Positions 1-64,000 of a stretch of DNA of 64,000 nucleotides are shown here, in pieces. How positions within the stretch are numbered: the first letter of the stretch is position 1; each line of letters starts with the position of its first letter. The notes below the pieces were generated by a model. That model saw nothing but the letters and a program-made list of their open reading frames with translations, was not told the origin of the DNA and made no database searches. This DNA comes from Patescibacteria group bacterium UBA4787 (GTDB lineage Bacteria > Patescibacteriota > Patescibacteriia > UBA2591 > UBA4787), in contig DHGX01000001.1 of NCBI GenBank assembly GCA_002402995.1, positions 151,073 to 215,072 on the forward strand, read 5' to 3'. The position numbers and the translations under genes were made by a program.

Positions 1-793
1 CAAGGCCCAATTCATCGATCTCTAGCATCTCCAGGGATTGTTTTACTGAATTTTCGCTGATGACTTTTATTTTTTTCATTTGGGCGAAATCGCGCACGCG
101 TTTCAAAAGTCGATTAGCGACTCTCGGCGTGTAGCGCGAGCGCTTGGCGATTTCTTCGGCTGCCTCGTCGGTTAATTCTAATCCTAAAATTTTCGCCGAA
201 CGATGAATGATTTGTTTGATGTGTTCAACTTCGTAAAAATCCAATTGATAGGTTACGCCAAAGCGATCGCGTAAAGGCGAAGAAAGCAGGCTGGGACGAG
301 TGGTGGCGCCGATTAAAGTGAAATTCGGTAAATCCAAACGCAAGGTTTTGGCTGCGGGGCCTTTGCCCAAGATTAAATCAATACTGTAATCCTCCATGGC
401 AGGATAAAGAATTTCTTCAATTAAATGATTCAAGCGATGGACTTCATCTATAAATAGGATATCTCCATCGGAAAGGTTAGTCAAAATAGCGGCCAAATCG
501 CCGGCGCGTTCAATAGCAGGCCCAGAAGTGATTTTAATATTGACCCCTATTTCTTTGGCAATAATATAAGCTAGCGTGGTTTTGCCCAAACCCGGTCCGC
601 CATAGAGGAGAATGTGTTCAATGGCTTCATTTCTTTGCTGGGCCGCGCCAATGAAAATTTTTAGATTTTCTTTCAGTTTTTCCTGACCGACAAAATCTTG
701 CAGCTTATGGGGCCGCAAATTGGTATCTAATTCCTGGTCTTGCTCTGAATTTTCTTCTGTCGGAGATATGTTTTGGTCTTCTATGTTTGGCAT
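1..793 (-). CDS. ruvB: Holliday junction DNA helicase RuvB (partial; the C-terminus runs off the window start)
   Basis: The reverse-complement translation from the ATG at 793..791 reads MPNIEDQ...[16 protein letters not shown]...[20 protein letters not shown] (Walker A)...LFIDEVHRL (Walker B)...[18 protein letters not shown], which is canonical RuvB. This ORF is absent from the supplied track because it is truncated by the window edge. Confidence 0.85.
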
Positions 794-854
794 AATTTTT
801 ATTTAATATGGGTGTAGTAGTGTTGAACTAAACCAAGATAAAAACAATAATATA

Positions 855-931
855 TGGTGGGCCTGGATGGACTCGAACCATCGACCCCGGCTTTATAAGA
901 GCCGTGCTCTAACCAACTGAGCTACAGGCCC
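855..931 (-). tRNA. tRNA-Ile with anticodon UAU, CCA encoded
   Basis: A manual cloverleaf on the minus strand fits well. Acceptor GGGCCTG/CAGGCCC. D-stem GCTC/GAGC. Anticodon stem CGGCT/AGCCG with loop CTTATAA (anticodon TAT). T-stem GATGG/CCATC with loop TTCGAGT. Discriminator A followed by CCA. Confidence 0.85.
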
Positions 932-1034
932 ATATATTTTTTTAATCTCTTACAATAAAGATTATCGTAAAAAAGACAACTTGTCAAAATATTCTTATTT
1001 GTTAAAATCTACTGATAATCATTAATTTTAAACT

Positions 1035-1280
1035 ATGCTCGATAGAATTTTAATTGGCTTGGCCGGTATTATAGTCGGAGCTATGGTGGTTATGAAATCA
1101 GAATGGTTTTTGAGTAATTTGGGATCAGTCCAGTGGGCCGAAGAAAAGCTCGGTACTGAGGGTGGTAGCCGTTTATTCTATAAATTAATCGGTTTAGCGA
1201 TTATATTTTTTGGTATTTTTGTTATGACTGGCATTACTACCGACATTATGAACGGTTTTGCTAAGATGATAGGGTTATAA
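1035..1280 (+). CDS. small hypothetical membrane protein (81 aa)
   Basis: The ORF has two hydrophobic segments. No family was recognised. Confidence 0.3.
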   Translation: MLDRILIGLAGIIVGAMVVMKSEWFLSNLGSVQWAEEKLGTEGGSRLFYKLIGLAIIFFGIFVMTGITTDIMNGFAKMIGL

Positions 1281-1397
1281 ATAATTATTTCGGGCCGGTA
1301 GCCCCTCACTTGAAGAAGTGTCCCCAAGTGAGCGAAATATGTTTTATTGTATATTTAGGTAAAATTATATCAAAGAGTTTTTGATTATCTAAGTGAG

Positions 1398-1471
1398 GGG
1401 CCGGTAGCTCAGCTGGTTAGAGCGTCACATTTGCAATGTGAAGGTCAGGAGTTCGAATCTCCTCCGGTCCA
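1398..1471 (+). tRNA. tRNA-Ala with anticodon UGC, no CCA encoded
   Basis: A manual cloverleaf fits. Acceptor GGGCCGG/CCGGTCC with the G3:U70 alanine identity pair. D-stem GCTC/GAGC. Anticodon stem TCACA/TGTGA with loop TTTGCAA (anticodon TGC). T-stem AGGAG/CTCCT with loop TTCGAAT. Discriminator A. Confidence 0.9.
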
Positions 1472-1534
1472 TTTATAAATTACGCTTGTGTGGTATCATG
1501 GAAATCGGCAGCTCGCCCCGTAGTGAAACTAAGT

Positions 1535-1571
1535 TTCTACTACTGGGGTTCGATTCTGCCTGGGTCCACCA
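1535..1571 (+). ncRNA. tRNA-like 3' fragment (T-loop GGTTCGATTC ... TCCACCA) with no complete cloverleaf found
   Basis: The segment ends ...ctggggttcgattctgcctgggtccacca (T-loop-like plus a CCA end). I could not find a matching 5' acceptor strand, D-arm or anticodon arm in 1472..1534. The T-stem pairing is imperfect. Confidence 0.3.
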
Positions 1572-1738
1572 AAGTTTATTATCAAAATTTTGTCGGGTGC
1601 GTTTTTGCGGCGAGAGCGGGGAAAAACTCGAAAGATAAATTTATAACTCCAATAAAAAATAAAATAATTAAGAGTGAATATTTAATAAAATAATATCTAA
1701 AAGGTCGATCCCAAAATCGATTTAATAATTATAAATCT

Positions 1739-2098
1739 ATGGAAGAATCTACCATACAACAAAATCAACCACAAGAAAATCCATTTCAAGCCGCGGGTAC
1801 TCAAAAAAATACCTTTATGGCTATTATTGCTTATATAATATTCTTTGTTCCATTGTTGACCGAAGCAAAAAAAGATCCATTCGTTAAATATCATATTAAA
1901 CAAGGGCTACTTCTTTTTATCGGATGGATAGCCGTGAGTATTATTGATTATATCCTTCCTTATTATGGTTGGATTATTGTTCGGCTGTTGAACCTCGCAT
2001 TATTTATTTTAATGGTTGTTGGAATCATGTCCGCGGCCAAAGGAGAACAAAAACCATTACCGGTAATCGGTAAGATTGGAGAACAATTTAAGTTTTAG
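1739..2098 (+). CDS. small membrane protein, DUF4870-like
   Basis: The ORF has two TM helices and a KDPFVKYHIKQGLLL motif that resembles the fHakQ signature of the DUF4870 family. Confidence 0.4.
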   Translation: MEESTIQQNQPQENPFQAAGTQKNTFMAIIAYIIFFVPLLTEAKKDPFVKYHIKQGLLLFIGWIAVSIIDYILPYYGWIIVRLLNLALFILMVVGIMSAAKGEQKPLPVIGKIGEQFKF

Positions 2099-2161
2099 AA
2101 TTTATATCAAACACAAAAACTGCCTCATTAAGGGTGGTTTTTTGATTTTCTGTTATTTTTT

Positions 2162-2170
2162 TGGTAGAAT
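2162..2170 (+). promoter_or_regulatory. candidate extended -10 promoter element (TGgTAGAAT) for the ktrBA operon
   Basis: The sequence tggtagaat matches the TGnTATAAT-type extended -10. It lies ~170 nt upstream of the ktrB-like start. The -35 is weak. Confidence 0.35.
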
Positions 2171-2194
2171 AAACTCTAATGTCTCAATTTTATT

Positions 2195-2306
2195 CGCTTC
2201 GCTGACCAGCCTCGTCAAGTTCGAGTCTGGGCAGGAGCTCCTGCGAAGCGGATGAGCGATCCGCTAGCTCGCTACGCCAATACGTAAGCATGGCGAACTG
2301 GTGGAG
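2195..2306 (+). ncRNA. GC-rich structured 5' leader upstream of ktrB; candidate cis-regulatory RNA, class unassigned
   Basis: This is a ~110-nt island of roughly 60% GC inside an AT-rich intergenic region. An 8-bp stem cgcttcgc (2195..2202) pairs with gcgaagcg (2243..2250). It encloses an inner hairpin ccagcctcg-tcaagtt-cgagtctgg (2206..2230) and the self-complementary AGGAGCTCCT. Further hairpins follow at gagcga/tcgct. Confidence 0.35.
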
Positions 2307-2338
2307 AATATAATTTATTTAAATATACTGAATATTTT

Positions 2339-4084
2339 GTGGATTGGCGAAAGAGAATATCAAGTATTTTGAACTGGTTTATTATTCTAGTTGCCGGGCT
2401 AGCGATTTTTGCGTTAATTACTGAATATGGATTTTATACCTCGGTTAGCCGTTTCTTTTTACATCAAGCACAATTGTTTTTAATTTTTGCCATCAATTTT
2501 CTGATTTTAATCAAATTTTTGTTGGCGCATAATCGCATTTTATATTTAAAAAATAAACGCGGCTATTTTTTATTATCTGCCGCGTTAATTTTAATACTCC
2601 TCGCGATTCATTTTATTGGTTCGCCAGAATTTTTAGATAATTTTTTAGAAAAATTTTTAGGCATCAAGACTTTTCATTTTTCTGTCCAGTTTTATTTGTT
2701 CGTCTTTGTTCTTTTGGGCATTGCCAATGTCAACGCAACTATTACTGCTTTGCGCGGAACTCTGGTTCGGCCGATATTTTTAATTCCTTTGTCTTTTGCT
2801 TTGATTATTTTTATCGGCACAATGTTTTTAATGTTTCCGCGCGCGGTGCATTTTGGCGAGAAAATTCCATGGGTAGACGCTTTATTCACCGCCACCTCGG
2901 CCACTTGCGTGACAGGATTGATAATACAAGATACGGGAACGTATTTTTCTCGTTTCGGCCAATTGATTATTTTACTTTTAATCCAGATTGGAGGCCTAGG
3001 CATCGTCACTTTTACTACTTTTTTCAGTCTAATTTTGGGTCGGCAGCTTGGTTTGCGCGAACAAGCATTCTTGGGCGACGCTTTGAATTTAAGTAATTGG
3101 CACAAAGCCGGTCGATTGGTGATTAGAATTTTATTATTTACTTTTGTTATTGAGGGGCTGGGCATTCTTTTGCTTTATTGGCAATTTATTCCACGCTTTG
3201 GATCAATTTTTCACAATTTCTATTTGAGCGCTTTTCATGTAATTTCCGCCTTTAATAACGCAGGATTTTCTTTATTCAGTGATAGTTTAGAGTCATTTAA
3301 AAGCAATGTTAACATAAACTTAATTATTACCACGCTAATTATTTTGGGTGGTTTAGGGTTTCCCGTATTATTTGAATTATTTCATTATTTCAAAGATAAA
3401 ATTACGAAACAAAGAAGAGTAATTTCTTTTAACGCTAAGGTTATTTTAATAACAACCCTATGTTTAATTTTTAGCGGCGCGATCCTAATTTACCTTTTTG
3501 AAAATAATCGTTTGGCTGGTTTTAGTTTTACAGAAAAGATCTTGGGTTCTTATTTTCAGTCGGTGACGGCTCGCACTGCTGGTTTTAATACGATTGATGT
3601 CGGCGGATTGGCGTCCGCTACGGTATTTATTTTAATTTTTTTGATGTTTATTGGAGCTTCTCCTGCTTCTGCGGGCGGCGGCATCAAAACTACCGCCCTG
3701 GCGACATTGTTGGCTACAGTTAAATCATGGTTTATGGGGAGGCCTTCGGCGGAAATATTTAAAAGACGTCTGTCTGAAACAGTGGTTAGGCAGGCCTTAA
3801 TGCTTTTTATTTTGGCATTAGTCTGGGTCAGTATATGTGTTTTTATTTTGTCTTTGACTGAGAAGGCCGATTTATTAGATATAATCTTTGAAGAGGTCTC
3901 AGCCTTTGGCACAGTTGGGTTGTCGCGAGGTATTACTTTTCAATTGACCGACATAGGCAAATTAATTATTATTATGAGTATGTTTGTCGGTCGCGTTGGA
4001 CCAGTCGCATTAGCGGTTTATATCTTAGAAAGAGGAGTCAATAAACACTATAAATATCCAGAAGGGAAAATAAATATTGGCTAA
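2339..4084 (+). CDS. ktrB: TrkH/KtrB-family K+ uptake membrane subunit
   Basis: A multi-TM protein carrying TrkH/KtrB signatures: TSATCVTGL, SAFNNAGFSL, TARTAGFNT and GGGIKTTA (the Gly-containing pore-loop analogues). The GTG start at 2339 is not certain. Confidence 0.8.
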   Translation: MDWRKRISSILNWFIILVAGLAIFALITEYGFYTSVSRFFLHQAQLFLIFAINFLILIKFLLAHNRILYLKNKRGYFLLSAALILILLAIHFIGSPEFLDNFLEKFLGIKTFHFSVQFYLFVFVLLGIANVNATITALRGTLVRPIFLIPLSFALIIFIGTMFLMFPRAVHFGEKIPWVDALFTATSATCVTGLIIQDTGTYFSRFGQLIILLLIQIGGLGIVTFTTFFSLILGRQLGLREQAFLGDALNLSNWHKAGRLVIRILLFTFVIEGLGILLLYWQFIPRFGSIFHNFYLSAFHVISAFNNAGFSLFSDSLESFKSNVNINLIITTLIILGGLGFPVLFELFHYFKDKITKQRRVISFNAKVILITTLCLIFSGAILIYLFENNRLAGFSFTEKILGSYFQSVTARTAGFNTIDVGGLASATVFILIFLMFIGASPASAGGGIKTTALATLLATVKSWFMGRPSAEIFKRRLSETVVRQALMLFILALVWVSICVFILSLTEKADLLDIIFEEVSAFGTVGLSRGITFQLTDIGKLIIIMSMFVGRVGPVALAVYILERGVNKHYKYPEGKINIG

Positions 4085-4138
4085 TTTATTAATTAAGAAA
4101 CAAGAATTAAGGCGTAAGATTAAATAATTACACAATAT

Positions 4139-4813
4139 ATGAAAAAAATAGCGGTTATTGGTTTGGGTCAATTCGGCCAAACTTTGGCTGAAACTTTGAC
4201 GCAGCAGGGCGCAGAGGTTTTGGTTATTGATAAGAACGAGAAATTAATCGAAGACTTTAAAGACAAGACCGCCTTGGCGGTGGTGGCCGATGCCACCGAA
4301 GAAGAAGCTTTGTCGGCGCAAGGTATTCAAGATTTTGACGCAGTGGTCGTGGCGATAGGCGATGATAATTTTTTAGTCACTATTTTAATCACCACGCTCT
4401 TAAAGAAAATTGGCGTTAATAAGGTTATTGCTCGCGGCATCAGGAGCTCTGATTCACAAATCGAAGAGAAAATTTTGGAATTAGTCGGCGCGGATCGCAT
4501 TGTTCTTCCTTCGGTTGAAACAGCCAAGCGTTTGGCGCAAGAAGTTTTGACTACGGATATTTTAAATTACATTCCGATTTGTGAGGGTTATAGCGTAGTG
4601 AAAATTGAATCACCTAACATATTTTTTAACAAATCAATCAAAGATTTGCAGATCAGAGATAAATACCGCCTGAATTTGATTGGCATTGAAAGAGACGATA
4701 AAACGAATTATCTGCTGCGGTCTAGTGATAAAATCGAACCAGGCGATCAATTGATTATTTTAGGGAAGGAAGAAGAAGTAGAGAGGTTCAGCAAAAATAA
4801 CGAAGAAGAATAA
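4139..4813 (+). CDS. ktrA: KtrA/TrkA-type RCK-domain K+ uptake regulatory subunit
   Basis: The N-terminal Rossmann motif IAVIGLGQFGQTLAETL marks the RCK_N domain and an RCK_C-like region follows. The 224-aa size matches KtrA. The gene sits immediately downstream of ktrB. Confidence 0.8.
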   Translation: MKKIAVIGLGQFGQTLAETLTQQGAEVLVIDKNEKLIEDFKDKTALAVVADATEEEALSAQGIQDFDAVVVAIGDDNFLVTILITTLLKKIGVNKVIARGIRSSDSQIEEKILELVGADRIVLPSVETAKRLAQEVLTTDILNYIPICEGYSVVKIESPNIFFNKSIKDLQIRDKYRLNLIGIERDDKTNYLLRSSDKIEPGDQLIILGKEEEVERFSKNNEEE

Positions 4814-4889
4814 TCATTGATCGAGAATTATATTCTAAATTTTATATTTCATGCCCCCGTTTTAATATTTAATAGTTTGCAAGCTTAAA

Positions 4890-5396
4890 ATGAATTTTCG
4901 AATTCGCCAAATAAAAGAACGAGAAAGAGTGATTCTCGGCATTGATCCGGGTTTTGCGATTTTAGGTTATGGCGTAATCGAGGAAAACGCCGGCGAAGAA
5001 AATTCTATTTGCTTCGGCTGTTTGCGCACCTTGGCCAAAGAAAATTTCGTGGAACGCTTGGAGAAAATTTATAAAGGCATTAATTCTTTAATCAAGGAGT
5101 ATAAACCGGACGAGATTGCTATTGAAAAAATATTTTTTGGGAAAAATACTAAAACAGCCATGCAAATTGGCGAAGTGCGCGGCATTATTCTTTTAACAGC
5201 CATTCAGAATAATATTCAGATCTTTGAATATACGCCTCTACAGGTTAAGCAGGCAATTACTAGCTATGGTCAAGCCGACAAACACCAAATCCAGAAAATG
5301 GTGAAACTAATTTTGAAGTTGAAAGAAATTCCTAAGCCAGATGATGCGGCAGATGCTTTGGCTATTGCCATAACACACTGTCACTCGAAAAAATAA
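4890..5396 (+). CDS. ruvC: crossover junction endodeoxyribonuclease RuvC
   Basis: The N-terminus ILGIDPGFAILGYGVIE and the C-terminus DAADALAIAITH are the RuvC catalytic Asp/His signature regions. The 168-aa length fits. Confidence 0.85.
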   Translation: MNFRIRQIKERERVILGIDPGFAILGYGVIEENAGEENSICFGCLRTLAKENFVERLEKIYKGINSLIKEYKPDEIAIEKIFFGKNTKTAMQIGEVRGIILLTAIQNNIQIFEYTPLQVKQAITSYGQADKHQIQKMVKLILKLKEIPKPDDAADALAIAITHCHSKK

Positions 5397-5534
5397 AGAT
5401 AAACTATAATAAATAATTATATAAACTAATTATTTAACGACATACGAGTTTACTCGTATATTCTATTCTCTTGCTTTAAATTTTTTGTTCAACTAAAATA
5501 ATTACAACAACTTTTATTTATTATTTATAAGATT

Positions 5535-6221
5535 ATGGAAATTACTACTTGGCAAATTATTTTTCGTTTAGTTATTGCGATTATTTTGGGCGGCATTATT
5601 GGCTGGGAAAGAGAAAGGCGAGCTAAAACCGCCGGTTTGCGCACACACATTTTGATTTGTTTGGGCAGTACTTTGGCAATGCTTATCTCTTATTACGTTT
5701 ACGCTCATGGTTCAAGCGATTTGCCTTTGCGTTCCGACCTTTCCAGGATTGCAGCCGGCGTGCTTCAGGGTATCGGCTTACTATGCGTAGCATCGGTTTT
5801 GCGTTACAAAGATTCAGTAATCGGTCTTTCCACTTCGGCCAGTCTTTGGACGGTTTCCGCCGTCGGTTTAGCGGTGGGCGCTGGTTTTTATTCAGCAGCA
5901 GTTGTCACTGTTGCTTTGATTATGATTGTCTTGATCATTATCGCCAAAATAGAAAACAGATACATTCGCAGTCGTTGGCATAAAAATTTAAATATTCGTT
6001 TGGGTGATAATCCAAAAGTTTTTGAAAGGATAATTAGCTTAGCAGGCAACTACGAATTAAAAATAAAAAATATAGAGCCGAGCTTGGGAGAAGATGGGCA
6101 TAGCAGAAATTTTATTTTACAACTGGAATATATTACCGACAACCACGAAGATTTTATTAAAGAATTGTCTTCCATAGACGGAGTTTTAGAGGTTAAGATT
6201 CAACAAGAAGCCAGATTTTGA
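5535..6221 (+). CDS. mgtC: MgtC/SapB-family membrane protein with C-terminal ACT-like domain
   Basis: The N-terminus RLVIAIILGGIIGWERE is the MgtC family signature. A TM core and a soluble C-terminal domain follow. Confidence 0.8.
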   Translation: MEITTWQIIFRLVIAIILGGIIGWERERRAKTAGLRTHILICLGSTLAMLISYYVYAHGSSDLPLRSDLSRIAAGVLQGIGLLCVASVLRYKDSVIGLSTSASLWTVSAVGLAVGAGFYSAAVVTVALIMIVLIIIAKIENRYIRSRWHKNLNIRLGDNPKVFERIISLAGNYELKIKNIEPSLGEDGHSRNFILQLEYITDNHEDFIKELSSIDGVLEVKIQQEARF

Positions 6222-6362
6222 TTTATGCCAGGTAGCGAAAATTCGATTAATCCTCGTTTTCTTTTGATAGAATTGTTATGCCTCCATCCTGGCACAAACG
6301 AAAATAATTTATTCTAAAGGAAAAATTTAACCAAGATTTATATCGAATTTCTACTACCTGGT

Positions 6363-6902
6363 ATGAGAAGTATTAAAAAAACAAGTTTTGTATTAATTTT
6401 TATTGCAATCGAGATTCTCGTTTTATCGAGTTTTCGAGGTGTTACTTTAGCTGCGCCGGCGCAAGATAATTCGCACGGCACTTTTTACGATATTTTCTCG
6501 GATGCCACAGGAATTACAACCACCGGTAGCGCGGAATTTGATACTTATCAGAATAATATTAGAATAGCAGACAACAATAATGCCAGTCTTCATCTTGGCT
6601 CACTTTTCATTTTTAAGATTTTTAATCCCAGTGTTTTAATCAAACCGTTAGGCAAGATTTTCGATGTTGACACTCAAAAATCGATCGGCCGAAGCCTGGT
6701 TTATTTGTTCAAACCCCAGCTTAATGAACTTACTCAAACACAAGTTGCCGACACACAAGGACGTTGTGGTTTCTTGATCGGAGATGAAAAATATTATTTG
6801 GTCGCTCAAAAACCCGGCTATGTTTTTCCTCAAGACAAGATGGAAATTGTCGGTCAAGCCGGGAGCATGGTGAAGAAAGATTTGGGGATGCGAAAAATCT
6901 AA
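6363..6902 (+). CDS. hypothetical secreted protein (signal peptide)
   Basis: A hydrophobic signal-like N-terminus FVLIFIAIEILVLSSFRGVTLAAPA is present. No family was recognised. Confidence 0.3.
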   Translation: MRSIKKTSFVLIFIAIEILVLSSFRGVTLAAPAQDNSHGTFYDIFSDATGITTTGSAEFDTYQNNIRIADNNNASLHLGSLFIFKIFNPSVLIKPLGKIFDVDTQKSIGRSLVYLFKPQLNELTQTQVADTQGRCGFLIGDEKYYLVAQKPGYVFPQDKMEIVGQAGSMVKKDLGMRKI

Positions 6903-6940
6903 TTATAAACAAGGCTTGAAATTGTCTCGCTTCGTTGAAA

Positions 6941-6966
6941 TCAAAGTTGATACTTTGATTTTTCTC
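6941..6966 (+). terminator. putative intrinsic terminator after the 6363..6902 gene
   Basis: A hairpin atcaaag-ttgata-ctttgat is followed by tttt. Confidence 0.35.
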
Positions 6967-7009
6967 CCGCTCACCAATTATTATATATTTATTAATTTTA
7001 TTATTTTGG

Positions 7010-8059
7010 ATGAGATTATCCGAATTTAGTTATAATTTACCCAAAGAATTAATCGCCCAAGAGCCTGTTTCGCCTCGCGATCATTCGCGGTTGATGGTTT
7101 TAAATCGCAAAACCAAAAAAATTATTCATAAATATTTTTTTGATTTGCCGCAGTTTTTATCCAAGGGAGATATTTTAGTCTTTAACAACTCCAAGGTTAT
7201 TCCGGCGAAATTAATTGGCCAAAAAGAAAGCGGTGGCAAAAGCGAAGTTTTAATTCTAAAAGAACTGGCTAACCAGAACTGGGAAATTATTTTAAAAGCT
7301 CGGCGATTAAAGCTCAAGCAAAAAATTTATTTTAGTCCGAATTTTTATTTAACGATTGTCAATAAATTATCTCCGCAAACATGGGAAGCAGAATTTAATT
7401 TAAAAGAAAAAGAATTTTGGCAAGCGATAAATAAATTCGGCCAAGCGCCGCTCCCGCCTTATATAAAGAAATCATCCGATTTAAAAAAATACCAGACAAT
7501 TTACGCCAAAATTGAAGGGTCGGTGGCCGCGCCTACGGCCGGCTTTCATTTTACGGAAAATTTAATGACAGAACTGAGGAATCGAGGTGTTGTTTTTGAA
7601 TACGTAACTTTACATGTCGGCTTGGGAACCTTTCAGCCGGTGCGAGAGGCAAATATCGAAGAACACAAGATTCACAAGGAATGCGCGACTTTGGACAAAG
7701 AAACCGCTAAGCGCCTTAATCAATATAAAAACGAAGGCCGAAGAATCGTGGCTGTGGGCACTACTGCGATGCGTGTTTTGGAATTTGCTGCTGATAAAAA
7801 AGGGCAACTTCAGCCTTTTAGCGGCGACGTGGATATTTTTATTTATCCGGGTTGTGAATTTTCCGCCCATGGCAGATCCGCTTCTGGCAGAAAATTTTTT
7901 ATTGACGCTTTAATTACCAATTTTCACTTGCCAGAGACAACACTTTTGATGTTGGTGTGCGCTTTTGCAGATAAAGACTTTATAACAAAAACCTATCAAA
8001 AAGCTATTCAAAAAAAATATAGATTTTATTCCTTTGGCGACGCGATGCTGATCCTTTGA
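7010..8059 (+). CDS. queA: S-adenosylmethionine:tRNA ribosyltransferase-isomerase QueA
   Basis: The N-terminus MRLSEFSYNLPKELIAQEP is the QueA hallmark. Length is 349 aa. Confidence 0.85.
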   Translation: MRLSEFSYNLPKELIAQEPVSPRDHSRLMVLNRKTKKIIHKYFFDLPQFLSKGDILVFNNSKVIPAKLIGQKESGGKSEVLILKELANQNWEIILKARRLKLKQKIYFSPNFYLTIVNKLSPQTWEAEFNLKEKEFWQAINKFGQAPLPPYIKKSSDLKKYQTIYAKIEGSVAAPTAGFHFTENLMTELRNRGVVFEYVTLHVGLGTFQPVREANIEEHKIHKECATLDKETAKRLNQYKNEGRRIVAVGTTAMRVLEFAADKKGQLQPFSGDVDIFIYPGCEFSAHGRSASGRKFFIDALITNFHLPETTLLMLVCAFADKDFITKTYQKAIQKKYRFYSFGDAMLIL

Positions 8060-8106
8060 TAATAAAAAATCACAGTAGAGACGTTTTTCCCGGATTTTTT
8101 CAAAAT

Positions 8107-10974
8107 TTATCTTATTTCAATGTTGATTTCATCCGCCGGTATTGGATTATTTTCTGCATCCAAGGCTTCAATTTTTAATTTATAATTTCCGATAGGCGCG
8201 CTCTGCCAGTTAAGTGTAAATCTCCCGCTGCGATTGGGACTGTTAATGTCAGCGATAACACTTTCTTTTCCAGAAGGATTTATAAGTTTAAAACTAATAG
8301 AGTCAATAGAAATCGCCGGAGTCAAAATGGAAATATTTAAAGGAAAATTTTCGCGATAAATAGTCTGATTATTTTGCGGATTCAGCCAGATTATTTTTTG
8401 CGGGACTAAGCTATTTGTATTGAATTTAATAGAAGCGCTTCCGCTATTATCAATATCGTCGTAGGCTATGACTTTAAGCGTATGTTCACCGGAATTTAGC
8501 CCGGTTGCATTAATTTGACAATTGGAATTTGGATAATAATTGCCGTCAGCTAATTTTTCATCAACAAAACATTCAAAACGCGATATGCCGCGCCGCGCGT
8601 TAGCCGAAATATTTACGATTAATGCTTCACCATTAATCCATTCATTGTTGTCAGGAGAAATTATATTGACAATCGGTTGATTTTCCGGAACATGGAGATC
8701 GTCATATTCGGTCGGAGGCATCTCGTTGCTTAATTTATTTTTATCCATCCACTTCTTAACGCCGTTTTCCCAGCGGTTAAATTGCGGATCGTTTTCAGGA
8801 TGTTCCGGAGGCGGTCCAAGTGGATTGTCTTTATCTATATAATAGAGAATTTCGTGCCAGATGAGATATTTTTTTTCTATAATATAAGACGTCGGCGTGA
8901 GATTGGTGGCTAATTTGTTTGAAGCTTTGTCTATTTCGACGATCGTTTCGCCGGCTTGGCCGTTTAAAACCGGCTTGTCGGTGGTGATCGGACTTGGTGG
9001 ATTAAATCTTTCTATCGGCGTGTTAGCTAAAACGCGATTCATAAAATTATGCCAAATGGGTGCGGCTACTATCACACCATCTGATTTAAATTTCATTGCT
9101 GTATTGTCGCTGTTACCCACCCATACGCCGCAAACCAAAGAGGGCGTATAGCCGATTGTCCAGCCGTCGCGCCAGTCATTAGTGGTGCCCGTTTTAGCCG
9201 CTACAAGGCGATCCGGTAAGATTAAAGGAGAATTAGCGCCGAAAATAAAAGCGCGCGTTTGATTGTCGCTCAAAATATCGGTAATTTGTCTGGCAACTTG
9301 CGCTGGAATAATCTCTTCTTCGGAAATATCCCGCGACTTAAATTCTTCCAGGGTTTTCCCGTTGCCATCTTCCACTTTTAAAATGGCAATTGCGTTAATT
9401 TTCTTACCTTCGCGCGCTAACGAGCCGAAAGCCGCTGTATGTTCTAAGAGTTTTACTTCGGCCCCGCCTAAAACCAAAGATAAACCAAAGCGAGAAGGAT
9501 CAGCGAGCGTGGTATAACCGAATTTTTGAGCTAGATTAATTACGCTATTAACGCCAGTCAAATAAATTGTTTTAACCGCGGGAATATTAAGCGAGCCGGC
9601 CAGAGCTTGGCGAATAGTGACTGGTCCGCGCTCTTTGGCGTCATAATTATGCGGGATATAATCTTTACCCGAGCCGGATGGTCCGAAATTAGTTTCAACA
9701 TCAAACAGGATCGTGTCCGGCGTAAAACCTTTTTGGAAGGTAGCCGAATAAACGATCGGCTTAAAAGAAGAGCCGGGTTGACGCGGACTTAAAACTACAT
9801 TGACATTAGGATCAAAATGGCAATTAATTCCCGGTTTGCATCCTTCGGGGCTGGGTTTTCCGAAATAGTCTTTAGAGCCAACCATAGCCAAAATTTCTCC
9901 AGTTTCGGCATTAATGGCTACCAAGGCGGCGTTGAAAGCGTTGTATTGTTTTTCGTTAATTTCTGCCTGTTTGATGACTTCCTCTTCGGCGATTTTCTGT
10001 TTTTCTAGATCAATCGAGGCAATGACCTTTAAGCCACCCTCAGTGACCTTATCTTCTCCATATTTTTTATATAATAAATCGCGGATATACATAACAAAAT
10101 GAGGCGCGACGATATTTTCGCGTCGAGGGATAATCTTTTTTAAAGTATCAACATCTTTCGCAGCTCGGGCTTTTTTTTCGTCGAGATAGCCAAGTTCGGC
10201 CATAGCGCTTAAAATCCAATTTTTCCGCTGTACAAGTTCCTGAAGATGCTCACCGTAAGGGGAATAATAGCTCGGCGCTTTGGGTAAGGCGGCCAATAAA
10301 GCGCTTTCATCTAATGTTAGATCCCGCGCCGATTTGTCAAAATATAATTTACTGGCCGCTTCTGCGCCGTAAGCGTTGGCGCCATAAGGAATTTCATTAA
10401 AGTACATTTGCAGGATTTCATCTTTAGAAAATCTCTTTTCTATTTGGTAAGCTAAAATTAATTCTTTAATTTTGCGACCGTAAGTTTTTTTGCTCGTTAG
10501 AAGAGCATTTTTTATAAATTGCTGGGTAATAGTTGAGCCACCCTGGACTTTTCCTAAATTTAAAACATTCATCAAAACCGCGCGCGTAATGCCCCTCCAA
10601 TTAAATCCCTGGTGTTTATAAAAATCGCGGTCTTCCACGACCAGTGTGGCGTTAATCAGGTCTCGCGGAATATCTTTTAAGGGGACAATAGTGCGGCGTT
10701 CAGCCGCGAAGAATTCATAAAGCAAATTTTTTCCTGTGCGGTCGTAAATTTTGGTGCTTTGCGGTACCTGTCGCTCTAATAATTTATCCGGAGAGGGCAG
10801 GTTACGGCTGATCGATCCAACTATTATCAGGAATAATATTGATCCAATTAAAAAAAGAAAAATTAAACTAGCAAAAACATTGCTCTTTTTTATGCGAGGG
10901 ATTTTTTTTATGGCTTTGCGGTATTTAATTGAGTGGGTGCGCCAACCCCTGGATTGTTTAGAAAGAATACTCAT
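8107..10974 (-). CDS. class A penicillin-binding protein (transglycosylase + transpeptidase) with a C-terminal Ig-like extension
   Basis: GT51 motifs are present: EDRDFYKHQGFN, GGSTITQQ and RKIKE. Transpeptidase motifs are GSSFKP (SxxK), SLN and AAKTGTT (KTG). There is an N-terminal TM anchor. About 300 extra C-terminal residues have a beta-rich repetitive character. Confidence 0.85.
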   Translation of the reverse strand: MSILSKQSRGWRTHSIKYRKAIKKIPRIKKSNVFASLIFLFLIGSILFLIIVGSISRNLPSPDKLLERQVPQSTKIYDRTGKNLLYEFFAAERRTIVPLKDIPRDLINATLVVEDRDFYKHQGFNWRGITRAVLMNVLNLGKVQGGSTITQQFIKNALLTSKKTYGRKIKELILAYQIEKRFSKDEILQMYFNEIPYGANAYGAEAASKLYFDKSARDLTLDESALLAALPKAPSYYSPYGEHLQELVQRKNWILSAMAELGYLDEKKARAAKDVDTLKKIIPRRENIVAPHFVMYIRDLLYKKYGEDKVTEGGLKVIASIDLEKQKIAEEEVIKQAEINEKQYNAFNAALVAINAETGEILAMVGSKDYFGKPSPEGCKPGINCHFDPNVNVVLSPRQPGSSFKPIVYSATFQKGFTPDTILFDVETNFGPSGSGKDYIPHNYDAKERGPVTIRQALAGSLNIPAVKTIYLTGVNSVINLAQKFGYTTLADPSRFGLSLVLGGAEVKLLEHTAAFGSLAREGKKINAIAILKVEDGNGKTLEEFKSRDISEEEIIPAQVARQITDILSDNQTRAFIFGANSPLILPDRLVAAKTGTTNDWRDGWTIGYTPSLVCGVWVGNSDNTAMKFKSDGVIVAAPIWHNFMNRVLANTPIERFNPPSPITTDKPVLNGQAGETIVEIDKASNKLATNLTPTSYIIEKKYLIWHEILYYIDKDNPLGPPPEHPENDPQFNRWENGVKKWMDKNKLSNEMPPTEYDDLHVPENQPIVNIISPDNNEWINGEALIVNISANARRGISRFECFVDEKLADGNYYPNSNCQINATGLNSGEHTLKVIAYDDIDNSGSASIKFNTNSLVPQKIIWLNPQNNQTIYRENFPLNISILTPAISIDSISFKLINPSGKESVIADINSPNRSGRFTLNWQSAPIGNYKLKIEALDAENNPIPADEINIEIR

Positions 10975-11030
10975 ATATCTATTTGTTGCGAGCCGATCAG
11001 GTTTTATATTAACACAATTTAAATAAAAGA

Positions 11031-11062
11031 AAAATCCCGATGATTTTTCATCGGGATTTTTT
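11031..11062 (-). terminator. intrinsic terminator (hairpin plus T-tract on the minus-strand transcript) between the 11068..11496 gene and the PBP gene
   Basis: A perfect 10-bp stem atcccgatga/tcatcgggat with a 4-nt loop is flanked by A/T runs on both sides. Confidence 0.6.
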
Positions 11063-11067
11063 GGAAT

Positions 11068-11496
11068 TTAGTTTGATGGCTGGAGAATACGCCAACCAAA
11101 ATATAGATCGAAAATAACCAGGTCCCCGCTACCGAAGGATTTTCCTTTCCCTGAAGCGAGGAAAACGCGATACTTGATCTTTACGATACTCTCGGTCACG
11201 GGCTCCGAGGAAACTATTCTGATGCTGTCGACGACCACTGAACTCGGCCACATTTGTCCGGCGCAGGCGCAAACGTCCATTAAGCGAATATTTTTTAAAG
11301 AGATCGCTTGTTGGAGCAGATTTTGCGATTTAACGCCCTGCCAATAATTTATCACCGTGGCTTCAGGTGTGGCGAAATATCTCCCGGGACCGTTCAAGAT
11401 CAATGGGATATTGCCCAGAGCGACCACGCCCAGAGAAATTATGACGATCTCCAGCGCTAAGTAAATCAGAAACTTTCTCATCTTAGAAACCTCCAA
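11068..11496 (-). CDS. hypothetical secreted/membrane-anchored protein
   Basis: An N-terminal TM/signal segment is present. The ORF overlaps the upstream ORF by 14 nt, which is typical operon coupling. Confidence 0.35.
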   Translation of the reverse strand: MEVSKMRKFLIYLALEIVIISLGVVALGNIPLILNGPGRYFATPEATVINYWQGVKSQNLLQQAISLKNIRLMDVCACAGQMWPSSVVVDSIRIVSSEPVTESIVKIKYRVFLASGKGKSFGSGDLVIFDLYFGWRILQPSN

Positions 11497-11938
11497 AAAT
11501 TAAAATTCGGACATGAATTATCAGCAAGAGTACTTCGACGGCAAACCAAAAATAAATTGGCCAACGATATTTCTTCCAGAGAGCGACGGCAAGCATCACC
11601 GCGAAGACAGTGAAAAGAATAATATGAAATACCAGCCAATTTTCTAAACCGTATTTCGTTTGGATAAAAGTCGGAAGAAGAGGGTTGAGCTCGGTAAGTA
11701 AGTCTTTTGAGATTTCGATGTAAGTAGCAACGCCGTCGAATATAGCTAAAATCAGCGAGGCAAGTAAAACAGCGATTGTCCAATTAAACTTTATGTCCGG
11801 ACCGACTAAAAGTCGGATGTGGCGCGGCTGGCTTATCAGCCAGCTTAGAAACTTTTTAAGCATGGCTGATTCTCCTTTTTGGTATTTATTTTTAAAGATC
11901 TTGTTTATCGCCGAGCGAGTGAAGCAAAAAATTATCAT
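11483..11938 (-). CDS. hypothetical integral membrane protein (about 4 TM)
   Basis: The protein is hydrophobic throughout. I prefer this frame over the alternative frame 11478..11783. Confidence 0.35.
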   Translation of the reverse strand: MIIFCFTRSAINKIFKNKYQKGESAMLKKFLSWLISQPRHIRLLVGPDIKFNWTIAVLLASLILAIFDGVATYIEISKDLLTELNPLLPTFIQTKYGLENWLVFHIILFTVFAVMLAVALWKKYRWPIYFWFAVEVLLLIIHVRILIFGGF

Positions 11939-12131
11939 TTTTTACTTCCGAATAAGCGCTGGCAACACAGGGTTTTGATACCCTCTATAATTAAATTATG
12001 TCATTTTTTAGCTCATTTGTCAAGTTTATAAGTATTTTATTTTTTTGTCTAATTTGCTTGTAAAGACTTAAATTAAGTGATATAATTTAAAAGCATCCGA
12101 TTAAACTTAACTCTATCCTAAATTTTTTATT

Positions 12132-12749
12132 ATGTATATTTATTGGTATGGGCAAGCGGGTTTTAAATTTCAATCAGGTAACACAACTATCATTGTTGAT
12201 CCGTATAGTCCCCGCAAAGTCAGTTTACGCGGCCCGAATTTTAAATCGGACATTGCTTTATTGACGGATGGCTGTGACGTAGCACAGGCGAAAAAAGATT
12301 TTAAGGAAGAAACTTTTTTAATCTTCGCCCCGGGTGAATATGAGATTAAAAATAATTTTGTTTATGGCATAAAGATCGACGAGACTCAAACTATTTACCT
12401 TGTAGAAATGGAAGACATCAAGATAGGGGTTCTGGGTGAACTGAAAAATACTCTCAGCGAAAATATTATTGAGAAACTTGACGACGTGGATATCTTGTTG
12501 GTGCCAGTGGGCAACAAAAAAAGAGTTTTATCGCCCGACCAAGCGGCTAAATTAATTAAAGACATTGAACCAAAAATTCTTATTCCTTCTTGTTATAAAA
12601 TTCCAGGATTGAAAATAGAAGCAGAATCAATCGATGAATTTTATCGTGAAATGGGGTTGAAAAATCCGGAGGTTTTAGACAAAGCTCGAGTCACCACTAA
12701 AGATTTAGAGGACAAAGAAATGATGACTATTGTTTTGAACCCCTCTTAG
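12132..12749 (+). CDS. MBL-fold (UPF0173-like) protein with no obvious HxHxDH metal motif
   Basis: The N-terminus MYIYWYGQAGFKFQSGNTTIIVDPY resembles COG2220 MBL-fold hydrolases. The canonical HxHxDH was not seen. Confidence 0.4.
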   Translation: MYIYWYGQAGFKFQSGNTTIIVDPYSPRKVSLRGPNFKSDIALLTDGCDVAQAKKDFKEETFLIFAPGEYEIKNNFVYGIKIDETQTIYLVEMEDIKIGVLGELKNTLSENIIEKLDDVDILLVPVGNKKRVLSPDQAAKLIKDIEPKILIPSCYKIPGLKIEAESIDEFYREMGLKNPEVLDKARVTTKDLEDKEMMTIVLNPS

Positions 12750-12754
12750 AGTAT

Positions 12755-13054
12755 ATGAATAAAATTAAATTATCACCGAATCAAAAGATTGTTTTTATCT
12801 CAGTAGGCATTGTTGTTTTAATTTTTATTTTGTGGGTATTTAATTTTAGATCATTCGTCCAAAGAAATTTCAAAAAAGAAGATACTTTATTGCAAATTTT
12901 CCGACAGAACCTCAAAGACTTTATAGGCTTAGAAAAGCCTAAAAATAATATGAAAGTGATGCCACCCGAGAACGAGAATAAGATTGATAGCGACAATATG
13001 ACATCTGAGCAAATAGAAATTTTAAAACAAAAAATTCTCGATAAAACAAAATAA
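12755..13054 (+). CDS. small hypothetical membrane protein
   Basis: One TM segment is present. The stop overlaps the gyrA start (TAATG). Confidence 0.3.
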
Positions 13055-15612
13055 TGAAAAAGAAAGATTTTAAAACTAAATTAAAAAATAAATCCAAGGA
13101 GAATCGAAAAGACTCCTTGGCGGAGATGTCTAACAATAACGTCCAGTCTAGTCATCAAAACATTGAAATCGTCGCGCTCGAGCAGGAGGTTCAGAGTTGT
13201 TATTTGGATTATGCTATGTCGGTTATTATTCAACGCGCTTTGCCGGATGTGCGAGATGGTTTAAAGCCGGTGCATCGTCGTATTTTGTATGCAATGTGGC
13301 GTTTGGGTTTACGTTCCGGCGGAAGATTTAGAAAATCGGCTACGGTTGTTGGTGAAGTTTTGGGCAAATTCCATCCGCACGGCGATCTTGCGGTTTATGG
13401 AGCTATGGCGCATATGGTACAAGACTTTGCTATGCGTTATCCTTTGATTTGGGGCCAAGGAAATTTCGGTTCAATTGACGGAGATTCTCCGGCGGCTATG
13501 CGTTATACAGAGGCAAAACTTAATAAACTAGCAGAAGAGCTTTTGGCAGACATTGACAAGAATGTAGTTGATTTTGTTCCTAGTTATGACGGCACTCTTA
13601 AAGAGCCATTGGTTTTACCAACCAGATTCCCTAATCTTTTATTGAATGGTACTTTGGGTATCGCAGTCGGCATGGCCACAAATATTCCGCCGCATAACTT
13701 GAAAGAAATTTGCGCGGCTACCTCTTATCTCGTTGATCATCCAAATGCGGACGTAGACGAATTAACAGATTTTATCAAAGGTCCTGATTTTCCCACTGGC
13801 GGCTTAATTTTTCAACCAGCGGAAATAAAACAGGCCTATGCTTTAGGCAAGGGTCCGGTGGTGATTAGGGCCAAAACAGATATTGTTGAAATCGCTAATG
13901 GCCAATTTCAAATTATTGTTTCCGAAATTCCTTTTCAGGTTAACAAATCAACTTTACTGGAAAAAATTGCCGACTTAACGCGCGATAAAAAACTAGAAGA
14001 CATTCGCGACATTAGAGATGAATCGGACAGAGAAGGGATTAGAATAGTGATTGAACTAAAAAAGAATACTTATCCACAAAAAGTTTTAAATCAATTATTT
14101 AAAATGACCGAGCTACAAACCACTTTCCATATTAATATGGTGGCTTTAGTCGACGGCCTACAGCCCAGGCTTTTAAATTTAAAATCTGTTTTAGAAGAAT
14201 ACATTAAACATCATCAACTAGTGGTTCGTCGCCGGACCGAATACGATTTAGAAAAAATTAAAGAAAGGATACATGTCTTGAAAGGATTAAAAATTGCGCT
14301 TGATCACATTGACGAGATTATTAGAACCATTAAAAAATCTAAGAACCGAGATGACGCTAAAATAAACTTAATACATAAATTTAAATTATCTGAAACGCAG
14401 ACGAACGCAATTTTAGACATAAAACTTCAGCAATTGGCGGCATTAGAGCGAGAGAAAATAGAAGCAGAACTCAAAGAGAAATTGGCTATACAAAAAGAAT
14501 TTGAAGAAATTTTATCCAGCCCCAAAAATATTTTGAAAGTTGTTAAAAGCGAAATTAATTCGATTTCCGAAAAATATGGCGATGAACGCAAGACACAAAT
14601 TGTCGGCGGCTCTATCACCGAATTTAAACAAGAGGATTTAATACCCAATGAACCTACCCTGGTTATCATCACGCGAGATGGTTACATAAAAAGATTAAGT
14701 CCGGATACTTTCAAGACGCAGAATCGTGGCGGCAAAGGAGTTATTGGCTTGGAAACCAAGGAAGAGGATTTGGTCGAGAGACTGATTATGACCAATACGC
14801 ACGCAGATTTATTTTTCTTCACCACCAAGGGCAGGGTATTTAATTTAAAGGCTTATGATATTCCGGTGGGTTCTCGTGTGGCTGGCGGCAGGGCGATTGT
14901 TAATTTTTTGCAAATTGAAAGTATCGAAAAAATTTCAGCCGTCCTGCATTTAGATATTTCGCCTAATAAAGTATCAAAAGAACAAAAATATTTAATTATG
15001 GCCACCAAACACGGCATCATTAAAAGGGTACAAATTAGTGAATTCGCGAATGTTCGCCGTTCTGGTTTAATAGCCTTAAAATTAAAAGGCGACGATACTT
15101 TAAATTGGGTGAAATTAGCAGAAGCCGGACAAGAGGTAATTATGATCACAGCCAATGGACAATCTTTAAGATTCAAAGATAAAGATTTGAGACCAATGGG
15201 TCGCGCCGCCACTGGCGTTAAAGGTATGCGTCTTAGGACCGACGATCAGGTAGTGGGCATGGATTTATTGTCGGCCAAGAATTTTTCTACGGGACGCATT
15301 TTGGTGGTCGGTGAAACGGGATTCGGGAAACAAACACCCGTTTCGCAATATCGCTTGCAGCGCCGTGGGGGCAGTGGCACCAAAACAGCCAAAATCACTC
15401 CTAAAACGGGCAAGCTGGTAGTCGGCATGTTTATTGACGAAAAGAACAAACAAGAATCTTTCGAAGAAGATTTGTTGATTGTTTCACAACTTGGTCAGAT
15501 TATCCGTCTGCCTCTTAAAAGTGTTTCACTTTCCGGCCGGGCTGCTCAGGGTGTAAGATTAATGCGCTTTAAAGAAGCAAAAGATAAGGCAGCCTCGGTT
15601 ATTTTGATATAA
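13054..15612 (+). CDS. gyrA: DNA gyrase subunit A
   Basis: [29 protein letters not shown] and [10 protein letters not shown] (the active-site Tyr region) are classic GyrA. The C-terminal beta-pinwheel repeats are present. The true start may be the internal Met at about 13126 (MSNNNVQ). Confidence 0.9.
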
Positions 15613-15620
15613 TCTACGGT

Positions 15621-15647
15621 GGGCTTGACCAGACCTTATTCAAGCCC
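15621..15647 (+). terminator. hairpin after gyrA with no clear T-tract
   Basis: The stem is gggcttga ... tcaagccc. Confidence 0.3.
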
Positions 15648-15672
15648 TACAATTAATTCATATTAAATTGAT

Positions 15673-17043
15673 ATGAAAAACCCAAAAATAATATTATTAA
15701 TTTTATTAATCGGCGCTTTATTGGTCAGTGGTTTTCAGTGCAAGCTTTTTCCCCAATCAAAGATTGTGGTTAATAAGGTTAAGCCTATTACTTTGAATTA
15801 TTGGCGCGTTAACGACGGGCCGGATAATTTTAGCGATATTATTTTAGCATTCCGTAAGGTTTATAGTCATATCAATATCAATTATCGGCAGTTTAGACTG
15901 GAAGAATACGAAATGGCCCTTTTGGAGGCTTGGGCTGAAGATCGGGGGCCGGATATTTTTTCTGTTCCGAACGCCTGGCTTGGGAAGTATGAAACAAAAA
16001 TTTTACCTATGCCTCAAGAAATTAATGTTGGTCGCCAAGTTTTGACAGGAACCATCAAAAAAGATTATAAAGTTATCTTAGAGACAAAAAAAATTCCTAC
16101 TACACGAGAATTTAAGGAGACTTATGTTGACACTGTTTTTCAGGATGTTTATCGGCAAAATAAATTATGGGGAGTACCTTTGACTCTTGATACTTTAGCT
16201 CTTTATTATAATCGCGATCTTTTAAATAGTGCGAAAATAGTTGACCCCCCGAAAACTTGGCAGGAATTCGTGGAAGACGTTAGATTAACCACAATAAAAG
16301 ATCGGACTGGAGACATAATTCAATCTGGTGTGGCAATGGGGACGGCTGATAATATACCGAACAGTATAGATGTTCTTTCTTTGTTAATGTTGCAGAACGA
16401 GACTCAAATGATCGCTCCTTCCGGAATTGGCACGGCCATGGAAAGTTCGTCATTGTCGGATAGTAATTATTATCCAGGAGAGGAAGCTTTGCGTTTTTAT
16501 ACGGACTTTGCTAACCCAACCAAAGAAACTTATTCTTGGAATAAAAAAATGCCAGACGCTTTAGAGATATTCGTTCAAGGGAAAAGCGCATTTTTTATCG
16601 GTGACTCGACTTATTTAGATATAATTAGAACAAGCGCGCCAAAATTAAACTTCGATATCGCTAAAATGCCGCAGATAGAGGGTTCAATTAGAGAGATAAA
16701 TTATGCTAATTATTGGGTTGAAGTCGCTGCTAAAAAAACAGTCTATCCGAATGAAGCATGGAATTTTCTTCTCTTTATGAGCGATCCGTTAAACGTTAAG
16801 TCTTATCTTAACCGCGCAAAACATCCTACAGCGCACAGAGCCTTGATCAAGGATCAGTTGGAAGACATAGACTTAGCGCCTTTTGTGAATGAAGTTTTAA
16901 CTGCTAGGTCGTGGTATTTAGGCAAAGATTATAGGGCCACAGGAGTATTCTTTAAACAAATGATAAACGATGTTTTAGACGGCAGAAAAAGTATTAAAGA
17001 GGCTATTAGTTTTTGCGCTCAACAAGTCAATCAAACTTATTAA
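15673..17043 (+). CDS. extracellular solute-binding protein, family-1-like (ABC-type), orphan
   Basis: A signal peptide is followed by an SBP_bac_1-like pattern (LNYWRVNDGPDNF...GPDIFSVPNAWLGKY). No permease or ATPase lies adjacent. Confidence 0.5.
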   Translation: MKNPKIILLILLIGALLVSGFQCKLFPQSKIVVNKVKPITLNYWRVNDGPDNFSDIILAFRKVYSHININYRQFRLEEYEMALLEAWAEDRGPDIFSVPNAWLGKYETKILPMPQEINVGRQVLTGTIKKDYKVILETKKIPTTREFKETYVDTVFQDVYRQNKLWGVPLTLDTLALYYNRDLLNSAKIVDPPKTWQEFVEDVRLTTIKDRTGDIIQSGVAMGTADNIPNSIDVLSLLMLQNETQMIAPSGIGTAMESSSLSDSNYYPGEEALRFYTDFANPTKETYSWNKKMPDALEIFVQGKSAFFIGDSTYLDIIRTSAPKLNFDIAKMPQIEGSIREINYANYWVEVAAKKTVYPNEAWNFLLFMSDPLNVKSYLNRAKHPTAHRALIKDQLEDIDLAPFVNEVLTARSWYLGKDYRATGVFFKQMINDVLDGRKSIKEAISFCAQQVNQTY

Positions 17044-17054
17044 ATTAATTTAAA

Positions 17055-17070
17055 TCCGCCAGCTGGCGGA
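17055..17070. repeat. GC-rich perfect palindrome TCCGCCAGCTGGCGGA (copy 1 of 2; the other is at 37675..37690)
   Basis: The identical 16-mer occurs immediately after the stop of the SBP gene and after the recA stop. It can form a hairpin. Confidence 0.7.
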
Positions 17071-17110
17071 CAATTCCGCCGCCCGAGAAGACAAAATTAT
17101 AATTAGAAAT

Positions 17111-17851
17111 ATGCATAACAAAAAAATAAAAATCATAATCGTCACTATTTTTTTGACTGGACTGGTCATTTCTCCTTTATTTGTTTTTGCTGAAACGGTT
17201 ATTTGTAACGGTGTTCCTGTTGAATGTGAAACAGGAGGATTGATTAGGAGTAAAGAGTGTGTTTGCTGCGGTGATTGTACTTTAACCGACGCTTTGGCGG
17301 TTTTTATCAATGTGGCAGATTTAATTTTAAAATATGTCGGCGTAGTTGCGCTTCTTATGTTGATCTTTGGCGGAGTTTTATGGATTTTGTCCGGCGGCAA
17401 CGAGAGCCAGATTAAAAAAGGCAAAGATGTTATAAAATATACTTTTTTGGGCATTATTATAATTTTTACCGCGTGGGTTATTGTCAATTTTGTGATTGAT
17501 AAGTTGGTGGTTGATAAATCAATTTTTCAAGGAACTTGGTGGGGCGGAAAAGAGAAAACCGATTGTTCTCAGACATGGAAAGACTGTATGGACTATGGCC
17601 ATATTGACGAAGGTGCGATTTGGGCACCCGGTTGTCAAAATGATAGCATTAGAGATGTACAAGAGAATTTAAATCGCCTTAATTGCGCGACTCCGAAATT
17701 AACAATTGACGGTTGTTTTGGTCCGCAAACCAGCTCCGCTTTATCCAAATTCCAGACAAATAAGGTCGTTGGTTCGGTTGGCGGCAGTTTGGATTGGCAA
17801 ACCTATGATGCTTTAATGGCCTCCGAGTCTAATAATTGTGAAGCGAAGTAA
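17111..17851 (+). CDS. pilin-fold (VirB2/TrbC-like) protein fused to a Cys-rich region and a C-terminal peptidoglycan-binding (PG_binding_1-like) domain
   Basis: A signal peptide is followed by the Cys-rich CNGVPVECETGG...CVCCGDC. The core FGGVLWILSGGNESQIKKGKD sits between two hydrophobic helices and is shared with the next three ORFs. The C-terminus CFGPQTSSALSKFQTNKVVGSVGGSLDWQTYDAL resembles PG_binding_1. Confidence 0.5.
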   Translation: MHNKKIKIIIVTIFLTGLVISPLFVFAETVICNGVPVECETGGLIRSKECVCCGDCTLTDALAVFINVADLILKYVGVVALLMLIFGGVLWILSGGNESQIKKGKDVIKYTFLGIIIIFTAWVIVNFVIDKLVVDKSIFQGTWWGGKEKTDCSQTWKDCMDYGHIDEGAIWAPGCQNDSIRDVQENLNRLNCATPKLTIDGCFGPQTSSALSKFQTNKVVGSVGGSLDWQTYDALMASESNNCEAK

Positions 17852-17875
17852 TTAAAATAATATATTAATAACCCA

Positions 17876-18247
17876 TTGTTTATTATGATGAAAAATAAGA
17901 ATAAACTTTTGCTGGCCCTCATCTTAATTTTAGTGGCTATTCCTGTTTTGGCTATCGCTGACAGCCAAGGCAGTGCTGAATTACCAAATCCTTTGGGCGA
18001 TACTAAAGATATACCGTCTTTAGTCGCCAACCTTATTAAAGTGGTTTTAGGCTTAGTCGGCGTTCTGGCTTTAGTGATGTTTATATACGGCGGTATTCTG
18101 TGGATGACTTCCGGTGGCAACGAACAAAAGATTAAGAAAGGAAAAGATACTCTGGTCTGGGCAACACTCGGTTTGGCGATTATTTTCTTTAGTTACGCGA
18201 TAGTTAATTTTGTTTTAGAAACCATTTTGACGAAAGTAAGACAATAA
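17876..18247 (+). CDS. VirB2/TrbC-like pilin-fold protein (paralog 2)
   Basis: A signal peptide is followed by a hydrophobic helix, then GGILWMTSGGNEQKIKKGKD, then a second hydrophobic helix. This is the VirB2/TrbC topology. Confidence 0.5.
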   Translation: MFIMMKNKNKLLLALILILVAIPVLAIADSQGSAELPNPLGDTKDIPSLVANLIKVVLGLVGVLALVMFIYGGILWMTSGGNEQKIKKGKDTLVWATLGLAIIFFSYAIVNFVLETILTKVRQ

Positions 18248-18248
18248 A

Positions 18249-18332
18249 GGGCATTAACCCAGAAGTAATGCCCTGTGTTATCCGCGCTCGCTCGGAAATG
18301 AAAATATATTTTCATTTCGCTCGCTTGATAAT
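18249..18332 (-). repeat. dispersed ~75-bp GC-box/palindrome repeat, copy A (inverted relative to copies B–D)
   Basis: The reverse complement contains TATCAAGCGAGCGAAATGAAAATATATTTTCATTTCCGAGCGAGCGCGGATAACACAGGG plus the gggcatta/taatgccc hairpin. Matches are at 36509..36583, 41728..41803 and 61497..61571. Confidence 0.7.
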
Positions 18333-18460
18333 AGACGGGAGTCAAATGGGTGTGGATAATTTTTATTGACGCTTTGCTCTTTTAACCCTACTATTAATAT
18401 ATAATTTATTTCTAATAAAAACGTCCCTTAATAAGGGCGGACTAAAAAGAGGCTTAAAAT

Positions 18461-18826
18461 ATGAAAAAGTATCTTCTCGCGACCCTTTTAACCATCTTTA
18501 TGGTGGTGCCTATCGCGGCTTTGTCGCAGACCAACAATTGGGAAATGGGTTTAACCCAGTTCCAAGGGCAGACCGGGTTGGGTAATCAGGATTTGCCTAC
18601 TACTATTGGCAAGATCGTGAATATCGTCCTAAGTTTCTTGGGTTTAATTGCCGTTGTAATCATCATCATCGGTGGCTTTATGTGGATGACTTCTGGTGGT
18701 AGTGAAGACAAAATTGGTGCCGCTAAGAAATTAATGATCAACGGTGTTATCGGCTTGCTCATTATTGTCGTTTCTTATGCCGCGGCGAACTTTATCGTTT
18801 CGAGATTAAAAACCGTTGCCGGCTAG
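18461..18826 (+). CDS. VirB2/TrbC-like pilin-fold protein (paralog 3)
   Basis: The core GGFMWMTSGGSEDKIGAAKK lies between two hydrophobic helices. A signal peptide is present. Confidence 0.5.
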   Translation: MKKYLLATLLTIFMVVPIAALSQTNNWEMGLTQFQGQTGLGNQDLPTTIGKIVNIVLSFLGLIAVVIIIIGGFMWMTSGGSEDKIGAAKKLMINGVIGLLIIVVSYAAANFIVSRLKTVAG

Positions 18827-18861
18827 TTATCTAATCGAAATTTAAACGCATTTTTGGTTTT

Positions 18862-19320
18862 ATGGTTTATTTAACTAATAAAATCAATTTTTATAACAAA
18901 ACAAGAGCGAATTATCATTTCGCTCTTGTTTTTATGGTTATTGTCTTGACCGGTTTATCTTTAATTATCGCGCCGTCTGTTTTAGCTCAAGAAAATCCAT
19001 TGGATGCTCTACAAAGCACCGCTCAAACCGCTGGTCTTGCTGGCGAAACAGATATAACCGTGATTATCGGTCGTATTATTAATGTTGTTCTAAGTCTATT
19101 GGGTTTAATTGCTGTTATAATCATCATCATCGGTGGCTTTATGTGGATGACTTCTGGTGGAGATGAAACTAAAATTAAAAAAGCCAAAGGCTTAATGCTC
19201 AATGGCATAATTGGCTTGTTGATTATAGTTATTTCTTATACTGCAGCCACGTTTATTATTGGAAGATTGCAAGAAGTCGGCCAAGGCAATGGCGCAGGAA
19301 GCGGTCCCATCACTCCTTAA
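18862..19320 (+). CDS. VirB2/TrbC-like pilin-fold protein (paralog 4); likely true start about 18934
   Basis: The core GGFMWMTSGGDETKIKKAKG is present. The internal Met MVIVLTGLSLIIAPSVLA gives a proper signal peptide. The C-terminal tail is Gly-rich (GQGNGAGSGPITP). Confidence 0.5.
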   Translation: MVYLTNKINFYNKTRANYHFALVFMVIVLTGLSLIIAPSVLAQENPLDALQSTAQTAGLAGETDITVIIGRIINVVLSLLGLIAVIIIIIGGFMWMTSGGDETKIKKAKGLMLNGIIGLLIIVISYTAATFIIGRLQEVGQGNGAGSGPITP

Positions 19321-19355
19321 ATTTAATTATTTTTATTATTTTTTCGAATAGAGAA

Positions 19356-19398
19356 AAAGAGAGGCATTTTTGCCTCTCTTTATATTTATTTTTTTATC
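19356..19398. terminator. bidirectional intrinsic terminator between the convergent pilin gene and the lipoprotein gene
   Basis: A perfect 10-bp stem aaagagaggc/gcctctcttt with loop attttt is flanked by A-run and T-run. Confidence 0.7.
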
Positions 19399-20029
19399 GA
19401 ACGTAGAAATCCCAATCATACCATTTATTGCCAAAAAACACTTCTCGTTTCTCGGCGTTGGCTTTCCACTTGACCGTTTCGGTTTTCATGATTTCCATGT
19501 GGTTGTTGAGATGGTCGATGACAAAGACGTTCTGGCCGACAGGAATAGATAGTTCTGCCATCTGTTTAGGGCAAAGCCTGAGCGGCTTTGCTGTTTTGCG
19601 GCTAAAGTCGGCACCGGTTCTGATCTCGACATAATGGCCGGAAGTGTTGATAATCACGCCTCGAACAAAAGATGTTTTACCAGAAAGCCCATTTTTGAAA
19701 GCTTCGGCTTCAGCTTTTATCATTTCGGCTTCAGCTTTTATCATTTCGGCTTCGGCAGAGGCGATTATTCTCTGATTCTCGAGTTCTGCGTCCAGTTTTT
19801 GTTTCTGCATTTCCCGCATGAGCCGTGTGTTTTCGGCTATCTGTGAAGAATCGAATGCGGTAAGGCCACCGTCACGTTCGTACGAAGACGAAATTGGGTC
19901 TAGGGTGGTTTTCTGGCTTACTTTGATACTGGCGCATCCGGGAACGATAGCGATGAGTACGCCGAGCACCAAGGTCACCAAAATAACCAGAGATGTTTTT
20001 TTGAACGAGAACATGGCTTTTTCCTCCAA
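19394..20029 (-). CDS. hypothetical lipoprotein with internal AEAEMIKAEAE tandem repeat
   Basis: A signal peptide with a lipobox-like VPGC is present. A 21-bp DNA tandem repeat at 19704..19756 encodes the repeated AEAEMIK motif. Confidence 0.4.
   Translation of the reverse strand: MEEKAMFSFKKTSLVILVTLVLGVLIAIVPGCASIKVSQKTTLDPISSSYERDGGLTAFDSSQIAENTRLMREMQKQKLDAELENQRIIASAEAEMIKAEAEMIKAEAEAFKNGLSGKTSFVRGVIINTSGHYVEIRTGADFSRKTAKPLRLCPKQMAELSIPVGQNVFVIDHLNNHMEIMKTETVKWKANAEKREVFFGNKWYDWDFYVR
19704..19756. repeat. 21-bp tandem repeat (about 2.5 copies) inside the lipoprotein gene
   Basis: The unit tcggcttcagcttttatcatt is repeated twice, followed by a partial copy. Confidence 0.6.
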
Positions 20030-20236
20030 AATTTCTGTTTAAATTTTAATGAACAACGCGGTTGATATTCTTTATCCTCTAATTAAATCATAACAAATTT
20101 TTACAGAAAAGTCAATCCCTACAGAAGAAAATAAATTAGTTAAATAGTCAATTGACCGATTCATAGGTATTCATTTTTTCTAAGGATTTGGCTCCAAAAT
20201 TTACAAAAAAATTATTCTCGTTTTAATTTAACGGGA

Positions 20237-21535
20237 TTATCGATAAAATAGAAAAATTAAAAGCAGATAAAAATTGAATAAAGCAGACAGGATAATAGCG
20301 ATTTTCATGCCTGTTTTTAGTTCTTGGTTTTTTTCAAAATAGTTTTTCATTAAAATCCAAAAAAGAAGAGGCAGAAAATCTAAAGCATAGCGATAACCCA
20401 TGGTTACATAACCAGCCCCGCCATAATAGAGGAAAAGGAGTGCGGCAATTATAGATATGTTAATAATTAATATTTTGGAGAGTCGATCTCTATATTTTAA
20501 AAAGAAAAAATATAAAAAATAAGGCGAAGTAACAAAAATACTCATACCATAAGGATTTGGTTTTATGAAAGGCAGTTGGAAGGTGGGCGAACTTCCTTGA
20601 TAGACTAACTGCGGTCCACTAAGAAAAAAATAATAGACATTGGTTGGCAAATGCTCGAGACTTAAAATTCCTTTATAGTCGCGAGCCTTCAGTAACAATG
20701 GACTTAAAACATATTGGTTTTTATAGCCGCCCTCTAGAATATTATCAAAACGCAGATAATTGTAGGTTATTAATAAAAAAGAGGCGATAATTAACGGCAT
20801 TAAAAGAGAAATTAAATTTTTTATTTTTTGTTTTTTTTCTTTTCGAGAAATGAAAATTATTTCCAAAATAAAAAAAATAATATTGAGGCCGGCGGTTAAA
20901 CGAGTGGCAAGCATTAAGGCCAAGAATATACCAATAAGCCAATAACGTTTTTTGCCCAAATATTCATAAACACTCAACAAGCCGAGAAGAACTGCAATAA
21001 CCTGTGCGAAATACCAGCTCCAAGGAATAAAAATTACTCCGATTAACATGGTGGCAAAACAAAATGCGAAAGCCCAATACCATGAATCGTTTTTTGTGTA
21101 ATTCAGGCGTTGAGCGATTTTAAAACAGATAAACGCAATAAATAAAACCAAGATAATCTGTAAAAATCCTTGATAAAAAAATAAATTAAAGATATTTGAC
21201 AAAAAAACAAAAGGCAAAAGAACAACGGCCGGAAAAGGACCGAGCGGCCAATAATAATGACCGTGATAGAGAGTAGTGTCATCGCTCCAGGAAAATCCCG
21301 GCATTTCCAAAAAATATAATCTACCGTGCAAAAATGATTTAGCCAAAAAAGAAAAATGCTGTTCGCCTTTAATGGTTATATTGGTGGCTATACTGATAGC
21401 CAAAAAGATTATAAACAAAATAATAATTAAATTGCGCGAAACAGAATATTTTGTCCAAAGATTTTTAATTTTTGAAGTTATCAAGGACATCGCGATGGAA
21501 CTTAAGGCGGAAAATAGTTTTAAAAAATTCAACAA
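20237..21535 (-). CDS. polytopic membrane protein, possible GT-C-like glycosyltransferase
   Basis: It has more than 10 predicted TM helices and lies in a cluster with a GT2 Ppm-like gene and a GT-C-like gene. It overlaps the upstream gene by 71 nt as annotated, so the true start is probably further downstream. Confidence 0.3.
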   Translation of the reverse strand: MLNFLKLFSALSSIAMSLITSKIKNLWTKYSVSRNLIIILFIIFLAISIATNITIKGEQHFSFLAKSFLHGRLYFLEMPGFSWSDDTTLYHGHYYWPLGPFPAVVLLPFVFLSNIFNLFFYQGFLQIILVLFIAFICFKIAQRLNYTKNDSWYWAFAFCFATMLIGVIFIPWSWYFAQVIAVLLGLLSVYEYLGKKRYWLIGIFLALMLATRLTAGLNIIFFILEIIFISRKEKKQKIKNLISLLMPLIIASFLLITYNYLRFDNILEGGYKNQYVLSPLLLKARDYKGILSLEHLPTNVYYFFLSGPQLVYQGSSPTFQLPFIKPNPYGMSIFVTSPYFLYFFFLKYRDRLSKILIINISIIAALLFLYYGGAGYVTMGYRYALDFLPLLFWILMKNYFEKNQELKTGMKIAIILSALFNFYLLLIFLFYR

Positions 21536-22190
21536 TTTCTTTTTTGCCGAGTTTTGATTGCCCGGCCCGCCGATCCGTAAAAACGACCGGCATCTCTTTA
21601 ATTTTAAGATTGTTTTTTTCCGCTAAATAAATTATTTCTTCAAGCCAAGCGTAGCCGTTGCTTTCAAGATTTTGAAAATTTATTTTTTGCAGGGCTTCTT
21701 TTCTAAAACAGCGGAAGCCGGCTGTTAGATCCTTGGTTTTTATATTAAGCGCTAAACGCGCGAAAGACATAGCTCCCCAAGAACAAAATTTACGCCACAA
21801 ATTCCAGTTGATAATTTGTCCGCCTTTGATTTTCCTTGAACCGATTACTATATCATACCCTTTTAGGCACGCGGTTATTAAGCGAGGTATATCTTTGGGA
21901 TTATGCGATAAATCAGCATCCATTTGAATAATCAGATCAGCGTTATTCTGGATTGCCAGGCTAAATCCTTGTTTATACGCGCTGCCAATGCCTTGTTTGG
22001 CGGACCGATGAATAACCGAAAGATTATAATTTTCAACTAATTTTTCGGCCAAATCGCCGGTTCCGTCAGGAGAATTATCATCAACTATAATGACCCGCGA
22101 ATTTTCAATTTTCAGCGCGAAAATTTCTTTGACCAAATTTTCCAAATTTTCTTTTTCGTTGTAAGTAGGAATAACTATGTATATTTTCAT
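21465..22190 (-). CDS. GT2 polyprenol-phosphate glycosyltransferase (Dpm1/Ppm1-like)
   Basis: MKIYIVIPTYNEKENL...VIIVDDNSPDGTGDLAEKL...QMDADLSHNP is the classic soluble Dpm1-type GT2 (DxD). Confidence 0.75.
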   Translation of the reverse strand: MKIYIVIPTYNEKENLENLVKEIFALKIENSRVIIVDDNSPDGTGDLAEKLVENYNLSVIHRSAKQGIGSAYKQGFSLAIQNNADLIIQMDADLSHNPKDIPRLITACLKGYDIVIGSRKIKGGQIINWNLWRKFCSWGAMSFARLALNIKTKDLTAGFRCFRKEALQKINFQNLESNGYAWLEEIIYLAEKNNLKIKEMPVVFTDRRAGQSKLGKKEIVEFFKTIFRLKFHRDVLDNFKN

Positions 22191-22213
22191 TTTTGCAAAT
22201 TGATTAATTTTTT

Positions 22214-23881
22214 CTACCTTAGATTATAAACAGCCGCTTCTTCGTCTTCGTATGTTTTAAAGAAAAAAGGAGAATGGTCAAGCTTCAATTTGAGTGGCTT
22301 ATAGGAAGAGCCAAACTCTCTTTTTTCCAGCAAAAACCAGAAAGAGCGGAAGTCGTTTTTTACAATTTGCGATATTTCTTGAGCACCGATTTTATTCTGG
22401 CTGATTTTTTGCCATTTCTCAAATAAATCTTTACTAAAGGCGTACATAAAAGTTTGGTCCAGGCCGTTAATATAATAATGTTCTGTGTCAAAATAAAATA
22501 AAAATGGAAAAGTATCCCAGCGTTGCTGGTAAATAATTTCTTTGGCCGGAATATTATTCTTTATCCACCAAGTTGTTTTTTGCAAATGTGTATAGGGGAT
22601 ACTTTCATTTAAACTTTTTTGGTATTCATTTTTTATTTGCAAGAAAGATTGGTCAAAAAAGCTTTTTATGCCAAAACCGATAATGCCGATTAAAATAAGA
22701 CTTGTGCCAAAAAGAGCCGCGGATGATTTGCCATGGAATAAGTTTTTAATTTTATTTTTAATCTCAGGCCAATTAGCTACTCGGAATAAATTATCTAAAA
22801 CCAAAGCCGAAAAAATAAGAGCCAGGGGCGCGAAGTATTCAATATTCCGCCGGGCTTTTAGGGTGTAAAGCAAGAAAAAGAAAGACAATAAAGCCAAAAA
22901 CCAAGTTTTTTTGCTTTGTTTTTTGGCATTGGACGCGAAATAGGCCACAGCCACCATCCACAATAAAATAATAGGGAAATTAGTAACAAGAAAAAATGTC
23001 GGATCAGAAGGATACCATTCCGCACCCACACCGATTTTGGCGTAATAATTGATAATGGCGATGTGGGTTAATTCAAACCAGTGGAAATAATAAGTTTTTG
23101 GGAAATAAGGATTTAAGGTGAGCCCCAAAATAATGCCCGAAAGAACAGATGCTAAAATAATTATATTAGGCCGCGAAAATATATTTTTTATCAAAAATCG
23201 TGCGTTGATTTTTTCTCGGTTTTGCAAGATTGAATAAAATAATTTTCCCAAGATATAAAAAATAACAGCTAATATTAGTAGAGGAAAGGCTCCGTATAGC
23301 CAAACATAAATAAAGCTGATGATTGCTAATGGCCGCCATTTTCCCCGGCTTATAAAATAAATAGCCAAAAATAAAACAATTATAGAAACAGCCGGCGCTC
23401 GCGTTAAGGAAATCCGCATTAAAAAACCATTGCTTAAAAAAAGGATTAAAATATATAAAAAGGGTTTCCGAACCTTCCATTTTTTAAGTAACCAATAAAC
23501 AGTTAAAAAAACCAAACTAGCCAAAAGGATCGCCGCCAATTTGGTTTTAATGAGCGGTTCAATTTCCAAACCAAAAGAATCCAAATTGGTGGGTGAAGGA
23601 ATTAACAAGAAGGGGATTAAAATAATATGATAACCAAAATGTTGATTGACAAAAAAATTATTATAAGTCGTATATTGCGTCCACGGGAAATTTTGAATAA
23701 TGCCCTGGTCTTTTATCATCATAGCCATTTTGGTGTGGAAAAAACCGTCCGGACACAACAAAGATGGCGTGTTCATAATCCACGTCAAAGCCAAAAAGAG
23801 AAATAAAAAAACCAGCCAATATTCTAAATGGTTGATTTCTACGATTTTTTTTATTTTTAATATTATGTTTTTAATAGACAT
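22214..23881 (-). CDS. GT-C-fold membrane glycosyltransferase (ArnT/PMT-like)
   Basis: It is a 555-aa polytopic protein. Its N-terminal loop DGFFHTKMAMMIKDQG resembles the DE/DD catalytic loop of GT39/GT83 enzymes. Confidence 0.45.
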   Translation of the reverse strand: MSIKNIILKIKKIVEINHLEYWLVFLFLFLALTWIMNTPSLLCPDGFFHTKMAMMIKDQGIIQNFPWTQYTTYNNFFVNQHFGYHIILIPFLLIPSPTNLDSFGLEIEPLIKTKLAAILLASLVFLTVYWLLKKWKVRKPFLYILILFLSNGFLMRISLTRAPAVSIIVLFLAIYFISRGKWRPLAIISFIYVWLYGAFPLLILAVIFYILGKLFYSILQNREKINARFLIKNIFSRPNIIILASVLSGIILGLTLNPYFPKTYYFHWFELTHIAIINYYAKIGVGAEWYPSDPTFFLVTNFPIILLWMVAVAYFASNAKKQSKKTWFLALLSFFFLLYTLKARRNIEYFAPLALIFSALVLDNLFRVANWPEIKNKIKNLFHGKSSAALFGTSLILIGIIGFGIKSFFDQSFLQIKNEYQKSLNESIPYTHLQKTTWWIKNNIPAKEIIYQQRWDTFPFLFYFDTEHYYINGLDQTFMYAFSKDLFEKWQKISQNKIGAQEISQIVKNDFRSFWFLLEKREFGSSYKPLKLKLDHSPFFFKTYEDEEAAVYNLR

Positions 23882-23996
23882 AGTATTTGTATTTTAGGGT
23901 TTTTTCTTGAAAAAGTCTAATCCCTCCTTGCCTTGTTTTTATTTTTATTTTCAGCTACAATTTAATTGTTAACAAGATAATCTATAGAGGATTTTT

Positions 23997-24731
23997 ATGT
24001 CAGGACATTCTAAGTGGGCCAAATTAAAGCACACAAAAGGCGCGATCGATGCCAAAAAAAGCGCTATGTTTACTAAAATCGCGCATGTGATTACTATCGC
24101 GGCTCGCGAAGGTGGGGGCGATCCGGAAGCCAACCCTAAATTGAGAATGACCATGGAACGAGCGCGGATAATTAATATGCCTAAGGATAATATTGAACGT
24201 GCCATTAAACGCGGCGCCGGCGGACCAGATAGCGCCAGTTTAGAAGAAATTACTTATGAGGTTATCGGTCCTGGTGGTTCAGTTGTTTTGGTTGAAGTTC
24301 TAACTGACAACAAGAATCGTACTATTTCTAATTTGCGCCGTGTTTTGAATCATTATGGTGGGACATTGGCTACAACGAACGCGGTTTTATGGATGTTTGA
24401 TAAAAAAGGAATTATTGAAATTGAAAATTATCAAAGTCAAATTAATAACTTCGACGAATTTCAATTAGAAGCAATTGATGCAGGAGTGGAAGACGTAGAA
24501 AACATAGAAACAGACTTGGTTTTATACGTAAAACCCGAGAATATGGAAGCAGTTAAAAGTTTCTTGTTTAGTAAAAATATTAAAATTACCAATGCAGACG
24601 TTGAATGGCGAGCCAAAAATTTAATTGAAGCCAATTCTACGGCCAAAGGGCAGTTAGAATCATTGTGTGCTGAATTGGAAGAAGATTCTGATGTTACAGA
24701 TTATTATACTAATGTCGAAGGGTTAGAATAA
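23997..24731 (+). CDS. yebC: YebC/PmpR-family transcriptional regulatory protein
   Basis: MSGHSKWAKLKHTKGAIDAKK is the invariant family N-terminus. Length is 244 aa. Confidence 0.85.
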   Translation: MSGHSKWAKLKHTKGAIDAKKSAMFTKIAHVITIAAREGGGDPEANPKLRMTMERARIINMPKDNIERAIKRGAGGPDSASLEEITYEVIGPGGSVVLVEVLTDNKNRTISNLRRVLNHYGGTLATTNAVLWMFDKKGIIEIENYQSQINNFDEFQLEAIDAGVEDVENIETDLVLYVKPENMEAVKSFLFSKNIKITNADVEWRAKNLIEANSTAKGQLESLCAELEEDSDVTDYYTNVEGLE

Positions 24732-24755
24732 AAGTTTGAATAATTTTAATCATAT

Positions 24756-26096
24756 ATGTTTTGGGGGGCAGGAAAAACAATCAAAAAATTTTTACCCAAA
24801 TCGTTTTTGTTAAAAATGTATTATCCGGTGATTTCTTTATTGGCTAATTTCTTTTATGGTCGGCCTTCGGAGAAAATGATTGTTATCGGCGTGACTGGTA
24901 CGGCTGGCAAATCAACTACCGTTAATTTGATCGGTAGAATTTTAGAGGCAGCCGGATATAGAGTCGGATGGACGAGCACTTTAAATTTTAAAATCAATAA
25001 TCGTGAATGGATTAATAGAACCAAAATGACGATGTTGGGTAAATTTGCCCTGCAGAAATTATTGAAAGAAATGGTTAACGATAAATGCGAATGTGTTGTT
25101 ATTGAGACTTCTTCGGAGGGAGTTACTCAGTCGCGACACATAGGAATTAATTATGATATTTTAGTTTTTACTAATTTGTCTCCAGAACACATTGAATCAC
25201 ACGGCGGTTTTAATAATTATCGATCAGCTAAAGGTAAATTATTCGTTAGTCTTTCACGGGGTAGGCGAAAATTTTTAAACGGACGAACCATAGAGAAGAC
25301 AAAAGTTATTAATTTAGATGACGAAAATTCTGTTTATTTTCTGGGTTTTCGGTCGGACAAAACTATCGGCTATACCATCAAAGACGCTGTTAATTGTTCA
25401 AATTTCCAAATTGATAAAACAATAAGATACGATCAATGCTTGCCCAAGTCCAATATAACAGAATTGGTATTTAACGGCGCGCGTATTAATTTTCCTCTTT
25501 TGGGAGAGTTCAACGCTTATAACGCGTTAGCGGCTATTAGCGCGGTTGATAGTTTCAGAATAGAACACATAAATATTAAAAAGGGCTTGGAGTCAATTAA
25601 AATTATTCCAGGTCGATTAGAATATATAAATGCCGGGCAAAATTTTTCTGTGGTAATCGATTACGCGCACACTCCGGAAGAATTAAAAAAGGTTTATAAT
25701 TTTTTGAATGCGACAAAAAACAATAAAGCAAAAATTATTTCTGTGTTTGGGTCGGCCGGCGGCGGAAGAGATAAATGGAAAAGATCAGAGTTGGGTAAAC
25801 TGGCCGCCGCTCTCACAGATGTCGTTGTTATTACTAACGAAGATCCTTATGACGAAGACCCGCAAAAAATAATTAATGAAATAAGCGCCGGCGCTAAAAA
25901 TATCTTCGGATTCCGTGCTAAAATAATTTTAGAAATATTGAATCGTCGTTCGGCCATTCAAAAAGCCATCTCTTTTGCCGAAGCAGGCGATATAATTATT
26001 ATTACTGGTAAGGGCTCGGAAGAATGCATTATGGGTTCAAGAAATACAAAAATTCCTTGGAATGATAAGGAGATTGTTCTGGAATTATTAAAATAA
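24756..26096 (+). CDS. Mur ligase family protein (MurE-like) lacking the usual N-terminal substrate domain
   Basis: The P-loop VIGVTGTAGKSTT is present. GEFNAYNALAAI and IDYAHTPEEL are MurE-type motifs. The P-loop begins at about residue 45, so the N-domain is missing. Confidence 0.6.
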   Translation: MFWGAGKTIKKFLPKSFLLKMYYPVISLLANFFYGRPSEKMIVIGVTGTAGKSTTVNLIGRILEAAGYRVGWTSTLNFKINNREWINRTKMTMLGKFALQKLLKEMVNDKCECVVIETSSEGVTQSRHIGINYDILVFTNLSPEHIESHGGFNNYRSAKGKLFVSLSRGRRKFLNGRTIEKTKVINLDDENSVYFLGFRSDKTIGYTIKDAVNCSNFQIDKTIRYDQCLPKSNITELVFNGARINFPLLGEFNAYNALAAISAVDSFRIEHINIKKGLESIKIIPGRLEYINAGQNFSVVIDYAHTPEELKKVYNFLNATKNNKAKIISVFGSAGGGRDKWKRSELGKLAAALTDVVVITNEDPYDEDPQKIINEISAGAKNIFGFRAKIILEILNRRSAIQKAISFAEAGDIIIITGKGSEECIMGSRNTKIPWNDKEIVLELLK

Positions 26097-26128
26097 TCAA
26101 GATTCGCGGATAAAGGTGGATAAAGCAT

Positions 26129-26157
26129 TTGACAGAATATTTAAAATATGTATTATT
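26129..26157 (+). promoter_or_regulatory. candidate sigma70-type promoter upstream of rpoB (TTGACA, 16-17 nt spacer, TATTAT)
   Basis: ttgaca lies at 26129..26134 and tgtattatt at 26149..26157. A 5' leader of about 140 nt would follow. Confidence 0.4.
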
Positions 26158-26297
26158 AATCGAATATAATCAATAATATCCATTAACAATTGTTTAGTTA
26201 ATTGGAAAATTTAATTCGAAATTCCTCTTGAAATCTTGTTAAGGGGAATTGTTTGCTTTAGCGCGGGATTTTAATAATTTTTATATAAAAAATAAAA

Positions 26298-29200
26298 ATG
26301 GCTACTCAAAAAATCGTTTCGACGAGAAATTTTTTTTCGAGCACTGACTCAACAAAACATTTACCCGATTTAGTTGAGATACAAAAAGCTTCTTATTCGG
26401 CATTTTTGAAAAGCAGTATCAAAGAATTATTAAAAGAATTTTCTCCGATCGAAGATTATGTTGGTCGTAACCTTGAACTACATTTTATAGATTGTTATCT
26501 TGATGAGCCGAAGTTTGACGAAACGGTCAGCCGCGAGAGAAACCTCACCTACGAAGCTGCCTTAAAAGTCAAAGCCAGGATGGTTAATAAGAAAACTGGC
26601 AAAAAAATAGAGCAAGAAGTTTATTTCGGCGATATGCCGCTTATGACCAATAATGGCACTTTTATTATTAACGGCATTGAGCGCGTGGTGGTTCAGCAAT
26701 TAATTAGATCACCAGGCGTTTATTTTGCCTCCGATAACTATAAGGGTAAATTTTTATATGGCGCGAAGATTATCCCCGAACGAGGTATTTGGTTAGAATT
26801 TGAAACAGACGCCAGTCATGTTATTTGGGTAAGAATTAACCGTCAACGTAAAGTCACAGCCACCTCTTTATTGCGTGCTTTTGGTTATAGTACAGATCAA
26901 GAGATTTTAGATCTTTTCAAGAAAGTTGATACTGATCCCGATGTTAGATACATAGCTTCTACGATTGAGAAAGATCCAACCGCATCGATAGACGAGGGTC
27001 TAATTGAGGTTTATCGAAAAATCAGGCCCGGTGAAATGGCTACGCCCGACAACGCTAAATCTCTTATTTATGCTATGTTCTTTAATGCTAATCGATATGA
27101 TTTAAGCGAGGTTGGCCGTTATAAAATAAATAAAAGATTCAAGCTTTTAATTGCCGAGAAAAGGATTCCTTTTGACGCGAAAATAGCAGAAACCGAATCA
27201 AGGATTTTGAGAAAAGAAGATTTAGTGGTTATCATTTCTGAAATTATAAGATTGAATTTGACTCAAGAAGAACCGGATGATATTGATCATTTGGGCAATC
27301 GAAGAATCAGAGCAGTGGGAGAATTAGTTAATGGTAGGATGCGTGTGGGTATGATGAGGCTACAGCGCATTATTAGAGATCGTATGAGCACCGTGGAAGT
27401 TAATAAAATAACACCCACCCAACTTATTAATCCGCGGTCAGTTATCAGCGTGGTCCGTGAATTTTTTATGTCCAGCCAACTGTCGCAATTCATGGATCAA
27501 CATAATCCTTTGTCAGAGCTGGAACATAAAAGAAGATTAACGGTCGCTGGTCCGGGCGGTTTAACGAAAGAAAGGGCTGGCTTCGAAGTCCGCGACGTGC
27601 ATCGCACTTTTTATGGCCGTATTTGTCCCATTGCCACACCAGAAGGTCAGAACGTCGGTTTGGTCGGACATTTGTCTTGTTACGGACGATTAAACAAATA
27701 TGGATTCATAGAAACTCCTTATCGTAGGGTGGTTAAGGGTAAAGTAATAGCCGAGATTGTATTTTTGGATGCTCTAGAGGAGGAACGCCACATTATCACT
27801 CCTTTTTCAGCTAAGGCCGTAGATAAAAACAATAAAATTATTAATTCTCGAGTCGAAGCCAGGGTTTACGGTCGACCGAGTTTTTGTTCGGTTGATGAAG
27901 TAGAATTTATAGATATTGCTTCAAATCAGATTGTTAGCGTTGCGACGTCATTAATTCCATTTTTGGAGCATGACGACGCTAACCGCGCTTTGATGGGCAC
28001 AAACATGCAACGTCAAGCAGTTCCTTTGATCAATCCGCAATCACCCATTGTTGGCACAGGTATTGAGGGAAAAATCGCACGAGACACGGGCCACTTGGTG
28101 GTAGCGCCGGAAGATGGTCGTGTGGTTGAAGTTGACGCTAGCTATATTAAATTTATTAGTAACAAAGGAAAAACTTATAATTATTATTTGAGTAAATTCG
28201 TTCGTTCTAACGCAGATACCTGTTTCAACTCGCAAGTTATCACCGAAAAAGACAAGACGGTTAAAGCAGGAACAGTTTTAGTTGACGGTCCTTGCACGGA
28301 GCAAGGCGAATTGGCTTTAGGTAAAAACATTCTGGCTGCTTTTATGGCTTGGGAGGGTTATAATTACGAAGACGCAGTAATTATTTCTTCTCGTTTGGTT
28401 AGAGATGATGTTTTTACATCTGTTCATATTGATGAACACATTATTGATGTTCGTGAGACAAAACTAGGACCAGAAGTGGTAACTCGTGATATTCCTAACG
28501 TGAGCGAGGAAAAATTAAAAAATCTCGACGAAGAAGGCGTTGTTTATATCGGCGCTGAAGCTAAATCGGGCGATATATTGGTTGGCAAGATAACTCCCAA
28601 GGGTGAGACCGAATTGTCTGCGGAAGAAAAATTATTGCGCGCCATCTTTGGTGAAAAAGCTAAAGACGTTCGCGACACTTCTCTTTATCTTGAACACGGA
28701 GAGCATGGTAAAATTATTGGTGTTAAAGTTTTCTCTCGCGATAATGGTGATAAATTGCCAGCCGGTGTTATTAAATCTATACATGTTTTAGTGGCTGACT
28801 TAAGAAAGATACAAATTGGCGACAAGGTGGCTGGTCGACATGGCAACAAAGGTGTTATCTCTCGAGTGGTTCCTGAAGAAGATATGCCACATTTGGCAGA
28901 TGGCACGCCGGTTGATATCATTTTAAACCCTTTGGGTGTGGTTTCTAGGATGAATCTAGGGCAATTATTAGAAACCTGGCTAGGTTTGGCGGCTAAAAAA
29001 CTTAATTATAAAGTAGCCACGCCAGTTTTTGACGGCACCAAAGAAGAAACCCTTAAACAAGAATTAAAAAAAGCTGGCTTTGATGAATCGGGCAAGCAGT
29101 TACTCTATGATGGGCGAACCGGTCTGCCGTTTGAAAACAAAATAACGATCGGTTATATCTATTATATGAAACTAGACCATATGGTTGAGGACAAGATTCA

Positions 29201-29540
29201 TCAACGTTCAATTGGGCCTTATTCTTTAATTACTCAACAGCCTTTGGGCGGTAAGGCGCGTTTTGGTGGTCAGCGCTTTGGTGAGATGGAAGTCTGGGCA
29301 CTAGAAGGTTATGGCGCAGCTAATGTGTTGCAAGAAATGTTGACGATTAAATCTGACGATGTGCCGGGTCGAACCAAAGCCTATGAATCAATTATTCGCG
29401 GCGAACCAATCAAGAATGTTTACTTGCCGGAATCATTTAATGTTTTGGTTAGAGAATTGAAAGGCTTGGGATTAAAAGTCGAATTATTAAAGGCCGGCCG
29501 CAAGGTAGAGATTGAGAAGAAAGAAAAGAAATGGATTTAA
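26298..29540 (+). CDS. rpoB: DNA-directed RNA polymerase subunit beta
   Basis: The sequence is unmistakable RpoB, for example GDKVAGRHGNKGVIS, QRFGEMEVWALEGYGAA and LTIKSDD. Confidence 0.95.
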   Translation: MATQKIVSTRNFFSSTDSTKHLPDLVEIQKASYSAFLKSSIKELLKEFSPIEDYVGRNLELHFIDCYLDEPKFDETVSRERNLTYEAALKVKARMVNKKTGKKIEQEVYFGDMPLMTNNGTFIINGIERVVVQQLIRSPGVYFASDNYKGKFLYGAKIIPERGIWLEFETDASHVIWVRINRQRKVTATSLLRAFGYSTDQEILDLFKKVDTDPDVRYIASTIEKDPTASIDEGLIEVYRKIRPGEMATPDNAKSLIYAMFFNANRYDLSEVGRYKINKRFKLLIAEKRIPFDAKIAETESRILRKEDLVVIISEIIRLNLTQEEPDDIDHLGNRRIRAVGELVNGRMRVGMMRLQRIIRDRMSTVEVNKITPTQLINPRSVISVVREFFMSSQLSQFMDQHNPLSELEHKRRLTVAGPGGLTKERAGFEVRDVHRTFYGRICPIATPEGQNVGLVGHLSCYGRLNKYGFIETPYRRVVKGKVIAEIVFLDALEEERHIITPFSAKAVDKNNKIINSRVEARVYGRPSFCSVDEVEFIDIASNQIVSVATSLIPFLEHDDANRALMGTNMQRQAVPLINPQSPIVGTGIEGKIARDTGHLVVAPEDGRVVEVDASYIKFISNKGKTYNYYLSKFVRSNADTCFNSQVITEKDKTVKAGTVLVDGPCTEQGELALGKNILAAFMAWEGYNYEDAVIISSRLVRDDVFTSVHIDEHIIDVRETKLGPEVVTRDIPNVSEEKLKNLDEEGVVYIGAEAKSGDILVGKITPKGETELSAEEKLLRAIFGEKAKDVRDTSLYLEHGEHGKIIGVKVFSRDNGDKLPAGVIKSIHVLVADLRKIQIGDKVAGRHGNKGVISRVVPEEDMPHLADGTPVDIILNPLGVVSRMNLGQLLETWLGLAAKKLNYKVATPVFDGTKEETLKQELKKAGFDESGKQLLYDGRTGLPFENKITIGYIYYMKLDHMVEDKIHQRSIGPYSLITQQPLGGKARFGGQRFGEMEVWALEGYGAANVLQEMLTIKSDDVPGRTKAYESIIRGEPIKNVYLPESFNVLVRELKGLGLKVELLKAGRKVEIEKKEKKWI

Positions 29541-29562
29541 TATATAAATATATAAAAATATT

Positions 29563-32500
29563 ATGCCTCTTCCTTCTACAACAAGAACTTTAATTTTGCC
29601 AGAAGTAGGCGAGAAACAATCTATCACTGATTTTGATTCTATTAAATTAGGTATTGCTTCGTCGGAAGATATTTTAAATTGGTCCCATGGTGAAGTAATT
29701 TTCCCTGAGACTATTAATTATCGTACGCTAAAACCGGAACGAGATGGTCTATTCTGTGAAAAAATATTCGGACCGGTTAAAGATTGGGAGTGTGCCTGTG
29801 GCAAATATAAAAAAGTTAGATATCGCGGAATCGTCTGTGATCGTTGCGGCGTAGAAGTAACGCGCAGTTTGGTTAGACGCGAAAGAATGGGTCACATCAG
29901 TTTGGCCACGCCAGTTACGCACATTTGGTTTTTAAGAGGCGTGCCATCAAGAATCGGCTTATTTTTGGATTTATCTGTCCAGGCTTTGGAAAAGATAGTT
30001 TATTTTGCTAGCTTCGTGGTCGTTAGTGTTGACGAAGAGCTGAGAGACGAGACACTCAATCAATTAGAAGAAGAATTTAAAGATAAAAAATTAGAACTCA
30101 AAAAACAATTTTCAGTTAAAATAGAGCTTGAGAAATCACTAACCGGTTTGAACGAAGCCTATCAAACCACCAAAAAAGAAATTGAAAGTTTAAAGCTGGG
30201 AAGCTTGCTGTCTGAAATAACCTATCGCAACCTTTCAGCTAAATATGGGCATCTTTTTAATGCTAAAATCGGCGCAGAAGCCATCTTAACCCTTTTGAGT
30301 AAAATCGATCTTAATAAGTTAGTACATGATTTAGAAAAGAAAAAAAAGAAAACAACTAATCCGGGGAAAAGAAAAAAGATTATTCAACGTTTACAATTGG
30401 TGAGAAATTCTATTAACAATAAAATAAAACCGGAATGGATGATTCTTAAGGTTATCCCGATTATTCCGCCTGATTTAAGACCGATGGTGCAATTGGATGG
30501 CGGTCGGTTCGCTTCGTCCGACCTTAATGATTTGTATCGCCGCATTATTAATCGTAACAACCGTTTAAAAAGATTAATTGATTTAGGGGCTCCTGAAATT
30601 ATTTTACGTAACGAAAAAAGAATGCTTCAAGAAGCGGTCGATGCTTTGATGGACAACGAAATGAGAACGAATAAAACCGTAACAGCTTCTACTGGCCAAA
30701 AAAGACCACTCAAGTCGTTAGCAGATATTTTAAAAGGAAAACAAGGTCGTTTCAGACAGAATCTTTTAGGTAAACGAGTTGATTATTCTGGTCGCTCGGT
30801 TATCACCGTTGGTCCGCACTTGAAACTTGACCAATGCGGTTTGCCGAAAATGATGGCCATCGAATTATTTAGACCGTTTGTTATTAGTCGATTGATCAAA
30901 GCCGATGTGGTGCACAATGTTAGAAGCGCTAATCGTTATATTGAAACTGGTGCCAAAGAGGTCTGGGATATTTTAGAAGATATTACCAAGAGCTCTTATG
31001 TATTGTTGAATCGTGCGCCAACATTGCATCGACTTGGCATCCAAGCTTTTCATCCGACTTTGATTGAAGGTAAGGCGATTCAGATTCATCCTTTTGTTTG
31101 TAGCGCATATAACGCCGACTTTGACGGCGATCAAATGGCGGTTCATGTTCCTATTACCGAAAAGGCTATTGAGGAGGCGGCCAGTATAATGCTTTCGAGC
31201 CACAATCTTTTGAAACCAGCGACAGGCGAGCCGATTATTGCGCCGACCAAGGATATGGTATGGGGCGCTTATTATATGACAACTATTATCGAAAAATTAG
31301 GCACAGAGATTAAGTCTTTCGCAAATATTCAAGAAGCGATTTTAGTTTATGAGTTTAATAAAATTGGTATCCAAGATAAAATTAAAGTTAATTTAGGGAA
31401 AAATAATAATATAGAGACTTGTGTTGGTCGTTTAATTTTCAATTCGGTTTTGCCATCCGGCATTTATAATCTAGATAAACAGGTAGATAGTAAATTAATG
31501 AAAAATCTTCTATCTAAGTGTATTGAACAGTTTCCAGCCGAAGAGGTTGTATCTATTTTTGATCAAATAAAATCTTTGACTTTGAAATATCTTACTCTCT
31601 CTGGTATGTCGTGGGGATTGAACGATCTGCCTGAGTTAGACGAAAAACCCAATATTATTAAGAAAGCAGAAGAAAAAATTAACGAAATCGAGAAACAATA
31701 CGAAGAAGGTCTTTTGGCTGAAGATGAGAGATATTTAAAAACCATTAACGTTTGGGCTAAGACCAAAGACGAAATTACTGATTTATGCAAAAGAAATTTT
31801 AATTCATATAGTTCGGTTATGTCCATGGTTAATTCCGGCGCCAGAGGCTCTTGGACACAATTGACGCAGATGGCAGGGATGAAGGGTATTGTTGGTTCGC
31901 CGAGCGGCCGTCTTATTGAATTGCCGGTGAAGAGCAGCTTCAAGGAAGGTTTGGACGTTCTTGAATATTTTATTTCTACTCACGGCGCAAGAAAAGGCAC
32001 TTCAGACACGGCCTTGAGAACGGCGAGCGCCGGTTATCTTACTCGTCGTTTGGTTGATGTTTGCCAAGACTTGGTGGTACGCGAAGATGATTGCGGCGAC
32101 AAAGAAGGAATTTTAATTACTAAAAAAGATAGCGAAGAAATGGGAGAAACAATTTGGAGTCGTGCCTTAAATCGTTTCGCTGCTAAAAAGATAGTGGACT
32201 CTAAAACGAAAAAAGTGATCATTAAGGCCGGAGAATTGATTGATAAAGAAAAAATTAAAATTTTGGAAAAAATTGATATTGAAGAAATAAGAATTCGTTC
32301 GGTGATAAACTGTAAAACTTTACGCGGAGTATGCGTCAAATGTTACGGTTTTGATTTAGCGGTTAACAAAGAAGTAGTTCTGGGTACGCCGGTAGGCATT
32401 TTGGCCGCTCAAAGTATCGGTGAGCCAGGAACACAATTAACACTTCGAACTTTCCATACAGGTGGCGTGGCAGGGAAGGATATTACCCAGGGCTTGCCAA

Positions 32501-33372
32501 GGGTAGAAGAACTGTTGGAAGTTCGCCCTCCTAAACAAAAAGCTATTATGGCCAAACACAGCGGCGTGGTTTCAGTGGAAACAATTAATGACTTGAAGAA
32601 TATTAAAATTAAATACTACGGGTCTAAAGAAGAAACATATTTGCTAGACGAAGATGTTGCGTGGGAAATAAAAGTGAAAAATACCGGAGAGGTTAAAAAA
32701 GGAGATGTCCTTGCTAAGTCTGATAAAAAATCAATTAAAGCTAAGCGTCCGGGGAAAGTTAAATTAGAAGATGGACAAATTATAATTTCTTATGAGGCTG
32801 ACGATATTGAAGAATATGATGTGCCTATAAATTATGCGATTTGGGTTAAAGATAGCGAAAAAGTCAAGGCCGGTGATCAATTGACAGAAGGTAGTTTAGA
32901 TTTACACGAACTATACGAACTTAGGGGTAAAGAGGCCGTACAGAATTATATTTTAAAAGAGATTCAGTATATTTATACTTCACAAGGGCAGAAATTAAAT
33001 GACAAACACATAGAAAACGTTATTAAACAAATGTTCTCTCGCGTTTTGGTGACCGATGGCGGTGACACCGAATTATTATCAGGAGACATTATCCCAATCT
33101 CTTTCTTGTTAGAACACAATCAAGTCGCAGAAAAAGACGGCAAAAAATCTGCTCAATATCAGGAATTATTATTGGGTATTAGTAAGACGTCTCTTTCAAC
33201 CGATAGTTTCTTGTCCGCGGCAAGTTTCCAGGAAACATCACGCGTGTTAATTAGCGCGGCAGTTAATGGTTGGCCAGACAAGCTTTATGGTTTAAAGGAA
33301 AATGTTATTCTGGGTAGAGTAATTCCGGCTGGAACTGGTTGGCTAGAACATCATAAAAAGAAAGCTGCTTAA
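29563..33372 (+). CDS. rpoC: DNA-directed RNA polymerase subunit beta'
   Basis: The Zn-finger CACGKYKK...CDRCGVEV, the catalytic YNADFDGDQMAVH and the trigger-loop region are all present. Confidence 0.95.
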   Translation: MPLPSTTRTLILPEVGEKQSITDFDSIKLGIASSEDILNWSHGEVIFPETINYRTLKPERDGLFCEKIFGPVKDWECACGKYKKVRYRGIVCDRCGVEVTRSLVRRERMGHISLATPVTHIWFLRGVPSRIGLFLDLSVQALEKIVYFASFVVVSVDEELRDETLNQLEEEFKDKKLELKKQFSVKIELEKSLTGLNEAYQTTKKEIESLKLGSLLSEITYRNLSAKYGHLFNAKIGAEAILTLLSKIDLNKLVHDLEKKKKKTTNPGKRKKIIQRLQLVRNSINNKIKPEWMILKVIPIIPPDLRPMVQLDGGRFASSDLNDLYRRIINRNNRLKRLIDLGAPEIILRNEKRMLQEAVDALMDNEMRTNKTVTASTGQKRPLKSLADILKGKQGRFRQNLLGKRVDYSGRSVITVGPHLKLDQCGLPKMMAIELFRPFVISRLIKADVVHNVRSANRYIETGAKEVWDILEDITKSSYVLLNRAPTLHRLGIQAFHPTLIEGKAIQIHPFVCSAYNADFDGDQMAVHVPITEKAIEEAASIMLSSHNLLKPATGEPIIAPTKDMVWGAYYMTTIIEKLGTEIKSFANIQEAILVYEFNKIGIQDKIKVNLGKNNNIETCVGRLIFNSVLPSGIYNLDKQVDSKLMKNLLSKCIEQFPAEEVVSIFDQIKSLTLKYLTLSGMSWGLNDLPELDEKPNIIKKAEEKINEIEKQYEEGLLAEDERYLKTINVWAKTKDEITDLCKRNFNSYSSVMSMVNSGARGSWTQLTQMAGMKGIVGSPSGRLIELPVKSSFKEGLDVLEYFISTHGARKGTSDTALRTASAGYLTRRLVDVCQDLVVREDDCGDKEGILITKKDSEEMGETIWSRALNRFAAKKIVDSKTKKVIIKAGELIDKEKIKILEKIDIEEIRIRSVINCKTLRGVCVKCYGFDLAVNKEVVLGTPVGILAAQSIGEPGTQLTLRTFHTGGVAGKDITQGLPRVEELLEVRPPKQKAIMAKHSGVVSVETINDLKNIKIKYYGSKEETYLLDEDVAWEIKVKNTGEVKKGDVLAKSDKKSIKAKRPGKVKLEDGQIIISYEADDIEEYDVPINYAIWVKDSEKVKAGDQLTEGSLDLHELYELRGKEAVQNYILKEIQYIYTSQGQKLNDKHIENVIKQMFSRVLVTDGGDTELLSGDIIPISFLLEHNQVAEKDGKKSAQYQELLLGISKTSLSTDSFLSAASFQETSRVLISAAVNGWPDKLYGLKENVILGRVIPAGTGWLEHHKKKAA

Positions 33373-33392
33373 AACGCTTATATTCATACGAT

Positions 33393-33430
33393 AAACCCCG
33401 CAGAAATTTCTAATGCGGGGTTTATCTTTA
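33393..33430 (+). terminator. intrinsic terminator after rpoC
   Basis: A 10-bp stem aaaccccgca/tgcggggttt with an 11-nt loop is followed by T-rich sequence. Confidence 0.65.
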
Positions 33431-33534
33431 TTAAAAAATATGTTATTATTAATAAGCGAGTATAAACAATGAAGAGTGAATGTTGCGCACAAACAACGCT
33501 TTTAAAATTTTAATAATTTTTAATTTATACTTTT

Positions 33535-35733
33535 GTGTCTCATAGAAATAAAAATAATAAGCGCAAAGAAGTAAAATCGCCACCTCGCGCAATTGAAGTT
33601 ACGTCGCTAGATCAAAAGGTCTTTAAGTTAATTATCGTTACAATTCTAGTTGCTTTGGCTTTAATTTTATTTTTAGGTTTGATCGATAAGGCTGGTCCCG
33701 TTGGCCTGACGATCACCCATTTTTTGGGTAGAATTTTTGGTTGGGCGAATTGGTCTTTGCCGATTTTATTGTTAATCTCCAGCTATTTTTTATTAAAATT
33801 ACAACCAGCAGAGAATTTACCGAAGAAAAAATATTTTGGCTTTTTCTTTTTCGTTATATCTCTATCCGTCATTTTGCATTTGTTATTCTTAGCCAGTGAA
33901 GGAACTAACAGGGTTGGAGAAAGCGGCGGTTATGTCGGCTATTCGCTCGCGTATTTATTTCAACAATTTTTTGGTTATATCGGTAGCATGATTGTTTTTT
34001 CTACAATTTTTATTATCGGATTGATTTTATTATTTGTTTCTTTCGATAAGACCGAAGAAAAACAAAAATTGAAAGAAGAGAAAAAAGAAAATTTGGGCAT
34101 TAAAGAAGAAGAAAAGATTTCGAGGCGTTTTGGTCTGTTTTCTTGGTGGAAATCTTTTCAAAATGAATTAGAGAGAAAAGAAAAAGATTGTTCGGCTGAA
34201 GCAGAAGCTCGAAAAATATTAACACCTAAAACAGAAGAAATCATCTCACAAGACAAAAATGAAAAATCGCCGAAAGGAAAGAAAATTTCCGAAATATTTA
34301 AATCAGATAAAGGGGGTACTATTAGGAAAAAAATAACTGATCTGCCTTTCGATCTCTTAGATAGCGGCGCGGGCAAACCCGACGCCGGCGATGTTCAGGC
34401 TAAAAAATTTGTTATTCAAAAAACACTTAATAATTTTGGCATTGAAGTGGAAATGGGCGCTTGCCAGGTCGGTCCTACGGTTACGCAATATACTCTTAAG
34501 CCGGCGGATGGCGTTAAGCTTTCTCAGATTACAGGGCTTAACAATGACATCGCTCTGGCTTTAGCTGCCCATCCTATACGCATTGAAGCTCCGATTCCCG
34601 GTCAATCTTTGGTCGGCATTGAAGTTCCCAATCGAGCCATAGCTATTGTGCGTTTAAGAGAGCTCTTAGAAACCGAAGAATTTAAAAAAAGAAAAACCAA
34701 TCTTACTATTACTCTGGGTCGTGACGTGGCTGGCGCTGTTTGGTTGGCAGATTTGGGCCGTATGCCTCATTTATTAATCGCCGGATCAACTGGTTCCGGA
34801 AAAACCGTGATGCTTAATTCCATTATTATCAGTTTGCTTTACGAAAATACACCGGAAGATTTAAAATTTATTATGGTTGATCCAAAGCGCGTAGAATTGA
34901 CTTTTTATAATGATTTGCCTCATTTATTAGTGCCGGTCGTGACCGAGGTGCCAAAAACAATCAATGCTTTAAAATGGGCGATTCGCGAGATGGAAAATCG
35001 TTTTGATATTTTATCCAATGCCAAAAAACGCGATATCGAAACTTATAATCGTGAAATGCCGGAGAAAATGCCGTATGTCGTTATTGTGGTTGACGAATTG
35101 GCCGATCTAATGGTTGCTGCCTCTCAAGACGTGGAAGCCTGCATTATTCGATTGGCGCAAATGGCTCGTGCGGTGGGCATTCATTTGATTTTGGCCACTC
35201 AGCGACCATCTGTTGATATTATTACAGGTTTAATTAAGGCTAATATTACTTCGCGTATTGCTTTTTCAGTGGCTTCAATGGTAGATTCGCGCACTATACT
35301 GGACACATCAGGCGCAGAAAAATTATTAGGTCGCGGTGATATGCTTTTTACTAGTTCCGAACTTTCCAAGCCTAAACGCTTACAAGGCGCTTATGTTTCC
35401 GATAAAGAAATTAAACGAGTAGTTGAATATTTAAGAAACCAACGTGAGCCAGATTATAATTTGGAAATTACAGAAAAATCTAATAATGGGGCGCAGGAAG
35501 GAGGATTCTCTAATCTAGAAGAAGACGAACTTTTGCCTCAAGCCAGAGAAGTTGTTATCCAGGCGAAAAAGGCTTCGGCCTCATTACTCCAACGTAGATT
35601 AAGAGTCGGATATGCTCGAGCGGCTCGGCTTTTAGATTTATTAGAACAGGAAGAAACGATTGGCCCGGGCGATGGTGCTAAACCGCGAGAAGTTTTTATT
35701 ACTAGTATCGAAGATACAGATAACGAAAGTTAA
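33535..35733 (+). CDS. ftsK: DNA translocase FtsK/SpoIIIE
   Basis: An N-terminal TM region is followed by the Walker A AGSTGSGKTV, the Walker B VVVDELADLM and a C-terminal gamma-like domain (QRRLRVGYARAARLLDLLE). It starts with GTG. Confidence 0.85.
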   Translation: MSHRNKNNKRKEVKSPPRAIEVTSLDQKVFKLIIVTILVALALILFLGLIDKAGPVGLTITHFLGRIFGWANWSLPILLLISSYFLLKLQPAENLPKKKYFGFFFFVISLSVILHLLFLASEGTNRVGESGGYVGYSLAYLFQQFFGYIGSMIVFSTIFIIGLILLFVSFDKTEEKQKLKEEKKENLGIKEEEKISRRFGLFSWWKSFQNELERKEKDCSAEAEARKILTPKTEEIISQDKNEKSPKGKKISEIFKSDKGGTIRKKITDLPFDLLDSGAGKPDAGDVQAKKFVIQKTLNNFGIEVEMGACQVGPTVTQYTLKPADGVKLSQITGLNNDIALALAAHPIRIEAPIPGQSLVGIEVPNRAIAIVRLRELLETEEFKKRKTNLTITLGRDVAGAVWLADLGRMPHLLIAGSTGSGKTVMLNSIIISLLYENTPEDLKFIMVDPKRVELTFYNDLPHLLVPVVTEVPKTINALKWAIREMENRFDILSNAKKRDIETYNREMPEKMPYVVIVVDELADLMVAASQDVEACIIRLAQMARAVGIHLILATQRPSVDIITGLIKANITSRIAFSVASMVDSRTILDTSGAEKLLGRGDMLFTSSELSKPKRLQGAYVSDKEIKRVVEYLRNQREPDYNLEITEKSNNGAQEGGFSNLEEDELLPQAREVVIQAKKASASLLQRRLRVGYARAARLLDLLEQEETIGPGDGAKPREVFITSIEDTDNES

Positions 35734-35774
35734 AATTTTAAATTATAAATTCGTAATTCATAATTCAAGTTTCT

Positions 35775-36470
35775 ATGTTTAAGTCTGATACAGCCGCCAA
35801 TCTTTTAAAAAAAACTCGAGAAGCCAAAAATTTAACAATAAAAGAAGCATCTCTCCAGACAAAAATTAGCGAAAAATATCTAGATTTGATAGAAAATGGG
35901 GAATATGAAAAATTGCCGAGTTTAACGCACTCCTGTGGTTTTTTAAAAAATTATGCTATTTATTTGGGGCTTAATCCAGACGATATAAATTTAAAATTTA
36001 AAGGAGAAGTTTCTTTTTTAGAGCAAGATAAAAAATTATTTCCAGAAAAAACTATTAACCCCGGACAAAGGTTGTTGAATAGGTTCAGTTTACCTACGTG
36101 GAAATTTGACATGCGGCGTTTTTGGGTTTTTTTCTTCGGCCTTTTGATCTTGTCGTATTTGGGTTGGGGTTTGAAAAAAATGATTTTTCCTCCGACATTG
36201 ATTGTTGACGCCCCAGCCAATAATTTGAAAGTTTACGAACCAGCCACCATCGTTAAGGGTCGCGTTGCCGCCGAAACTATAGTAATGATTAATAGCGACG
36301 TGATTGAAAATATAGCCAGAGGGGAATTCGAAGAAAAAATTTCGTTGATGCCCGGTCTTAATTCTGTTCGAATCACGGCTAAGAAGAAAAATAATCAAGT
36401 ATCCGCGATTGAAAGGATGGTTTTTTACCAAATTCCGCAGAGCAATTCTACCACTACCTCGGCTCTTTAA
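35775..36470 (+). CDS. RodZ-like protein (N-terminal HTH, single TM, C-terminal domain)
   Basis: An XRE-type HTH (LTIKEASLQTKISEKYLDLIENGEY) is followed by a TM helix at about residue 120. This is the RodZ architecture. Confidence 0.45.
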   Translation: MFKSDTAANLLKKTREAKNLTIKEASLQTKISEKYLDLIENGEYEKLPSLTHSCGFLKNYAIYLGLNPDDINLKFKGEVSFLEQDKKLFPEKTINPGQRLLNRFSLPTWKFDMRRFWVFFFGLLILSYLGWGLKKMIFPPTLIVDAPANNLKVYEPATIVKGRVAAETIVMINSDVIENIARGEFEEKISLMPGLNSVRITAKKKNNQVSAIERMVFYQIPQSNSTTTSAL

Positions 36471-36508
36471 TCGCCGTTGACTTTATTTAACTAAATAATT
36501 ATAGTTTA

Positions 36509-36583
36509 TTATCAAGCGAACGAGTGAAATGGAAATAAAATTTCCATTTCCGAGTAAGCGCGGATAACACAGGGTTAATACCC
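36509..36583 (+). repeat. dispersed ~75-bp GC-box/palindrome repeat, copy B
   Basis: tatcaagcgaacgagtgaaatggaaataaaatttccatttccgagtaagcgcggataacacagggttaataccc. It lies between the RodZ-like gene and recA. Confidence 0.7.
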
Positions 36584-36648
36584 TTTATTGGTTCGCTTTA
36601 AATAGCTTGTATTTGTAATTATAAATTTTAATTTTTAATTTAAAAAAT

Positions 36649-37668
36649 ATGTCAAAATCACAAGAAGATAATGATAAAATAACCGCTAATCGTTCGCAAG
36701 CTGCCGAAGAAGCAATTAATCAGATTAAAAGCCGTTTCGGCGAAGGATCGATTATGCGTTTGGGTGAAGCACAAAAAATTAACGTGGAAACTATTTCTAC
36801 GGGTTGTTTGTCTTTAGATCTGGCCTTGGGTGGCGGAGTGCCGCGAGGCAGGGTTATTGAAATTTTCGGTCCCGAAGCTTCGGGAAAAACTACCCTAGCT
36901 TTACATATCGTGTCCGAGGTCCAGAAAAAAGGCGGCGTAGCGGCCTTTGTGGATGCGGAGCATGCCTTAGATCCGGAATATGCCAAGAAGATCGGCGTAA
37001 AAGTTGACGATCTTTTAATTTCGCAGCCCGATACCGGTGAACAAGCTTTGGAAATAGTTGAGACTTTGGTTCGTTCTAATGGTGTTGATGTAATTGTGAT
37101 TGATTCAGTAGCGGCTTTGACCCCCAAAGCGGAAATCGAAGGAGAGATGGGAGATCAACATATGGGTCTTCAGGCTCGTCTTATGAGCCAGGCCTTAAGG
37201 AAATTGACCGGCATTGTTGGTAAAACTAAAACAACGGTTATCTTTATTAATCAGATTCGTTTGAAAATCGGCGTTTTCTTCGGCAACCCGGAGACCACTA
37301 CTGGCGGTATGGCTTTAAAATTTTATGCTTCAGTGAGAATTGAGGTGCGGCGCTCAGAACAAATTAAAAAAGGCGACGAGATAATGGGCAACATGGTTAA
37401 AGTCAAGATCGTTAAGAATAAAGTTGCTCCGCCGTTTAAAACTTGCACTTTTGATATTATGTATAATGAAGGCATTTCCGTGTCCGGCGATCTTTTAGAC
37501 GCAGGAGTTAACCGCGAGATTATAAAAAAATCGGGGAATACTTATGCTTTTGGCGAAACCAAACTTGGTGTCGGTCGGGACGCGGCTAAAGATTTTATTA
37601 AAACCAATCCTAAAATTCAAACAGAAATCAGAAAAGCTGTTTTAGAGAAAGTTAGTAAAACGGTATAG
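36649..37668 (+). CDS. recA: recombinase RecA
   Basis: [12 protein letters not shown] (Walker A), VIDSVAAL and the L1/L2 loop regions are canonical RecA. Confidence 0.95.
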
Positions 37669-37674
37669 TAAGTT

Positions 37675-37690
37675 AGTCCGCCAGCTGGCG
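37675..37690. repeat. GC-rich perfect palindrome TCCGCCAGCTGGCGGA (copy 2 of 2), directly after recA
   Basis: It is identical to 17055..17070. It forms a terminator-like hairpin but no T-tract follows. Confidence 0.7.
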
Positions 37691-37726
37691 GATAGAATTT
37701 AGGATTTATAAATTAGAATTTTTATT

Positions 37727-38635
37727 ATGAATATTTTAATTACCGGCGGTGCTGGTTTTGTGGGCCGCAATCTTTTGCGTGTAATGCGAGAAACGGGCAT
37801 TGAGATGTCAAAATTGACAGTCATTGATAAAGTAGAAGCGAACAATCTTTGCCAAAAATACGGCGCCAAATTTATTCAGGCCGATTTAGCCGAAAAGGGT
37901 ATGTGGGAAGAAAGTCTTAAGGATCAGGATGTTTTAGTAATTTTACATGCTCAGATTTCTTCGCCTAATAGCGCTGATTTTTATCGCAACAACGTGGAGG
38001 CCACTATAAATGCGGTGAACGCCGCTAAAAAAATTGGCCATCCTAAAATTATTCATTTTAGCTCTGCAGCCGTGCTTTCATCCAGACAAGACGATTATGC
38101 TAAAACAAAAAAGATTTCAGAAGAGATTGTTGAAAACAGCGGCTTGCCGTACGTTATTATTCGGCCATCAATTATGTATGGGCCGACCGATGATAAAAAT
38201 ATTGCCTGGTTGATGAATTTTATAAAAAAAATACCGATTTTTCCGATTCCTGGCAGCGGCAAATATCCCAGGCAACCTGTGTATATTGACGATGTTTGTC
38301 TGATGGTGGTTGAGCTAATTAAAAATTTTCCAGAAAAAAATAAAATTTACGGCATTAATGGCAAAAAACAAGTTTTTTTTCGAGATATAGTGAAATCTGT
38401 GATTAAAGAAATAGGGGGTTTGCGTTTCGTTATTTATTTGCCGGTTCCTTTGTATCTTTTTTTAGTAAAGATTTATAATGTTTTATTTCATTCGCCTTTC
38501 ACGCCGGATCAAATTCAGTCTTTGATTAACGGCGATGTTTTTCCTGATTACCCGTGGTGGGACGAGTTTGGCATCAAGGCAACTCCTTTTTCCGAAGGAA
38601 TCAAGAAAACCGTTCAAGCCGAAAAACGGCAGTAA
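37727..38635 (+). CDS. NAD-dependent epimerase/dehydratase (extended SDR)
   Basis: ILITGGAGFVGRNL is a Rossmann motif, and the catalytic YAKTK (YxxxK) is present. Confidence 0.7.
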   Translation: MNILITGGAGFVGRNLLRVMRETGIEMSKLTVIDKVEANNLCQKYGAKFIQADLAEKGMWEESLKDQDVLVILHAQISSPNSADFYRNNVEATINAVNAAKKIGHPKIIHFSSAAVLSSRQDDYAKTKKISEEIVENSGLPYVIIRPSIMYGPTDDKNIAWLMNFIKKIPIFPIPGSGKYPRQPVYIDDVCLMVVELIKNFPEKNKIYGINGKKQVFFRDIVKSVIKEIGGLRFVIYLPVPLYLFLVKIYNVLFHSPFTPDQIQSLINGDVFPDYPWWDEFGIKATPFSEGIKKTVQAEKRQ

Positions 38636-38651
38636 TTAAAATTATATTATT

Positions 38652-38696
38652 TAAAAACACTCCGTCTTTCATCAGGTCGGAGTGTTTTTATTTTTT
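38652..38696. terminator. bidirectional intrinsic terminator between the epimerase gene and the convergent Wzz-like gene
   Basis: A 12-bp stem aaaaacactccg/cggagtgttttt is followed by T8. Confidence 0.65.
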
Positions 38697-38773
38697 TCGG
38701 TTTTCGCGATGCGTGTTTTACGTTATAAGTTTTAAGTTCCAAGTTTTATGTTTTGACTTCTACTTTCCGCTTT

Positions 38774-39610
38774 CTATTTTCTACTTTCTTGTTTCTTGAT
38801 GTATTCCGTCAAAAAAGCGTAAAATAAGCCAACGAATAAGCCTATAATGGTGCCCCCAATAAAAATAAGAGGTTTATTGGGCTTAATGGGTATTATTGGC
38901 TCGAGGGTTGGCGAAGCAATAATAGTTTCTTTAGAGCCATAAGATAGTTCTCTCTTTTTGTTTAATAAAGATTGTTGAAAGATGCGTAAATTATTTTCTT
39001 CGACGCTCAGAGCATTTATATAGCTCTGGGCTAATAATCCTTCTGCCTCGGTTTTTGGATATTTTAATCGGCTTATTTCTTTTTGCAGTTCCACTGTCCG
39101 ATTTTCAGAAACTTTAACATTGTCTTCTATGTCTTTAATTTCTTGGTTAATCAATTTTTTTTCGCCAATTAATATTTCTTGATGTCGTTGAAGAACTAAA
39201 TCGGCCGTAACTTCAACAATTTCCTTGGCTCTCGCCGGCTGATTGTCTTTAGCGGAAATTTGTAAAAATTTTTCCGTCTGTTTATTCGCAATTATTCGTT
39301 TTAATGCTGGCCACGATTTCTCCGGCATATTTAGTTGTTGAGTCAATTTCCGTAAAACAGCCGGCTGTTCTAAAAATCCAATCACATCTTTGGGGGTTTC
39401 TAAATAAACACCCTTAATTTTGCCAATTTCCAATAAAGTAGTAGCTTGATAAACTTTTGGTAAAGAAAATCCGATAATAAGAGAAATTATTATTGCCAAT
39501 ATTACGACAGAAGAAATTGCTTTTTTTCTTTTCCATACAATACGAGCATAAGCACCTAGGTCAATTTCTAATTCCTCTTCATAGCAAGGATTGTTTTTTT
39601 GGTTTTCCAT
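38774..39610 (-). CDS. Wzz/PCP-like polysaccharide chain-length determinant protein
   Basis: An N-terminal TM with the Wzz-like IVWKRKKAISSVVILAIIISLIIGFSLPKVYQATTLLEI, a coiled-coil middle and a C-terminal TM are all present. Confidence 0.5.
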   Translation of the reverse strand: MENQKNNPCYEEELEIDLGAYARIVWKRKKAISSVVILAIIISLIIGFSLPKVYQATTLLEIGKIKGVYLETPKDVIGFLEQPAVLRKLTQQLNMPEKSWPALKRIIANKQTEKFLQISAKDNQPARAKEIVEVTADLVLQRHQEILIGEKKLINQEIKDIEDNVKVSENRTVELQKEISRLKYPKTEAEGLLAQSYINALSVEENNLRIFQQSLLNKKRELSYGSKETIIASPTLEPIIPIKPNKPLIFIGGTIIGLFVGLFYAFLTEYIKKQESRK

Positions 39611-39789
39611 GGTTAAATATTAAATAATATTTTAATTAAAAAGGCAGATTTATCTTATCTTATTTTATTTTACCAGTCAAATTTTTGTTATAGTGTTGCC
39701 AAGTGAGATATTGGTGTTAATATATATTAGACTCAGTCGGCCATGATGGCTCCAAAGTTAATATAAATTTAAGAAAAGAATATAAATTT

Positions 39790-40629
39790 ATGAATAAATT
39801 TGCGATTATCGGCACGGGCTTTATAATGCCCCGTCACGCGGAAGCGATTGATTTTATTAAGGGAAAAATTTTAGAAATCATTAATACTTCCGAAGGAGTG
39901 AATAATTGGAAAAAAATAATAAAAAACACGAAAGCAGATTATATTATTATTTTAACCCCAAACGACCTTCATTCTCCTATAAGTCTGGCGGCGCTTAAGC
40001 GCGGCAAGACGGTCTTATGCGAAAAGCCCCTCTGTCTTAACACCAAAGACGTTAAAATATTGGCTGAGTATAAAAATATTTTTACGGTTGTTCAGTTGAG
40101 GCATCATCTTTTAACGAAGAAATTAAAAAAAGAAATCAATTCTAGGAAATTTTATCAAATAGAAATGGATATCGCGGTACACCGAGATCCAAAATATTAT
40201 AAGTGTTGGAAGGGCCAAGAGAAGAGGTCGGGTGGAATTTTATTTAACCTTGGAATACATTATTTTGATATTTTAATCCATCTTTTCGGTGAACCGGAAG
40301 AGATATTAAATTCGAAATATAATAAAAAAGAAGCCTCAGGTATTTTAAAGGGCAAGAATTATGTTTGTCGTTGGCGTTTAACTACCGACGAACCTCATAA
40401 GACCCAACGTAGAGTTTTTAAGATCAATGGAGTCGGTTATAATTTTTCTTCGCAAGATAATTTATCGCACGAGAACCTGCATCGTTTTATTTATCAGGAT
40501 TTAATTCATAAAAAAGGAACAACTCCGCAAGAAGCCTTGAAGTCAATTGGCTTGATCGAAAATATTTATTATCAAGCCAACAAGAAAAAATATTCTAAAA
40601 ACAAAGATAGGGTTAAACGAACAAAATAA
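39790..40629 (+). CDS. Gfo/Idh/MocA-family sugar oxidoreductase
   Basis: FAIIGTGFIMPRHAEAI, the Rossmann fold and LCEKPL are family motifs. It is coupled to the aminotransferase by a TAATG overlap. Confidence 0.65.
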   Translation: MNKFAIIGTGFIMPRHAEAIDFIKGKILEIINTSEGVNNWKKIIKNTKADYIIILTPNDLHSPISLAALKRGKTVLCEKPLCLNTKDVKILAEYKNIFTVVQLRHHLLTKKLKKEINSRKFYQIEMDIAVHRDPKYYKCWKGQEKRSGGILFNLGIHYFDILIHLFGEPEEILNSKYNKKEASGILKGKNYVCRWRLTTDEPHKTQRRVFKINGVGYNFSSQDNLSHENLHRFIYQDLIHKKGTTPQEALKSIGLIENIYYQANKKKYSKNKDRVKRTK

Positions 40630-41816
40630 TGGAATTTTTAGATTTGAATAGACAGTATAGAATAATTAAGAAAGAGGTTAATCAAGCTATTCAGAAGGTT
40701 TTAGATAGCGGTCATTTTATTTTAGGCCCGGAAGTAGAAGAGTTAGAAGGGCAAATTGCTAAATATTGCGGTGTTAAATATGGGGTTGGTGTTAATTCCG
40801 GAACAGACGCCTTGTTATTATCCTTGATGGCTTTAGGTATAGGCAAGGGAGACGAGGTAATTACTACGCCATTTACTTTTATGGCTACGGCAGAAACCAT
40901 AGTTATGTGCGGCGCTCGGCCTATTTTTGTGGACATTGATTCAGCAACTTTTAATATTGATGTTGATAAAATTGAAGAAGTAATCACTAAAAAGACAAAA
41001 GCAATTATTCCTGTTCATCTCTATGGCCAACCAGCCGAAATGGACAAAATGATAAGAATCGCACGAAAATACAAATTGAGAATAATTGAAGATTGTGCTC
41101 AGGCTATCGGCGCTAAATATAAAAATAAAAAAGTCGGTTCAATGGGTGATCTGGGCTGTTTTTCCTTTTTCCCTTCTAAAAATTTAGGTGCTTGTGGTGA
41201 TGGCGGGATGGTGGCGACAAACAATAAAAAATTAGCCGAAAAAATCAGAATGTTGCGCGCCCATGGTTCAAGAAAAAAATATTATCACGAAATTATTGGT
41301 ACTAATAGTCGACTGAGCACCATTCAGGCAGCTATTCTATTGGTCAAATTAAAATATTTAGACGAATGGACTAAGGTTCGACAAAAAATAGCCAGGCATT
41401 ATAGTCGCTCGTTTGGTAAATTTATTAATCTAAGGGCTCCTTTTGTTGCGTCTAATCGCACCCATGTTTTTCATCAATACACCATAAGAGTAAATAAACA
41501 AAAAAGGGACAAGCTGATAGATTATTTAAAACAACAGGACATTCCGACTGCGATTTATTATCTCTTGCCGCTCCACTTACAACCATCTATGAAATTTTTG
41601 GGTTACAAAAAAGGCGATTTTCCCGTAGCCGAAAAGGCGGCCCGAGAAGTTTTGTCTTTACCGATCTATCCAGAATTAAATATTAATAAAGAACAAAATA
41701 GGATTATCAATACCATTAATAAGTTTATTATCAAGCAAGCGAGAGAAATGAAAAACAAAGTTTTTCATTTCCGAGCGGGCGCAGACAACACAGGGTTAAC
41801 ACCATTTATTAATTAG
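40629..41816 (+). CDS. DegT/DnrJ/EryC1/StrS-family PLP-dependent sugar aminotransferase
   Basis: GDEVITTPFTFMATAETIVMCGARPIFVDID and SFFPSKNLGACGDGG are present, the latter in the PLP-Lys region. The last 25 codons are contributed by repeat copy C. Confidence 0.8.
   Translation: MEFLDLNRQYRIIKKEVNQAIQKVLDSGHFILGPEVEELEGQIAKYCGVKYGVGVNSGTDALLLSLMALGIGKGDEVITTPFTFMATAETIVMCGARPIFVDIDSATFNIDVDKIEEVITKKTKAIIPVHLYGQPAEMDKMIRIARKYKLRIIEDCAQAIGAKYKNKKVGSMGDLGCFSFFPSKNLGACGDGGMVATNNKKLAEKIRMLRAHGSRKKYYHEIIGTNSRLSTIQAAILLVKLKYLDEWTKVRQKIARHYSRSFGKFINLRAPFVASNRTHVFHQYTIRVNKQKRDKLIDYLKQQDIPTAIYYLLPLHLQPSMKFLGYKKGDFPVAEKAAREVLSLPIYPELNINKEQNRIINTINKFIIKQAREMKNKVFHFRAGADNTGLTPFIN
41728..41803 (+). repeat. 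dispersed ~75-bp GC-box/palindrome repeat, copy C (the most diverged)
   Basis: tatcaagcaagcgagagaaatgaaaaacaaagtttttcatttccgagcgggcgcagacaacacagggttaacacc. It overlaps the 3' end of the aminotransferase CDS. Confidence 0.6.
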
Positions 41817-41836
41817 GATTTCATAAACTCATTTTT

Positions 41837-42577
41837 ATGTTTTCTGACCAAGCAAAAATTGATTATCGGTCTTATTATCAAAATAATCAGGTGAGTGTAG
41901 ACGACACAACCAGAGTTGGTCTGATGAAGCATATTTTAAGAATAATAAATTTTAAAAAATTAAAAAATAAGAATATTCTAGAGGTCGGTTTCGGTTCAGG
42001 ATTATTACTAAAAATGTTATCAAGAAGCTGTAATGAAATTACAGGGATTGATATCTCTAAAAAAAATATTGACGAACTGACGACGGTCTTAGTTAAGGAA
42101 AATTTGAGCCCCAAGTTGGTTCAAGGAGATATTTTAAACTTGCCTTTACTTGACGATATTTTCGACATTATTATTTGCGCCGAAGTATTAGAACATGTAA
42201 CAAATGTTAATAAAGCTATTCAAGAGTTAAAAAGAGTCACTAGGCCGGGTGGCATTATGGTTATATCTGTACCCAATGAAGAAATAATCAAATATGAATT
42301 TTGTGTTCATTGTCGCAACTTAACACCTCGGAATGGCCATCTAAATTCATTTAATAGAGAGGAATTTTCTAGTTTGTTGAACAGTTTGGGATTAAAAATC
42401 GAAAAAACAAAAATAATTTCTTCAAAGATTTATGCACTTTCATTCCTAAAGATTTTTTATTTTACGCCATTTTCTGTTATTATTGATATAATAGATCGAC
42501 TAATCTCCCGATATTTTCATATTTTCCCCCCATTATTAATTATTAAGATTCGCAAACCAGATTTTATCCAAGATTAA
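41837..42577 (+). CDS. class I SAM-dependent methyltransferase
   Basis: Motif I ILEVGFGSGLL is present, and ICAEVLEHV is the post-I/II region. Confidence 0.6.
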   Translation: MFSDQAKIDYRSYYQNNQVSVDDTTRVGLMKHILRIINFKKLKNKNILEVGFGSGLLLKMLSRSCNEITGIDISKKNIDELTTVLVKENLSPKLVQGDILNLPLLDDIFDIIICAEVLEHVTNVNKAIQELKRVTRPGGIMVISVPNEEIIKYEFCVHCRNLTPRNGHLNSFNREEFSSLLNSLGLKIEKTKIISSKIYALSFLKIFYFTPFSVIIDIIDRLISRYFHIFPPLLIIKIRKPDFIQD

Positions 42578-42584
42578 ATTTTTC

Positions 42585-43685
42585 GTGCTTATGAAAAATA
42601 AAAAAATAAAAATAATTATTATCGTTGGCGCCCGGCCTAATTTTATTAAAATTGCCCCTCTTTTTAAATATTTTAAAAAATATTCTAAAAGGGTCATGCC
42701 GATTATAGTTCATACTGGCCAACACTATGATAATTTAATGTCGCGCGTTTTTTTCAAGGAGCTAAATATACCAAAACCAAAGTATGATTTGGGGGTTGGT
42801 TCTGGCCTCCATGGACAGCAGACGGGAAAAATATTAATAAAACTTGAAGGAGTATATTTAAAAGAAAATCCAGATTTGGTCGTAGTAGTCGGCGACGTGA
42901 ACTCAACTTTGGCTGGTGCTCTGGCGGCTGTTAAGATTCATATCCCCGTCGCTCACATTGAAGCAGGCGTTAGAAGTTATGATAAATCAATGCCTGAAGA
43001 AATTAATCGCATTGTTACTGATCGGGTGGCTGACATTTTATTGTGTCCAACACAAAACGCGGTCAGAAATTTAAAAAAAGAGGCTATTACAAAAGGTGTT
43101 TTTAATGTCGGCGATCTAAATTACGATTCATTTTTGAATAAACTACGGACGGCTCATCAAAAATCAAAAATTCTGAATGAATTAAGATTAGCGCCAAAGA
43201 AATATTATCTGCTGACCATTCATCGACCAGCCAACGTGGACAATCTGGATAATTTCAAAAATATTATCAAGACTATCGTTGATAGCCGAACGAACGTAGT
43301 GTTTCCCGTCCACCCGAGGACGAAGAAACAGCTGGAAAAGCTTAAGATTAAAGAATTTAAAAATTTAAAATTGATCGACCCAGTTGGTTATTTAGATATG
43401 TTAATTTTAGAAGAGAGCGCCTTAAAAATTATTACGGATTCCGGTGGAGTTCAAAAAGAAGCATATTTTTTAAAAACTCCATGCATTACTCTGAGGGATT
43501 GCACAGAGTGGACGGAAACAATGATCGGCGGATGGAATATTTTAGTCTGCCGCAACAATATACCCAAATTGCAGAAAATAATAAAAAGTCCTTGCCGTCC
43601 TAAAAAATATCAACGTTTTTTTGGAGACGGCCGAGCCGCAGAAAAAATTGTGAAGATTTTATCCAATTCGCGGAGATTTAGTTAA
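42585..43685 (+). CDS. wecB: UDP-N-acetylglucosamine 2-epimerase (non-hydrolysing)
   Basis: IIVGARPNFIKIAPL...HTGQHYD and ...HIEAGVRS are WecB/MnaA hallmarks. Confidence 0.8.
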   Translation: MLMKNKKIKIIIIVGARPNFIKIAPLFKYFKKYSKRVMPIIVHTGQHYDNLMSRVFFKELNIPKPKYDLGVGSGLHGQQTGKILIKLEGVYLKENPDLVVVVGDVNSTLAGALAAVKIHIPVAHIEAGVRSYDKSMPEEINRIVTDRVADILLCPTQNAVRNLKKEAITKGVFNVGDLNYDSFLNKLRTAHQKSKILNELRLAPKKYYLLTIHRPANVDNLDNFKNIIKTIVDSRTNVVFPVHPRTKKQLEKLKIKEFKNLKLIDPVGYLDMLILEESALKIITDSGGVQKEAYFLKTPCITLRDCTEWTETMIGGWNILVCRNNIPKLQKIIKSPCRPKKYQRFFGDGRAAEKIVKILSNSRRFS

Positions 43686-43717
43686 CAATACAAATCACGC
43701 CAACCCTAATTTTTAAA

Positions 43718-45049
43718 ATGACAAAAATTAAAATAAAAAAAGATACACTGCTGATTTTTTTGTCAATTATTTTTTATAAAATAATTCTTGACATATCTTA
43801 TTATTTTGTGGTTTCTCGGGCTTGGGACTATGCTGGATACGGCATTCAGGCCCTTTGGGACTACGTGGGTTATAATTTTATATTTAACAATGTAAAAATT
43901 TTTGAATCATATTTTCTCCTTTTAATTGTTTTGATATTTGTTCCTAAATCATCAAAAAAGCTTTCTAATATTATAACTTGGTTATTAGTATTGTTCGCCT
44001 ATATCCCCATGCTTACAATCTATGCCATGAAAGACGGCGCTAGATTATATATTTTGGCCATAACCTGTTTTTGGCTTATAGTTTTCCTTTTATTAAAATT
44101 TTTGCCGAACATCCACTTGCCATTCTTAAAAAAAACTCAAGCCAAGACAATTCATTATGCTATTTTTATTATTTTTAGTGGAATGGCGATCATCTCAATT
44201 TTAAAATATTTTGGTCTTGTTTTTAATTTAAACCTTAAGACGATATACGAAACCAGGACATTATTCTATGCCAATCTTCGTGGTCCTGCTATAGAATATT
44301 TGTTTAATTGGCTGGCCCTCGTTGTTAATCCTGTTTTTTTATTTATCTTTTTCAAAAAGAAAAAATGGCTTTTGTCTGTTTTGTCGCTAGCTATTCAGAT
44401 TCTTATTTTTTCTGCTACCGGCAATAAAATTTATCTTTTTGCTATACCTTATATAGTGTTTGTCGCTTTGTTGGTTAACCGTAGGCGTCCATTTGTTTGT
44501 GCTTCTTTAGTTCTTTCAATTGTTGTAGGGGTGGGGATATTGTCTTATTTTTTATTGGGAGATGTTTGGTTAACTGCTCTTTTTACTCACAGGACTTTAT
44601 TTACCCCAGCTCTGCTTTCTTTTCATTATTATGATTTTTTTTCACAAAACAATTTTATCTATTTATCATCGCAAAGAATTTTTAGAAATTTTATTAATTA
44701 TCCATACGATCTTGACCCGCCACATCTCATTAGCACGACGTATTTTAATCGTCCGCAAATGAGCTCTAATAACGGCATATTCGCCGATGCTTATATGAAT
44801 TTCGGTTTTTGGGGCTTAATTATTTGGGCTATTCTTTTGGCGATATTCTTGAAAGCAATAGATTCTTTTTCTAGGAATAAAGATAAACAGATTTGTTTAG
44901 TTGCTATAGGAATTTCCGTTATGCTTTTTACGAACATGCCGTTCTTAACATCGCTGATAACGGGGGGATTATTGTTGGGTTTGATCATCTTATATTTATT
45001 GCCACCATTAAATAACCAATCAACCAATATCCGACAACCGTATAATTGA
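43718..45049 (+). CDS. polytopic membrane protein, possible Wzy-like oligosaccharide polymerase/ligase
   Basis: It has about 10-12 TM helices and sits in a glycan locus. There is no sequence-level proof. Confidence 0.3.
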   Translation: MTKIKIKKDTLLIFLSIIFYKIILDISYYFVVSRAWDYAGYGIQALWDYVGYNFIFNNVKIFESYFLLLIVLIFVPKSSKKLSNIITWLLVLFAYIPMLTIYAMKDGARLYILAITCFWLIVFLLLKFLPNIHLPFLKKTQAKTIHYAIFIIFSGMAIISILKYFGLVFNLNLKTIYETRTLFYANLRGPAIEYLFNWLALVVNPVFLFIFFKKKKWLLSVLSLAIQILIFSATGNKIYLFAIPYIVFVALLVNRRRPFVCASLVLSIVVGVGILSYFLLGDVWLTALFTHRTLFTPALLSFHYYDFFSQNNFIYLSSQRIFRNFINYPYDLDPPHLISTTYFNRPQMSSNNGIFADAYMNFGFWGLIIWAILLAIFLKAIDSFSRNKDKQICLVAIGISVMLFTNMPFLTSLITGGLLLGLIILYLLPPLNNQSTNIRQPYN

Positions 45050-45058
45050 TAAAATGAA

Positions 45059-46393
45059 ATGTTACATAAAATAATTTTTAAAACAGTTTATTTATTGAAT
45101 AGGCCAGGACTAATTGGCTATTTCAATAAATTTCAAAAAACACAGTGGCTGGATTTACAGCAATTGCAAGCCGAACAAAATCGACAGCTACGCAAATTGG
45201 TTAATTTTGCTTATCAATCCGTTCCTTATTATACTAAATTATTTAGCCAACTTAATATTCGGCCAAGCGATATAGACGCAATTAAGGATTTGGAGAAACT
45301 TCCGATTTTGACTAAAAAAATTATTAGAGAGCATTGGGAAGACCTGACACCCATTAATATCAAGGAAATGAATTATCTTAACAGTACAACAGGTGGCTCG
45401 ACTGGCGTGCCTTGTAGATATAGAATGTCGCACGAAGATTATAAAAAGGGGGTAGCCTTGATGTATCGCGGTTGGACTTATGCTGGTTATAACTTGGGTG
45501 ATAAGGTGGCAACCATCGCTGGATCATCACTTATCCCTACAATCGGTTCTAGTTTAAAAAATAAAATTCAGGAATTCGGTCTGAATATTAGAAATTATTC
45601 TTCGTATGAAATGAGCGATAAAAATCTTTTTAAATATTTTTGTGAAATTAATAAGTGGCGCCCGGATTTTATCCGAGGATACGCCTCCTCGGTTTATTTA
45701 TTCGCTCGATTTTTAAAATCTCATAACTTAAAATTGACAGTCCGGCCAAGAGCAGTTTTTACTACTGCCGAAAAGTTGTTTGCTGCGCAGCGCGCGCTGA
45801 CAGAAGAAGTCTTTGACACAAAAGTTTTTGATACTTATGGCTTAAATGACGGAGGAGTCTCGGCTTTTGAGTGCGAAAAACATAATGGCATGCATATTGA
45901 TGCGGAAAGGGCTATTCTAGAAACTGTGGACGAGAAAAATAAATCAATTACCGGGCAAACAGGGAAAATATTGGCCACTGATTTATATAATTACGCAATG
46001 CCATTTATACGTTACGATACAGAAGATTTGGGTATTATTTCTGACACGCCATGTTCTTGCGGACGAAAGACTTTTTTGTTAAAAGAAATAACCGGCCGGA
46101 TAACCGATTATTTAAATTTAAATAATATTATTATCGGCAGTCCGGTATTGACCGTGTTGATGGGTAAATTCGACATTGAACAATATCAAATTATTCAAAA
46201 TACCCCTTCTTCAATTGTTTGTAAAATAATAAAAGGCAAAGGTTATAACGAGGCAAGAGACGAAGATCTTATCCGCAAATCTTTTTATGTTCACGTTGGA
46301 GAGATTGGCATTAAGTTTGTTTATGCTGAATTTATCCCGGTCGAAGGGATTAGAAAATATAAATTTATTATTAATAATGTAAATACTATTTAA
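45059..46393 (+). CDS. CapK/PaaK-like adenylate-forming enzyme
   Basis: The AMP-binding-like motif LNSTTGGSTGVP is present. The size and locus context are typical of CapK-family proteins. Confidence 0.5.
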   Translation: MLHKIIFKTVYLLNRPGLIGYFNKFQKTQWLDLQQLQAEQNRQLRKLVNFAYQSVPYYTKLFSQLNIRPSDIDAIKDLEKLPILTKKIIREHWEDLTPINIKEMNYLNSTTGGSTGVPCRYRMSHEDYKKGVALMYRGWTYAGYNLGDKVATIAGSSLIPTIGSSLKNKIQEFGLNIRNYSSYEMSDKNLFKYFCEINKWRPDFIRGYASSVYLFARFLKSHNLKLTVRPRAVFTTAEKLFAAQRALTEEVFDTKVFDTYGLNDGGVSAFECEKHNGMHIDAERAILETVDEKNKSITGQTGKILATDLYNYAMPFIRYDTEDLGIISDTPCSCGRKTFLLKEITGRITDYLNLNNIIIGSPVLTVLMGKFDIEQYQIIQNTPSSIVCKIIKGKGYNEARDEDLIRKSFYVHVGEIGIKFVYAEFIPVEGIRKYKFIINNVNTI

Positions 46394-46408
46394 CAACAAC
46401 AAAATTAT

Positions 46409-48436
46409 ATGTGCGGGATTTTCGGTGTTATCACAAATAAAAATTCAAGTATTTCTTCCGATAATTGCGAAAAGATCATCGGTAGGTTATTTGAATTATC
46501 GGAATCTCGTGGGAAAGAAGCTTCCGGGATCGCAGCTTTCTTAGACAATGAAATCAGGATTTATAAAGAACCGCTTTCCGCTTCGGTGCTAATGCAAACC
46601 AAAAATTATAAAAATTTATTTAATAAAAATAGAATAGATTCTCTTAGTAATAAAGATAAAAGCTTTATTGCTATCGGTCATACACGCCTGGTAACCAACG
46701 GAGTATTGGGTGTTAATGACAATAATCAACCGATTGTTAAAGACGGTTTAGTGGGCGTGCACAACGGTATTATCGTTAACGACGTGGATCTTTGGAAAAA
46801 GTTTCCCTCACTGAAAAGGCGTTATGAAGTTGACACAGAAGTCATTTTAACGCTTATTAGAAAATTCTTAAATGAAGGAATGTCTTTAATTGGGGCGGTA
46901 CAAGAAGCATTTGATTTGATCGACGGCTCTGCTTCAGTGGCTGTTTTATTCAATGATCGCCCAATCATTCTTTTGGCTACTAATACTGGATCTTTGTATG
47001 TTTATCGCAATTCAATAAAAAATATTATCATTTTTGCTTCCGAAAAATATATTTTAAAAAAGCTAATCAGTAAATTCGAAAATTTTTTAAGCGACGGGGA
47101 TCTTTTCCAGGTACATGCCGGAGAGGGCTACTTAATTGATAAAACAGATCTGAAGACAGCCAAATTTTTATTGGCTGGCGATATTTCCGAGAAAGAGAGA
47201 ATAGAAGAAGGTAATATTTTAATAAACCCCAATAACATTATTGATCTGTCATCTTATGAACTTTCTGTCCCAGATGTTCCGGAAATTCAAAATAATTTAA
47301 ATATTATTAAAACATATTCTAATCTTTTTCCTCGCTACGAACAGGCCATTAATGGATTAAGACGCTGCACAAAATGTATTCTTCCGGAGACTTTTCCTTT
47401 TATTAGCTTTGATGAAAAAGGGGTTTGTAATTACTGCCATTCTTACAAAAAGAATGAGCTAAAAGGAGAAGATACATTTCATCAGATAGCTAAACATTAT
47501 AGAAGAAAAAACGACGAACCGGATTGTTTGGTGCCATTTAGCGGCGGACGCGATAGTAGTTACGGACTGCATTATATTAAGAAGGTTTTGAAAATGAATC
47601 CCGTGTCTTATTCTTATGACTGGGGAATGATTACGGACGTTGGAAGAAGGAATCAGGCGAGAATGTGCGCTGAGCTGGGGATTGAGCATATTTTGGTTTC
47701 TGCCGATATCCGCCGAAAAAGAGAAAATATTAGGAAAAATGTAATCGCCTGGCTTAAGCGCCCAGCCTTGGGTATGATTCCTTTATTTATGGCCGGCGAT
47801 AAGCAATATTTCTATTATGCCAATCAGATTAAAAAACAAATGGGTCTTGAGCTTATAATTATGTGCGAAAACGCGCTTGAAAGGACTAATTTTAAGCATG
47901 GGTTTTGCGGCGTCAGACATGCTCGTTCAGACGTTTCCCAATACTTTATGTCATTGTCTGATAAATTAAAATTGGCCGAATATTATGCCGGACAATTTTT
48001 TAAAAATCCCGCATATTTAAATTCTACGACAGTAGATGCTATTTTTGGCTTCATTTCATATTTTTTCATATCGCACAATTATTTATATCCATATCAATTT
48101 ATAAAATGGGACGAAAAAGAAATAATATCTACCCTTGTTGATAATTATGGATGGGAATTCGCGCCGGATAAAAAAATTAGTTGGCGCAACGATGATGGCA
48201 CGGCCCCTTTTTATAATTATATTTATTACAAGGTGGCTGGATTTACGGAAAATGACACCTTTCGCAGTAATCAGATAAGAGAAGAGATGATCTCTCGAGA
48301 AGAGGCATTGGTATTGGCGCGAGACGAAAATCAGCCGCGCCTTGAAGCGATTAAATGGTATTGCGATACGATTGGACTTAATTTCGAGGAAGTTTTAAAG
48401 ATAATAAATTCTATTCCTAATCTTTATAGGTTCTAA
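46409..48436 (+). CDS. fusion of a class-II (Ntn) glutamine amidotransferase domain to a Zn-ribbon/PP-loop N-acetyl-sugar amidotransferase domain
   Basis: The N-terminus MCGIFGV has the Cys2 nucleophile of GATase-2/AsnB-like enzymes. The C-terminal half has CTKCILPETFP...CNYCHSYKK followed by the PP-loop FSGGRDSSY. Its tail (WRNDDGTAPFYNYI...GFTENDTFRSNQIR...KWYCDTIGL) is paralogous to 54217..55305. Confidence 0.6.
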   Translation: MCGIFGVITNKNSSISSDNCEKIIGRLFELSESRGKEASGIAAFLDNEIRIYKEPLSASVLMQTKNYKNLFNKNRIDSLSNKDKSFIAIGHTRLVTNGVLGVNDNNQPIVKDGLVGVHNGIIVNDVDLWKKFPSLKRRYEVDTEVILTLIRKFLNEGMSLIGAVQEAFDLIDGSASVAVLFNDRPIILLATNTGSLYVYRNSIKNIIIFASEKYILKKLISKFENFLSDGDLFQVHAGEGYLIDKTDLKTAKFLLAGDISEKERIEEGNILINPNNIIDLSSYELSVPDVPEIQNNLNIIKTYSNLFPRYEQAINGLRRCTKCILPETFPFISFDEKGVCNYCHSYKKNELKGEDTFHQIAKHYRRKNDEPDCLVPFSGGRDSSYGLHYIKKVLKMNPVSYSYDWGMITDVGRRNQARMCAELGIEHILVSADIRRKRENIRKNVIAWLKRPALGMIPLFMAGDKQYFYYANQIKKQMGLELIIMCENALERTNFKHGFCGVRHARSDVSQYFMSLSDKLKLAEYYAGQFFKNPAYLNSTTVDAIFGFISYFFISHNYLYPYQFIKWDEKEIISTLVDNYGWEFAPDKKISWRNDDGTAPFYNYIYYKVAGFTENDTFRSNQIREEMISREEALVLARDENQPRLEAIKWYCDTIGLNFEEVLKIINSIPNLYRF

Positions 48437-48448
48437 ACAGTTATTTAT

Positions 48449-48991
48449 ATGCAAAAACAAGAAGAAAAAAAATTAGATTCCATTGGTCGTTTACTTGAAA
48501 AAAATAGAATTAAAAATGTTTTGCCTTTTATTAAAGGAAGATTATTGGATATTGGGTGTGGAATGAATAATTTAGTAAGAATTTACGGCAATGGCGTGGG
48601 AGTCGATGTCTTTGATTGGGGGAGAGCTGATTTGGTGGTTTCTGATACGTCTAAGCTTCCTTTTAAAGATAACGAATTTGATACAATAACATTACTTGCC
48701 GCTATTAATCATATTCCCAATCGAATAGAGGTTCTGAAAGAATGTCGTCGTGTTCTAAAAAACGACGGCTTATTGGTTATAACGACGATCCCACCTTTTG
48801 TTTCAAGGTTCTGGCATTTTTTACGATCGCCATGGGATCTAGATCAAAAAGAAAGAGGGATGGCAGAAGGAGAAGTTTATGGATTTAACAAAAAAGATTT
48901 AATCAATTTGGTGCAAAACGAAGGATTCAGGCTGGTCGGTTATAAGAGGTTTACGATTGTTAACTCAATATCTATCTTTAAGAAATTTTAA
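48449..48991 (+). CDS. class I SAM-dependent methyltransferase
   Basis: Motif I LLDIGCGMNNL is present, and a Methyltransf_11-like fold follows. Confidence 0.55.
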   Translation: MQKQEEKKLDSIGRLLEKNRIKNVLPFIKGRLLDIGCGMNNLVRIYGNGVGVDVFDWGRADLVVSDTSKLPFKDNEFDTITLLAAINHIPNRIEVLKECRRVLKNDGLLVITTIPPFVSRFWHFLRSPWDLDQKERGMAEGEVYGFNKKDLINLVQNEGFRLVGYKRFTIVNSISIFKKF

Positions 48992-49183
48992 TAATTTATT
49001 CCAATAATTATCTGTTTGCGTCGAGAATTGATATGGGCCTAAAGCCTGGCTACCTGCGAGCAATTTGTTCAAGTAAATTATTTTTTATTTAACAAGTTGT
49101 CAAATTAAAAACCCTAATCTGCCAGAATAATCTGGACTTAATTGGTATTATGTGTATAATTTATAAAAGTTAAAAAAGAAATT

Positions 49184-50131
49184 ATGTTCAAAGATAATAA
49201 AATCTCAGTCGTTATACCCGCTTATAATGTAGAAAAATTAATCGGCAGAGTTATTTTAACTATGCCGAATTTTATAGACAAGATGGTGGTGGTTGATGAT
49301 AACAGCACTGATAAAACTAATGAAGTGGTTCAAGGTCTTCAAGGAAACAACAAAAAAATTATTTTAATTAAACACGACAAAAATCAGGGTGTCGGTGGTG
49401 CTATTGCCACGGGTTATAAATGGTCGCGGGATAATGATTTCGATGTCGCCATAGTTATGGCTGGTGATGCTCAAATGGATCCAGATGACCTCCCGCGATT
49501 ATTAGAACCGGTCGTCGGTGGGGAGGTGGAGTACAGCAAAGGCAATCGTCTATCTACAGGAGAAGCTTTTAAAAAAATACCCAGAATTAAATACTTTGGC
49601 AATTCTATCCTTTCGTTTTTGACCAAAATCGCTTCGGGTTATTGGCACGTTACTGATTCCCAGAGTGGTTATACTGCTATTAACAAAAAGGCGTTGAAGA
49701 CCATCGATTGGGCGGAAATGTATAAGCGATATGGTCAACCCAACGACCTACTGGTCAGATTAAATGTTTATAATTTTAAAGTCAGAGATGTGGCTATTAA
49801 CCCGATTTATAATATTGGAGAAAAGTCGGGTATCAAGTTGCGAAGAGAAATTTTTACCATTAGCTGGCTTTTGCTCAAATTATTTATTTGGCGTCTTAGG
49901 GAAAAATATATTATTCGTGATTTTCATCCTTTAGTATTTTTCTACTTTTTGAGCGGTTTATTATCATGCGCGACCGTATTTTTCGTAGTAAGATTGGCTT
50001 GCTTGTGGATTAAAAACGGATATGTTCCGCCGACTACCGCTCTTGTTCTGGTTTTTTGTGCTGTGATGGCCATGCAATCCGGATTTTTTGCTATGTGGTT
50101 TGACATGGAATCAAATAAAAATTTGAAATGA
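49184..50131 (+). CDS. GT2 polyprenol-phosphate glycosyltransferase with C-terminal TM helices (ArnC/GtrB-like)
   Basis: ISVVIPAYNVEK...VVVDDNSTDKT and ...MAGDAQMDP (DxD) are present. Two C-terminal TM helices follow. Confidence 0.7.
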   Translation: MFKDNKISVVIPAYNVEKLIGRVILTMPNFIDKMVVVDDNSTDKTNEVVQGLQGNNKKIILIKHDKNQGVGGAIATGYKWSRDNDFDVAIVMAGDAQMDPDDLPRLLEPVVGGEVEYSKGNRLSTGEAFKKIPRIKYFGNSILSFLTKIASGYWHVTDSQSGYTAINKKALKTIDWAEMYKRYGQPNDLLVRLNVYNFKVRDVAINPIYNIGEKSGIKLRREIFTISWLLLKLFIWRLREKYIIRDFHPLVFFYFLSGLLSCATVFFVVRLACLWIKNGYVPPTTALVLVFCAVMAMQSGFFAMWFDMESNKNLK

Positions 50132-50916
50132 TAGGTTTCGCCCTGCAAACATATACACACTATTTAAGAGCCATAAAGTCTAGTTATCAAAATATATTTA
50201 GGTTTGACGAGTATTTTTTATTAGAGGAAAAACCAGAAAATTTTTGTTTAATCAGGCACGATATTGACAGAAATCCTCGAAATGCCCTTCTAATGGCTGA
50301 GGTCGAAAATAAATTTGGCATTCAGGCTAGTTATTATTTCAGAACCAAACGAATATCTTTTAAGCCCGATATTATTACAAAGATATCAGCTCTAGGCCAT
50401 GAAATAGGTTATCACTATGAATCATTCTCGGATATGGATGGCAATTCAGTTGCGGCATTATTGGATTTCGGGAATAATTTAAAAAAGATTAGAAGGATTG
50501 CACCTGTTAAGACGATATCAATGCACGGTCGGCCATTAAGCCGATTTGATAATCGCGATCTATGGCGTGATTCATTAAATCACTCTTTATTAAAAGACAA
50601 ATTCAACATTTTGGGAGAAATTTATTTAGATATCGATTATACAGACATTGCCTATATTAATGATACTGGAAGAAACTGGTATTCCGACAAATCAAACTTG
50701 AGAGATCGTGTTGATTCTAAAATTAAGATTAATTTCAAAAATAATAATGAATTGTTGGAGTATTTGAGGAACAAGCCACATTCAAAATTAGTTTTTCAAA
50801 TACATCCCGAAAGGTGGAGCAACAACTTAATTGACTGGGTCTATCGGTTTATTGTTGATAATATAGTTCGTTGTCTTAAGGATGTTGTTCGCATTCTGAA
50901 TCAAGGACAAAAATAA
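50128..50916 (+). CDS. ArnD-like polysaccharide deacetylase/deformylase family protein
   Basis: LIRHDIDRNPRNALLMAEVENKFGIQASYYF parallels the ArnD N-terminal motif (RIDVDTFRG...ASFFF). It is translationally coupled to the GT2 gene by an ATGA overlap. Confidence 0.5.
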   Translation: MIGFALQTYTHYLRAIKSSYQNIFRFDEYFLLEEKPENFCLIRHDIDRNPRNALLMAEVENKFGIQASYYFRTKRISFKPDIITKISALGHEIGYHYESFSDMDGNSVAALLDFGNNLKKIRRIAPVKTISMHGRPLSRFDNRDLWRDSLNHSLLKDKFNILGEIYLDIDYTDIAYINDTGRNWYSDKSNLRDRVDSKIKINFKNNNELLEYLRNKPHSKLVFQIHPERWSNNLIDWVYRFIVDNIVRCLKDVVRILNQGQK

Positions 50917-50927
50917 TTTAATTAAAA

Positions 50928-51968
50928 ATGATTGTCAAGTTTTTAGAAAATATCACTCCAAATATCTATAAAGCTATAAAAGGTTTAGAAGGAGTTACAA
51001 TATACCACACAAAAGAATGGCATAATTTTTTGCATAGAACTTTCAATTGGTCGACAAAAGCCATTATTGGTTTAGCGGAAAACGGTGAACTAATTTTCTT
51101 TTTACCTTTTATCTCTAAATGTAGAACAGATTTTAAAAAACATAATATTTCTCTTCCTTTGAGCCACAAGGTCGGTCTAGCGGTTAGAAAAGATTATTTT
51201 CCGAATATAGATTGCATCATCTCGGAAATCAAAAAAATTTTAAATGATATCGAAATACATATAGAAATAAATAGCCCCGACATGGAAATCATTTATTTAT
51301 ACGACGAAACGATACTTGATTTGACCAAATACAAAAATATAGACGAATTATATAGAAATTTGGACTACACGAGCATTCGTTATAGAATTAATAGGGCGAA
51401 AAAAAATAATATAATAATTTCTAATGAATTATCCGAAGAAAATTTTGAGTATTTTTATCGACTAGAGGTTGAAACTAGGATAAGACAAGGAAGTCCAATT
51501 TATCCTAGGAGCTTTTTTAAAAATCTATTATCGTGCCTGAAAGATACTGGATGGTTGTCTATATATATAGCATTTTATAATCGAAAGCCCATATCAGGTT
51601 CCATATTTTTGCATTTTCAAAATCACTCAATTTATGCCTATTCGGCGTCAGTGACAAAAAAAGAAATTAAAAAAATAGGAGCAAATGAATTAATTTTATG
51701 GTCAGGAATTTTAGAGTCTTATTCATTGGGGAAGCAATATTTTGATTTTGGCACGTCTTCTATAGCCCTTCCCAAGTTAAGATTATTTAAGGAAAAATGG
51801 GGCGGAAAGAGTAGGCCGCTTTTATATTCTTATTATACAAAAGGACGCCAGCCTAAGATAATAAGTAGAAGTAGTATAGGCACGAAAATAGCCTCTGTAT
51901 TATTAAAATGGATGCCAAAATCTATTTTTAAAGTCATAGGTCCGTGTTTGTTAAAATTAATAGTGTGA
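50928..51968 (+). CDS. FemAB-like / GNAT-fold (Acetyltransf_6-like) acyl- or aminoacyl-transferase
   Basis: The HTKEWHNFL ... GSIFLHFQNHSIYAYSAS ... ELILWSG pattern resembles the FemX/BioF2-like family. Confidence 0.4.
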   Translation: MIVKFLENITPNIYKAIKGLEGVTIYHTKEWHNFLHRTFNWSTKAIIGLAENGELIFFLPFISKCRTDFKKHNISLPLSHKVGLAVRKDYFPNIDCIISEIKKILNDIEIHIEINSPDMEIIYLYDETILDLTKYKNIDELYRNLDYTSIRYRINRAKKNNIIISNELSEENFEYFYRLEVETRIRQGSPIYPRSFFKNLLSCLKDTGWLSIYIAFYNRKPISGSIFLHFQNHSIYAYSASVTKKEIKKIGANELILWSGILESYSLGKQYFDFGTSSIALPKLRLFKEKWGGKSRPLLYSYYTKGRQPKIISRSSIGTKIASVLLKWMPKSIFKVIGPCLLKLIV

Positions 51969-51994
51969 TTTTTAAAAATCTAAAAGAGGAGATA

Positions 51995-52747
51995 ATGAAC
52001 GAACAAGGCAAACAACAAAAAGCTTTTGACAAATCTATAGGAGCGTATGAATATAAAATGAATTATACTTTTACGGGTATGATCCATCATATTATTAAGG
52101 AAGAAAGTATTAAATTGCTTGATCCACGAGCCGGAGAAAAAATATTAGATATTGGATGCGGATGTGGCGAAATAGCCATAATGGCGGCTGAAAAAGGCGC
52201 AATTGTAAGGGCTTTTGATATTTCTAACGAAAGAATCGCTTTAGCAAAAAAAAGAGCAGAAAACAAGGATTTGGACGTTTCGTTTTATGTTGGCGACTCT
52301 CAAAAAATAAATGAAGAAGAATCTTCTTTTGACAAAGTAATGTGTATCAATGTTGTACACCGTCTTTCTGATCCCGCAAAATGTTTATCAGGCATTTTTA
52401 AAAGTTTGAAGAAGGACGGTTTATTGATTATATTCACAATGAATAATTATTCCCCGCAATTTTTCTTGGTTAAATTTTATTCTAAGATAAGAGATATGAT
52501 TAAAAAACCGCTTTCAGATATAGTCGCGAAAAAGGGGTTTACCTCTTCTCAAATTAGAAATTTACTAGAGAAAAATGGTTTTCGAGTTATTTCTTTAACC
52601 ACAGATATTTTTTGTTTCCCATATTTTCCGACATATTGCCCAAAAATTGTTAATTGGTTTTTAAAAAAGATGGATTGTCTCTTCAAAAAAACACCTCTTG
52701 TTAACAAATTAGGCGCTTTAATAAAAATTGAGGTAATCAAAAAATAA
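51995..52747 (+). CDS. class I SAM-dependent methyltransferase (start moved to the Met preceded by AGGAG)
   Basis: Motif I ILDIGCGCGEIA is present. A strong Shine-Dalgarno aaagaggag lies 6 nt upstream of the ATG at 51995. The track ORF starts earlier, at 51944. Confidence 0.6.
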   Translation: MNEQGKQQKAFDKSIGAYEYKMNYTFTGMIHHIIKEESIKLLDPRAGEKILDIGCGCGEIAIMAAEKGAIVRAFDISNERIALAKKRAENKDLDVSFYVGDSQKINEEESSFDKVMCINVVHRLSDPAKCLSGIFKSLKKDGLLIIFTMNNYSPQFFLVKFYSKIRDMIKKPLSDIVAKKGFTSSQIRNLLEKNGFRVISLTTDIFCFPYFPTYCPKIVNWFLKKMDCLFKKTPLVNKLGALIKIEVIKK

Positions 52748-52751
52748 AAAA

Positions 52752-54188
52752 ATGACTAAAATCCTTATCATAGGTCTTACTGCTGGCCCGGCAGGTTTGA
52801 TGGAGCGACAAGCAGGGAATATGGCCATATTTATCTCTACACTTAAGATATTAAAAGATGTAATTCCTGATGTGCAAATTTCAACTAGTTTACAATTGTC
52901 AGAGGATTTTTGTAATCGTTACGGGCTCGTAAGTTTAAAGCACAGATCGTTTTATGAACCGAATTTTCGTTCCGGTTTAATATCGTTATTGGATTATATG
53001 CGAAGTGGCTTATGGTATTTTTTCAAAAAGAAAATTAAACTAGATGTTAAATTTTTAATAAAAGGAGTCAGACTGAAGGAGCTTATAAGATCGGATATGA
53101 TTATTGATTTTAGCGGAGACATGTATGGAGATAATGGCCACCCTCTCCATCTATTAAAGCATTCGTTAGACATGTTAACAGCCAGACTATTAGAAAAGCC
53201 TGTTTTTATGTTTGCCCAGTCGCCGGGACCATTTACAAAAAAGCTCAGACTATTTTTCGCAAAATATGTTTTAAATAAAGTATCTTTGATTACTACCAGG
53301 GAGCCGTGGAGTTATGAGATTCTAAAGCGCAGCGGTATTAATAAGGCGCTAATTATTAAAACCGCCTGTCCTGCATTCTTGTTACCGTCCTCATCCAAAG
53401 AAAAAATAGAAAAAATCCTCAAAGAAGAAAGTATTAAGGTAAATTTTCCGCTAGTCGGAATAAATATATGTGGATGGAATTTTATTCATGACAGATACAA
53501 AGAGCACAGAGAAGATAAAGAATTGATGCCCTTAGTTGTCGTTATTAAATATTTGTTGGAAAAATTAAAAATAAACGTACTTTTAATCCCCCATGTTTTT
53601 CGCACAGATAAATCTGGAAAATTAATTCACGGACCAGACACAAAAATAATAGAACAACTTTATCGAATATTAGATAATGATAGGAGTAGATACGGAGATA
53701 GACTTAAAATATTAAAGGGAATTTATGAGTCATCCGAGATAAAAGGAATAATAGGACGGTGTAATTTATTTATTAGCGGAAGGATACATGCTGGTGTTGC
53801 CGCATTATCACAAAATATTCCAACCATATTATTGGCTTATGCTTATAAGCATTATGGATTTGCCAGATTGGTTGGCCAAGAAAGATATGTTTCTAATAAT
53901 TTTGGCGGGAAAATAAACGCCCAAGACGTTATTTCTAAAATAGAAGATGTTTGGAATAATAAAGAAAAAATATCTTTAGAAATAAAAAACAAGATGCCGA
54001 GAGTAAGACAACTTGTTTTACTTAATGCCACCATCACCAAAGAAATAATAGATTTAATTAAAAGGGGCGAGAAAAGTATACCCTCCGAAACAATAAATTC
54101 ATGGCTTGAGAGAGGAGATCAAGAAGGTGTCGGTTCATATTTTGACGAAACAATAAAGAGGATAGATGAAATCCCCGAACTTTATTAA
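52752..54188 (+). CDS. polysaccharide pyruvyl transferase family protein (CsaB/WcaK-like)
   Basis: An N-terminal ILIIGLTAG...GNMAI region and the C-terminal LFISGRIHAGVAALSQNIPTILLAYAYK both match pyruvyl-transferase motifs. Confidence 0.45.
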   Translation: MTKILIIGLTAGPAGLMERQAGNMAIFISTLKILKDVIPDVQISTSLQLSEDFCNRYGLVSLKHRSFYEPNFRSGLISLLDYMRSGLWYFFKKKIKLDVKFLIKGVRLKELIRSDMIIDFSGDMYGDNGHPLHLLKHSLDMLTARLLEKPVFMFAQSPGPFTKKLRLFFAKYVLNKVSLITTREPWSYEILKRSGINKALIIKTACPAFLLPSSSKEKIEKILKEESIKVNFPLVGINICGWNFIHDRYKEHREDKELMPLVVVIKYLLEKLKINVLLIPHVFRTDKSGKLIHGPDTKIIEQLYRILDNDRSRYGDRLKILKGIYESSEIKGIIGRCNLFISGRIHAGVAALSQNIPTILLAYAYKHYGFARLVGQERYVSNNFGGKINAQDVISKIEDVWNNKEKISLEIKNKMPRVRQLVLLNATITKEIIDLIKRGEKSIPSETINSWLERGDQEGVGSYFDETIKRIDEIPELY

Positions 54189-54216
54189 TATTTAGTTCAT
54201 AACAAAGTAAAATATT

Positions 54217-55305
54217 ATGAAAATTTGTAGTAAATGTATCTTGCCAGAGTCTTTTCCCATGATTAGGTTTGATAAGAATGGAGTTTGTAATTATTGCCTC
54301 GATTATAAAAAAATTATTGTTAAGGGGGGGGACGAATTAGAAAAGATTTTAAATAAATTTCGAAATCAAGGCTGTGATTTTGACTGTGTTGTTGGATCTG
54401 GCGGAGGCAGAGATAGCGCATATGTGATACACCAATTAGTAAAAAAATATAAAATGCGAGTTTTGATGTTCACTTATGATTGGGGATTAATGACACCAGA
54501 AGCACATAGAAATCTGGAGCGAATTTCTAAAATTTTAAATATAAAACACGTTATCATCAGACCTAACGCCGAAAAGATAAAAAAACACATATCTATTAAT
54601 ATAAAAGTGTGGCTTAGGAGGCCGCAGCTTGGTATGATACCCGTTTTTACAATGGCTGATAAAGCGATGGGGGTTCAGATGAATAAAGTTGCTAGAAAAT
54701 ACGGAATTAAATTAATAGTGAGCGGAACTAATCGTTATGAAACAACGCATTTCAAAACCGCCTTTTGTGGTATCAACGAAACAAGGCTTGGCGGAATGAC
54801 TTCGGCTCAACTCGCGAATATAGATAAAATAAAATTATTATTTTTTTATTTTTCTCAATACATTAAAAATCCAAGATATATTAACTCTTCGCTTGTCGAG
54901 ATGATAAAATCGTTTTTTTATCACTATTTCGCCAACCATTCAAAGGATATAATTAAAATATTCTTTTATGATTATATCATGTGGGACGAAAACACGGTTT
55001 TATCTATCATAAGAAAAGATTTAAATTGGGAAGCTCCCAAAGATACAACCATGACATGGCGAACCGACGATGGTACGGCAGCTTTTTATAATTATATTTG
55101 TTATATGGTGGCTGGTTTTACTGAAAACGACACATTCAGAGGCAACCAAATTCGCCAAGGAATTCTTACCAGAGAAGAGGTTTTTATATTATTAAAAGAA
55201 GAAAATAAGCCTAGATTTGAATCCATAAAATGGTATTGTGATACTATTGGTATTGATTTTGAAAGCACAATAAAAACAATAAATGAAATATCAAAATTTT
55301 ACTAA
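54217..55305 (+). CDS. PP-loop N-acetyl-sugar amidotransferase (stand-alone paralog of the C-terminal half of 46409..48436)
   Basis: The zinc ribbon CSKCILPESFP...CNYCLDYKK is present. The PP-loop is GSGGGRDSAY. The C-terminus WRTDDGTAAFYNYI...GFTENDTFRGNQIR...KWYCDTIGI is shared with the fusion protein. Confidence 0.55.
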   Translation: MKICSKCILPESFPMIRFDKNGVCNYCLDYKKIIVKGGDELEKILNKFRNQGCDFDCVVGSGGGRDSAYVIHQLVKKYKMRVLMFTYDWGLMTPEAHRNLERISKILNIKHVIIRPNAEKIKKHISINIKVWLRRPQLGMIPVFTMADKAMGVQMNKVARKYGIKLIVSGTNRYETTHFKTAFCGINETRLGGMTSAQLANIDKIKLLFFYFSQYIKNPRYINSSLVEMIKSFFYHYFANHSKDIIKIFFYDYIMWDENTVLSIIRKDLNWEAPKDTTMTWRTDDGTAAFYNYICYMVAGFTENDTFRGNQIRQGILTREEVFILLKEENKPRFESIKWYCDTIGIDFESTIKTINEISKFY

Positions 55306-55360
55306 ATTTAAAAAATATAGAATAGCGTCGGACATATCATAGCGCAAAATAAACAGGTTT

Positions 55361-55990
55361 ATGGATAAATTTAATCTAAAAAATTTAAATACCAATAGGC
55401 GCTGGGATTATCATACACAAGAATACCACAGTGGCAATCCAATAACCCAATTCCTTTTTAATTTTTTTTATAAAAAACTAGAAGAAGCCCTAATGGTGCT
55501 TAAGAGTGGCGACAAAATACTTGAAGTGGGTTGTGGAGCAGGAGAGTCTTCTTTGAGAATAAAGCGTATGCTTAAGGATCAATATTTTGAGGTATCAGAT
55601 ATAGACGAGTACTATATTAACAAATTAAAAGATAAAAATTTTTCTTTACCGGTATCTCAAGAGTCTGTTTATGATTTAAAAAGGGGCGATAACGAATTCG
55701 ACTGCATTTTATTTTTAGAAGTTTTGGAGCATCTCAAAAATCCAGAGTGCGCACTCCAAGAATTATTTAGAGTCTCCAGAAAATATGTTATTCTCTCTGT
55801 TCCCAACGAACCACTTTGGCGATTTTTAAATTTATTAAGAGGAAAATTTATCACTTCCCTGGGTAACACGCCCGCTCACGTTAATCACTGGTCGGTAAGC
55901 GAAATAAGCGATCTTGTTTCTCGGCACGGTAAGATTATTAAATTATATAAACCCATTCCGTGGATTATTATTATTGCAGAAAAGGAATAA
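55361..55990 (+). CDS. class I SAM-dependent methyltransferase
   Basis: Motif I ILEVGCGAGESS is present, and ILFLEVLEHL follows. Confidence 0.55.
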   Translation: MDKFNLKNLNTNRRWDYHTQEYHSGNPITQFLFNFFYKKLEEALMVLKSGDKILEVGCGAGESSLRIKRMLKDQYFEVSDIDEYYINKLKDKNFSLPVSQESVYDLKRGDNEFDCILFLEVLEHLKNPECALQELFRVSRKYVILSVPNEPLWRFLNLLRGKFITSLGNTPAHVNHWSVSEISDLVSRHGKIIKLYKPIPWIIIIAEKE

Positions 55991-56113
55991 AATAGATTCA
56001 TTTTAAGGGTTTTTACTCAATGAATAATTAAAAAATTTTAATAACAGTAAGATAGAAGACGTAGACTTAATCAACAAACCATATATAATCTATAAGATAT
56101 TAAAAAGATAATT

Positions 56114-57100
56114 ATGTTTAAAAATAATAAAATTTCAGTAGTGATACCAGCCTACAACGAAGAAAAGTCAATTGCTTCGGTTATTTTAACCGTGCCGAGC
56201 TTCGTTGATCATGTCCTTGTAGTAAATGATGGGTCAACCGACCAAACAACTGAAATCGCCAAAGAGAGGGGGGCTATATTAATAAATCATGTAATCAACA
56301 AGGGGGTGGGAGCGGCCTTTCGTAGTGGCGTTAGAAAATCTTTGGAATTAAATTCAGATATCATGGTGAATATGGATGCCGACGGGCAATTTAATTCAGA
56401 GGACATTACTAAGCTTATTGAACCGATAATCGAAAAACGGGCTGATTTTGTCACTGCTTCAAGATTCAAGAATCCCGATTTTTATCCGCAAATGTCAAGA
56501 ATCAAATTTATAGGCAATAGGTTGATGTCCTGGTTAATTAGTAATTTGGTTGGTCAAAAATATTATGACGTTTCCTGCGGATTTAGGGCTTATTCAAAAG
56601 AGGCGCTATTGAGACTTAATTTATTCGGTGAATTTACTTATACCCAAGAAACATTTTTAGATTTGGCTTTTAAAGGGATGTCTATTGTTGAGGTCCCGGT
56701 TTTGGTCAGAGGAACAAGAGAATATGGCCAATCTAAAGTAGCTTCTAATTTATTTAATTATACATATCAGACCTTAAAAATTATATTGAGAACCCTAAGG
56801 GATTATAGAATTTTTAAAGTTTTTTCTTTTATCTCGTCATTTTTTCTTTTGATTGGTGTAGTTTTTGGATCATTTTCTCTTATTTATTATTTACGTTTCA
56901 ACTTTTTTTCTCCGTATAAATGGGTTGCCTTTGCCGCTGGTTTTTCCATCTTATTCTCGCTTTTAACCATAATGGCCGGCTTTATAATTGATATATTTTC
57001 CCGAATTAGATATAACCAAGAGGAGACTCTCTATCAAATTAAAAAAATAATTTTTTTAAAAAATAATCAAAGAGTAGATACCCCCGATTATAAATTATAA
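56114..57100 (+). CDS. GT2 polyprenol-phosphate glycosyltransferase with C-terminal TM helices (paralog of 49184..50131)
   Basis: ISVVIPAYNEEKSI...VVNDGSTDQT and ...NMDADGQ are present. Two C-terminal TM helices follow. Confidence 0.7.
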   Translation: MFKNNKISVVIPAYNEEKSIASVILTVPSFVDHVLVVNDGSTDQTTEIAKERGAILINHVINKGVGAAFRSGVRKSLELNSDIMVNMDADGQFNSEDITKLIEPIIEKRADFVTASRFKNPDFYPQMSRIKFIGNRLMSWLISNLVGQKYYDVSCGFRAYSKEALLRLNLFGEFTYTQETFLDLAFKGMSIVEVPVLVRGTREYGQSKVASNLFNYTYQTLKIILRTLRDYRIFKVFSFISSFFLLIGVVFGSFSLIYYLRFNFFSPYKWVAFAAGFSILFSLLTIMAGFIIDIFSRIRYNQEETLYQIKKIIFLKNNQRVDTPDYKL

Positions 57101-57101
57101 G

Positions 57102-59399
57102 ATGATCCACGCCATTAAGATAAAACCACAAAGAATATCAGAAATTTTAGTATTTTTTTTGTTGATTGGTTTATATATTTATAATATAACTAAATATTTT
57201 TGGACATTGCCGACACCAAGCGATCCGCTTGAGTATTTAGGTTCGGCAGCCTGGGGGACTGCCTATGGATTCTGGCCCTTTCTCGCCCGCTTAGCTTTAG
57301 CCGTTAACCTAAGAATTTTCGTTCTATTGTTCTCCAAGGCCTATTTTGCGGGAATGTTCTATATCGGTTTTATCAACACCGCCATCTTAATTGTGGCCAT
57401 GCTTTGGGCTTTTAGAAAGTCAGGATTCTGGGCAGCTTTATTCGTCGGTATTTTCATGAACTCTTCTTATCTGATGCTCGGCTGGGCTACCTATATTTAT
57501 CCGGATCAAACCGTCGCCCTTTATTCGTTGTTGGCGTTTATTTGTTTCTTTTCGGAGTTTAAAATTTATCGTTTCATTAACGGGACTTTTCTGGCAGGTT
57601 TTTTTACTGGACTCGCCATACTTTCTAAGGCTACGGGTTTTGGTATATTGCTGTTTTTTGTTATATATCTTATTTATAAAAAAGAATGGAGGAAAATAAA
57701 ACAATTTGCTATTGGTCTGTTTATTGGACTGACCATTGTCGTGTTCTTGTTCTGTCTTTTGTATAATTACCAGTCTTTTTTAGATGCTTTTGTGGAATTT
57801 TTTTATGGTTCGCTAGGGCGTAATTTGGCAAAAATTTATACTAATTTAGGTGCAGGATATTTTCACGAGATCATTTCATCAATAAAATACTTTCCATTTG
57901 TCGCACTATTTATTTTAATCGGCGCTTATAAAAATCAGAAAACCAAGAATTTATTATTCTTGGCTTGGTTCAATATTTTTTTGGTTTATCTTTTAAGGTC
58001 TTCGGCACCTTCTATCCCAACCTATATTTATACTGCTTATATTTTTACTGTTTTAGGAGTATCTATCTATTTAGCCGATGTTTTTGTGTCGAAACAGAGC
58101 AATCGACCAATAGTCAATTTGTCAATTTTGCGTAAATACAGTTTTGTTTTATTTTTTATAATCGTGCTTATTTTAATGGTCGTTGGTCTGCGATTGGGCA
58201 TTAAATATCATTCCGTAGAAAATTATGACTATAGCTATAACTATTTGAAGCCGCTTGATATTTACGAAACAACTAGTTTCCCATACCCTAATATTATAAA
58301 AATATTATATACTTTTATACCCATTCTGCTTTTAGTTTGTTTATTGGGGATTGAGATTCTGAGGCGAAAGATCTTTATTGTTTTATTTATTATTTTGACT
58401 GCTTTCGGCTCCTCTTTTTTCAATGGCGGCCTTGCTTATCAAAAGGCGAAGTATGACAGAGAACGGGCAGATTTTTTCTATAGAACCGCCCCAATTTTAA
58501 ATTTAGTAAAAGACAAAACCTTTAGTGTTTACGTCGAAGCCTGGAACCAGCAATCTTATTCCAATCGGCTCTTGTGGGTCTATCGTTTATTTTTTGACAA
58601 TAAATATCAAAGAGTTTTCAAAGATCAATACAAAGCGCAAAAATTAAACGCCGACGAGATCGAAAGTAGTATAATTTATATAGACAAAGAAAACGATATT
58701 TTGTCAAAAGCCAAGAATGGACGAATCTTGACTGATCGTCCGGATATAGTCCATAAATATTTTCCTTCCGCCATAGAGGTACAGAGGTTGACAGAATTTA
58801 ATAATTTAAGAGATTTGGTCGTGCTTGATATTTCTTCACAGTATTCTATAAAGAAGACGGTTAAATTTTTATTCCAAGAAGATTTTTCAAAATGGCCGAA
58901 CGAGACTAAGAAATTTAGTTCCTCTGAAATAGAGAAAATTTTGCCCCCGCTTAAAATATTGGGTTTAAGGGGGAATCATTTCAAATTTTTGCGGCAAAAT
59001 TCAGGAGAAGATAATTATGTCAGGATTAATTTGAATAAAATAAATAACAGAGAAAAACCAGAAATTAATCTTGGTTATATTGTTAGCCTCCTAGAAATTT
59101 TAGAAAAAGACAAAAACCAACCATTATTTGTCACCCTTGAGGTGGTGGCACGAACTTCTGCTAATCAAAAGAATCAACCCCCCTTTATTTTTATTCAAGA
59201 CAAGGTTAATGAGGACTGGGATTTGACTAAGATTAATATGCCGGGAGATAGATGGGGAGAATACGTTGCAACTAAAAAATTAAGAGACGGCGCTAAAGAT
59301 TTTTTGGCTGGTATAGGATTTTTGCCAAGTTCCGTAGAGAGCTATTTAGACGTTAAAAGCATAAAAATATCCGTTTGGTCTGTGGCTGACAACAAATAA
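57102..59399 (+). CDS. large GT-C-fold membrane glycosyltransferase (ArnT/PMT-like) with a C-terminal extracytoplasmic domain of about 350 aa
   Basis: It has about 12 TM helices followed by a soluble domain. It is translationally coupled to the GT2 gene (TAAgATG). Confidence 0.4.
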   Translation: MIHAIKIKPQRISEILVFFLLIGLYIYNITKYFWTLPTPSDPLEYLGSAAWGTAYGFWPFLARLALAVNLRIFVLLFSKAYFAGMFYIGFINTAILIVAMLWAFRKSGFWAALFVGIFMNSSYLMLGWATYIYPDQTVALYSLLAFICFFSEFKIYRFINGTFLAGFFTGLAILSKATGFGILLFFVIYLIYKKEWRKIKQFAIGLFIGLTIVVFLFCLLYNYQSFLDAFVEFFYGSLGRNLAKIYTNLGAGYFHEIISSIKYFPFVALFILIGAYKNQKTKNLLFLAWFNIFLVYLLRSSAPSIPTYIYTAYIFTVLGVSIYLADVFVSKQSNRPIVNLSILRKYSFVLFFIIVLILMVVGLRLGIKYHSVENYDYSYNYLKPLDIYETTSFPYPNIIKILYTFIPILLLVCLLGIEILRRKIFIVLFIILTAFGSSFFNGGLAYQKAKYDRERADFFYRTAPILNLVKDKTFSVYVEAWNQQSYSNRLLWVYRLFFDNKYQRVFKDQYKAQKLNADEIESSIIYIDKENDILSKAKNGRILTDRPDIVHKYFPSAIEVQRLTEFNNLRDLVVLDISSQYSIKKTVKFLFQEDFSKWPNETKKFSSSEIEKILPPLKILGLRGNHFKFLRQNSGEDNYVRINLNKINNREKPEINLGYIVSLLEILEKDKNQPLFVTLEVVARTSANQKNQPPFIFIQDKVNEDWDLTKINMPGDRWGEYVATKKLRDGAKDFLAGIGFLPSSVESYLDVKSIKISVWSVADNK

Positions 59400-59463
59400 T
59401 TTAATTTAGTCAAACTCAGGAAATTTCTATTCATAATTTTGCGCGATTATCATAATATAAAAT

Positions 59464-60585
59464 ATGTCCAAAATTATTTCTTTTGTTTTTAATGATTTTA
59501 CTAACGACCTCAGAGTTTTAAAAGAAAACATTTCTTTAAAAAATGCTGGTTTTAAGATGACAGTAGTTGCGACTCTTGAATCGGGTTTAAAAAAGCTGGA
59601 ATTTGTCAAAGATTTAGAGGTGCATAGAATAAAAGTCAATTATATCAAAGCTTTGCCGATTCAACTATTTTTTTACTGGATAAAATGCATTGTAAAATAC
59701 AGAAAAGAGGCCATATTTCATTGCAACGATCTTTACGCCTTACCTATAGGCGTATTTATTAAAATATTTTTTAATAAAAAAGCTAAAGTGGTTTATGATT
59801 GTCATGAGTATGAAACCGAGGCTCATATTTATGATGGCAGGAAGTGGCTGAAAATAGCTGCTAAAATCTCCGAAAGATTGTTGATAAGATATTGCGACGA
59901 AGTTATTACTGTCAGTGAGTCGATTGCCAACGAATATCAAAGATTATATAAAATAAAAAAACCAACCTTAGTTCTGAATTGTCCGCGTTTTCAGAAATAC
60001 GAAAAAAAAGATTTATTTCGGCAGAAATTTGGAATAAAACCAGAGACAAAAATAGTTTTATTCCAAGGAGAATATAGAAAGGGAAGAGGGCTAGAAATTA
60101 TGATAGAGGCCTTCAAGAAATTAAATGATAAAAATTTGGCTTTAGTTTTTCTTGGTTATGGGGCTCTCACTAATTTTGTAAAACAAGAAACAATGTCGTC
60201 TTCTAATATATATGTGCACGAAACGGTTAGCCTCGACGTCTACATGGACTATATTTGTTCGGCCGATTTCGGAATTCATATTATGGAGAATACTTGTCTG
60301 AATCATTATTACGCTCTTCCGAACAAACTTTTTGAATATATTATGGCCGGACTGCCGGTGATTGTTTCTAATTTGTACGAAATGAAAAGATTTGTTGAAA
60401 AATATAACGTCGGCATAGTTTTGCATGAAAATAATGTTGCCTCGCTTCTGGAAGTTTTAAATAAAATTAACAGTCTTGATTTAACGATTGTTCGAGAGAA
60501 CACCCAAAAAGTCGCCCAAGTTTATAATTGGGGAAATCAAGAAATAACCCTGATTAATTTATATAAAAATTTAGTTCAAAAATAA
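59464..60585 (+). CDS. GT4 (group 1) glycosyltransferase
   Basis: The C-terminus EYIMAGLPVIVSNLYEMKRFVEKYNVGIV is the GT4 E-x7-E/acceptor-site region. Confidence 0.55.
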   Translation: MSKIISFVFNDFTNDLRVLKENISLKNAGFKMTVVATLESGLKKLEFVKDLEVHRIKVNYIKALPIQLFFYWIKCIVKYRKEAIFHCNDLYALPIGVFIKIFFNKKAKVVYDCHEYETEAHIYDGRKWLKIAAKISERLLIRYCDEVITVSESIANEYQRLYKIKKPTLVLNCPRFQKYEKKDLFRQKFGIKPETKIVLFQGEYRKGRGLEIMIEAFKKLNDKNLALVFLGYGALTNFVKQETMSSSNIYVHETVSLDVYMDYICSADFGIHIMENTCLNHYYALPNKLFEYIMAGLPVIVSNLYEMKRFVEKYNVGIVLHENNVASLLEVLNKINSLDLTIVRENTQKVAQVYNWGNQEITLINLYKNLVQK

Positions 60586-60623
60586 ATAATATCGGACAAA
60601 GAAGAGATTGTACGATCAATATA

Positions 60624-61526
60624 ATGACTGACGAAGTTTTGTTTAAAAATTACATCATACCCGAAATCCCGCGAGGGAAAAATTTTTTGATTTGGCTAAG
60701 CCACGACGTAGACAGGGTTCAAAAGACAATATTTCATTCTATCTATTATTTTTTTAAAGAAAGGAAATTCAGCCACTTGCAAGACATTTTTTCTAAAAAT
60801 AATCCTTATTGGAATTTCGATCGTATAATGGCGCTGGAAGGGCAATATAATGCCAAATCAACCTTTTTCTTTTTAAACGAAACAATGAAGGCTGATATTC
60901 TTCAACCTAAGTCGTATATTTTAGCGAAAGGAAGATATGATATTACCAGCCCGAAAATTAAACAGATAATCAAAGCCATTGATAAAAATGGCTGGGAAGT
61001 GGGCTTGCATGGTTCATATCAGTCTTTTTTAGATAAAGAGCTTCTAACGAGAGAAAAACGAACACTTGAAGAAGTGATTGGCCACGAAATAGGCGGCATT
61101 AGGCAGCATTATTGGAATAATGTTATTCCCAAAACCTGGGCGATTCAAAGATCGATCGGTTTAAAATATGACGCAACGTTCGCGACAAAAGATGATATTG
61201 GTTTTCGCGAAAATATTTATTATCCGTTTAGGCCATTTGATGACGATTTTTTGGTGATACCAACGGTTATCATGGAATATTATTTGTTTAATAAAGCTGA
61301 CGGAAATGTTGATGTGGCCAAGAAGATGATTAACGATCTTATTGATTTTTGTAAAAACAAGAGGGCCGTATTTTCGGTTTTATGGCATCCACATTTTATA
61401 AATCCTAAAGAATTTCCCGATCTTTATAATCTTTACGAATATTTATTAAAAAGAGCCAGCGAGGAAGGTGGCTATTTTATCACTCCAAAAAATTTATTAT
61501 CAAGCGAACGAGTGAAATGGAAATAA
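60624..61526 (+). CDS. ArnD-like polysaccharide deacetylase/deformylase family protein (paralog of 50128..50916)
   Basis: The protein has NFLIWLSHDVDRVQ...AKSTFFFLNE. Its last 9 codons and stop lie inside repeat copy D. Confidence 0.5.
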   Translation: MTDEVLFKNYIIPEIPRGKNFLIWLSHDVDRVQKTIFHSIYYFFKERKFSHLQDIFSKNNPYWNFDRIMALEGQYNAKSTFFFLNETMKADILQPKSYILAKGRYDITSPKIKQIIKAIDKNGWEVGLHGSYQSFLDKELLTREKRTLEEVIGHEIGGIRQHYWNNVIPKTWAIQRSIGLKYDATFATKDDIGFRENIYYPFRPFDDDFLVIPTVIMEYYLFNKADGNVDVAKKMINDLIDFCKNKRAVFSVLWHPHFINPKEFPDLYNLYEYLLKRASEEGGYFITPKNLLSSERVKWK

Positions 61527-61571
61527 AATTTCCATTTCCGAGCAAGCGCGGATAACACAGGGTTAATACCC
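61497..61571 (+). repeat. dispersed ~75-bp GC-box/palindrome repeat, copy D
   Basis: tatcaagcgaacgagtgaaatggaaataaaatttccatttccgagcaagcgcggataacacagggttaatacccc. It is nearly identical to copy B. Confidence 0.7.
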
Positions 61572-61594
61572 CTTATTAACTTCGAACAGATAAT

Positions 61595-62428
61595 ATGTCG
61601 GAAGAAATTAAAAAATATCATTGTTCTGTTTGCGACACAGACTCTTTGACTTTGTTGAAACATACAGGTGATGCTAAAATATATAAATGCCTAAAATGCG
61701 GATCTACGATTAAAACAACGTCTCCAGAAGAGGATCAGGTTCGTATTTCTACGGCCGATTATGTTAAACAAGAGCTCAGAGACGAATATTCTAGAAAGAG
61801 AAAAAATTATCATCAATATATTTATGATTTGATTTTTAAATTTTCTGGGAAAAGGCATGGCTCAGTTTTAGATATCGGGGCCAATTATGGCCAACTACTA
61901 GAAATTTTTCAAAAAAACGGATGGGAAACATTTGGTATAGAGCCAAATGTTAAATGTTTGACGCAAATGAAAGAAAATGACATAAGCGCCTATGCGCAGA
62001 TAGATGACTTGATGGATGATGAAAATTACCGCAATAAAGCTTTCGACGCCATTACTTTTATAGATGTTTTGTATTATATAGATGATCCTATCAAATTATT
62101 AACTAAGTGTTATAATATTCTAAAGCCGGGCGGAATTATTTTGTTACGCACCTATCACAGGTCATATTTATTATTTTTAAGATTTTTCTTTAAAAATATT
62201 GTAAATCTCGTATATGGTGATTCAAAAATAGATTTTAGTATTAAGGGTTTATTCTTATTGGGGCAGATTACTGGTTTCAAGAAAGACAATATCACTATTT
62301 TTAGCGAACCGGGTTATATAAGAAAAGAGGGTGGTTTGCGATTAATTTATGATATTTTTCGAATTTTTAGATTAAACAATATTTTGGGTCCCGGTATTAT
62401 TACAATCATGAAGAAGAGCAATTCTTAG
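61595..62428 (+). CDS. SAM-dependent methyltransferase with N-terminal Cys4 zinc ribbon
   Basis: The zinc ribbon CSVCDTDS...CLKCGST is followed by motif I VLDIGANYGQL. Confidence 0.55.
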   Translation: MSEEIKKYHCSVCDTDSLTLLKHTGDAKIYKCLKCGSTIKTTSPEEDQVRISTADYVKQELRDEYSRKRKNYHQYIYDLIFKFSGKRHGSVLDIGANYGQLLEIFQKNGWETFGIEPNVKCLTQMKENDISAYAQIDDLMDDENYRNKAFDAITFIDVLYYIDDPIKLLTKCYNILKPGGIILLRTYHRSYLLFLRFFFKNIVNLVYGDSKIDFSIKGLFLLGQITGFKKDNITIFSEPGYIRKEGGLRLIYDIFRIFRLNNILGPGIITIMKKSNS

Positions 62429-62442
62429 ATAAAATAAAATCA

Positions 62443-63018
62443 TTGTTTATGTACCTGATCAAAGGAAACTATCGTTTAAAAAAAATGGCCAAACTTGTTT
62501 CCTCGGCGAATAGAGTTTTGGATTTAGGCTGCATGCAACAGCCCAATGTTTATTTAAACAATAAGATGGTTATTGGGATGGATCTTAACAACGGAAAATT
62601 ACCACCGAATTATAAAGAATTAGTAGTGGGCGACGTTATGAATTTGCTTAGTTTTTTTGAAAAAGATTTTTTTGACGCTATTGTGGCCGGTGAGATTATC
62701 GAACACCTGGAAAGGCCAATTGATTTTTTAAGAAATTGCTACGAAATTATGAGCAGTGGTGGTCAATTGGTGATTTCTACGCCTAATCCTCATTCGATTT
62801 TCGAGTTTTTGTTAACTATTAATTTATCAAGAAAGTATTTTTATCATCCTGTTCACGTTTGTCTTTATCCTCAAAGATGGCTCATTAGAATGTTTGAAAG
62901 GGCCGGATTTAAAAATGTACAAGTTATAGCCGGTGGCACCGAGTTGCCAATTATTGGCACTGTGCCTTCCTCACGCCTTCTGTCAGGGTTTACAATCGTT
63001 AAAGGAGTAAAGCCATAA
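62443..63018 (+). CDS. class I SAM-dependent methyltransferase
   Basis: Motif I VLDLGC is present, and AGEIIEHL follows. A Methyltransf_11/23-like fold is apparent. Confidence 0.5.
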   Translation: MFMYLIKGNYRLKKMAKLVSSANRVLDLGCMQQPNVYLNNKMVIGMDLNNGKLPPNYKELVVGDVMNLLSFFEKDFFDAIVAGEIIEHLERPIDFLRNCYEIMSSGGQLVISTPNPHSIFEFLLTINLSRKYFYHPVHVCLYPQRWLIRMFERAGFKNVQVIAGGTELPIIGTVPSSRLLSGFTIVKGVKP

Positions 63019-63029
63019 ATTAAAATTAA

Positions 63030-64000
63030 ATGGACAAAAAATATATTTGGCAATATCTTTTTGCGGTTATACTTATTTTATTTTCTTTAATTTTTGTTCT
63101 TAAAAATAATAATTTTAAGGTGTTGTCGGGCGTATCGTTCTCCGATGTCTTTGTTTCTATTTTTATCGCCTTGGTTATATATTCCATTTCCGGCTTGCAA
63201 TATTTATTTTTATTAAGGAGATATGGCCAAACTAAATTGAATCTATCAGACATTTTTTTGCTGCCTATTGCCATGAATTTCTGGAGTTTCATTATTCCTT
63301 TTCAGGGAGCGCTACTGTATTCAACGGCCATATTGAAATTTAAATATAAAATAAAAATCGCCGAAAGCTTTTCTATAAATATTTATTCTTATTTGATAAC
63401 AATATTTATAGCTGGCCTCATTGGAATGTTTTTCGTGATTAGGGATAAAATGTTTTTCTCAACCATTTCTGCAATTTCTTTGTTGTTTGTTCTTAATCCG
63501 TTTATAATTTTTTTGCTGAATGCGTTATTCCAGCGTTGGCATATACGACAAAACAACATTCTGTTTAAAATCCAGCAATTTTTATTCGCTATTGTTTACA
63601 ATACGAAGCTGTTATACAAAGACTTGCGCACGACTTTAATTGTCGTGCTTATCAATATCGTTCATACTTTTTTAAGTGTAATTTGGTATTATTGGGTTAT
63701 CTCTATATTTAAAATCAACCTTTCTGCTATTTCAGTGATAATGTTGGCGTTATTGGCCAAAGTATCTCTTATTCTAAGACTAACTCCGGGTAATTTGGGG
63801 ATAGACCAATTGGCCTCTGGTGGCCTTATCGTTTTATTGGGTGGCAAGGCGGTTGATGGGGTTTTGGTCTCATTGTTTATTACTTTTACTACTATTTTAA
63901 TAGTTTTTTCTCTGGGAGTTTTGTCTACAATTTATAATATGAAATATTTCCAGGCGACTGATTTTAAATCCATAATTAAATCTTTGCTTAAGCGCACATA
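63030..64000 (+). CDS. flippase-like (UPF0104 / LPG-synthase-TM family) membrane protein, 3' partial
   Basis: The ATG at 63030 opens a reading frame that runs to the window end. This ORF is absent from the track because no stop lies in the window. It is polytopic and carries LTPGNLGIDQLASGG, which matches the PGGLGVRE family motif. Confidence 0.45.
   Translation, partial: MDKKYIWQYLFAVILILFSLIFVLKNNNFKVLSGVSFSDVFVSIFIALVIYSISGLQYLFLLRRYGQTKLNLSDIFLLPIAMNFWSFIIPFQGALLYSTAILKFKYKIKIAESFSINIYSYLITIFIAGLIGMFFVIRDKMFFSTISAISLLFVLNPFIIFLLNALFQRWHIRQNNILFKIQQFLFAIVYNTKLLYKDLRTTLIVVLINIVHTFLSVIWYYWVISIFKINLSAISVIMLALLAKVSLILRLTPGNLGIDQLASGGLIVLLGGKAVDGVLVSLFITFTTILIVFSLGVLSTIYNMKYFQATDFKSIIKSLLKRT

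Follow-up and report, generated by a model that had tools for sequence, protein, structure and literature searches.

VirB2 of the Ti plasmid, TrbC of the IncP plasmids and TraA of F are built on a common plan, in which a long leader is cleaved off and a short basic loop joins two hydrophobic helices. Tandem amplification of virB2-like genes occurs in Bartonella and Anaplasma, as cited in the available portion of Quinonero-Coronel et al. 2025 (PMC12102498). That study describes 441 ‘VirB2 arrays’ of 2–11 PF04956/PF18895 genes in Patescibacteria, commonest in Microgenomatia and Saccharimonadia. Of 1,948 assemblies, 813 have pilins distant from virB4 and 1,135 have them near it, and VirB4 is reported to be widespread across Patescibacteria (PMC12102498). 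Southlakia epibionticum ML1 (Saccharibacteria) carries an essential PF18895 array, SEML1_0014–0019; according to the part of Wang et al. 2023 (PMC10633639) available, this is the only genetically tractable species, and the function of its essential T4SS with the PF18895 array is said to be entirely obscure. These systems bear on the way in which ultra-small episymbionts make contact with their hosts and exploit them.

With four tandem PF18895 genes, divergent paralogs of one another, on a Patescibacteria chromosome, the array considered here falls under the published definition (two or more tandem PF18895/PF04956 genes). Since such arrays, including those away from virB4, were published in 2023 and 2025, the locus adds no new kind, and the novelty implied by an earlier sequence-only reading of this DNA is not retained.

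Layout and shared architecture of the array

The window, that is the whole 64-kb stretch of DNA analyzed, contains four consecutive forward-strand ORFs (Table 1) of one architecture: a signal peptide and then two helices, between which lie a GGxxWxxSGG motif and a basic loop. In each of them two hydrophobic segments flank the motif, in addition to the N-terminal hydrophobic leader. Residues G87, G88, W91, S94, G95, G96, E98, I101 and K105 (ORF1 numbering) are invariant in the four-ORF alignment and correspond to the motif pointed out in the sequence-only reading; local pairwise identity ranges from 29 to 55%, ORF3 and ORF4 being the closest pair. All four proteins exceed the gathering cut-off of PF18895 (T4SS_pilin; 26.6 bits, whole-protein HMM score), and a profile built from ORF2 homologs matches these four ORFs only in the 64-kb window, so that the array is not a product of chance and the four paralogous genes proposed earlier are real.

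Table 1. Features of the array and of the gene preceding it
Feature	Position	Strand	Basis or remark
Divergent family-1 solute-binding protein gene, 456 aa, lipoprotein-like N-terminus	15673..17043	+	SBP_bac_1 61 bits
ORF1 (P1), extended pilin-like protein, 246 aa	17111..17851	+	PF18895 42.1 bits
ORF2 (P2), TrbC/VirB2-like pilin, 120 aa	17885..18247	+	PF18895 45.6 bits, PF04956 35.5 bits
Terminator-like hairpin	18240..18282	+	Inverted repeat I7; straddles ORF2 stop codon
Promoter-like hexamers in 213-nt spacer	18332-18360, 18366-18394		Consensus matches only
ORF3 (P3), pilin-like hairpin protein, 121 aa	18461..18826	+	PF18895 39.0 bits
ORF4 (P4), pilin-like hairpin protein, 152 aa	18862..19320	+	PF18895 33.7 bits
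Bidirectional terminator-like hairpin, 11-bp stem, closes array	19356..19381	.	Terminator scan of both strands; inverted repeat I1

The assignment to the VirB2/TrbC-type pilins of T4SSs, rather than to type IV pili, has held up. Besides PF18895, the TrbC/VirB2 model PF04956 (cut-off 27.9 bits, whole-protein HMM score) recognizes ORF2; this check, suggested at the outset, succeeds for that ORF but gives scores below the cut-off for ORF3 (20.2 bits) and ORF4 (15.3 bits) and no match for ORF1. The best NCBIfam match of ORF2–ORF4 is NF045849 (Mbov_0395-family pilin-like conjugal transfer protein), with scores for ORF1–ORF4 of 19.1, 35.7, 36.3 and 32.8 bits, all under its 40-bit cut-off. NCBI names the homologs ‘pilin’ or ‘TrbC/VirB2 family protein’, and 26,094 representative relatives are found at E ≤ 1e-10. 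A regular-expression search of ORF1–ORF4 for the type IV prepilin motif G/FTLxE (class III signal) was negative, and type IV pilin identity was rejected on this ground.

Leader cleavage, placed by eye with the −3/−1 rule, is predicted at A27|E28, A25|D26, S22|Q23 and A42|Q43 in ORF1–ORF4, respectively. All of these sites precede the conserved core by a wide margin, so that it would survive signal peptidase; its removal had been named as an outcome that would overturn the pilin assignment. The proteins display the VirB2-type plan of a leader, two hydrophobic helices and a short positively charged loop, with cleavage judged by eye only. Searches by sequence and by fold did not show similarity to solved pilins (F TraA, T-pilus VirB2 and others); a helical hairpin matches thousands of folds. 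An hhalign comparison with R751 TrbC had no significance, its alignment being confined to helix 1 and the GG, and tblastn against the 72,556 plasmids of PLSDB gave no match.

The ORF1–ORF2 pair is separated from the ORF3–ORF4 pair by 213 nt containing a terminator-like hairpin. A further hairpin lies at 18898–18932. An Rfam scan of the window returned two tRNAs and nothing else.

The individual pilin genes

ORF1 is an atypical pilin. After its leader come two Cys-rich ectodomains, one N-terminal and one C-terminal, with the pilin hairpin between them (core motif at residue 87); the protein has 12 Cys, and a C-terminal peptidoglycan-binding domain (PG_binding_1) scores 26.2 bits against a cut-off of 23. 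At 246 aa, ORF1 does not fit the earlier description of the array products as small. A word-indexed search with ORF1 gave 4 homologs. All 45 first-position orthologs carry PF18895 and 8 of the 45 carry PG_binding_1 (best E 3e-16); most are Cys-rich.

ORF2 is the array member nearest to canonical pilins. The mechanical start of this ORF is a TTG at 17876, and its true start is most likely the ATG at 17885, which gives an exact match to the public gene call P0001. The AF2 model comprises a leader helix and a hairpin (residues 43–74 and 80–119; hairpin pLDDT about 90–95). ORF3 has positional orthologs in related arrays. ORF4 has a long leader of about 42 aa, kept in close relatives, and a Gly/Pro-rich C-terminal tail. 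A 43-nt identical tract is common to ORF3 (18657–18699) and ORF4 (19118–19160), within repeat family D1 (86% over 96 nt).

The solute-binding lipoprotein gene

The solute-binding protein gene ends 67 nt upstream of ORF1. Its product gives only weak NCBIfam matches to MalE, GanS and UgpB, far under the cut-off, and its Cys23, placed after a hydrophobic leader, is nearly invariant across 42 orthologs. No ABC permease or ATPase gene was found beside it. A homolog stands directly upstream of all related arrays for which upstream DNA is available. In the reverse test, with loci seeded on the solute-binding protein, a pilin gene lies directly downstream in 67 of 70 (gaps of −40 to +211 nt). The array is thus a conserved operon, led by the solute-binding lipoprotein gene wherever upstream DNA is available and continuing with four non-redundant VirB2-type pilin paralogs.

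Absence of T4SS machinery near the array

Pfam and NCBIfam scans detected no VirB4, VirB6, VirB3 or VirD4/T4CP in the 64-kb window, in agreement with what had been noticed from the sequence. Non-overlapping ORFs of 100 aa or more were scanned almost completely with Pfam/NCBIfam, and most others were covered by precomputed Pfam results, with ORF 55361–55990 excluded. The Pfam scan of the four array proteins also returned weak, spurious matches to other membrane families. Only one P-loop ORF in the window reaches 400 aa (33535–35733), and it encodes a genuine FtsK; a role as coupling protein was rejected, since the 4TM, alpha and gamma domains typical of the chromosomal protein are all present.

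The same picture extends to relatives: in about 155 related loci, no VirB4, T4CP, VirB6 or VirB3 was found within 6–10 kb. For the ATPases the result comes from Pfam models run on representatives of each cluster into which the P-loop ORFs of 400 aa or more fall. The clusters correspond to gyrB, FtsK, ClpB, RecG, IF2, PPDK, ComM, SMC, UvrA and FtsH, and two are without a Pfam family. Searching all locus ORFs by phmmer with pCF10 PrgJ and PcfC and R751 TrbE, TrbL and TrbD gave no matches, in a weak test where PrgJ and TrbE miss each other. Beyond the window, sequence was covered for about 6 kb on the left and less than 2 kb on the right; an ATPase in the left extension is of the T2SSE/PilB type, not VirB4. 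The idea that the array is cargo of a mobile element was rejected, since the array is syntenic with core genes (gyrA, PBP1, YebC, Mur ligase and rpoBC).

Conservation and selection across relatives

Relatives of the array, as seen from the names of homologs and from related loci, all belong to Patescibacteria MAGs, the nearest being labeled Falkowbacteria, Uhrbacteria, Komeilibacteria and Parcubacteria; on these grounds the host of the array is itself a Patescibacterium. An exact look-up of ORF3 gave no match, and an exact 54-nt DNA scan against GTDB species genomes was likewise empty, so that the genome carrying the array is no species representative. The order P1-P2-P3-P4 is kept as separate ortholog lines over about 25 four-gene arrays. 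P2–P4 are 79–90% identical to the closest relative, with dN/dS values of 0.08–0.21 (ORF3, 0.08; ORF4, 0.10), in a comparison that takes in ORF2–ORF4 and the flanking housekeeping genes YebC, GT2 and Mur ligase (0.09–0.15). ORF2–ORF4 are under purifying selection comparable to that on their neighbors.

Array size varies among lineages, from 3 to 9 genes in related arrays and from 1 to 11 in loci seeded on the solute-binding protein, and additional copies in the larger arrays are inserted after P3/P4. Natural single-chain fusions of 2–17 hairpin units also exist; internal leaders are absent from the two multi-unit fusions inspected. At one annotated locus, L031, a P2-like singleton adjoins an SPFH/Band-7-like membrane protein and not T4SS genes.

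A proposed co-assembled polymer and its alternatives

The best explanation, evenly poised between right and wrong, is a conserved chromosomal operon for co-assembling subunits of a T4SS-type polymer whose machinery is encoded elsewhere. Each hairpin protein would be inserted by Sec and its leader cleaved, leaving an N-out/C-out helical hairpin with the Lys-rich loop (SGGNExKIKKGK) on the cytoplasmic side. From this membrane pool, a monoderm-type T4SS (VirB4/VirB3/VirB6/TrsD), encoded elsewhere on the chromosome in most Patescibacteria, could assemble a single hetero-oligomeric polymer, either a conjugative-pilus-like filament or an envelope-spanning stalk. P2 would be the probable major subunit and P3 and P4 accessory ones, while P1, with its disulfide-rich ectodomains and peptidoglycan-binding domain, might anchor the structure to the cell wall, whether the cell’s own or that of the host. 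The co-transcribed binding protein would be a partner, acting as a sensor of ligands or host glycans, an adhesin or a pilin chaperone. Host attachment or DNA uptake, the candidate roles put forward from the sequence, is a reasonable guess.

Family and fold follow from PF18895 in all four proteins, the TrbC/VirB2 match of ORF2, the names of homologs, the AF2 hairpin, and the long leaders and basic loop. Opposed to this is the idea of unrelated small membrane proteins (holins, bacteriocin-immunity proteins or similar), whose matches to pilin models would stem from hydrophobic composition. A helical hairpin is indeed a generic fold, and weak spurious matches to other membrane families do occur; curated cut-offs are nevertheless exceeded, the conserved motifs are specific, the relatives number in the tens of thousands, and the locus is syntenic with the core chromosome, phage and bacteriocin genes being absent. 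This holin- or immunity-type reading is disfavored and barely credible. The multiplicity of genes might instead allow a surface filament to vary in antigenicity or host range through alternative or fast-diversifying paralogs, as proposed for the VirB2 paralogs of Bartonella and Anaplasma and suggested for Patescibacteria in the available portion of PMC12102498. The differing array sizes, with their extra copies after P3/P4, speak for variation, as does the tract shared by ORF3 and ORF4, suggestive of gene conversion. It is nonetheless very unlikely, and the variation announced by the sequence-only reading is not borne out: the order and identity of P1–P4 are kept across relatives, ORF2–ORF4 evolve no faster than YebC, GT2 and Mur ligase, and fused arrays imply simultaneous, equimolar use. 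Positional orthology, dN/dS values like those of flanking genes and single-chain fusions together argue that the paralogs are parts of one assembly and not interchangeable variants.

The dependence on a T4SS is more debatable. Hairpins could stay in the membrane and oligomerize side by side into a ring or pore, or serve as an anchor, with the tethered solute-binding lipoprotein; such a T4SS-independent module would act as an unusual device for uptake or sensing, or would tether the wall to the membrane, its resemblance to VirB2 being one of ancestry only. Consistent with it are the adjacency of binding-protein and pilin genes in seeded loci and related arrays, the lack of an ABC permease or ATPase next to the binding protein, the lack of a T4SS ATPase near any of the related loci, fusions of up to 17 hairpins in a single chain, and the SPFH/Band-7-like neighbor at L031. 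No case in which a binding protein cooperates with two-helix hairpins is known to us, which counts against this module. In addition, the sole experimentally studied species has its array within, and essential together with, a VirB4/VirB6/PrgI cluster, according to the available part of PMC10633639, and virB4 lies near pilins in more than half of the assemblies surveyed in PMC12102498. The module is rather unlikely on balance. Clearly unlikely is its boldest form, a self-contained, T4SS-free envelope device in which the tethered binding protein passes a host-derived ligand to a hairpin ring or tube, or is displayed on it; if true, it would be a new uptake, sensing or attachment machine derived from conjugative pilins and conserved across a large Patescibacteria lineage, with subunits fused in some lineages into single 16–34-helix proteins.

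The co-assembled T4SS-type polymer is weakened by the lack of T4SS genes in the window and near the related loci, by the lack of a match to any solved pilin together with the negative TrbC and plasmid searches and, for a classical pilus, by the 16–34-helix fusion proteins, which would be hard to extract. To our knowledge no PF18895 protein has been observed in a filament, which also counts against it. So does the normal absence of pili from monoderm T4SSs, as stated in the available portions of PMC10633639 and PMC12102498. Its link to a T4SS rests on the essential S. epibionticum array inside a VirB4/PrgI/VirB6 cluster (available part of PMC10633639), and a distant T4SS is suggested by the wide occurrence of VirB4 and the frequency of pilins away from virB4 (PMC12102498).

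Comparison with known pilins and arrays

The proteins resemble VirB2, TrbC and TraA in their leader, two helices, short basic loop and mature size of about 70–100 aa. Those three are encoded on mobile elements of diderms, in operons shared with VirB4, VirB6 and further T4SS components; the present array, by contrast, is on the chromosome of a monoderm and has no machinery nearby. The Mbov_0395 family (NF045849) of mycoplasma ICEs likewise forms a VirB2-like hairpin in a wall-less/monoderm lineage; the scores obtained here are below its cut-off and there is no ICE context. In Bartonella and Anaplasma, the paralogs have been tied to evasion of the immunity of animal hosts and form part of full diderm T4SSs (as cited in PMC12102498), in contrast to the purifying selection and conserved order seen here.

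The S. epibionticum array is closer, being likewise made of small tandem PF18895 proteins of a Patescibacterium, sequence-divergent and alike in architecture. It comprises six genes inside a T4SS cluster beside VirB4, PrgI and VirB6-like genes, whereas here there are four, with none of these within 64 kb; the solute-binding protein gene leading the present array is not among the genes listed for that locus in the available part of the source (PMC10633639). Another large lineage thus keeps its pilin array as a stable multi-subunit operon under purifying selection, apart from any T4SS ATPase, and the coupling to an orphan solute-binding lipoprotein provides a specific partner protein for experiments.

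Compared with the arrays of PMC12102498, whose paralogs average 25% identity with a maximum of 54%, the range here is 29–55%. The host-range versatility proposed there is not favored by the present data. The main text of that study does not give positional orthology, a peptidoglycan-binding first member or selection, all three of which are given here, nor does it mention a solute-binding protein; what is added to the published arrays is a conserved operon with a solute-binding lipoprotein gene at its head.

Four pilin-like genes of one family

The ORF listing and the alignment agree on four consecutive plus-strand ORFs (ORF1 to ORF4, encoding P1 to P4) that carry the motif GGxxWxxSGGxE...K, with G87, G88, W91, S94, G95, G96, E98, I101 and K105 (ORF1 numbering) invariant. 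Each has a hydrophobic N-terminal leader and two further hydrophobic segments on either side of the motif. The sequence-only reading had described this layout for four small secreted proteins; the layout holds for all four, the small size does not for ORF1 (246 aa), which possesses 12 Cys, Cys-rich stretches flanking the hairpin on both sides and a C-terminal PG_binding_1 domain. P2-P4 contain no Cys. Local pairwise identity ranges from 29 to 55%, highest for ORF3/ORF4. ORF2 probably starts at ATG 17885, giving a protein of 120 aa identical to the public gene call P0001. The type IV prepilin motif is absent from all four ORFs, in keeping with the earlier claim that these are not type IV pilins, and the leader cleavage sites predicted by eye (between A27 and E28, A25 and D26, S22 and Q23, A42 and Q43, respectively) all lie well upstream of the conserved core.

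Assignment to the T4SS pilins is borne out by Pfam PF18895 (T4SS_pilin), whose curated cut-off of 26.6 bits is exceeded in 4/4 cases (ORF1 42.1, ORF2 45.6, ORF3 39.0, ORF4 33.7). The proposed comparison with PF04956 (TrbC/VirB2) succeeds for ORF2 (35.5 bits against a cut-off of 27.9), while ORF3 and ORF4 match below the cut-off. The top NCBIfam match of ORF2-ORF4, under its cut-off, is the mycoplasma-ICE "Mbov_0395 pilin-like conjugal transfer protein", and homologues are named "pilin" or "TrbC/VirB2 family protein" by the NCBI pipeline. Across the entire window, a profile of ORF2 homologues matches ORF1-ORF4 only, so that their resemblance is not due to chance.

An AF2 model of ORF2 (49-sequence alignment) predicts a leader helix followed by a hairpin (43-74 / 80-119); pLDDT averages 78 overall and reaches about 90-95 within the hairpin. 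Foldseek against solved structures gave matches of E at least 0.6 throughout and was non-discriminating; a profile search of PDB sequences and tblastn against 72,556 plasmids gave no match, and hhalign against R751 TrbC aligned helix 1 and the GG alone, without significance. Since these comparisons are uninformative, the grounds for a probable tie to canonical conjugative pilins are the Pfam TrbC model and the shared architecture.

Coordinates of the array and of neighboring features in the window
Feature	Position	Strand	Length	Remarks
tRNA-Ile, anticodon TAT	855-931	-		ARAGORN call
Family-1 solute-binding protein gene	15673-17043	+		between gyrA and pilin genes
ORF1 (P1)	17111-17851	+	246 aa	ORF listing
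ORF2 (P2)	17876-18247	+	123 aa	ORF listing; counted from TTG
Terminator-like hairpin	18240-18282			with 213-nt spacer, parts ORF1-ORF2 from ORF3-ORF4
ORF3 (P3)	18461-18826	+	121 aa	ORF listing
Identical tract, ORF3 copy	18657-18699		43 nt	
ORF4 (P4)	18862-19320	+	152 aa	ORF listing
Hairpin, perfect 14-bp stem	18898-18932	+		within ORF4 5′ coding region
Identical tract, ORF4 copy	19118-19160		43 nt	
Bidirectional hairpin	19356-19381			closing end of array
Lipoprotein-like ORF	19394-20029	-	211 aa	VPGC lipobox, AEAEMIK repeats
Convergent module	20237-23881	-		GT2 glycosyltransferase, 432-aa polytopic membrane protein, 555-aa unknown
Polysaccharide biosynthesis region	~37700-63000	+	roughly 25 kb	GC about 0.32-0.35 (lower)

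Genomic surroundings

The window belongs to the core chromosome. Its left part holds, in order, two tRNAs, TrkH/TrkA, RuvC, MgtC, QueA, a class A PBP and gyrA. The tRNA-Ile has an anticodon uncommon in bacteria, where AUA is usually decoded by a lysidine-modified CAT tRNA. The 211-aa ORF, which separates the array from the membrane protein gene, has no counterpart in the closest related locus, L013, in which the membrane protein gene follows the array after 106 bp. Beyond the convergent module come YebC, a Mur ligase, rpoB, rpoC, FtsK, an HTH protein and RecA. The same module lies just downstream of arrays in the related loci L007, L010, L013 and many others; in L010, the 431-aa counterpart of the 432-aa protein is annotated as MptA_B family and an adjoining ORF matches PMT_2. 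The module might serve the glycosylation of envelope or pilin proteins. The polysaccharide region encodes an epimerase, a Wzz-like protein, a DegT aminotransferase, a UDP-GlcNAc 2-epimerase, a repeat-unit polymerase, an acyl-CoA ligase-like protein, a WbuX-like amidotransferase, a pyruvyl transferase, several GT2/GT4 enzymes and methyltransferases, and a 765-aa protein without family.

The hairpin inside ORF4 begins 72 nt past the ORF3 stop, is followed by TTTTATGG and may attenuate ORF3 read-through; at the amino-acid level, the long leader of ORF4 is nonetheless conserved among close relatives. The tract common to ORF3 and ORF4 is 100% identical (86% over 96 nt) and may be a trace of gene conversion. 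It breaks assemblies, since all six short-read (Logan) contigs with ORF2 (L001-L006) stop inside ORF3 at this point.

Family scans of the window ORFs found no VirB4, VirB6, VirB3 or VirD4, as the sequence-only reading had stated for VirB4, VirB6 and VirD4. Among the window ORFs of 400 aa or more, only FtsK has a P-loop, and its 4TM, alpha and gamma domains identify it as a chromosomal translocase and rule it out as a coupling protein. When P-loop ORFs of 400 aa or more from both sets of related loci were clustered and cluster representatives scanned with Pfam, no T4SS ATPase was found among the representatives (gyrB, FtsK, ClpB, RecG, IF2, PPDK, ComM, SMC, UvrA, FtsH and two without Pfam family). 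Searches of the related loci by phmmer with pCF10 and R751 T4SS proteins gave no match, in a test that its control shows to be insensitive. Outside the window, some 5.5 kb to the left of its start, ClpP, LeuRS, a CtpA-like protease and RuvB have as neighbor a 560-aa T2SSE/PilB-type secretion ATPase (L096, 1-395), an enzyme of type IV pili or T2SSs, not of T4SSs.

A conserved solute-binding protein

A scan of species-representative genomes yielded 80 loci, about 50 of them with arrays of 3-9 pilins, and a binding-protein homologue lies directly upstream, on the same strand, in every array with upstream DNA available. This linkage persists even where all other synteny is gone and binding-protein identity drops to 33-40%. 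Reciprocally, in a metagenome scan seeded solely with the binding-protein alignment, 70 loci extended at least 600 nt past the binding-protein gene, and in 67 of them a pilin gene follows it directly, with spacings of -40 to +211 nt. The cassette order, shared by the long contigs of two homologues, is PBP (-), binding protein (+), a long first pilin (PG_binding_1 present or absent), a TrbC-like one, a gap, two further pilins, GT2, membrane proteins and YebC.

The binding protein has remote MalE/UgpB/GanS-type matches only; the Cys that follows its leader is nearly invariant, which suggests a lipoprotein. Neither permease nor ABC ATPase adjoins its gene in the window or in two fully annotated relatives. 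The MAGs that supply the homologues and related loci are Patescibacteria, labelled Falkowbacteria, Uhrbacteria, Komeilibacteria and Parcubacteria, names that presumably correspond to GTDB class ABY1. Many related MAG contigs (L015, L016, L019, L020 and others) are titled 'uncultured Gammaproteobacteria bacterium', probably through bulk submission mislabelling; both gene content and nearest relatives place them in the Patescibacteria. In more distant loci of the binding-protein-seeded set (L132, L139, L143-L145, L151, L153-L157, L160-L166, L175, L177), the binding-protein/pilin pair is directly preceded by ComM (a Mg-chelatase-like competence protein) and SMC.

Subunit identity, selection and natural fusions

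In nearly all four-gene arrays, members match P1, P2, P3 and P4 in order, and additional copies in bigger arrays sit after P3/P4. First-position proteins all match PF18895 (45/45), eight also match PG_binding_1 (best E 3e-16), and most are Cys-rich. Compared with L013, whose contig starts just upstream of P2, identity is 86% for P2, 90% for P3 and 79% for P4, and dN/dS for these three genes against this one relative is 0.21, 0.08 and 0.10 (0.09-0.15 for five flanking genes).

A profile search of 1.84 billion entries returned 75,616 representatives at E≤1e-3, of which 26,094 reached E≤1e-10; the best matches are single chains in which 2-17 hairpin units follow one another in tandem. P0126 (820 aa, 8 units) and P0127 (552 aa, 6 units) join their units by short linkers, with no leader inside the chain, which marks them as true fusions; judging from sequence, such chains are whole arrays naturally fused into predicted 16-34-helix membrane proteins. 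P0128 (1775 aa) is another tandem-hairpin single chain. A lone P2-like gene occurs, with a distinct recurring gene-size pattern, in about 30 related loci (L031, L052, L058, L072, L089 and about 25 more). In L031, the one annotated, it comes after genes for an SPFH/Band-7-like 393-aa protein and a 248-aa unknown and before those for Fpg, an AI-2E transporter and rubrerythrin; neither binding-protein nor T4SS genes were found at this locus.

Assembly models

The observation made from sequence is confirmed and its interpretation partly supported. The best explanation, about as apt to be right as wrong, is co-assembly by a distant T4SS. P1-P4 would be inserted by Sec and their leaders cleaved to leave hairpins with the Lys-rich loop toward the cytoplasm; a monoderm-type T4SS encoded elsewhere would build them into a single hetero-oligomeric VirB2-type polymer, with P2 as major subunit, P1 bearing a disulfide-rich, wall-binding ectodomain and the co-transcribed lipoprotein as binding or chaperone partner. 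Three findings favor co-assembly over alternative use of the subunits: orthologues in fixed positions, purifying selection and naturally occurring fusions.

Antigenic variation, the sense given to the array by the sequence-only reading, accords with array sizes that differ between lineages and with the 43-nt tract; conservation and dN/dS speak against it as main reason for four genes, and it is regarded as improbable. The main rival, a T4SS-independent membrane complex acting with the binding protein, is unlikely on balance: the near-universal adjacency of binding-protein and pilin genes, the absence of a nearby ATPase and the existence of multi-hairpin fusions point to it, and the data from S. 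epibionticum count against it.

Comparison with known systems

The function of saccharibacterial T4SSs has been described as completely unknown, and a 2025 review considers the Patescibacteria systems unique among monoderms in their potential for conjugative pili. No paper connecting a solute-binding protein with a pilin array was found in the literature search, and the main text of Quinonero-Coronel et al. (2025, PMC12102498) does not mention one. Neither the conserved solute-binding-protein coupling nor the evidence for non-redundant subunits was found described in the literature searched.

Quinonero-Coronel et al. screened 3,035 Patescibacteria genomes for PF04956 and PF18895 and found VirB2-like pilins in 1,948 assemblies with VirB4, of which only 1,135 have them close to virB4, together with 441 tandem arrays of 2-11 pilin genes (identity mean 25%, maximum 54%), suggested by analogy with Bartonella/Anaplasma to confer host-range versatility. 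According to Wang et al. (2023, PMC10633639), the Saccharibacterium S. epibionticum has an essential series of predicted pilins, SEML1_0014-0019 (PF18895 in the paper's table), and a solitary separate pilin that is non-essential. These two studies and the NCBI names make the family and the ATPase-distant arrays already known. SEML1_0014-0019 sit within a T4SS cluster with VirB4, PrgI and VirB6-like genes, whereas no other T4SS gene was found in the window of the present array.

Follow-up and report, generated by a model that had tools for sequence, protein, structure and literature searches.

A conserved gene of Patescibacteria (CPR) encodes a VirB2-like pilin with a cysteine knot and a peptidoglycan-binding domain

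Why should a pilin carry a domain for binding peptidoglycan, and to what kind of structure would such a pilin belong? The question is raised by PIL1, a gene on the + strand of the window (i.e., the whole stretch of 64,000 nucleotides that was analysed). The preliminary description presented PIL1 as a three-part fusion of a Cys-rich module, a pilin hairpin, and a peptidoglycan-binding (PG-binding) domain. The listing of open reading frames confirms one frame at 17111..17851, which starts with ATG and encodes 246 amino acids plus the stop codon. Both motifs quoted in that description are present in the translation. The single frame matches the Pfam families T4SS_pilin (PF18895; residues 59–128, 42.1 bits, E 8.9e-11, cut-off 26.6) and PG_binding_1 (PF01471; residues 177–235, 26.2 bits, E 9.2e-6, cut-off 23), each scoring above its curated cut-off. 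The three-part fusion is thereby confirmed: PIL1 is a conserved gene of Patescibacteria (CPR) for a VirB2-like pilin with a Cys knot and a PG-binding domain.

The protein begins with a Sec-type signal peptide (17111..17191; residues 1–27), MHNKKIKIIIVTIFLTGLVISPLFVFA, which is followed by ETV. By hydropathy, residues 5–27 are hydrophobic, followed by V-F-A, and cleavage probably occurs after residue 27. Next is a Cys-rich module predicted to be extracytoplasmic (17192..17284; residues 28–58), with the motif CxCCGDCxLxD, and then the VirB2-like pilin hairpin (17285..17506; residues 59–132), in which the two halves are joined by the basic loop SGGNESQIKKGKD. A linker (17507..17632; residues 133–174), containing C152 and C159 and modelled with low confidence at residues 146–149, leads to the three-helix PG_binding_1 domain (17633..17821; residues 175–237), which contains C175 and C192. 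The protein ends in a short C-terminal tail with the conserved C243, followed by the stop codon (17822..17851). All of these segments are on the + strand.

An AlphaFold2 model of full-length PIL1, calculated from an alignment of 51 sequences, has a mean pLDDT of 84.2 and shows the C-terminal domain in a PG-binding fold. In the model, the signal peptide is a helix (residues 2–23), and the Cys-rich module comprises a β-hairpin (residues 25–42) and a short helix. The pilin region consists of two long helices (residues 58–93 and 98–132), the linker is partly disordered, and the C-terminal domain has three helices (residues 178–189, 205–218, and 229–237) with a pLDDT of about 90. Hydropathy peaks lie at residues 5–27, 61–97, and 106–135, and the loop between the last two hydrophobic stretches is rich in lysine. 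Because of this K-rich loop and the positive-inside rule, the loop is predicted to be in the cytoplasm and both the N- and the C-terminus outside the membrane, as in VirB2. The PG-binding domain and all 12 Cys residues would then be in extracytoplasmic segments. Thus, the predicted topology places the PG-binding domain outside the membrane, where contact with the wall is possible. A profile search of PDB sequences with the pilin core found no relative, and a Foldseek search of the PDB with the hairpin gave a weak match to the conjugation pilus of the archaeon Aeropyrum (8dfu; TM 0.60, E 2.6). The score of PIL1 against the NCBIfam model NF045849 is below the cut-off of that model.

How secure is the identity of the C-terminal domain? 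For PIL1 by itself, the PF01471 match is marginal, at 3 bits above the cut-off; at the level of the family it is solid. The single protein compared with the PDB by phmmer gave a best E of just 0.14; a profile of the C-terminal domain found the solved structures 4xxt, phiKZ gp144 (3bkh), 1lbu, and SleB at E 9e-12 to 1e-10. The model of the domain superposes on the N-terminal domain of SleB (6tci) with a TM score of 0.79 and an rmsd of 1.4 Å over 67 residues (Foldseek). Further PDB matches by Foldseek are 4xxt, SleC, 1lbu, 5tv7, CtpB, 4c2c, 5nm7, a phage endolysin, and the periplasmic domain of EpsAB from the type II secretion system (T2SS; 4g54). This last (EpsAB/ExeA) is a precedent for PG_binding_1 within a secretion machine. 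The matches in BFVD are wall-binding domains of phage endolysins. The repeat motifs of the family are recognisable in PIL1 as DGCFGPQT (residues 200–207) and GGSLDWQT (residues 224–231), which correspond to DGxFGxxT and GxVxxxT, and D200, G201, G204, T207, F214, and G225 show little or no variation among the homologues. A search for homologues with the alignment of the C-terminal domain by itself returned just two short proteins and added nothing. The PG_binding_1-like character that had been noticed for this region is thus upheld by the Pfam score, the profile matches, and the superposition on 6tci, and binding of peptidoglycan by the domain is a well-supported prediction from its sequence and its model.

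The Cys residues set PIL1 apart from the other pilins of its array: there are 12 in PIL1, none of them in the membrane or loop segments, and none at all in any of its three paralogues PIL2, PIL3, and PIL4. Cys makes up 4.9% of PIL1, compared with 0.89% of the proteins of the window (binomial P about 3e-6). The preliminary description had miscounted these residues. It gave seven within 30 residues near the N-terminus, where there are six within 25 (C32, C39, C50, C52, C53, and C56), and four further ones near the C-terminus, where there are six (C152, C159, C175, C192, C202, and C243). All 12 are retained in each of four close homologues, and the motif CxCCGxC is shared by about 50 of the family's 150 top-ranking representatives, unfused pilins among them. 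Across the alignment of 51 sequences, C56, C159, and C175 never vary. C152 and C202 occur together in 40 sequences, are jointly missing from 11, and never occur singly; the 11 sequences that have neither carry an alternative pair of co-occurring Cys in columns 196 and 210. C192 and C243 occur together in 48 of the 51, and C243 is present in 98% of these homologues. The smallest members of the family have exactly eight Cys (32, 56, 152, 159, 175, 192, 202, and 243), and the total is even in 46 of the 51 sequences. This paired covariation yields the disulfide pattern that had been called for at the outset: C152–C202, C192–C243, C159–C175, and C32–C56, together with two more pairs in the N-terminal module, would be a plausible set, predicted from the covariation of Cys columns alone. 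The CxCCGDC module could alternatively be read as a metal-binding zinc knuckle, which we rank below disulfides, given that every Cys is extramembrane, that most sequences have an even number, and that the columns covary in pairs.

Could the fusion be an artefact of assembly, or of a frameshift merging two genes, with the match to PF01471 arising by chance? For chance, there is the marginal score of the single sequence, as well as an AlphaFold2 run with five close sequences that gave a poor model (pLDDT 40). Against chance, solved PG-binding domains are matched strongly both by profile and by fold. Against an artefact is the recurrence of the gene itself. Four close homologues, 73–86% identical to PIL1, were found in Logan, ENA, and NCBI assemblies, all with the same uninterrupted open reading frame and architecture, and the contigs of two of them have the same neighbourhood as the window. 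In an exhaustive profile search over 1.84 billion cluster representatives, about 30 of the top 150 representatives match the pilin and the PG-binding domain in one stretch. Among 33 fused homologues, 28 of which are just 27–38% identical to PIL1, PF18895 was detected in all 33 and PF01471 in 31 (best E 1.2e-16). A search of a second database found the precomputed architecture of PF18895 plus PF01471 in 18 of 24 matches, one of which, from a Kerfeldbacteria metagenome-assembled genome (MAG), is named “peptidoglycan-binding protein” by NCBI. The architecture of pilin plus PG-binding domain is present in at least 15 species-level genomes.

Selection tells the same story for each part of the gene. 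When PIL1 was compared with two orthologues by the method of Nei and Gojobori, dN/dS was 0.19–0.22 overall, 0.03–0.13 in the hairpin, 0.13 in the PG-binding domain, and 0.28–0.32 in the N-terminal Cys module. Thus, each module, at about 0.03–0.3, is under purifying selection. Independent assemblies, distant species, and selection acting on every module exclude a frameshift merge, and the probability that the fusion is an artefact or that the PF01471 match is fortuitous can be regarded as negligible. The fusion had been called unusual; this holds with the qualification that it is not a one-off but a recurrent family in Patescibacteria: about 30 distant homologues were found besides the four close ones. 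Of all the modules, the hairpin varies least; distant members are 38% identical there, compared with 16–20% in the signal peptide and the linker, a tighter constraint than mere anchoring in the membrane would call for.

Next to PIL1, between 17111 and 19320, is the rest of an array of four PF18895 genes, all on the + strand. PIL2 (17876..18247; PF18895 45.6 bits) encodes 123 amino acids from a TTG, the start being likely to be an ATG a few codons further on, and also matches the TrbC/VirB2 model PF04956 at 35.5 bits (cut-off 27.9). PIL3 (18461..18826; 121 amino acids, PF18895 39 bits) and PIL4 (18862..19320; 152 amino acids, PF18895 33.7 bits) are likewise short pilin paralogues and have in common a core stretch of 96 nucleotides that is 86% identical. 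The paralogues of the array are 29–51% identical to one another. The array is closed 3′ of PIL4 by a hairpin resembling a bidirectional terminator (19347..19390; an inverted repeat, with a stem of 11 pairs and a T-run on both strands). An Rfam scan returned two tRNAs and nothing else.

The array is part of a larger conserved unit. A scan for related loci, which took one genome per species and used a 10-sequence subset of the alignment as the query, gave 79 loci, essentially all of them from Patescibacteria-type MAGs. About 27 of the loci have one and the same cassette, as determined with HMMs and blastp: PBP1A (−) ... SBP_bac_1 (+), PIL1, PIL2, PIL3, PIL4 (+), GT2 (−), a conserved protein of 555 amino acids (−), and YebC. 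Pilin arrays of Patescibacteria have been reported to consist of 2–11 genes in tandem, and their paralogues to be highly variable, which has been read as aiding adaptation to host strains, similar to antigenic variation (PMC12102498). The genes studied here do not vary in that manner: in all 18 four-gene arrays compared, positions 1, 2, and 3 are mutual best matches, and are thus stable orthologues. Conservation within the array is highest for PIL2, whose orthologues are 49–72% identical in loci L005–L031 and 83–85% identical in the closest relatives. Because the gene order is fixed, this argues for a heteromeric structure in which the subunits have defined roles, and not for antigenic variation.

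What might the role of the first subunit be? The reading that we tentatively prefer, with somewhat less than even confidence, is one in which PIL1 acts as a specialised subunit of the VirB2-like four-gene set and tethers the structure to the sacculus of the cell's own wall. Patescibacteria have a monoderm envelope, and their VirB2-like pilin arrays are essential (PMC10633639, PMC12102498, PMC12857230). PIL1 would be exported by Sec and lose its signal peptide, and would then span the membrane as a hairpin of two helices, its basic loop facing the cytoplasm and its two ends facing outward. The outer N-terminus would be a small disulfide knot. The outer C-terminus would be the three-helix PG_binding_1 domain, carried on a flexible linker of about 20–40 residues, and the six Cys of this ectodomain (in the linker, the domain, and the tail) would form three stapling disulfides. 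The hairpin would co-assemble with the undecorated PIL2–4, of which PIL2 is probably the major subunit. By binding peptidoglycan non-covalently, the PG-binding domain could fix the structure, or the site of its assembly, to the sacculus, and this tether would stand in for the outer-membrane core complex, which a monoderm cell does not have. We infer that PIL1 co-assembles with the other pilins, that it binds the wall of its own cell, and that the structure depends on a type IV secretion system (T4SS) encoded elsewhere. So read, the tether would agree with the earlier guess of an anchor.

Comparison of the first pilins across the cassettes bears directly on this proposal. The PG-binding domain is present on the position-1 pilins of 15 of the about 27 cassettes; the other 12 or so have a tail of 20 residues or small CPGxxxxCC-type Cys knots instead. 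Because about 12 of 27 position-1 orthologues do not have the domain, a wall tether is not universally required, and this absence argues against an indispensable anchor. In arrays of the Parcubacteria type, the first pilin after the solute-binding protein (SBP) has a long N-terminal extension, and related pilin hairpins elsewhere carry Ig-like Big_5/TIG ectodomains of up to 2,262 amino acids, which likewise count against an anchor that is indispensable. Where an array has a decorated pilin, its position is always the first. Thus, in Patescibacteria the hairpin serves as a general carrier of extracellular modules, the PG-binding version being one recurrent variant.

The same differences between lineages (PG-binding domain, Cys knots, extensions, or none) are typical of contact proteins, and the Big_5/TIG ectodomains resemble those of adhesins. 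PIL1 could accordingly be a host-directed adhesin which is incorporated first, is displayed at the tip or surface of the fibre, and uses its PG-binding domain to grip the peptidoglycan of the host. The nearest structural relatives of the C-terminal domain include the wall-binding domains of phage endolysins, which target foreign walls, disulfide-rich ectodomains suit exposed proteins, and T4SS and pilins are essential to epibiotic growth in Southlakia (PMC10633639). However, diderm or S-layered hosts do not expose their peptidoglycan, the short linker holds the PG-binding domain near the hairpin, and the dN/dS of 0.13 in this domain is that of plain purifying selection with no sign of diversifying selection. 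Overall, attachment to the host is a serious alternative, though a less likely one, and the tether to the cell's own sacculus is kept here as the preferred reading.

The gene that leads the cassette raises a different question, namely whether PIL1 belongs to a pilus at all. This gene (15673..17043, + strand) encodes a solute-binding protein of 456 amino acids (SBP_bac_1; PF01547, 61 bits) with distant MalE-like sugar-binding relatives in the PDB. Its orthologue is about 50% identical across the ~27 cassette loci, and in 49 of the 85 related loci, including those of Parcubacteria, Komeilibacteria, Uhrbacteria, and Kerfeldbacteria, an orthologue (32–90% identical) directly precedes a pilin array. 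Of 46 loci in which the distance from the SBP stop codon to the pilin start codon could be measured, about 30 have a gap of at most about 25 nucleotides, and in four loci the two genes overlap by 4–20 nucleotides. This linkage across many lineages suggests that pilin arrays do more than conjugation-like secretion. The other neighbours of the cassette are housekeeping and envelope genes (PBP1A, GT2, PMT_2/DUF2079, and a Mur ligase). The 64-kb window contains no VirB4, VirD4, VirB6, or VirB3 (among them the T4SS ATPase and coupling protein), and for 40 large unlabelled neighbours in the related loci, the 25 most frequent families likewise include no T4SS genes. The link of PIL1 to a T4SS would thus be one by homology only.

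The hairpin could consequently be a mere membrane anchor, with the SBP and PIL1–4 forming an envelope complex that is independent of any T4SS; for example, PIL1 could serve as a wall tether that keeps a sugar-binding protein in place to capture nutrients. The abutting or overlapping codons of the SBP and pilin genes, the surrounding housekeeping and envelope genes, and the lack of any T4SS ATPase in the window and among the commonest flanking families of the related loci are all as this explanation would have them, and in the literature searched there is no PF18895 pilus that has been visualised (PMC10633639, PMC12102498, PMC12857230). It is nevertheless at odds with the score of PIL2 above the cut-off of the TrbC/VirB2 model and with a conservation of the hairpin far above that of a generic anchor. 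In Saccharibacteria, moreover, homologous pilin arrays are inside an essential T4SS cluster (PMC10633639, PMC12857230). Distance from T4SS genes is also common: pilin genes were near virB4 in 1,135 of 1,948 assemblies, and for about 40% of Patescibacteria pilin genes a location apart from virB4 is reported (PMC12102498). We therefore consider an envelope complex outside any pilus improbable. A bolder version is that the SBP–pilin operon encodes an organelle specific to Patescibacteria that works without a T4SS, i.e., a VirB2-like fibre or conduit that is anchored in the wall by PIL1, is coupled to the SBP, and serves for the capture of host nutrients; to this we give little credence.

If PIL1 does tether a pilus-like structure, its significance lies in the architecture of the cell. 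No monoderms other than Patescibacteria are known to combine a T4SS of the Gram-positive type with VirB2-like pilins. PIL1 offers a concrete candidate for the link that would hold a VirB2 fibre in an envelope lacking an outer-membrane core complex; alternatively, PIL1 is a candidate for recognition of the host wall. Two testable handles are provided by the gene, a soluble ectodomain of about 110 residues and a predicted disulfide map.

How, then, does PIL1 compare with what is already known? The VirB2-like pilin arrays of Patescibacteria and the PG_binding_1 domain are known already, and the fusion architecture is visible in precomputed Pfam annotations. The published survey of these pilins mentions neither an SBP nor a PG-binding fusion (PMC12102498), and the literature searched contains no description of a pilin–PG fusion, of the extra conserved cysteines, of the fixed four-gene order, or of an SBP-led operon. 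With VirB2/TrbC pilins and the arrays of Patescibacteria (Wang et al. 2023, PMC10633639; Quinonero-Coronel et al. 2025, PMC12102498), PIL1 has in common the Sec signal, two hydrophobic helices, and a short basic loop, and the array as a whole has the matches to PF18895/PF04956 and the tandem divergent paralogues (four here; 2–11 reported). VirB2 pilins, however, are bare proteins of about 70–130 residues, whereas PIL1 has folded ectodomains on both ends. Unlike the arrays described for Patescibacteria, the present one is outside a T4SS cluster, behind an SBP gene, and in a housekeeping neighbourhood, and its positions 1–3 are position-specific orthologues rather than a freely varying set.

The PG-binding domain resembles those of SleB, phiKZ gp144, the Streptomyces Zn DD-peptidase, and CtpB in being a three-helix bundle with DGxFGxxT/DGxVGxxT repeats. 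Unlike in those proteins, it is fused to a membrane or pilus hairpin and not to a hydrolase, with no catalytic domain, and its four to six additional conserved Cys, which are predicted to act as disulfide staples, are absent from the solved relatives. In ExeA/GspA–EpsAB of the T2SS, a PF01471 domain is similarly on the extracytoplasmic side of a membrane-anchored component, where it is thought to tie the envelope-spanning machine to the sacculus. ExeA, unlike PIL1, is an AAA+ ATPase-linked assembly factor of diderms and not a pilin, and the homology is confined to the PG-binding domain. Finally, one larger, specialised subunit beside plain ones is also seen in GspK and the PilY1-type tip subunits (T2SS and type IV pili) and in the basal pilin of sortase-assembled pili, which give the fibre a tip or an attachment to the wall. 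Their folds and assembly chemistry are unrelated to those of PIL1, and the analogy is one of logic only: sortase pili are covalently joined to peptidoglycan, whereas the attachment through PIL1 would be non-covalent.

The T4SS_pilin array begins with PIL1 (17111–17851, plus strand), in which the pilin hairpin is combined with a Cys-rich module and a PG_binding_1 domain, and continues on the same strand with three plain T4SS_pilin paralogues: PIL2 (17876–18247), PIL3 (18461–18826) and PIL4 (18862–19320). Directly upstream of the array is a gene for a MalE-like protein of the SBP_bac_1 family (15673–17043). The same arrangement, an SBP_bac_1 gene directly preceding the T4SS_pilin array, was found in 49 of the 85 related loci (L001–L085), across several Patescibacteria lineages; the spacing between the two genes is about 25 nt or less in about 30 of the 46 measurable loci, and in some they overlap. 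No ABC permease or ATPase gene adjoins the SBP_bac_1 gene in the window, and no mention of an SBP–pilin operon was found in the papers searched. A 17-nt inverted repeat (18240–18282) overlaps the stop codon of PIL2 and is followed by a gap of 213 nt before PIL3 (18248–18460), within which lies a promoter-like site (18366–18394). Thus, SBP–PIL1–PIL2 and PIL3–PIL4 may be separate or attenuated transcription units.

The Patescibacteria-type cassette, with its genes ordered as in the window, also occurs in many GTDB-representative MAG records titled “uncultured Gammaproteobacteria” or “Pseudomonadales” (L006, L008–L010, L012, L014, L015 and others), and these names in the record titles look wrong.

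Next to the array is a conserved group of genes for envelope glycosylation (20237–23881, minus strand; also in L083–L085), which in the window is convergent with the array. Its members encode a polyprenyl-phosphate GT2, a protein with multiple TM segments (PMT_2 or DUF2079 in relatives) and a 555-aa protein that is conserved but has no family match. These genes may be linked to glycosylation of the pilins or of the wall. The interval from PIL4 to the glycosyltransferase genes contains a gene for a 211-aa membrane-anchored protein with a AEAEMIKAEAEMIKAEAEAF repeat (19394–20029, minus strand), which looks like a lineage-specific insertion, as L001 and L028, both close relatives, have no counterpart there. 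Elsewhere in the window, there is a long sugar-nucleotide and polysaccharide gene cluster, all on one strand (37727–63018), which includes epimerases, a DegT aminotransferase, a UDP-GlcNAc 2-epimerase and a pyruvyl transferase, together with several large proteins that have no family match (43718–45049, 45059–46393 and 57102–59399). There is also a tRNA-Ile with the anticodon TAT (855–931, minus strand), which is unusual among bacteria, where AUA is normally read by a lysidine-modified CAU tRNA.

The T4SS_pilin hairpin also forms part of larger proteins. In L037 (11876–18664), L058 (9842–16072), L041 (3957–12431) and L066 (15–7163), it is the N-terminal part of giant proteins of 900–2,380 aa; all three that were scanned (903, 2,076 and 2,262 aa) have Big_5/TIG Ig-like domains, and these proteins may be pilin-anchored adhesins. 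Six cluster representatives from the PIL1-family profile search (P0006, P0009, P0014, P0020, P0024 and P0030) have 6–8 tandem hairpins in a single polypeptide of 500–820 aa, in which Cys is nearly absent; these look like covalently concatenated pilins.

In several assemblies (L004 and L028, from the same MAG; L009, L011, L024 and L002), the contig ends within or shortly after PIL1, and in one MAG PIL1 is divided between two contigs. Perhaps, these breaks reflect strain-level variation of the ectodomain.

Within the array, PIL3 and PIL4 have in common a 96-nt core stretch with 86% DNA identity (18620–18715 and 19081–19176), whereas the proteins overall are only 51% identical; the similarity could stem from gene conversion or from the core having been duplicated recently. 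When the array (17111–19320) was compared with L001–L031, the pilins at positions 1–3 were position-specific orthologues between species in all 18 four-gene arrays, and PIL2 was the most highly conserved member. Variable pilin arrays of Patescibacteria have been read in terms of antigenic variation (PMC12102498); the positional orthology and the conservation of PIL2 fit better with a heteromeric structure, in which each pilin has a fixed role, than with antigenic variation.

Follow-up and report, generated by a model that had tools for sequence, protein, structure and literature searches.

The stretch of DNA analysed here (the window, 64,000 nt from Patescibacteria group bacterium UBA4787) contains, among other genes, an HTH-domain gene (35775-36470), recA (36649-37668), a DegT-family aminotransferase (40629-41816), an ORF at 60624-61526 and + strand pilin genes. 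Dispersed among them are copies of a gene-less unit of ~80 bp (79-87 nt in the window, 74-86 nt among the 61 distinct copies considered below). The preliminary description of this DNA had reported four copies at gene ends. All four were found in place, while the real count rose to five, with possible relics besides. The copies, the parts of the exemplar and one empty target site are as follows, the exact insert boundaries being set from the sequence plus the comparison of filled and empty sites.

36510-36588, + strand: exemplar copy, 79 nt, 107.5 bits
36505-36509, + strand: TTTAT motif flanking the exemplar, read from the sequence
36509-36513 pairing with 36563-36567: helix P1 of the exemplar
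After P1: the exemplar arms, AAGCGAACGAG and CCGAGTAAGCGC
36526-36536 pairing with 36540-36550: helix P2 of the exemplar
36572-36574 (GGG) pairing with 36581-36583 (CCC): helix P3 of the exemplar
36584-36588: terminal TTTAT of the exemplar
61498-61576, + strand: copy in ORF 60624-61526, 79 nt, 100.2 bits
41729-41809, + strand: aminotransferase copy, 81 nt or 27 codons, 94.8 bits
18244-18330, - strand: inverted copy, 87 nt with a longer P3 hairpin, 77.2 bits
11909-11988, + strand: fifth, diverged copy, 70 bits
6905-6985 (approximate), - strand: possible decayed copy, 17.1 bits, E 0.13, a score that is not significant alone
33440-33470 (approximate), + strand: possible left-end relic, TTATTATTAATAAGCGAG
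1640-1649, + strand: empty target site A, TTTAT/AACTC, junction between 1644 and 1645

The exemplar sits between the HTH-domain gene and recA. It differs from the copy at 61498 at only 2 of 79 positions (97.5% identical), and the flanks of these two copies are unrelated; the element has spread recently within the window's genome. The inverted copy runs against the pilin genes that flank it, and the TAA stop of the gene at 17876-18247 falls within its terminal ATAAA, the reverse complement of TTTAT. The fifth copy, of a subfamily with P1 GCC/GGC and GCGCTGGCAACACAGGG, lies between the divergent genes 11483-11938 (- strand) and 12132-12749 (+ strand), so that location at a gene end does not apply to every copy. 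Regarding the possible relics, the one at 6905-6985 still has a recognisable layout of arm, hairpin, arm and TTTAT, and L056, a relative that is ~91% identical, carries a truncated copy (4526-4617, 34.9 bits) at the same intergenic place as that at 33440-33470. The GC-rich box GCGCGGATAACACAGGG had been described as standing out; allowing up to 3 mismatches, it occurs 5 times in the window against 0.10 expected, and none of 100 shuffles reached 5; it was this search that brought the fifth copy to light. Assembly artefacts, raised as a possibility in the preliminary description, do not account for the copies. Specifically, the 395-aa aminotransferase, complete with the residues that the element encodes, is recorded in NCBI, JGI, Logan and ENA and on six contigs, and the copy upstream of recA is retained orthologously in L056, which comes from a separate assembly.

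The unit is arranged as follows. Its left end, TATCAAGCGAGCGAG, is directly 3′ of a flanking WTTAT that lies outside the unit, and is followed by a variable hairpin, by CCGAGCGAGCGC-N-GATAACACAGGG, by a short GGG..CCC hairpin and by the terminal TTTAT. One strand of it forms a conserved rod (P1 + P2) plus a short subterminal hairpin, P3, and the arms joining P1 and P2 can form two CGAG/CGAG tandem G.A motifs. Covariation, which had been put forward as a check, was found as compensatory changes in all three helices. Paired cells amounted to 96% in the proposed helices compared with 38-54% when the partners were slid, both sides had changed in 18 of the 23 pairs, and the observed values were reached by none of 500 shuffles. 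As P1, P2 and P3 all covary, folding of one strand is under selection; on the strand given, there were 77 G.T cells versus 45 A.C cells. The right terminus, with P3, varied with compensation (GGG/CCC, GAG/CTC and AAAAGG/CCTTTT). The hairpins at the two ends are dissimilar, and helix P1, on the left, begins at base 1 of the element. The inverted repeat that the element does have (P1/P2) is internal, with the P3 module outside it, and its ends do not form terminal inverted repeats: set against the right end in reverse complement, ATAAAGGGTATTAAC, the left end TATCAAGCGAGCG matched at no more than 6 of the 8 terminal bases, as judged by eye on the consensus, the MITE criterion being ~15 bp or more. 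Length differences between copies were not multiples of three, and the total length was a multiple of three in 29 of 61 distinct copies, a weak enrichment.

Three pairs of filled and empty sites between related genomes showed that exactly this ~80-bp unit is gained or lost beside TTAT. The block concerned, TATC...CCCTTTAT, lies immediately 3′ of the flanking (W)TTAT and apparently leaves no scar. At site A, the window is empty (gataaaTTTAT/AACTCC) and both L094 (~91% identical) and L008 are filled, reading TTTAT, then TATCGAGCG...CCCTCTAT, then AACT. Site 1 is filled in L079 and L009 and empty in L016, which points to a precise loss in L016, since a copy with the same P3 persists both in a close relative and in a more distant one. 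Site 2 is filled in L016 and empty in L079 (98% identical flanks), L047 and L009, and the copy in L016 bears the TGAC/GTCA subfamily signature of that genome. Among the 61 distinct copies, each position of the left flank W-T-T-A-T was conserved in 58-61 and each position of the element's terminal TTTAT in 57-61. In these copies, changes in the left flank are not mirrored by changes in the terminal TTTAT of the element, and therefore any target duplication would be at most 2-4 bp. At the three pairs, 3, 4 and 5 bases are ambiguous. Because flank and element end share TTAT, these data are compatible with duplication of as many as 4 bp of target (TA, TAT or TTAT), and also with a short duplication combined with a microhomology-mediated deletion that yields exact empty sites.

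One alternative is a MITE of the classical cut-and-paste kind, for which a DDE transposase would act on double-stranded DNA and duplicate a few AT-rich target bases (TA, TAT or TTAT). All three pairs fit a 2-4 bp duplication, both flanks are AT-rich with a nearly invariant TA, the orientation of the copies is random, and such a transposase would likewise account for tandem arrays whose neighbouring copies have one TTAT in common. We nevertheless consider this origin unlikely: terminal inverted repeats are missing, the right hairpin varies with compensation where a duplex-binding transposase would be expected to conserve it, and no DDE gene was seen near the copies.

The element is tolerated at gene ends and in frame within genes. 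In the DegT-family aminotransferase, the copy constitutes an 81-nt in-frame insert two codons before the native TAG (41814-41816), adding the 27 residues IKQAREMKNKVFHFRAGADNTGLTPFI. Among the matches listed, homologues of this protein are mostly 363-385 aa long, compared with 395 aa in the window, and the seven that we aligned end where the element begins. In ORF 60624-61526, the element takes the place of the C-terminal residues and brings in the TAA stop (61524-61526), which lies in the P2 loop. Both copies had been proposed to provide the last residues and the stop codon, which is correct for ORF 60624-61526 but applies only to the residues in the aminotransferase. Beyond the window, a PdxA of Elusimicrobia carries a 26-aa in-frame insert that is absent from its nine closest homologues without the element, and further in-frame copies were found in an ABC_tran_2 and a TMEM260-like protein. 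A copy inserted in inverted orientation behind a gene restores, through its terminal ATAAA, the TAA stop of the target, and this helps to explain the location at gene ends. For annotation purposes, the element accounts for odd C-terminal extensions and for apparently 'repeated' gene ends.

Copies also exist outside the window. Collection scans and the covariance model yielded 94, some of them representing the same contig in two collections. Of 185,579 species representatives, no more than ten named MAGs gave matches, at least nine of these being true copies, a patchy distribution that comprised about six Patescibacteria, three Elusimicrobia and one genome labelled Gammaproteobacteria; in addition, 72 metagenome loci had matches. 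The element is common to groundwater Patescibacteria (CPR) and Elusimicrobia, and it is near-identical in Patescibacteria and groundwater Elusimicrobia. The sampled loci contained a copy about every 5-13 kb, and the subfamilies were genome-specific. In L015, L039, L074, L089 and L090, copies were joined head to tail in tandem, each terminal TTTAT being at the same time the flank of the following copy. No copy was detected in phage or plasmid vectors by three pattern scans of IMG/VR and by BLAST against phage and plasmid collections. The copies showed no orientation bias, either with respect to gene direction (~13 versus 13) or to local GC skew on the element's strand (34 positive and 40 negative flanks). 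Searches of the literature on CPR repeats and for the element sequence returned no published description of the element or of a similar repeat.

Another alternative is that the repeats are primarily a functional RNA, either small RNA genes or a cis-acting 5′/3′ UTR element, such as a stability or terminator hairpin, that would benefit the host. The fold is strongly supported and covaries, and one strand has an excess of G.U. P3 and the TTTAT behind it bear a weak resemblance to a terminator (one copy passes a lax scan, with 5 pairs), and the recA-proximal copy, which is kept in a relative, has a promoter-like site ending 5 nt ahead of it. On the other hand, orientation relative to the flanking genes is ~50:50, leaving about half of the copies antisense to the upstream gene, no conserved promoter precedes the copies, and good intrinsic terminators of the ordinary kind already lie just upstream of some of them. 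Copies are patchily distributed across genomes, gained or lost between close relatives, found within coding sequence and subject to decay. Rfam did not recognise the element either: at gathering thresholds only two tRNAs passed in the whole window, a permissive search on one copy gave a best score of 18 bits against a threshold of 40, and the permissive searches of one copy and of 1460-2340 returned only tRNAs and noise. The RNA roles suggested earlier (terminator, RNA-stability hairpin or small RNA) are not needed to explain the repeats, and we regard a functional RNA as very unlikely.

Copies lie at gene 3′ ends in a polysaccharide (glycosyltransferase/methyltransferase) cluster, where a site-specific recombination site (integron attC or Xer-type) could mark cassette boundaries, and a palindrome that is imperfect, variable in the middle and conserved towards its ends would suit such a site. 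We hold this to be extremely improbable, as the 80-bp element comes and goes alone and not as a gene plus its site, and copies are also present among housekeeping genes and within genes; moreover, neither RYYYAAC/GTTRRRY boxes in the sequence (by inspection) nor an integrase among the annotated window genes was seen. Other candidates were rejected as well. Diversity-generating retroelement repeats came to mind from the location at gene 3′ ends; by inspection, the differences between copies were not adenine-specific and the host genes were ordinary enzymes. A DnaA or LexA box was considered from GATAAC/TTATC and the position upstream of recA; most copies lie in unrelated contexts. In L045, the genes enclosed by two inverted copies encode RNase H, RecJ and alanine racemase and do not represent the cargo of a composite transposon, and the alignments of L001, L010 and L073 run through the element, which discards a breakpoint.

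Altogether, these results favour the view, to which the preliminary description already inclined, of a small mobile REP/MITE-like element over a simple terminator. It is supported by the exact filled and empty sites, by nearly identical copies in unrelated surroundings, by tandem arrays and genome-specific subfamilies, and by in-frame insertions missing from homologues. We consider it likely that the repeats are copies of a ~80-bp gene-less, non-autonomous mobile element, which an enzyme acting in trans probably moves in the form of a folded single strand. According to this model, the block TATC...CCCTTTAT would insert immediately 3′ of (W)TTAT and excise precisely, and its right terminus would be conserved as structure and not as sequence. 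The lack of terminal inverted repeats, the structural right end, the apparently precise excision and the physical implausibility of an 80-bp double-stranded circle all point to a single strand as the form most likely moved. The mover would most likely be an enzyme of the HUH/Y1 'peel-and-paste' type, or a similar one, encoded elsewhere in the genome.

In the loci examined, no transposase of any kind adjoined the copies and the neighbouring genes tested were housekeeping genes. Similarly, clustering of 624 ORFs from the loci revealed no protein cluster enriched near copies, the representatives tested again being housekeeping, and left and right element halves separated by a gene were not found. 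A phmmer search with IS608 TnpA as query (checked against PDB 2a6m) detected no Y1 TnpA in six-frame translations of the window and all loci (~0.8 Mb), and an approximate IS200 TnpA query gave no match in the same translations. The element's arms are (GAGC)n-like and resemble the Rep-binding element of parvovirus terminal repeats. That an HUH-type or as yet unrecognised enzyme mobilises the folded single strand by reading these twin arms is a speculative version of the model, and one that we judge to be distinctly unlikely. If it were true, the near-identity between Patescibacteria and Elusimicrobia would record direct DNA traffic, possibly between episymbiont and host, and the element could trace such partnerships.

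CPR/Patescibacteria genomes are tiny and streamlined, and mobile DNA in them appears to have been little described. Going by the sampled loci, this family seems to represent a visible share of their intergenic DNA. From an evolutionary point of view, the element marks horizontal exchange across phyla in aquifers. In mechanistic terms, its compactness, strict TTAT flank and covarying three-helix fold make it a substrate with which the moving enzyme can be sought.

Among known systems, REP/BIME repeats with RAYT are likewise hairpin repeats at gene ends, in places clustered or arranged in tandem, and their movement is attributed to an HUH Y1 enzyme that acts on folded single strands. REPs are single hairpins of 20-40 nt that conserve a GTAG at the 5′ side and are as a rule specific to one species, whereas this unit is 80 nt long with three helices, lacks GTAG and is found in more than one phylum; no RAYT gene was seen near the copies or in the ~0.8 Mb TnpA search. 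Classical bacterial MITEs (Correia/NEMIS, RUP, BOX, SPRITE and ERIC) are also small, gene-less, multicopy, mostly intergenic and able to fold, with AT-rich targets, presence or absence between relatives and, sometimes, terminator-like hairpins (SPRITE) or fusion to ORFs. They are defined, however, by terminal inverted repeats and by target duplication through a cognate DDE transposase, and inverted termini are absent in this family.

IS608-type elements are biased towards one replication strand, and the copies described here show no strand bias relative to GC skew. A 5′-TTTAT flanking motif, scarless excision and gene-less derivatives have been described for IS200/IS605 elements (PMC10055086). 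Such derivatives, the PATEs (e.g. ISGst2, with 5′-TTTAT; PMC10055086), likewise have no terminal inverted repeats and share with this family a (T)TTAT that adjoins the left end on its 5′ side, a similar motif formed by the last element bases, subterminal hairpins, a very small size and the absence of a gene; their scarless loss resembles the apparently scarless loss seen here. In contrast to PATEs, neither a Y1 transposase nor TnpB was found here in ~0.8 Mb around the copies; the hairpins are dissimilar and the left helix starts at the first base, a layout different from that of IS608 ends.

Rickettsia palindromic elements (RPEs) are short palindromic repeats often located in frame within conserved protein genes and also in intergenic regions (PMC10969869). 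The likeness to them is one of behaviour only, in that both add a peptide without breaking the reading frame (here in PdxA, ABC_tran_2, the TMEM260-like protein and the aminotransferase). RPEs are ~100-150 bp long and confined to Rickettsia, while this ~80-bp family is found in Patescibacteria and Elusimicrobia and has a defined TTAT flank and clear filled and empty sites. By changing the ends of proteins and adding peptides within conserved enzymes, it behaves in the way that made RPEs notable, here in two unrelated phyla. Our best reading is that the element would be non-autonomous, resembling MITEs, PATEs and Rickettsia palindromic elements in its behaviour.

All four copies of the repeat that the preliminary description had placed in the window were found there, and a search for the GC box that allowed mismatches added a diverged fifth (five window sites against 0.1 expected). 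The copies of this ~80-bp gene-less element were:

18244-18330, minus strand: inverted copy
36510-36588, plus strand: recA-proximal copy
41729-41809, plus strand: copy in the aminotransferase gene
61498-61576, plus strand: copy at the end of ORF 60624-61526
11909-11988, plus strand: diverged copy

When the five copies were aligned, the unit read as a flanking TTTAT, TATCAAGCGAGCGAG, a central hairpin (GAAATGRAAA..TTTYCATTTC), CCGAGCGAGCGC-N-GATAACACAGGG, a short GGG-loop-CCC hairpin and TTTAT. The copies at 36510 and 61498 differed at 2 of 79 positions, and no Rfam family matched the element. The genes of the window, which include T4SS_pilin and DUF5658 domains, and the nearest named homologues of its aminotransferase (Patescibacteria, Gribaldobacteria and Paceibacterota) indicate that the window is part of a Patescibacteria (CPR) genome. 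Four consecutive genes (17111-19320) encoded T4SS_pilin (PF18895) proteins, with the inverted copy between the second and the third. Upstream of this copy by 22 nt lay a perfect DnaA-box-like 9-mer, TTATCCACA (about 18353-18361, minus strand), a type of match of which ~0.5 would be expected by chance in the window; the cumulative GC skew of the window had no turning point.

Folding of both strands was better than that of shuffled sequence (z-scores from -1.9 to -5.0). The covariation analysis of copies proposed in the preliminary description revealed compensatory changes, and both RNAalifold and pair counts backed three helices:

P1: TTATC with GATAA; covarying forms TTGAC/GTCAA, TTTTC/GAAAA and TTGCC/GGCAA
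P2: variable in length and sequence; GC-rich in some copies
P3: GGG/CCC; covarying forms GAG/CTC and AAAAGG/CCTTTT

Specifically, 96% of the cells were paired, compared with 38-54% when the 3' partners were slid; both sides had changed in 18 of the 23 pairs, and none of 500 shuffles matched the observed pairing values. The conserved arms joining P1 and P2, AAGCGAGCGAG and CCGAGCGAGCGC, were mutually non-complementary and could stack as G-C pairs broken by two CGAG/CGAG tandem G.A motifs. The excess of G.T over A.C cells in the strand as written (77 versus 45) is moderate evidence that this is the folding strand.

The family extended beyond the window, as the preliminary description had proposed to check. 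In species-representative genomes, 25 loci matched a degenerate 27-mer designed on the 3' half of the element, which is conserved; all of them were true copies except L018, a chance match. Their MAG labels comprised six Patescibacteria, three Elusimicrobia and one 'Gammaproteobacteria'. The same pattern was present in 72 metagenome loci, with groundwater predominating. A covariance model trained on 29 copies recovered 94 copies in 76 sources (E <= 1e-8), not all distinct, some metagenome loci being the same contigs as genome loci; several loci carried two or three copies each. The named homologues of PdxA from one Elusimicrobia-labelled contig were all Elusimicrobia or Endomicrobiales, so that this assignment has a basis besides binning. 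The viral contigs of IMG/VR, the phages of GenBank and the plasmids of PLSDB yielded no copy. Variant copies with a conserved 5' extension (ccgaaacccgagcagtgccaaattttcacttcgggg) lay at contig ends, and others had a GC-rich insert of ~70 nt (CCGCAGCTTGCTGCGG...) in the P3 loop; variants of either kind occurred in L026, L030, L034, L045 and L064 (first ~100 nt of each contig) and in L027, L036, L068, L071 and L097, and they point to nested or composite repeats at which assemblies break. Another short repeat, (A)TCCGCCAGCTGGCGGA(T), a perfect palindrome, was located at 17056-17069, just 3' of gene 15673-17043, and at 37678-37691, 10 nt past the recA stop. It was also present in the CPR loci L015 (within P2 of the element), L022, L043 (abutting P3), L055 and L082.

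Sites filled in some relatives and empty in others documented gain and loss. At site A, locus L094, ~91% identical to window 1642-2524, carried a copy, as did L008, while the window did not: the junction gataaaTTTAT-AACTCC of the window corresponded in L094 to gataaaTTTAT, the element (TATCGAGCG...CCCTCTAT) and AACTTT. A joined-flank search gave two further pairs, site 1 (filled in L079 and L009, empty in L016) and site 2 (filled in L016, empty in L079, whose flanks were 98% identical, L047 and L009). In all pairs exactly TATC...TTTAT, lying 3' of a TTAT, made the difference. The copy at site 2 was apparently gained recently, since it bears the genome-specific TGAC/GTCA signature of L016. Site 1 has the look of a precise loss, given that a copy with the same P3 persists in both a close and a more distant relative. 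Among 61 distinct copies, the left flank W-T-T-A-T was kept in 58-61 per position, and the first base 3' of the element was T or A in 60. Subfamily signatures were common to the copies of a genome: the window had GCGCGGAT, Elusimicrobia GCGCTGAT and JBAZEY TGAC/GTCA. Head-to-tail arrays joined CCCTTTAT directly to TATCAAGCG, a copy with an internal deletion appears to have collapsed between its two GCGAGCGA arms, and decayed and truncated copies were also present. Altogether, the element is very probably non-autonomous and mobile, or was mobile until recently.

The region around site A had further features. In the very intergenic position that an element copy occupies in L094 and L008, the window (2160-2320) held a unique, foldable GC-rich insert of ~125-150 nt (z = -2.4), with no repeat in any fetched locus and no Rfam match. 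At 1478-1640 lay a tRNA-like 3' portion (...GGGGTTCGATTCTGCCTGGGTCCACCA), uncalled by ARAGORN. After it came TTTATTATCAA, apparently a piece of the left end of the element, and then the truncated tail of a zinc-ribbon gene, of which L094 has the full-length form; this succession suggests a rearrangement beside tRNA-Ala(TGC) (1398-1471). Divergent from the latter was a tRNA-Ile with anticodon TAT, unusual in bacteria (855-931, minus strand).

Copies showed no preferred orientation with respect to adjacent genes (about 13 against 13) or local GC skew (34 against 40), which disfavours a strand-specific cis-acting RNA. A promoter-like site (TTGACT, 17 nt, TATAGT; 10/12 matches; 36477-36505, plus strand) ended 5 nt before the recA-proximal copy, which may for this reason be transcribed as a recA leader. 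In eight inverted copies, including 18244-18330, the TAA of the convergent gene fell within the terminal ATAAA of the element. As the target TTAT reads ATAA on the opposite strand, insertion at a stop codon re-creates the stop and is therefore neutral; this, together with very short intergenic spacers, accounts for the placement at gene ends. Two copies had been described as supplying the last residues and stop of a gene. This held for the copy at 61498, which shifted the frame and replaced the final residues of the ORF. The aminotransferase copy was instead an 81-nt in-frame insert two codons upstream of the native TAG; the protein had 395 aa, against mostly 363-385 aa in the homologues shown, and seven aligned homologues ended where the element started. 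In Elusimicrobia, the element was in frame within three genes:

L010 412-1389 (minus strand), L001 and L073: pdxA
L025 3147-4868: ABC_tran_2 ATPase gene
L003 1629-3845: TMEM260-like/TPR protein gene

The 26 element-encoded residues NKGYKPCVISARSEMKTKFHFTHSLD were present in three PdxA proteins and absent from the nine closest homologues. PdxA of L010 had a further unique 16-residue insert adjoining the element.

A single-strand, HUH/Y1-like route could have carried the element, a proposal that we make tentatively and regard as somewhat doubtful. It would fit the lack of terminal inverted repeats, a right terminus kept as a covarying hairpin and not as sequence, a strict left-flank motif that is also the element end, and scarless loss. 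Tandem arrays would be expected if the element's own end mimicked the target, and 80 nt would presumably not suffice for a double-stranded circle. For IS200/IS605 elements, a flanking TTTAT motif, excision without a scar and derivatives lacking genes are on record (PMC10055086). Against such a route, orientation was unbiased and the two hairpins were dissimilar. No Y1 transposase was found in ~0.8 Mb of sampled sequence with an IS608 query, checked against PDB 2a6m, and a presumed IS200 query, and no protein family was enriched near copies among the sampled loci. A possible alternative is a MITE of the DDE type that duplicates 2-4 bp of its target, since TTAT is common to the flank and the end of the element. 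Returning to the HUH-like route, the arm CCGAGCGAGCGC(AG), e.g. at 36551-36562, resembles the Rep-binding element, (GAGC)n, in the terminal repeats of AAV, a site bound by an HUH endonuclease; we treat this likeness as a lead only.

A literature search found no published description of the element, which represents a family of small, mobile hairpin elements not described before, distinguished by cross-phylum conservation, a strict TTAT flank and in-frame residence within conserved genes. It behaves like a MITE but, being without inverted termini, falls outside the definition of one, and it does not fit that of a REP. Its behaviour is also that of a PATE, with some of the defining properties of IS200/IS605 derivatives present and others lacking. 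Rickettsia palindromic elements behave alike and likewise reside in frame, whereas here such residence occurs outside Rickettsia, in genes of Elusimicrobia.
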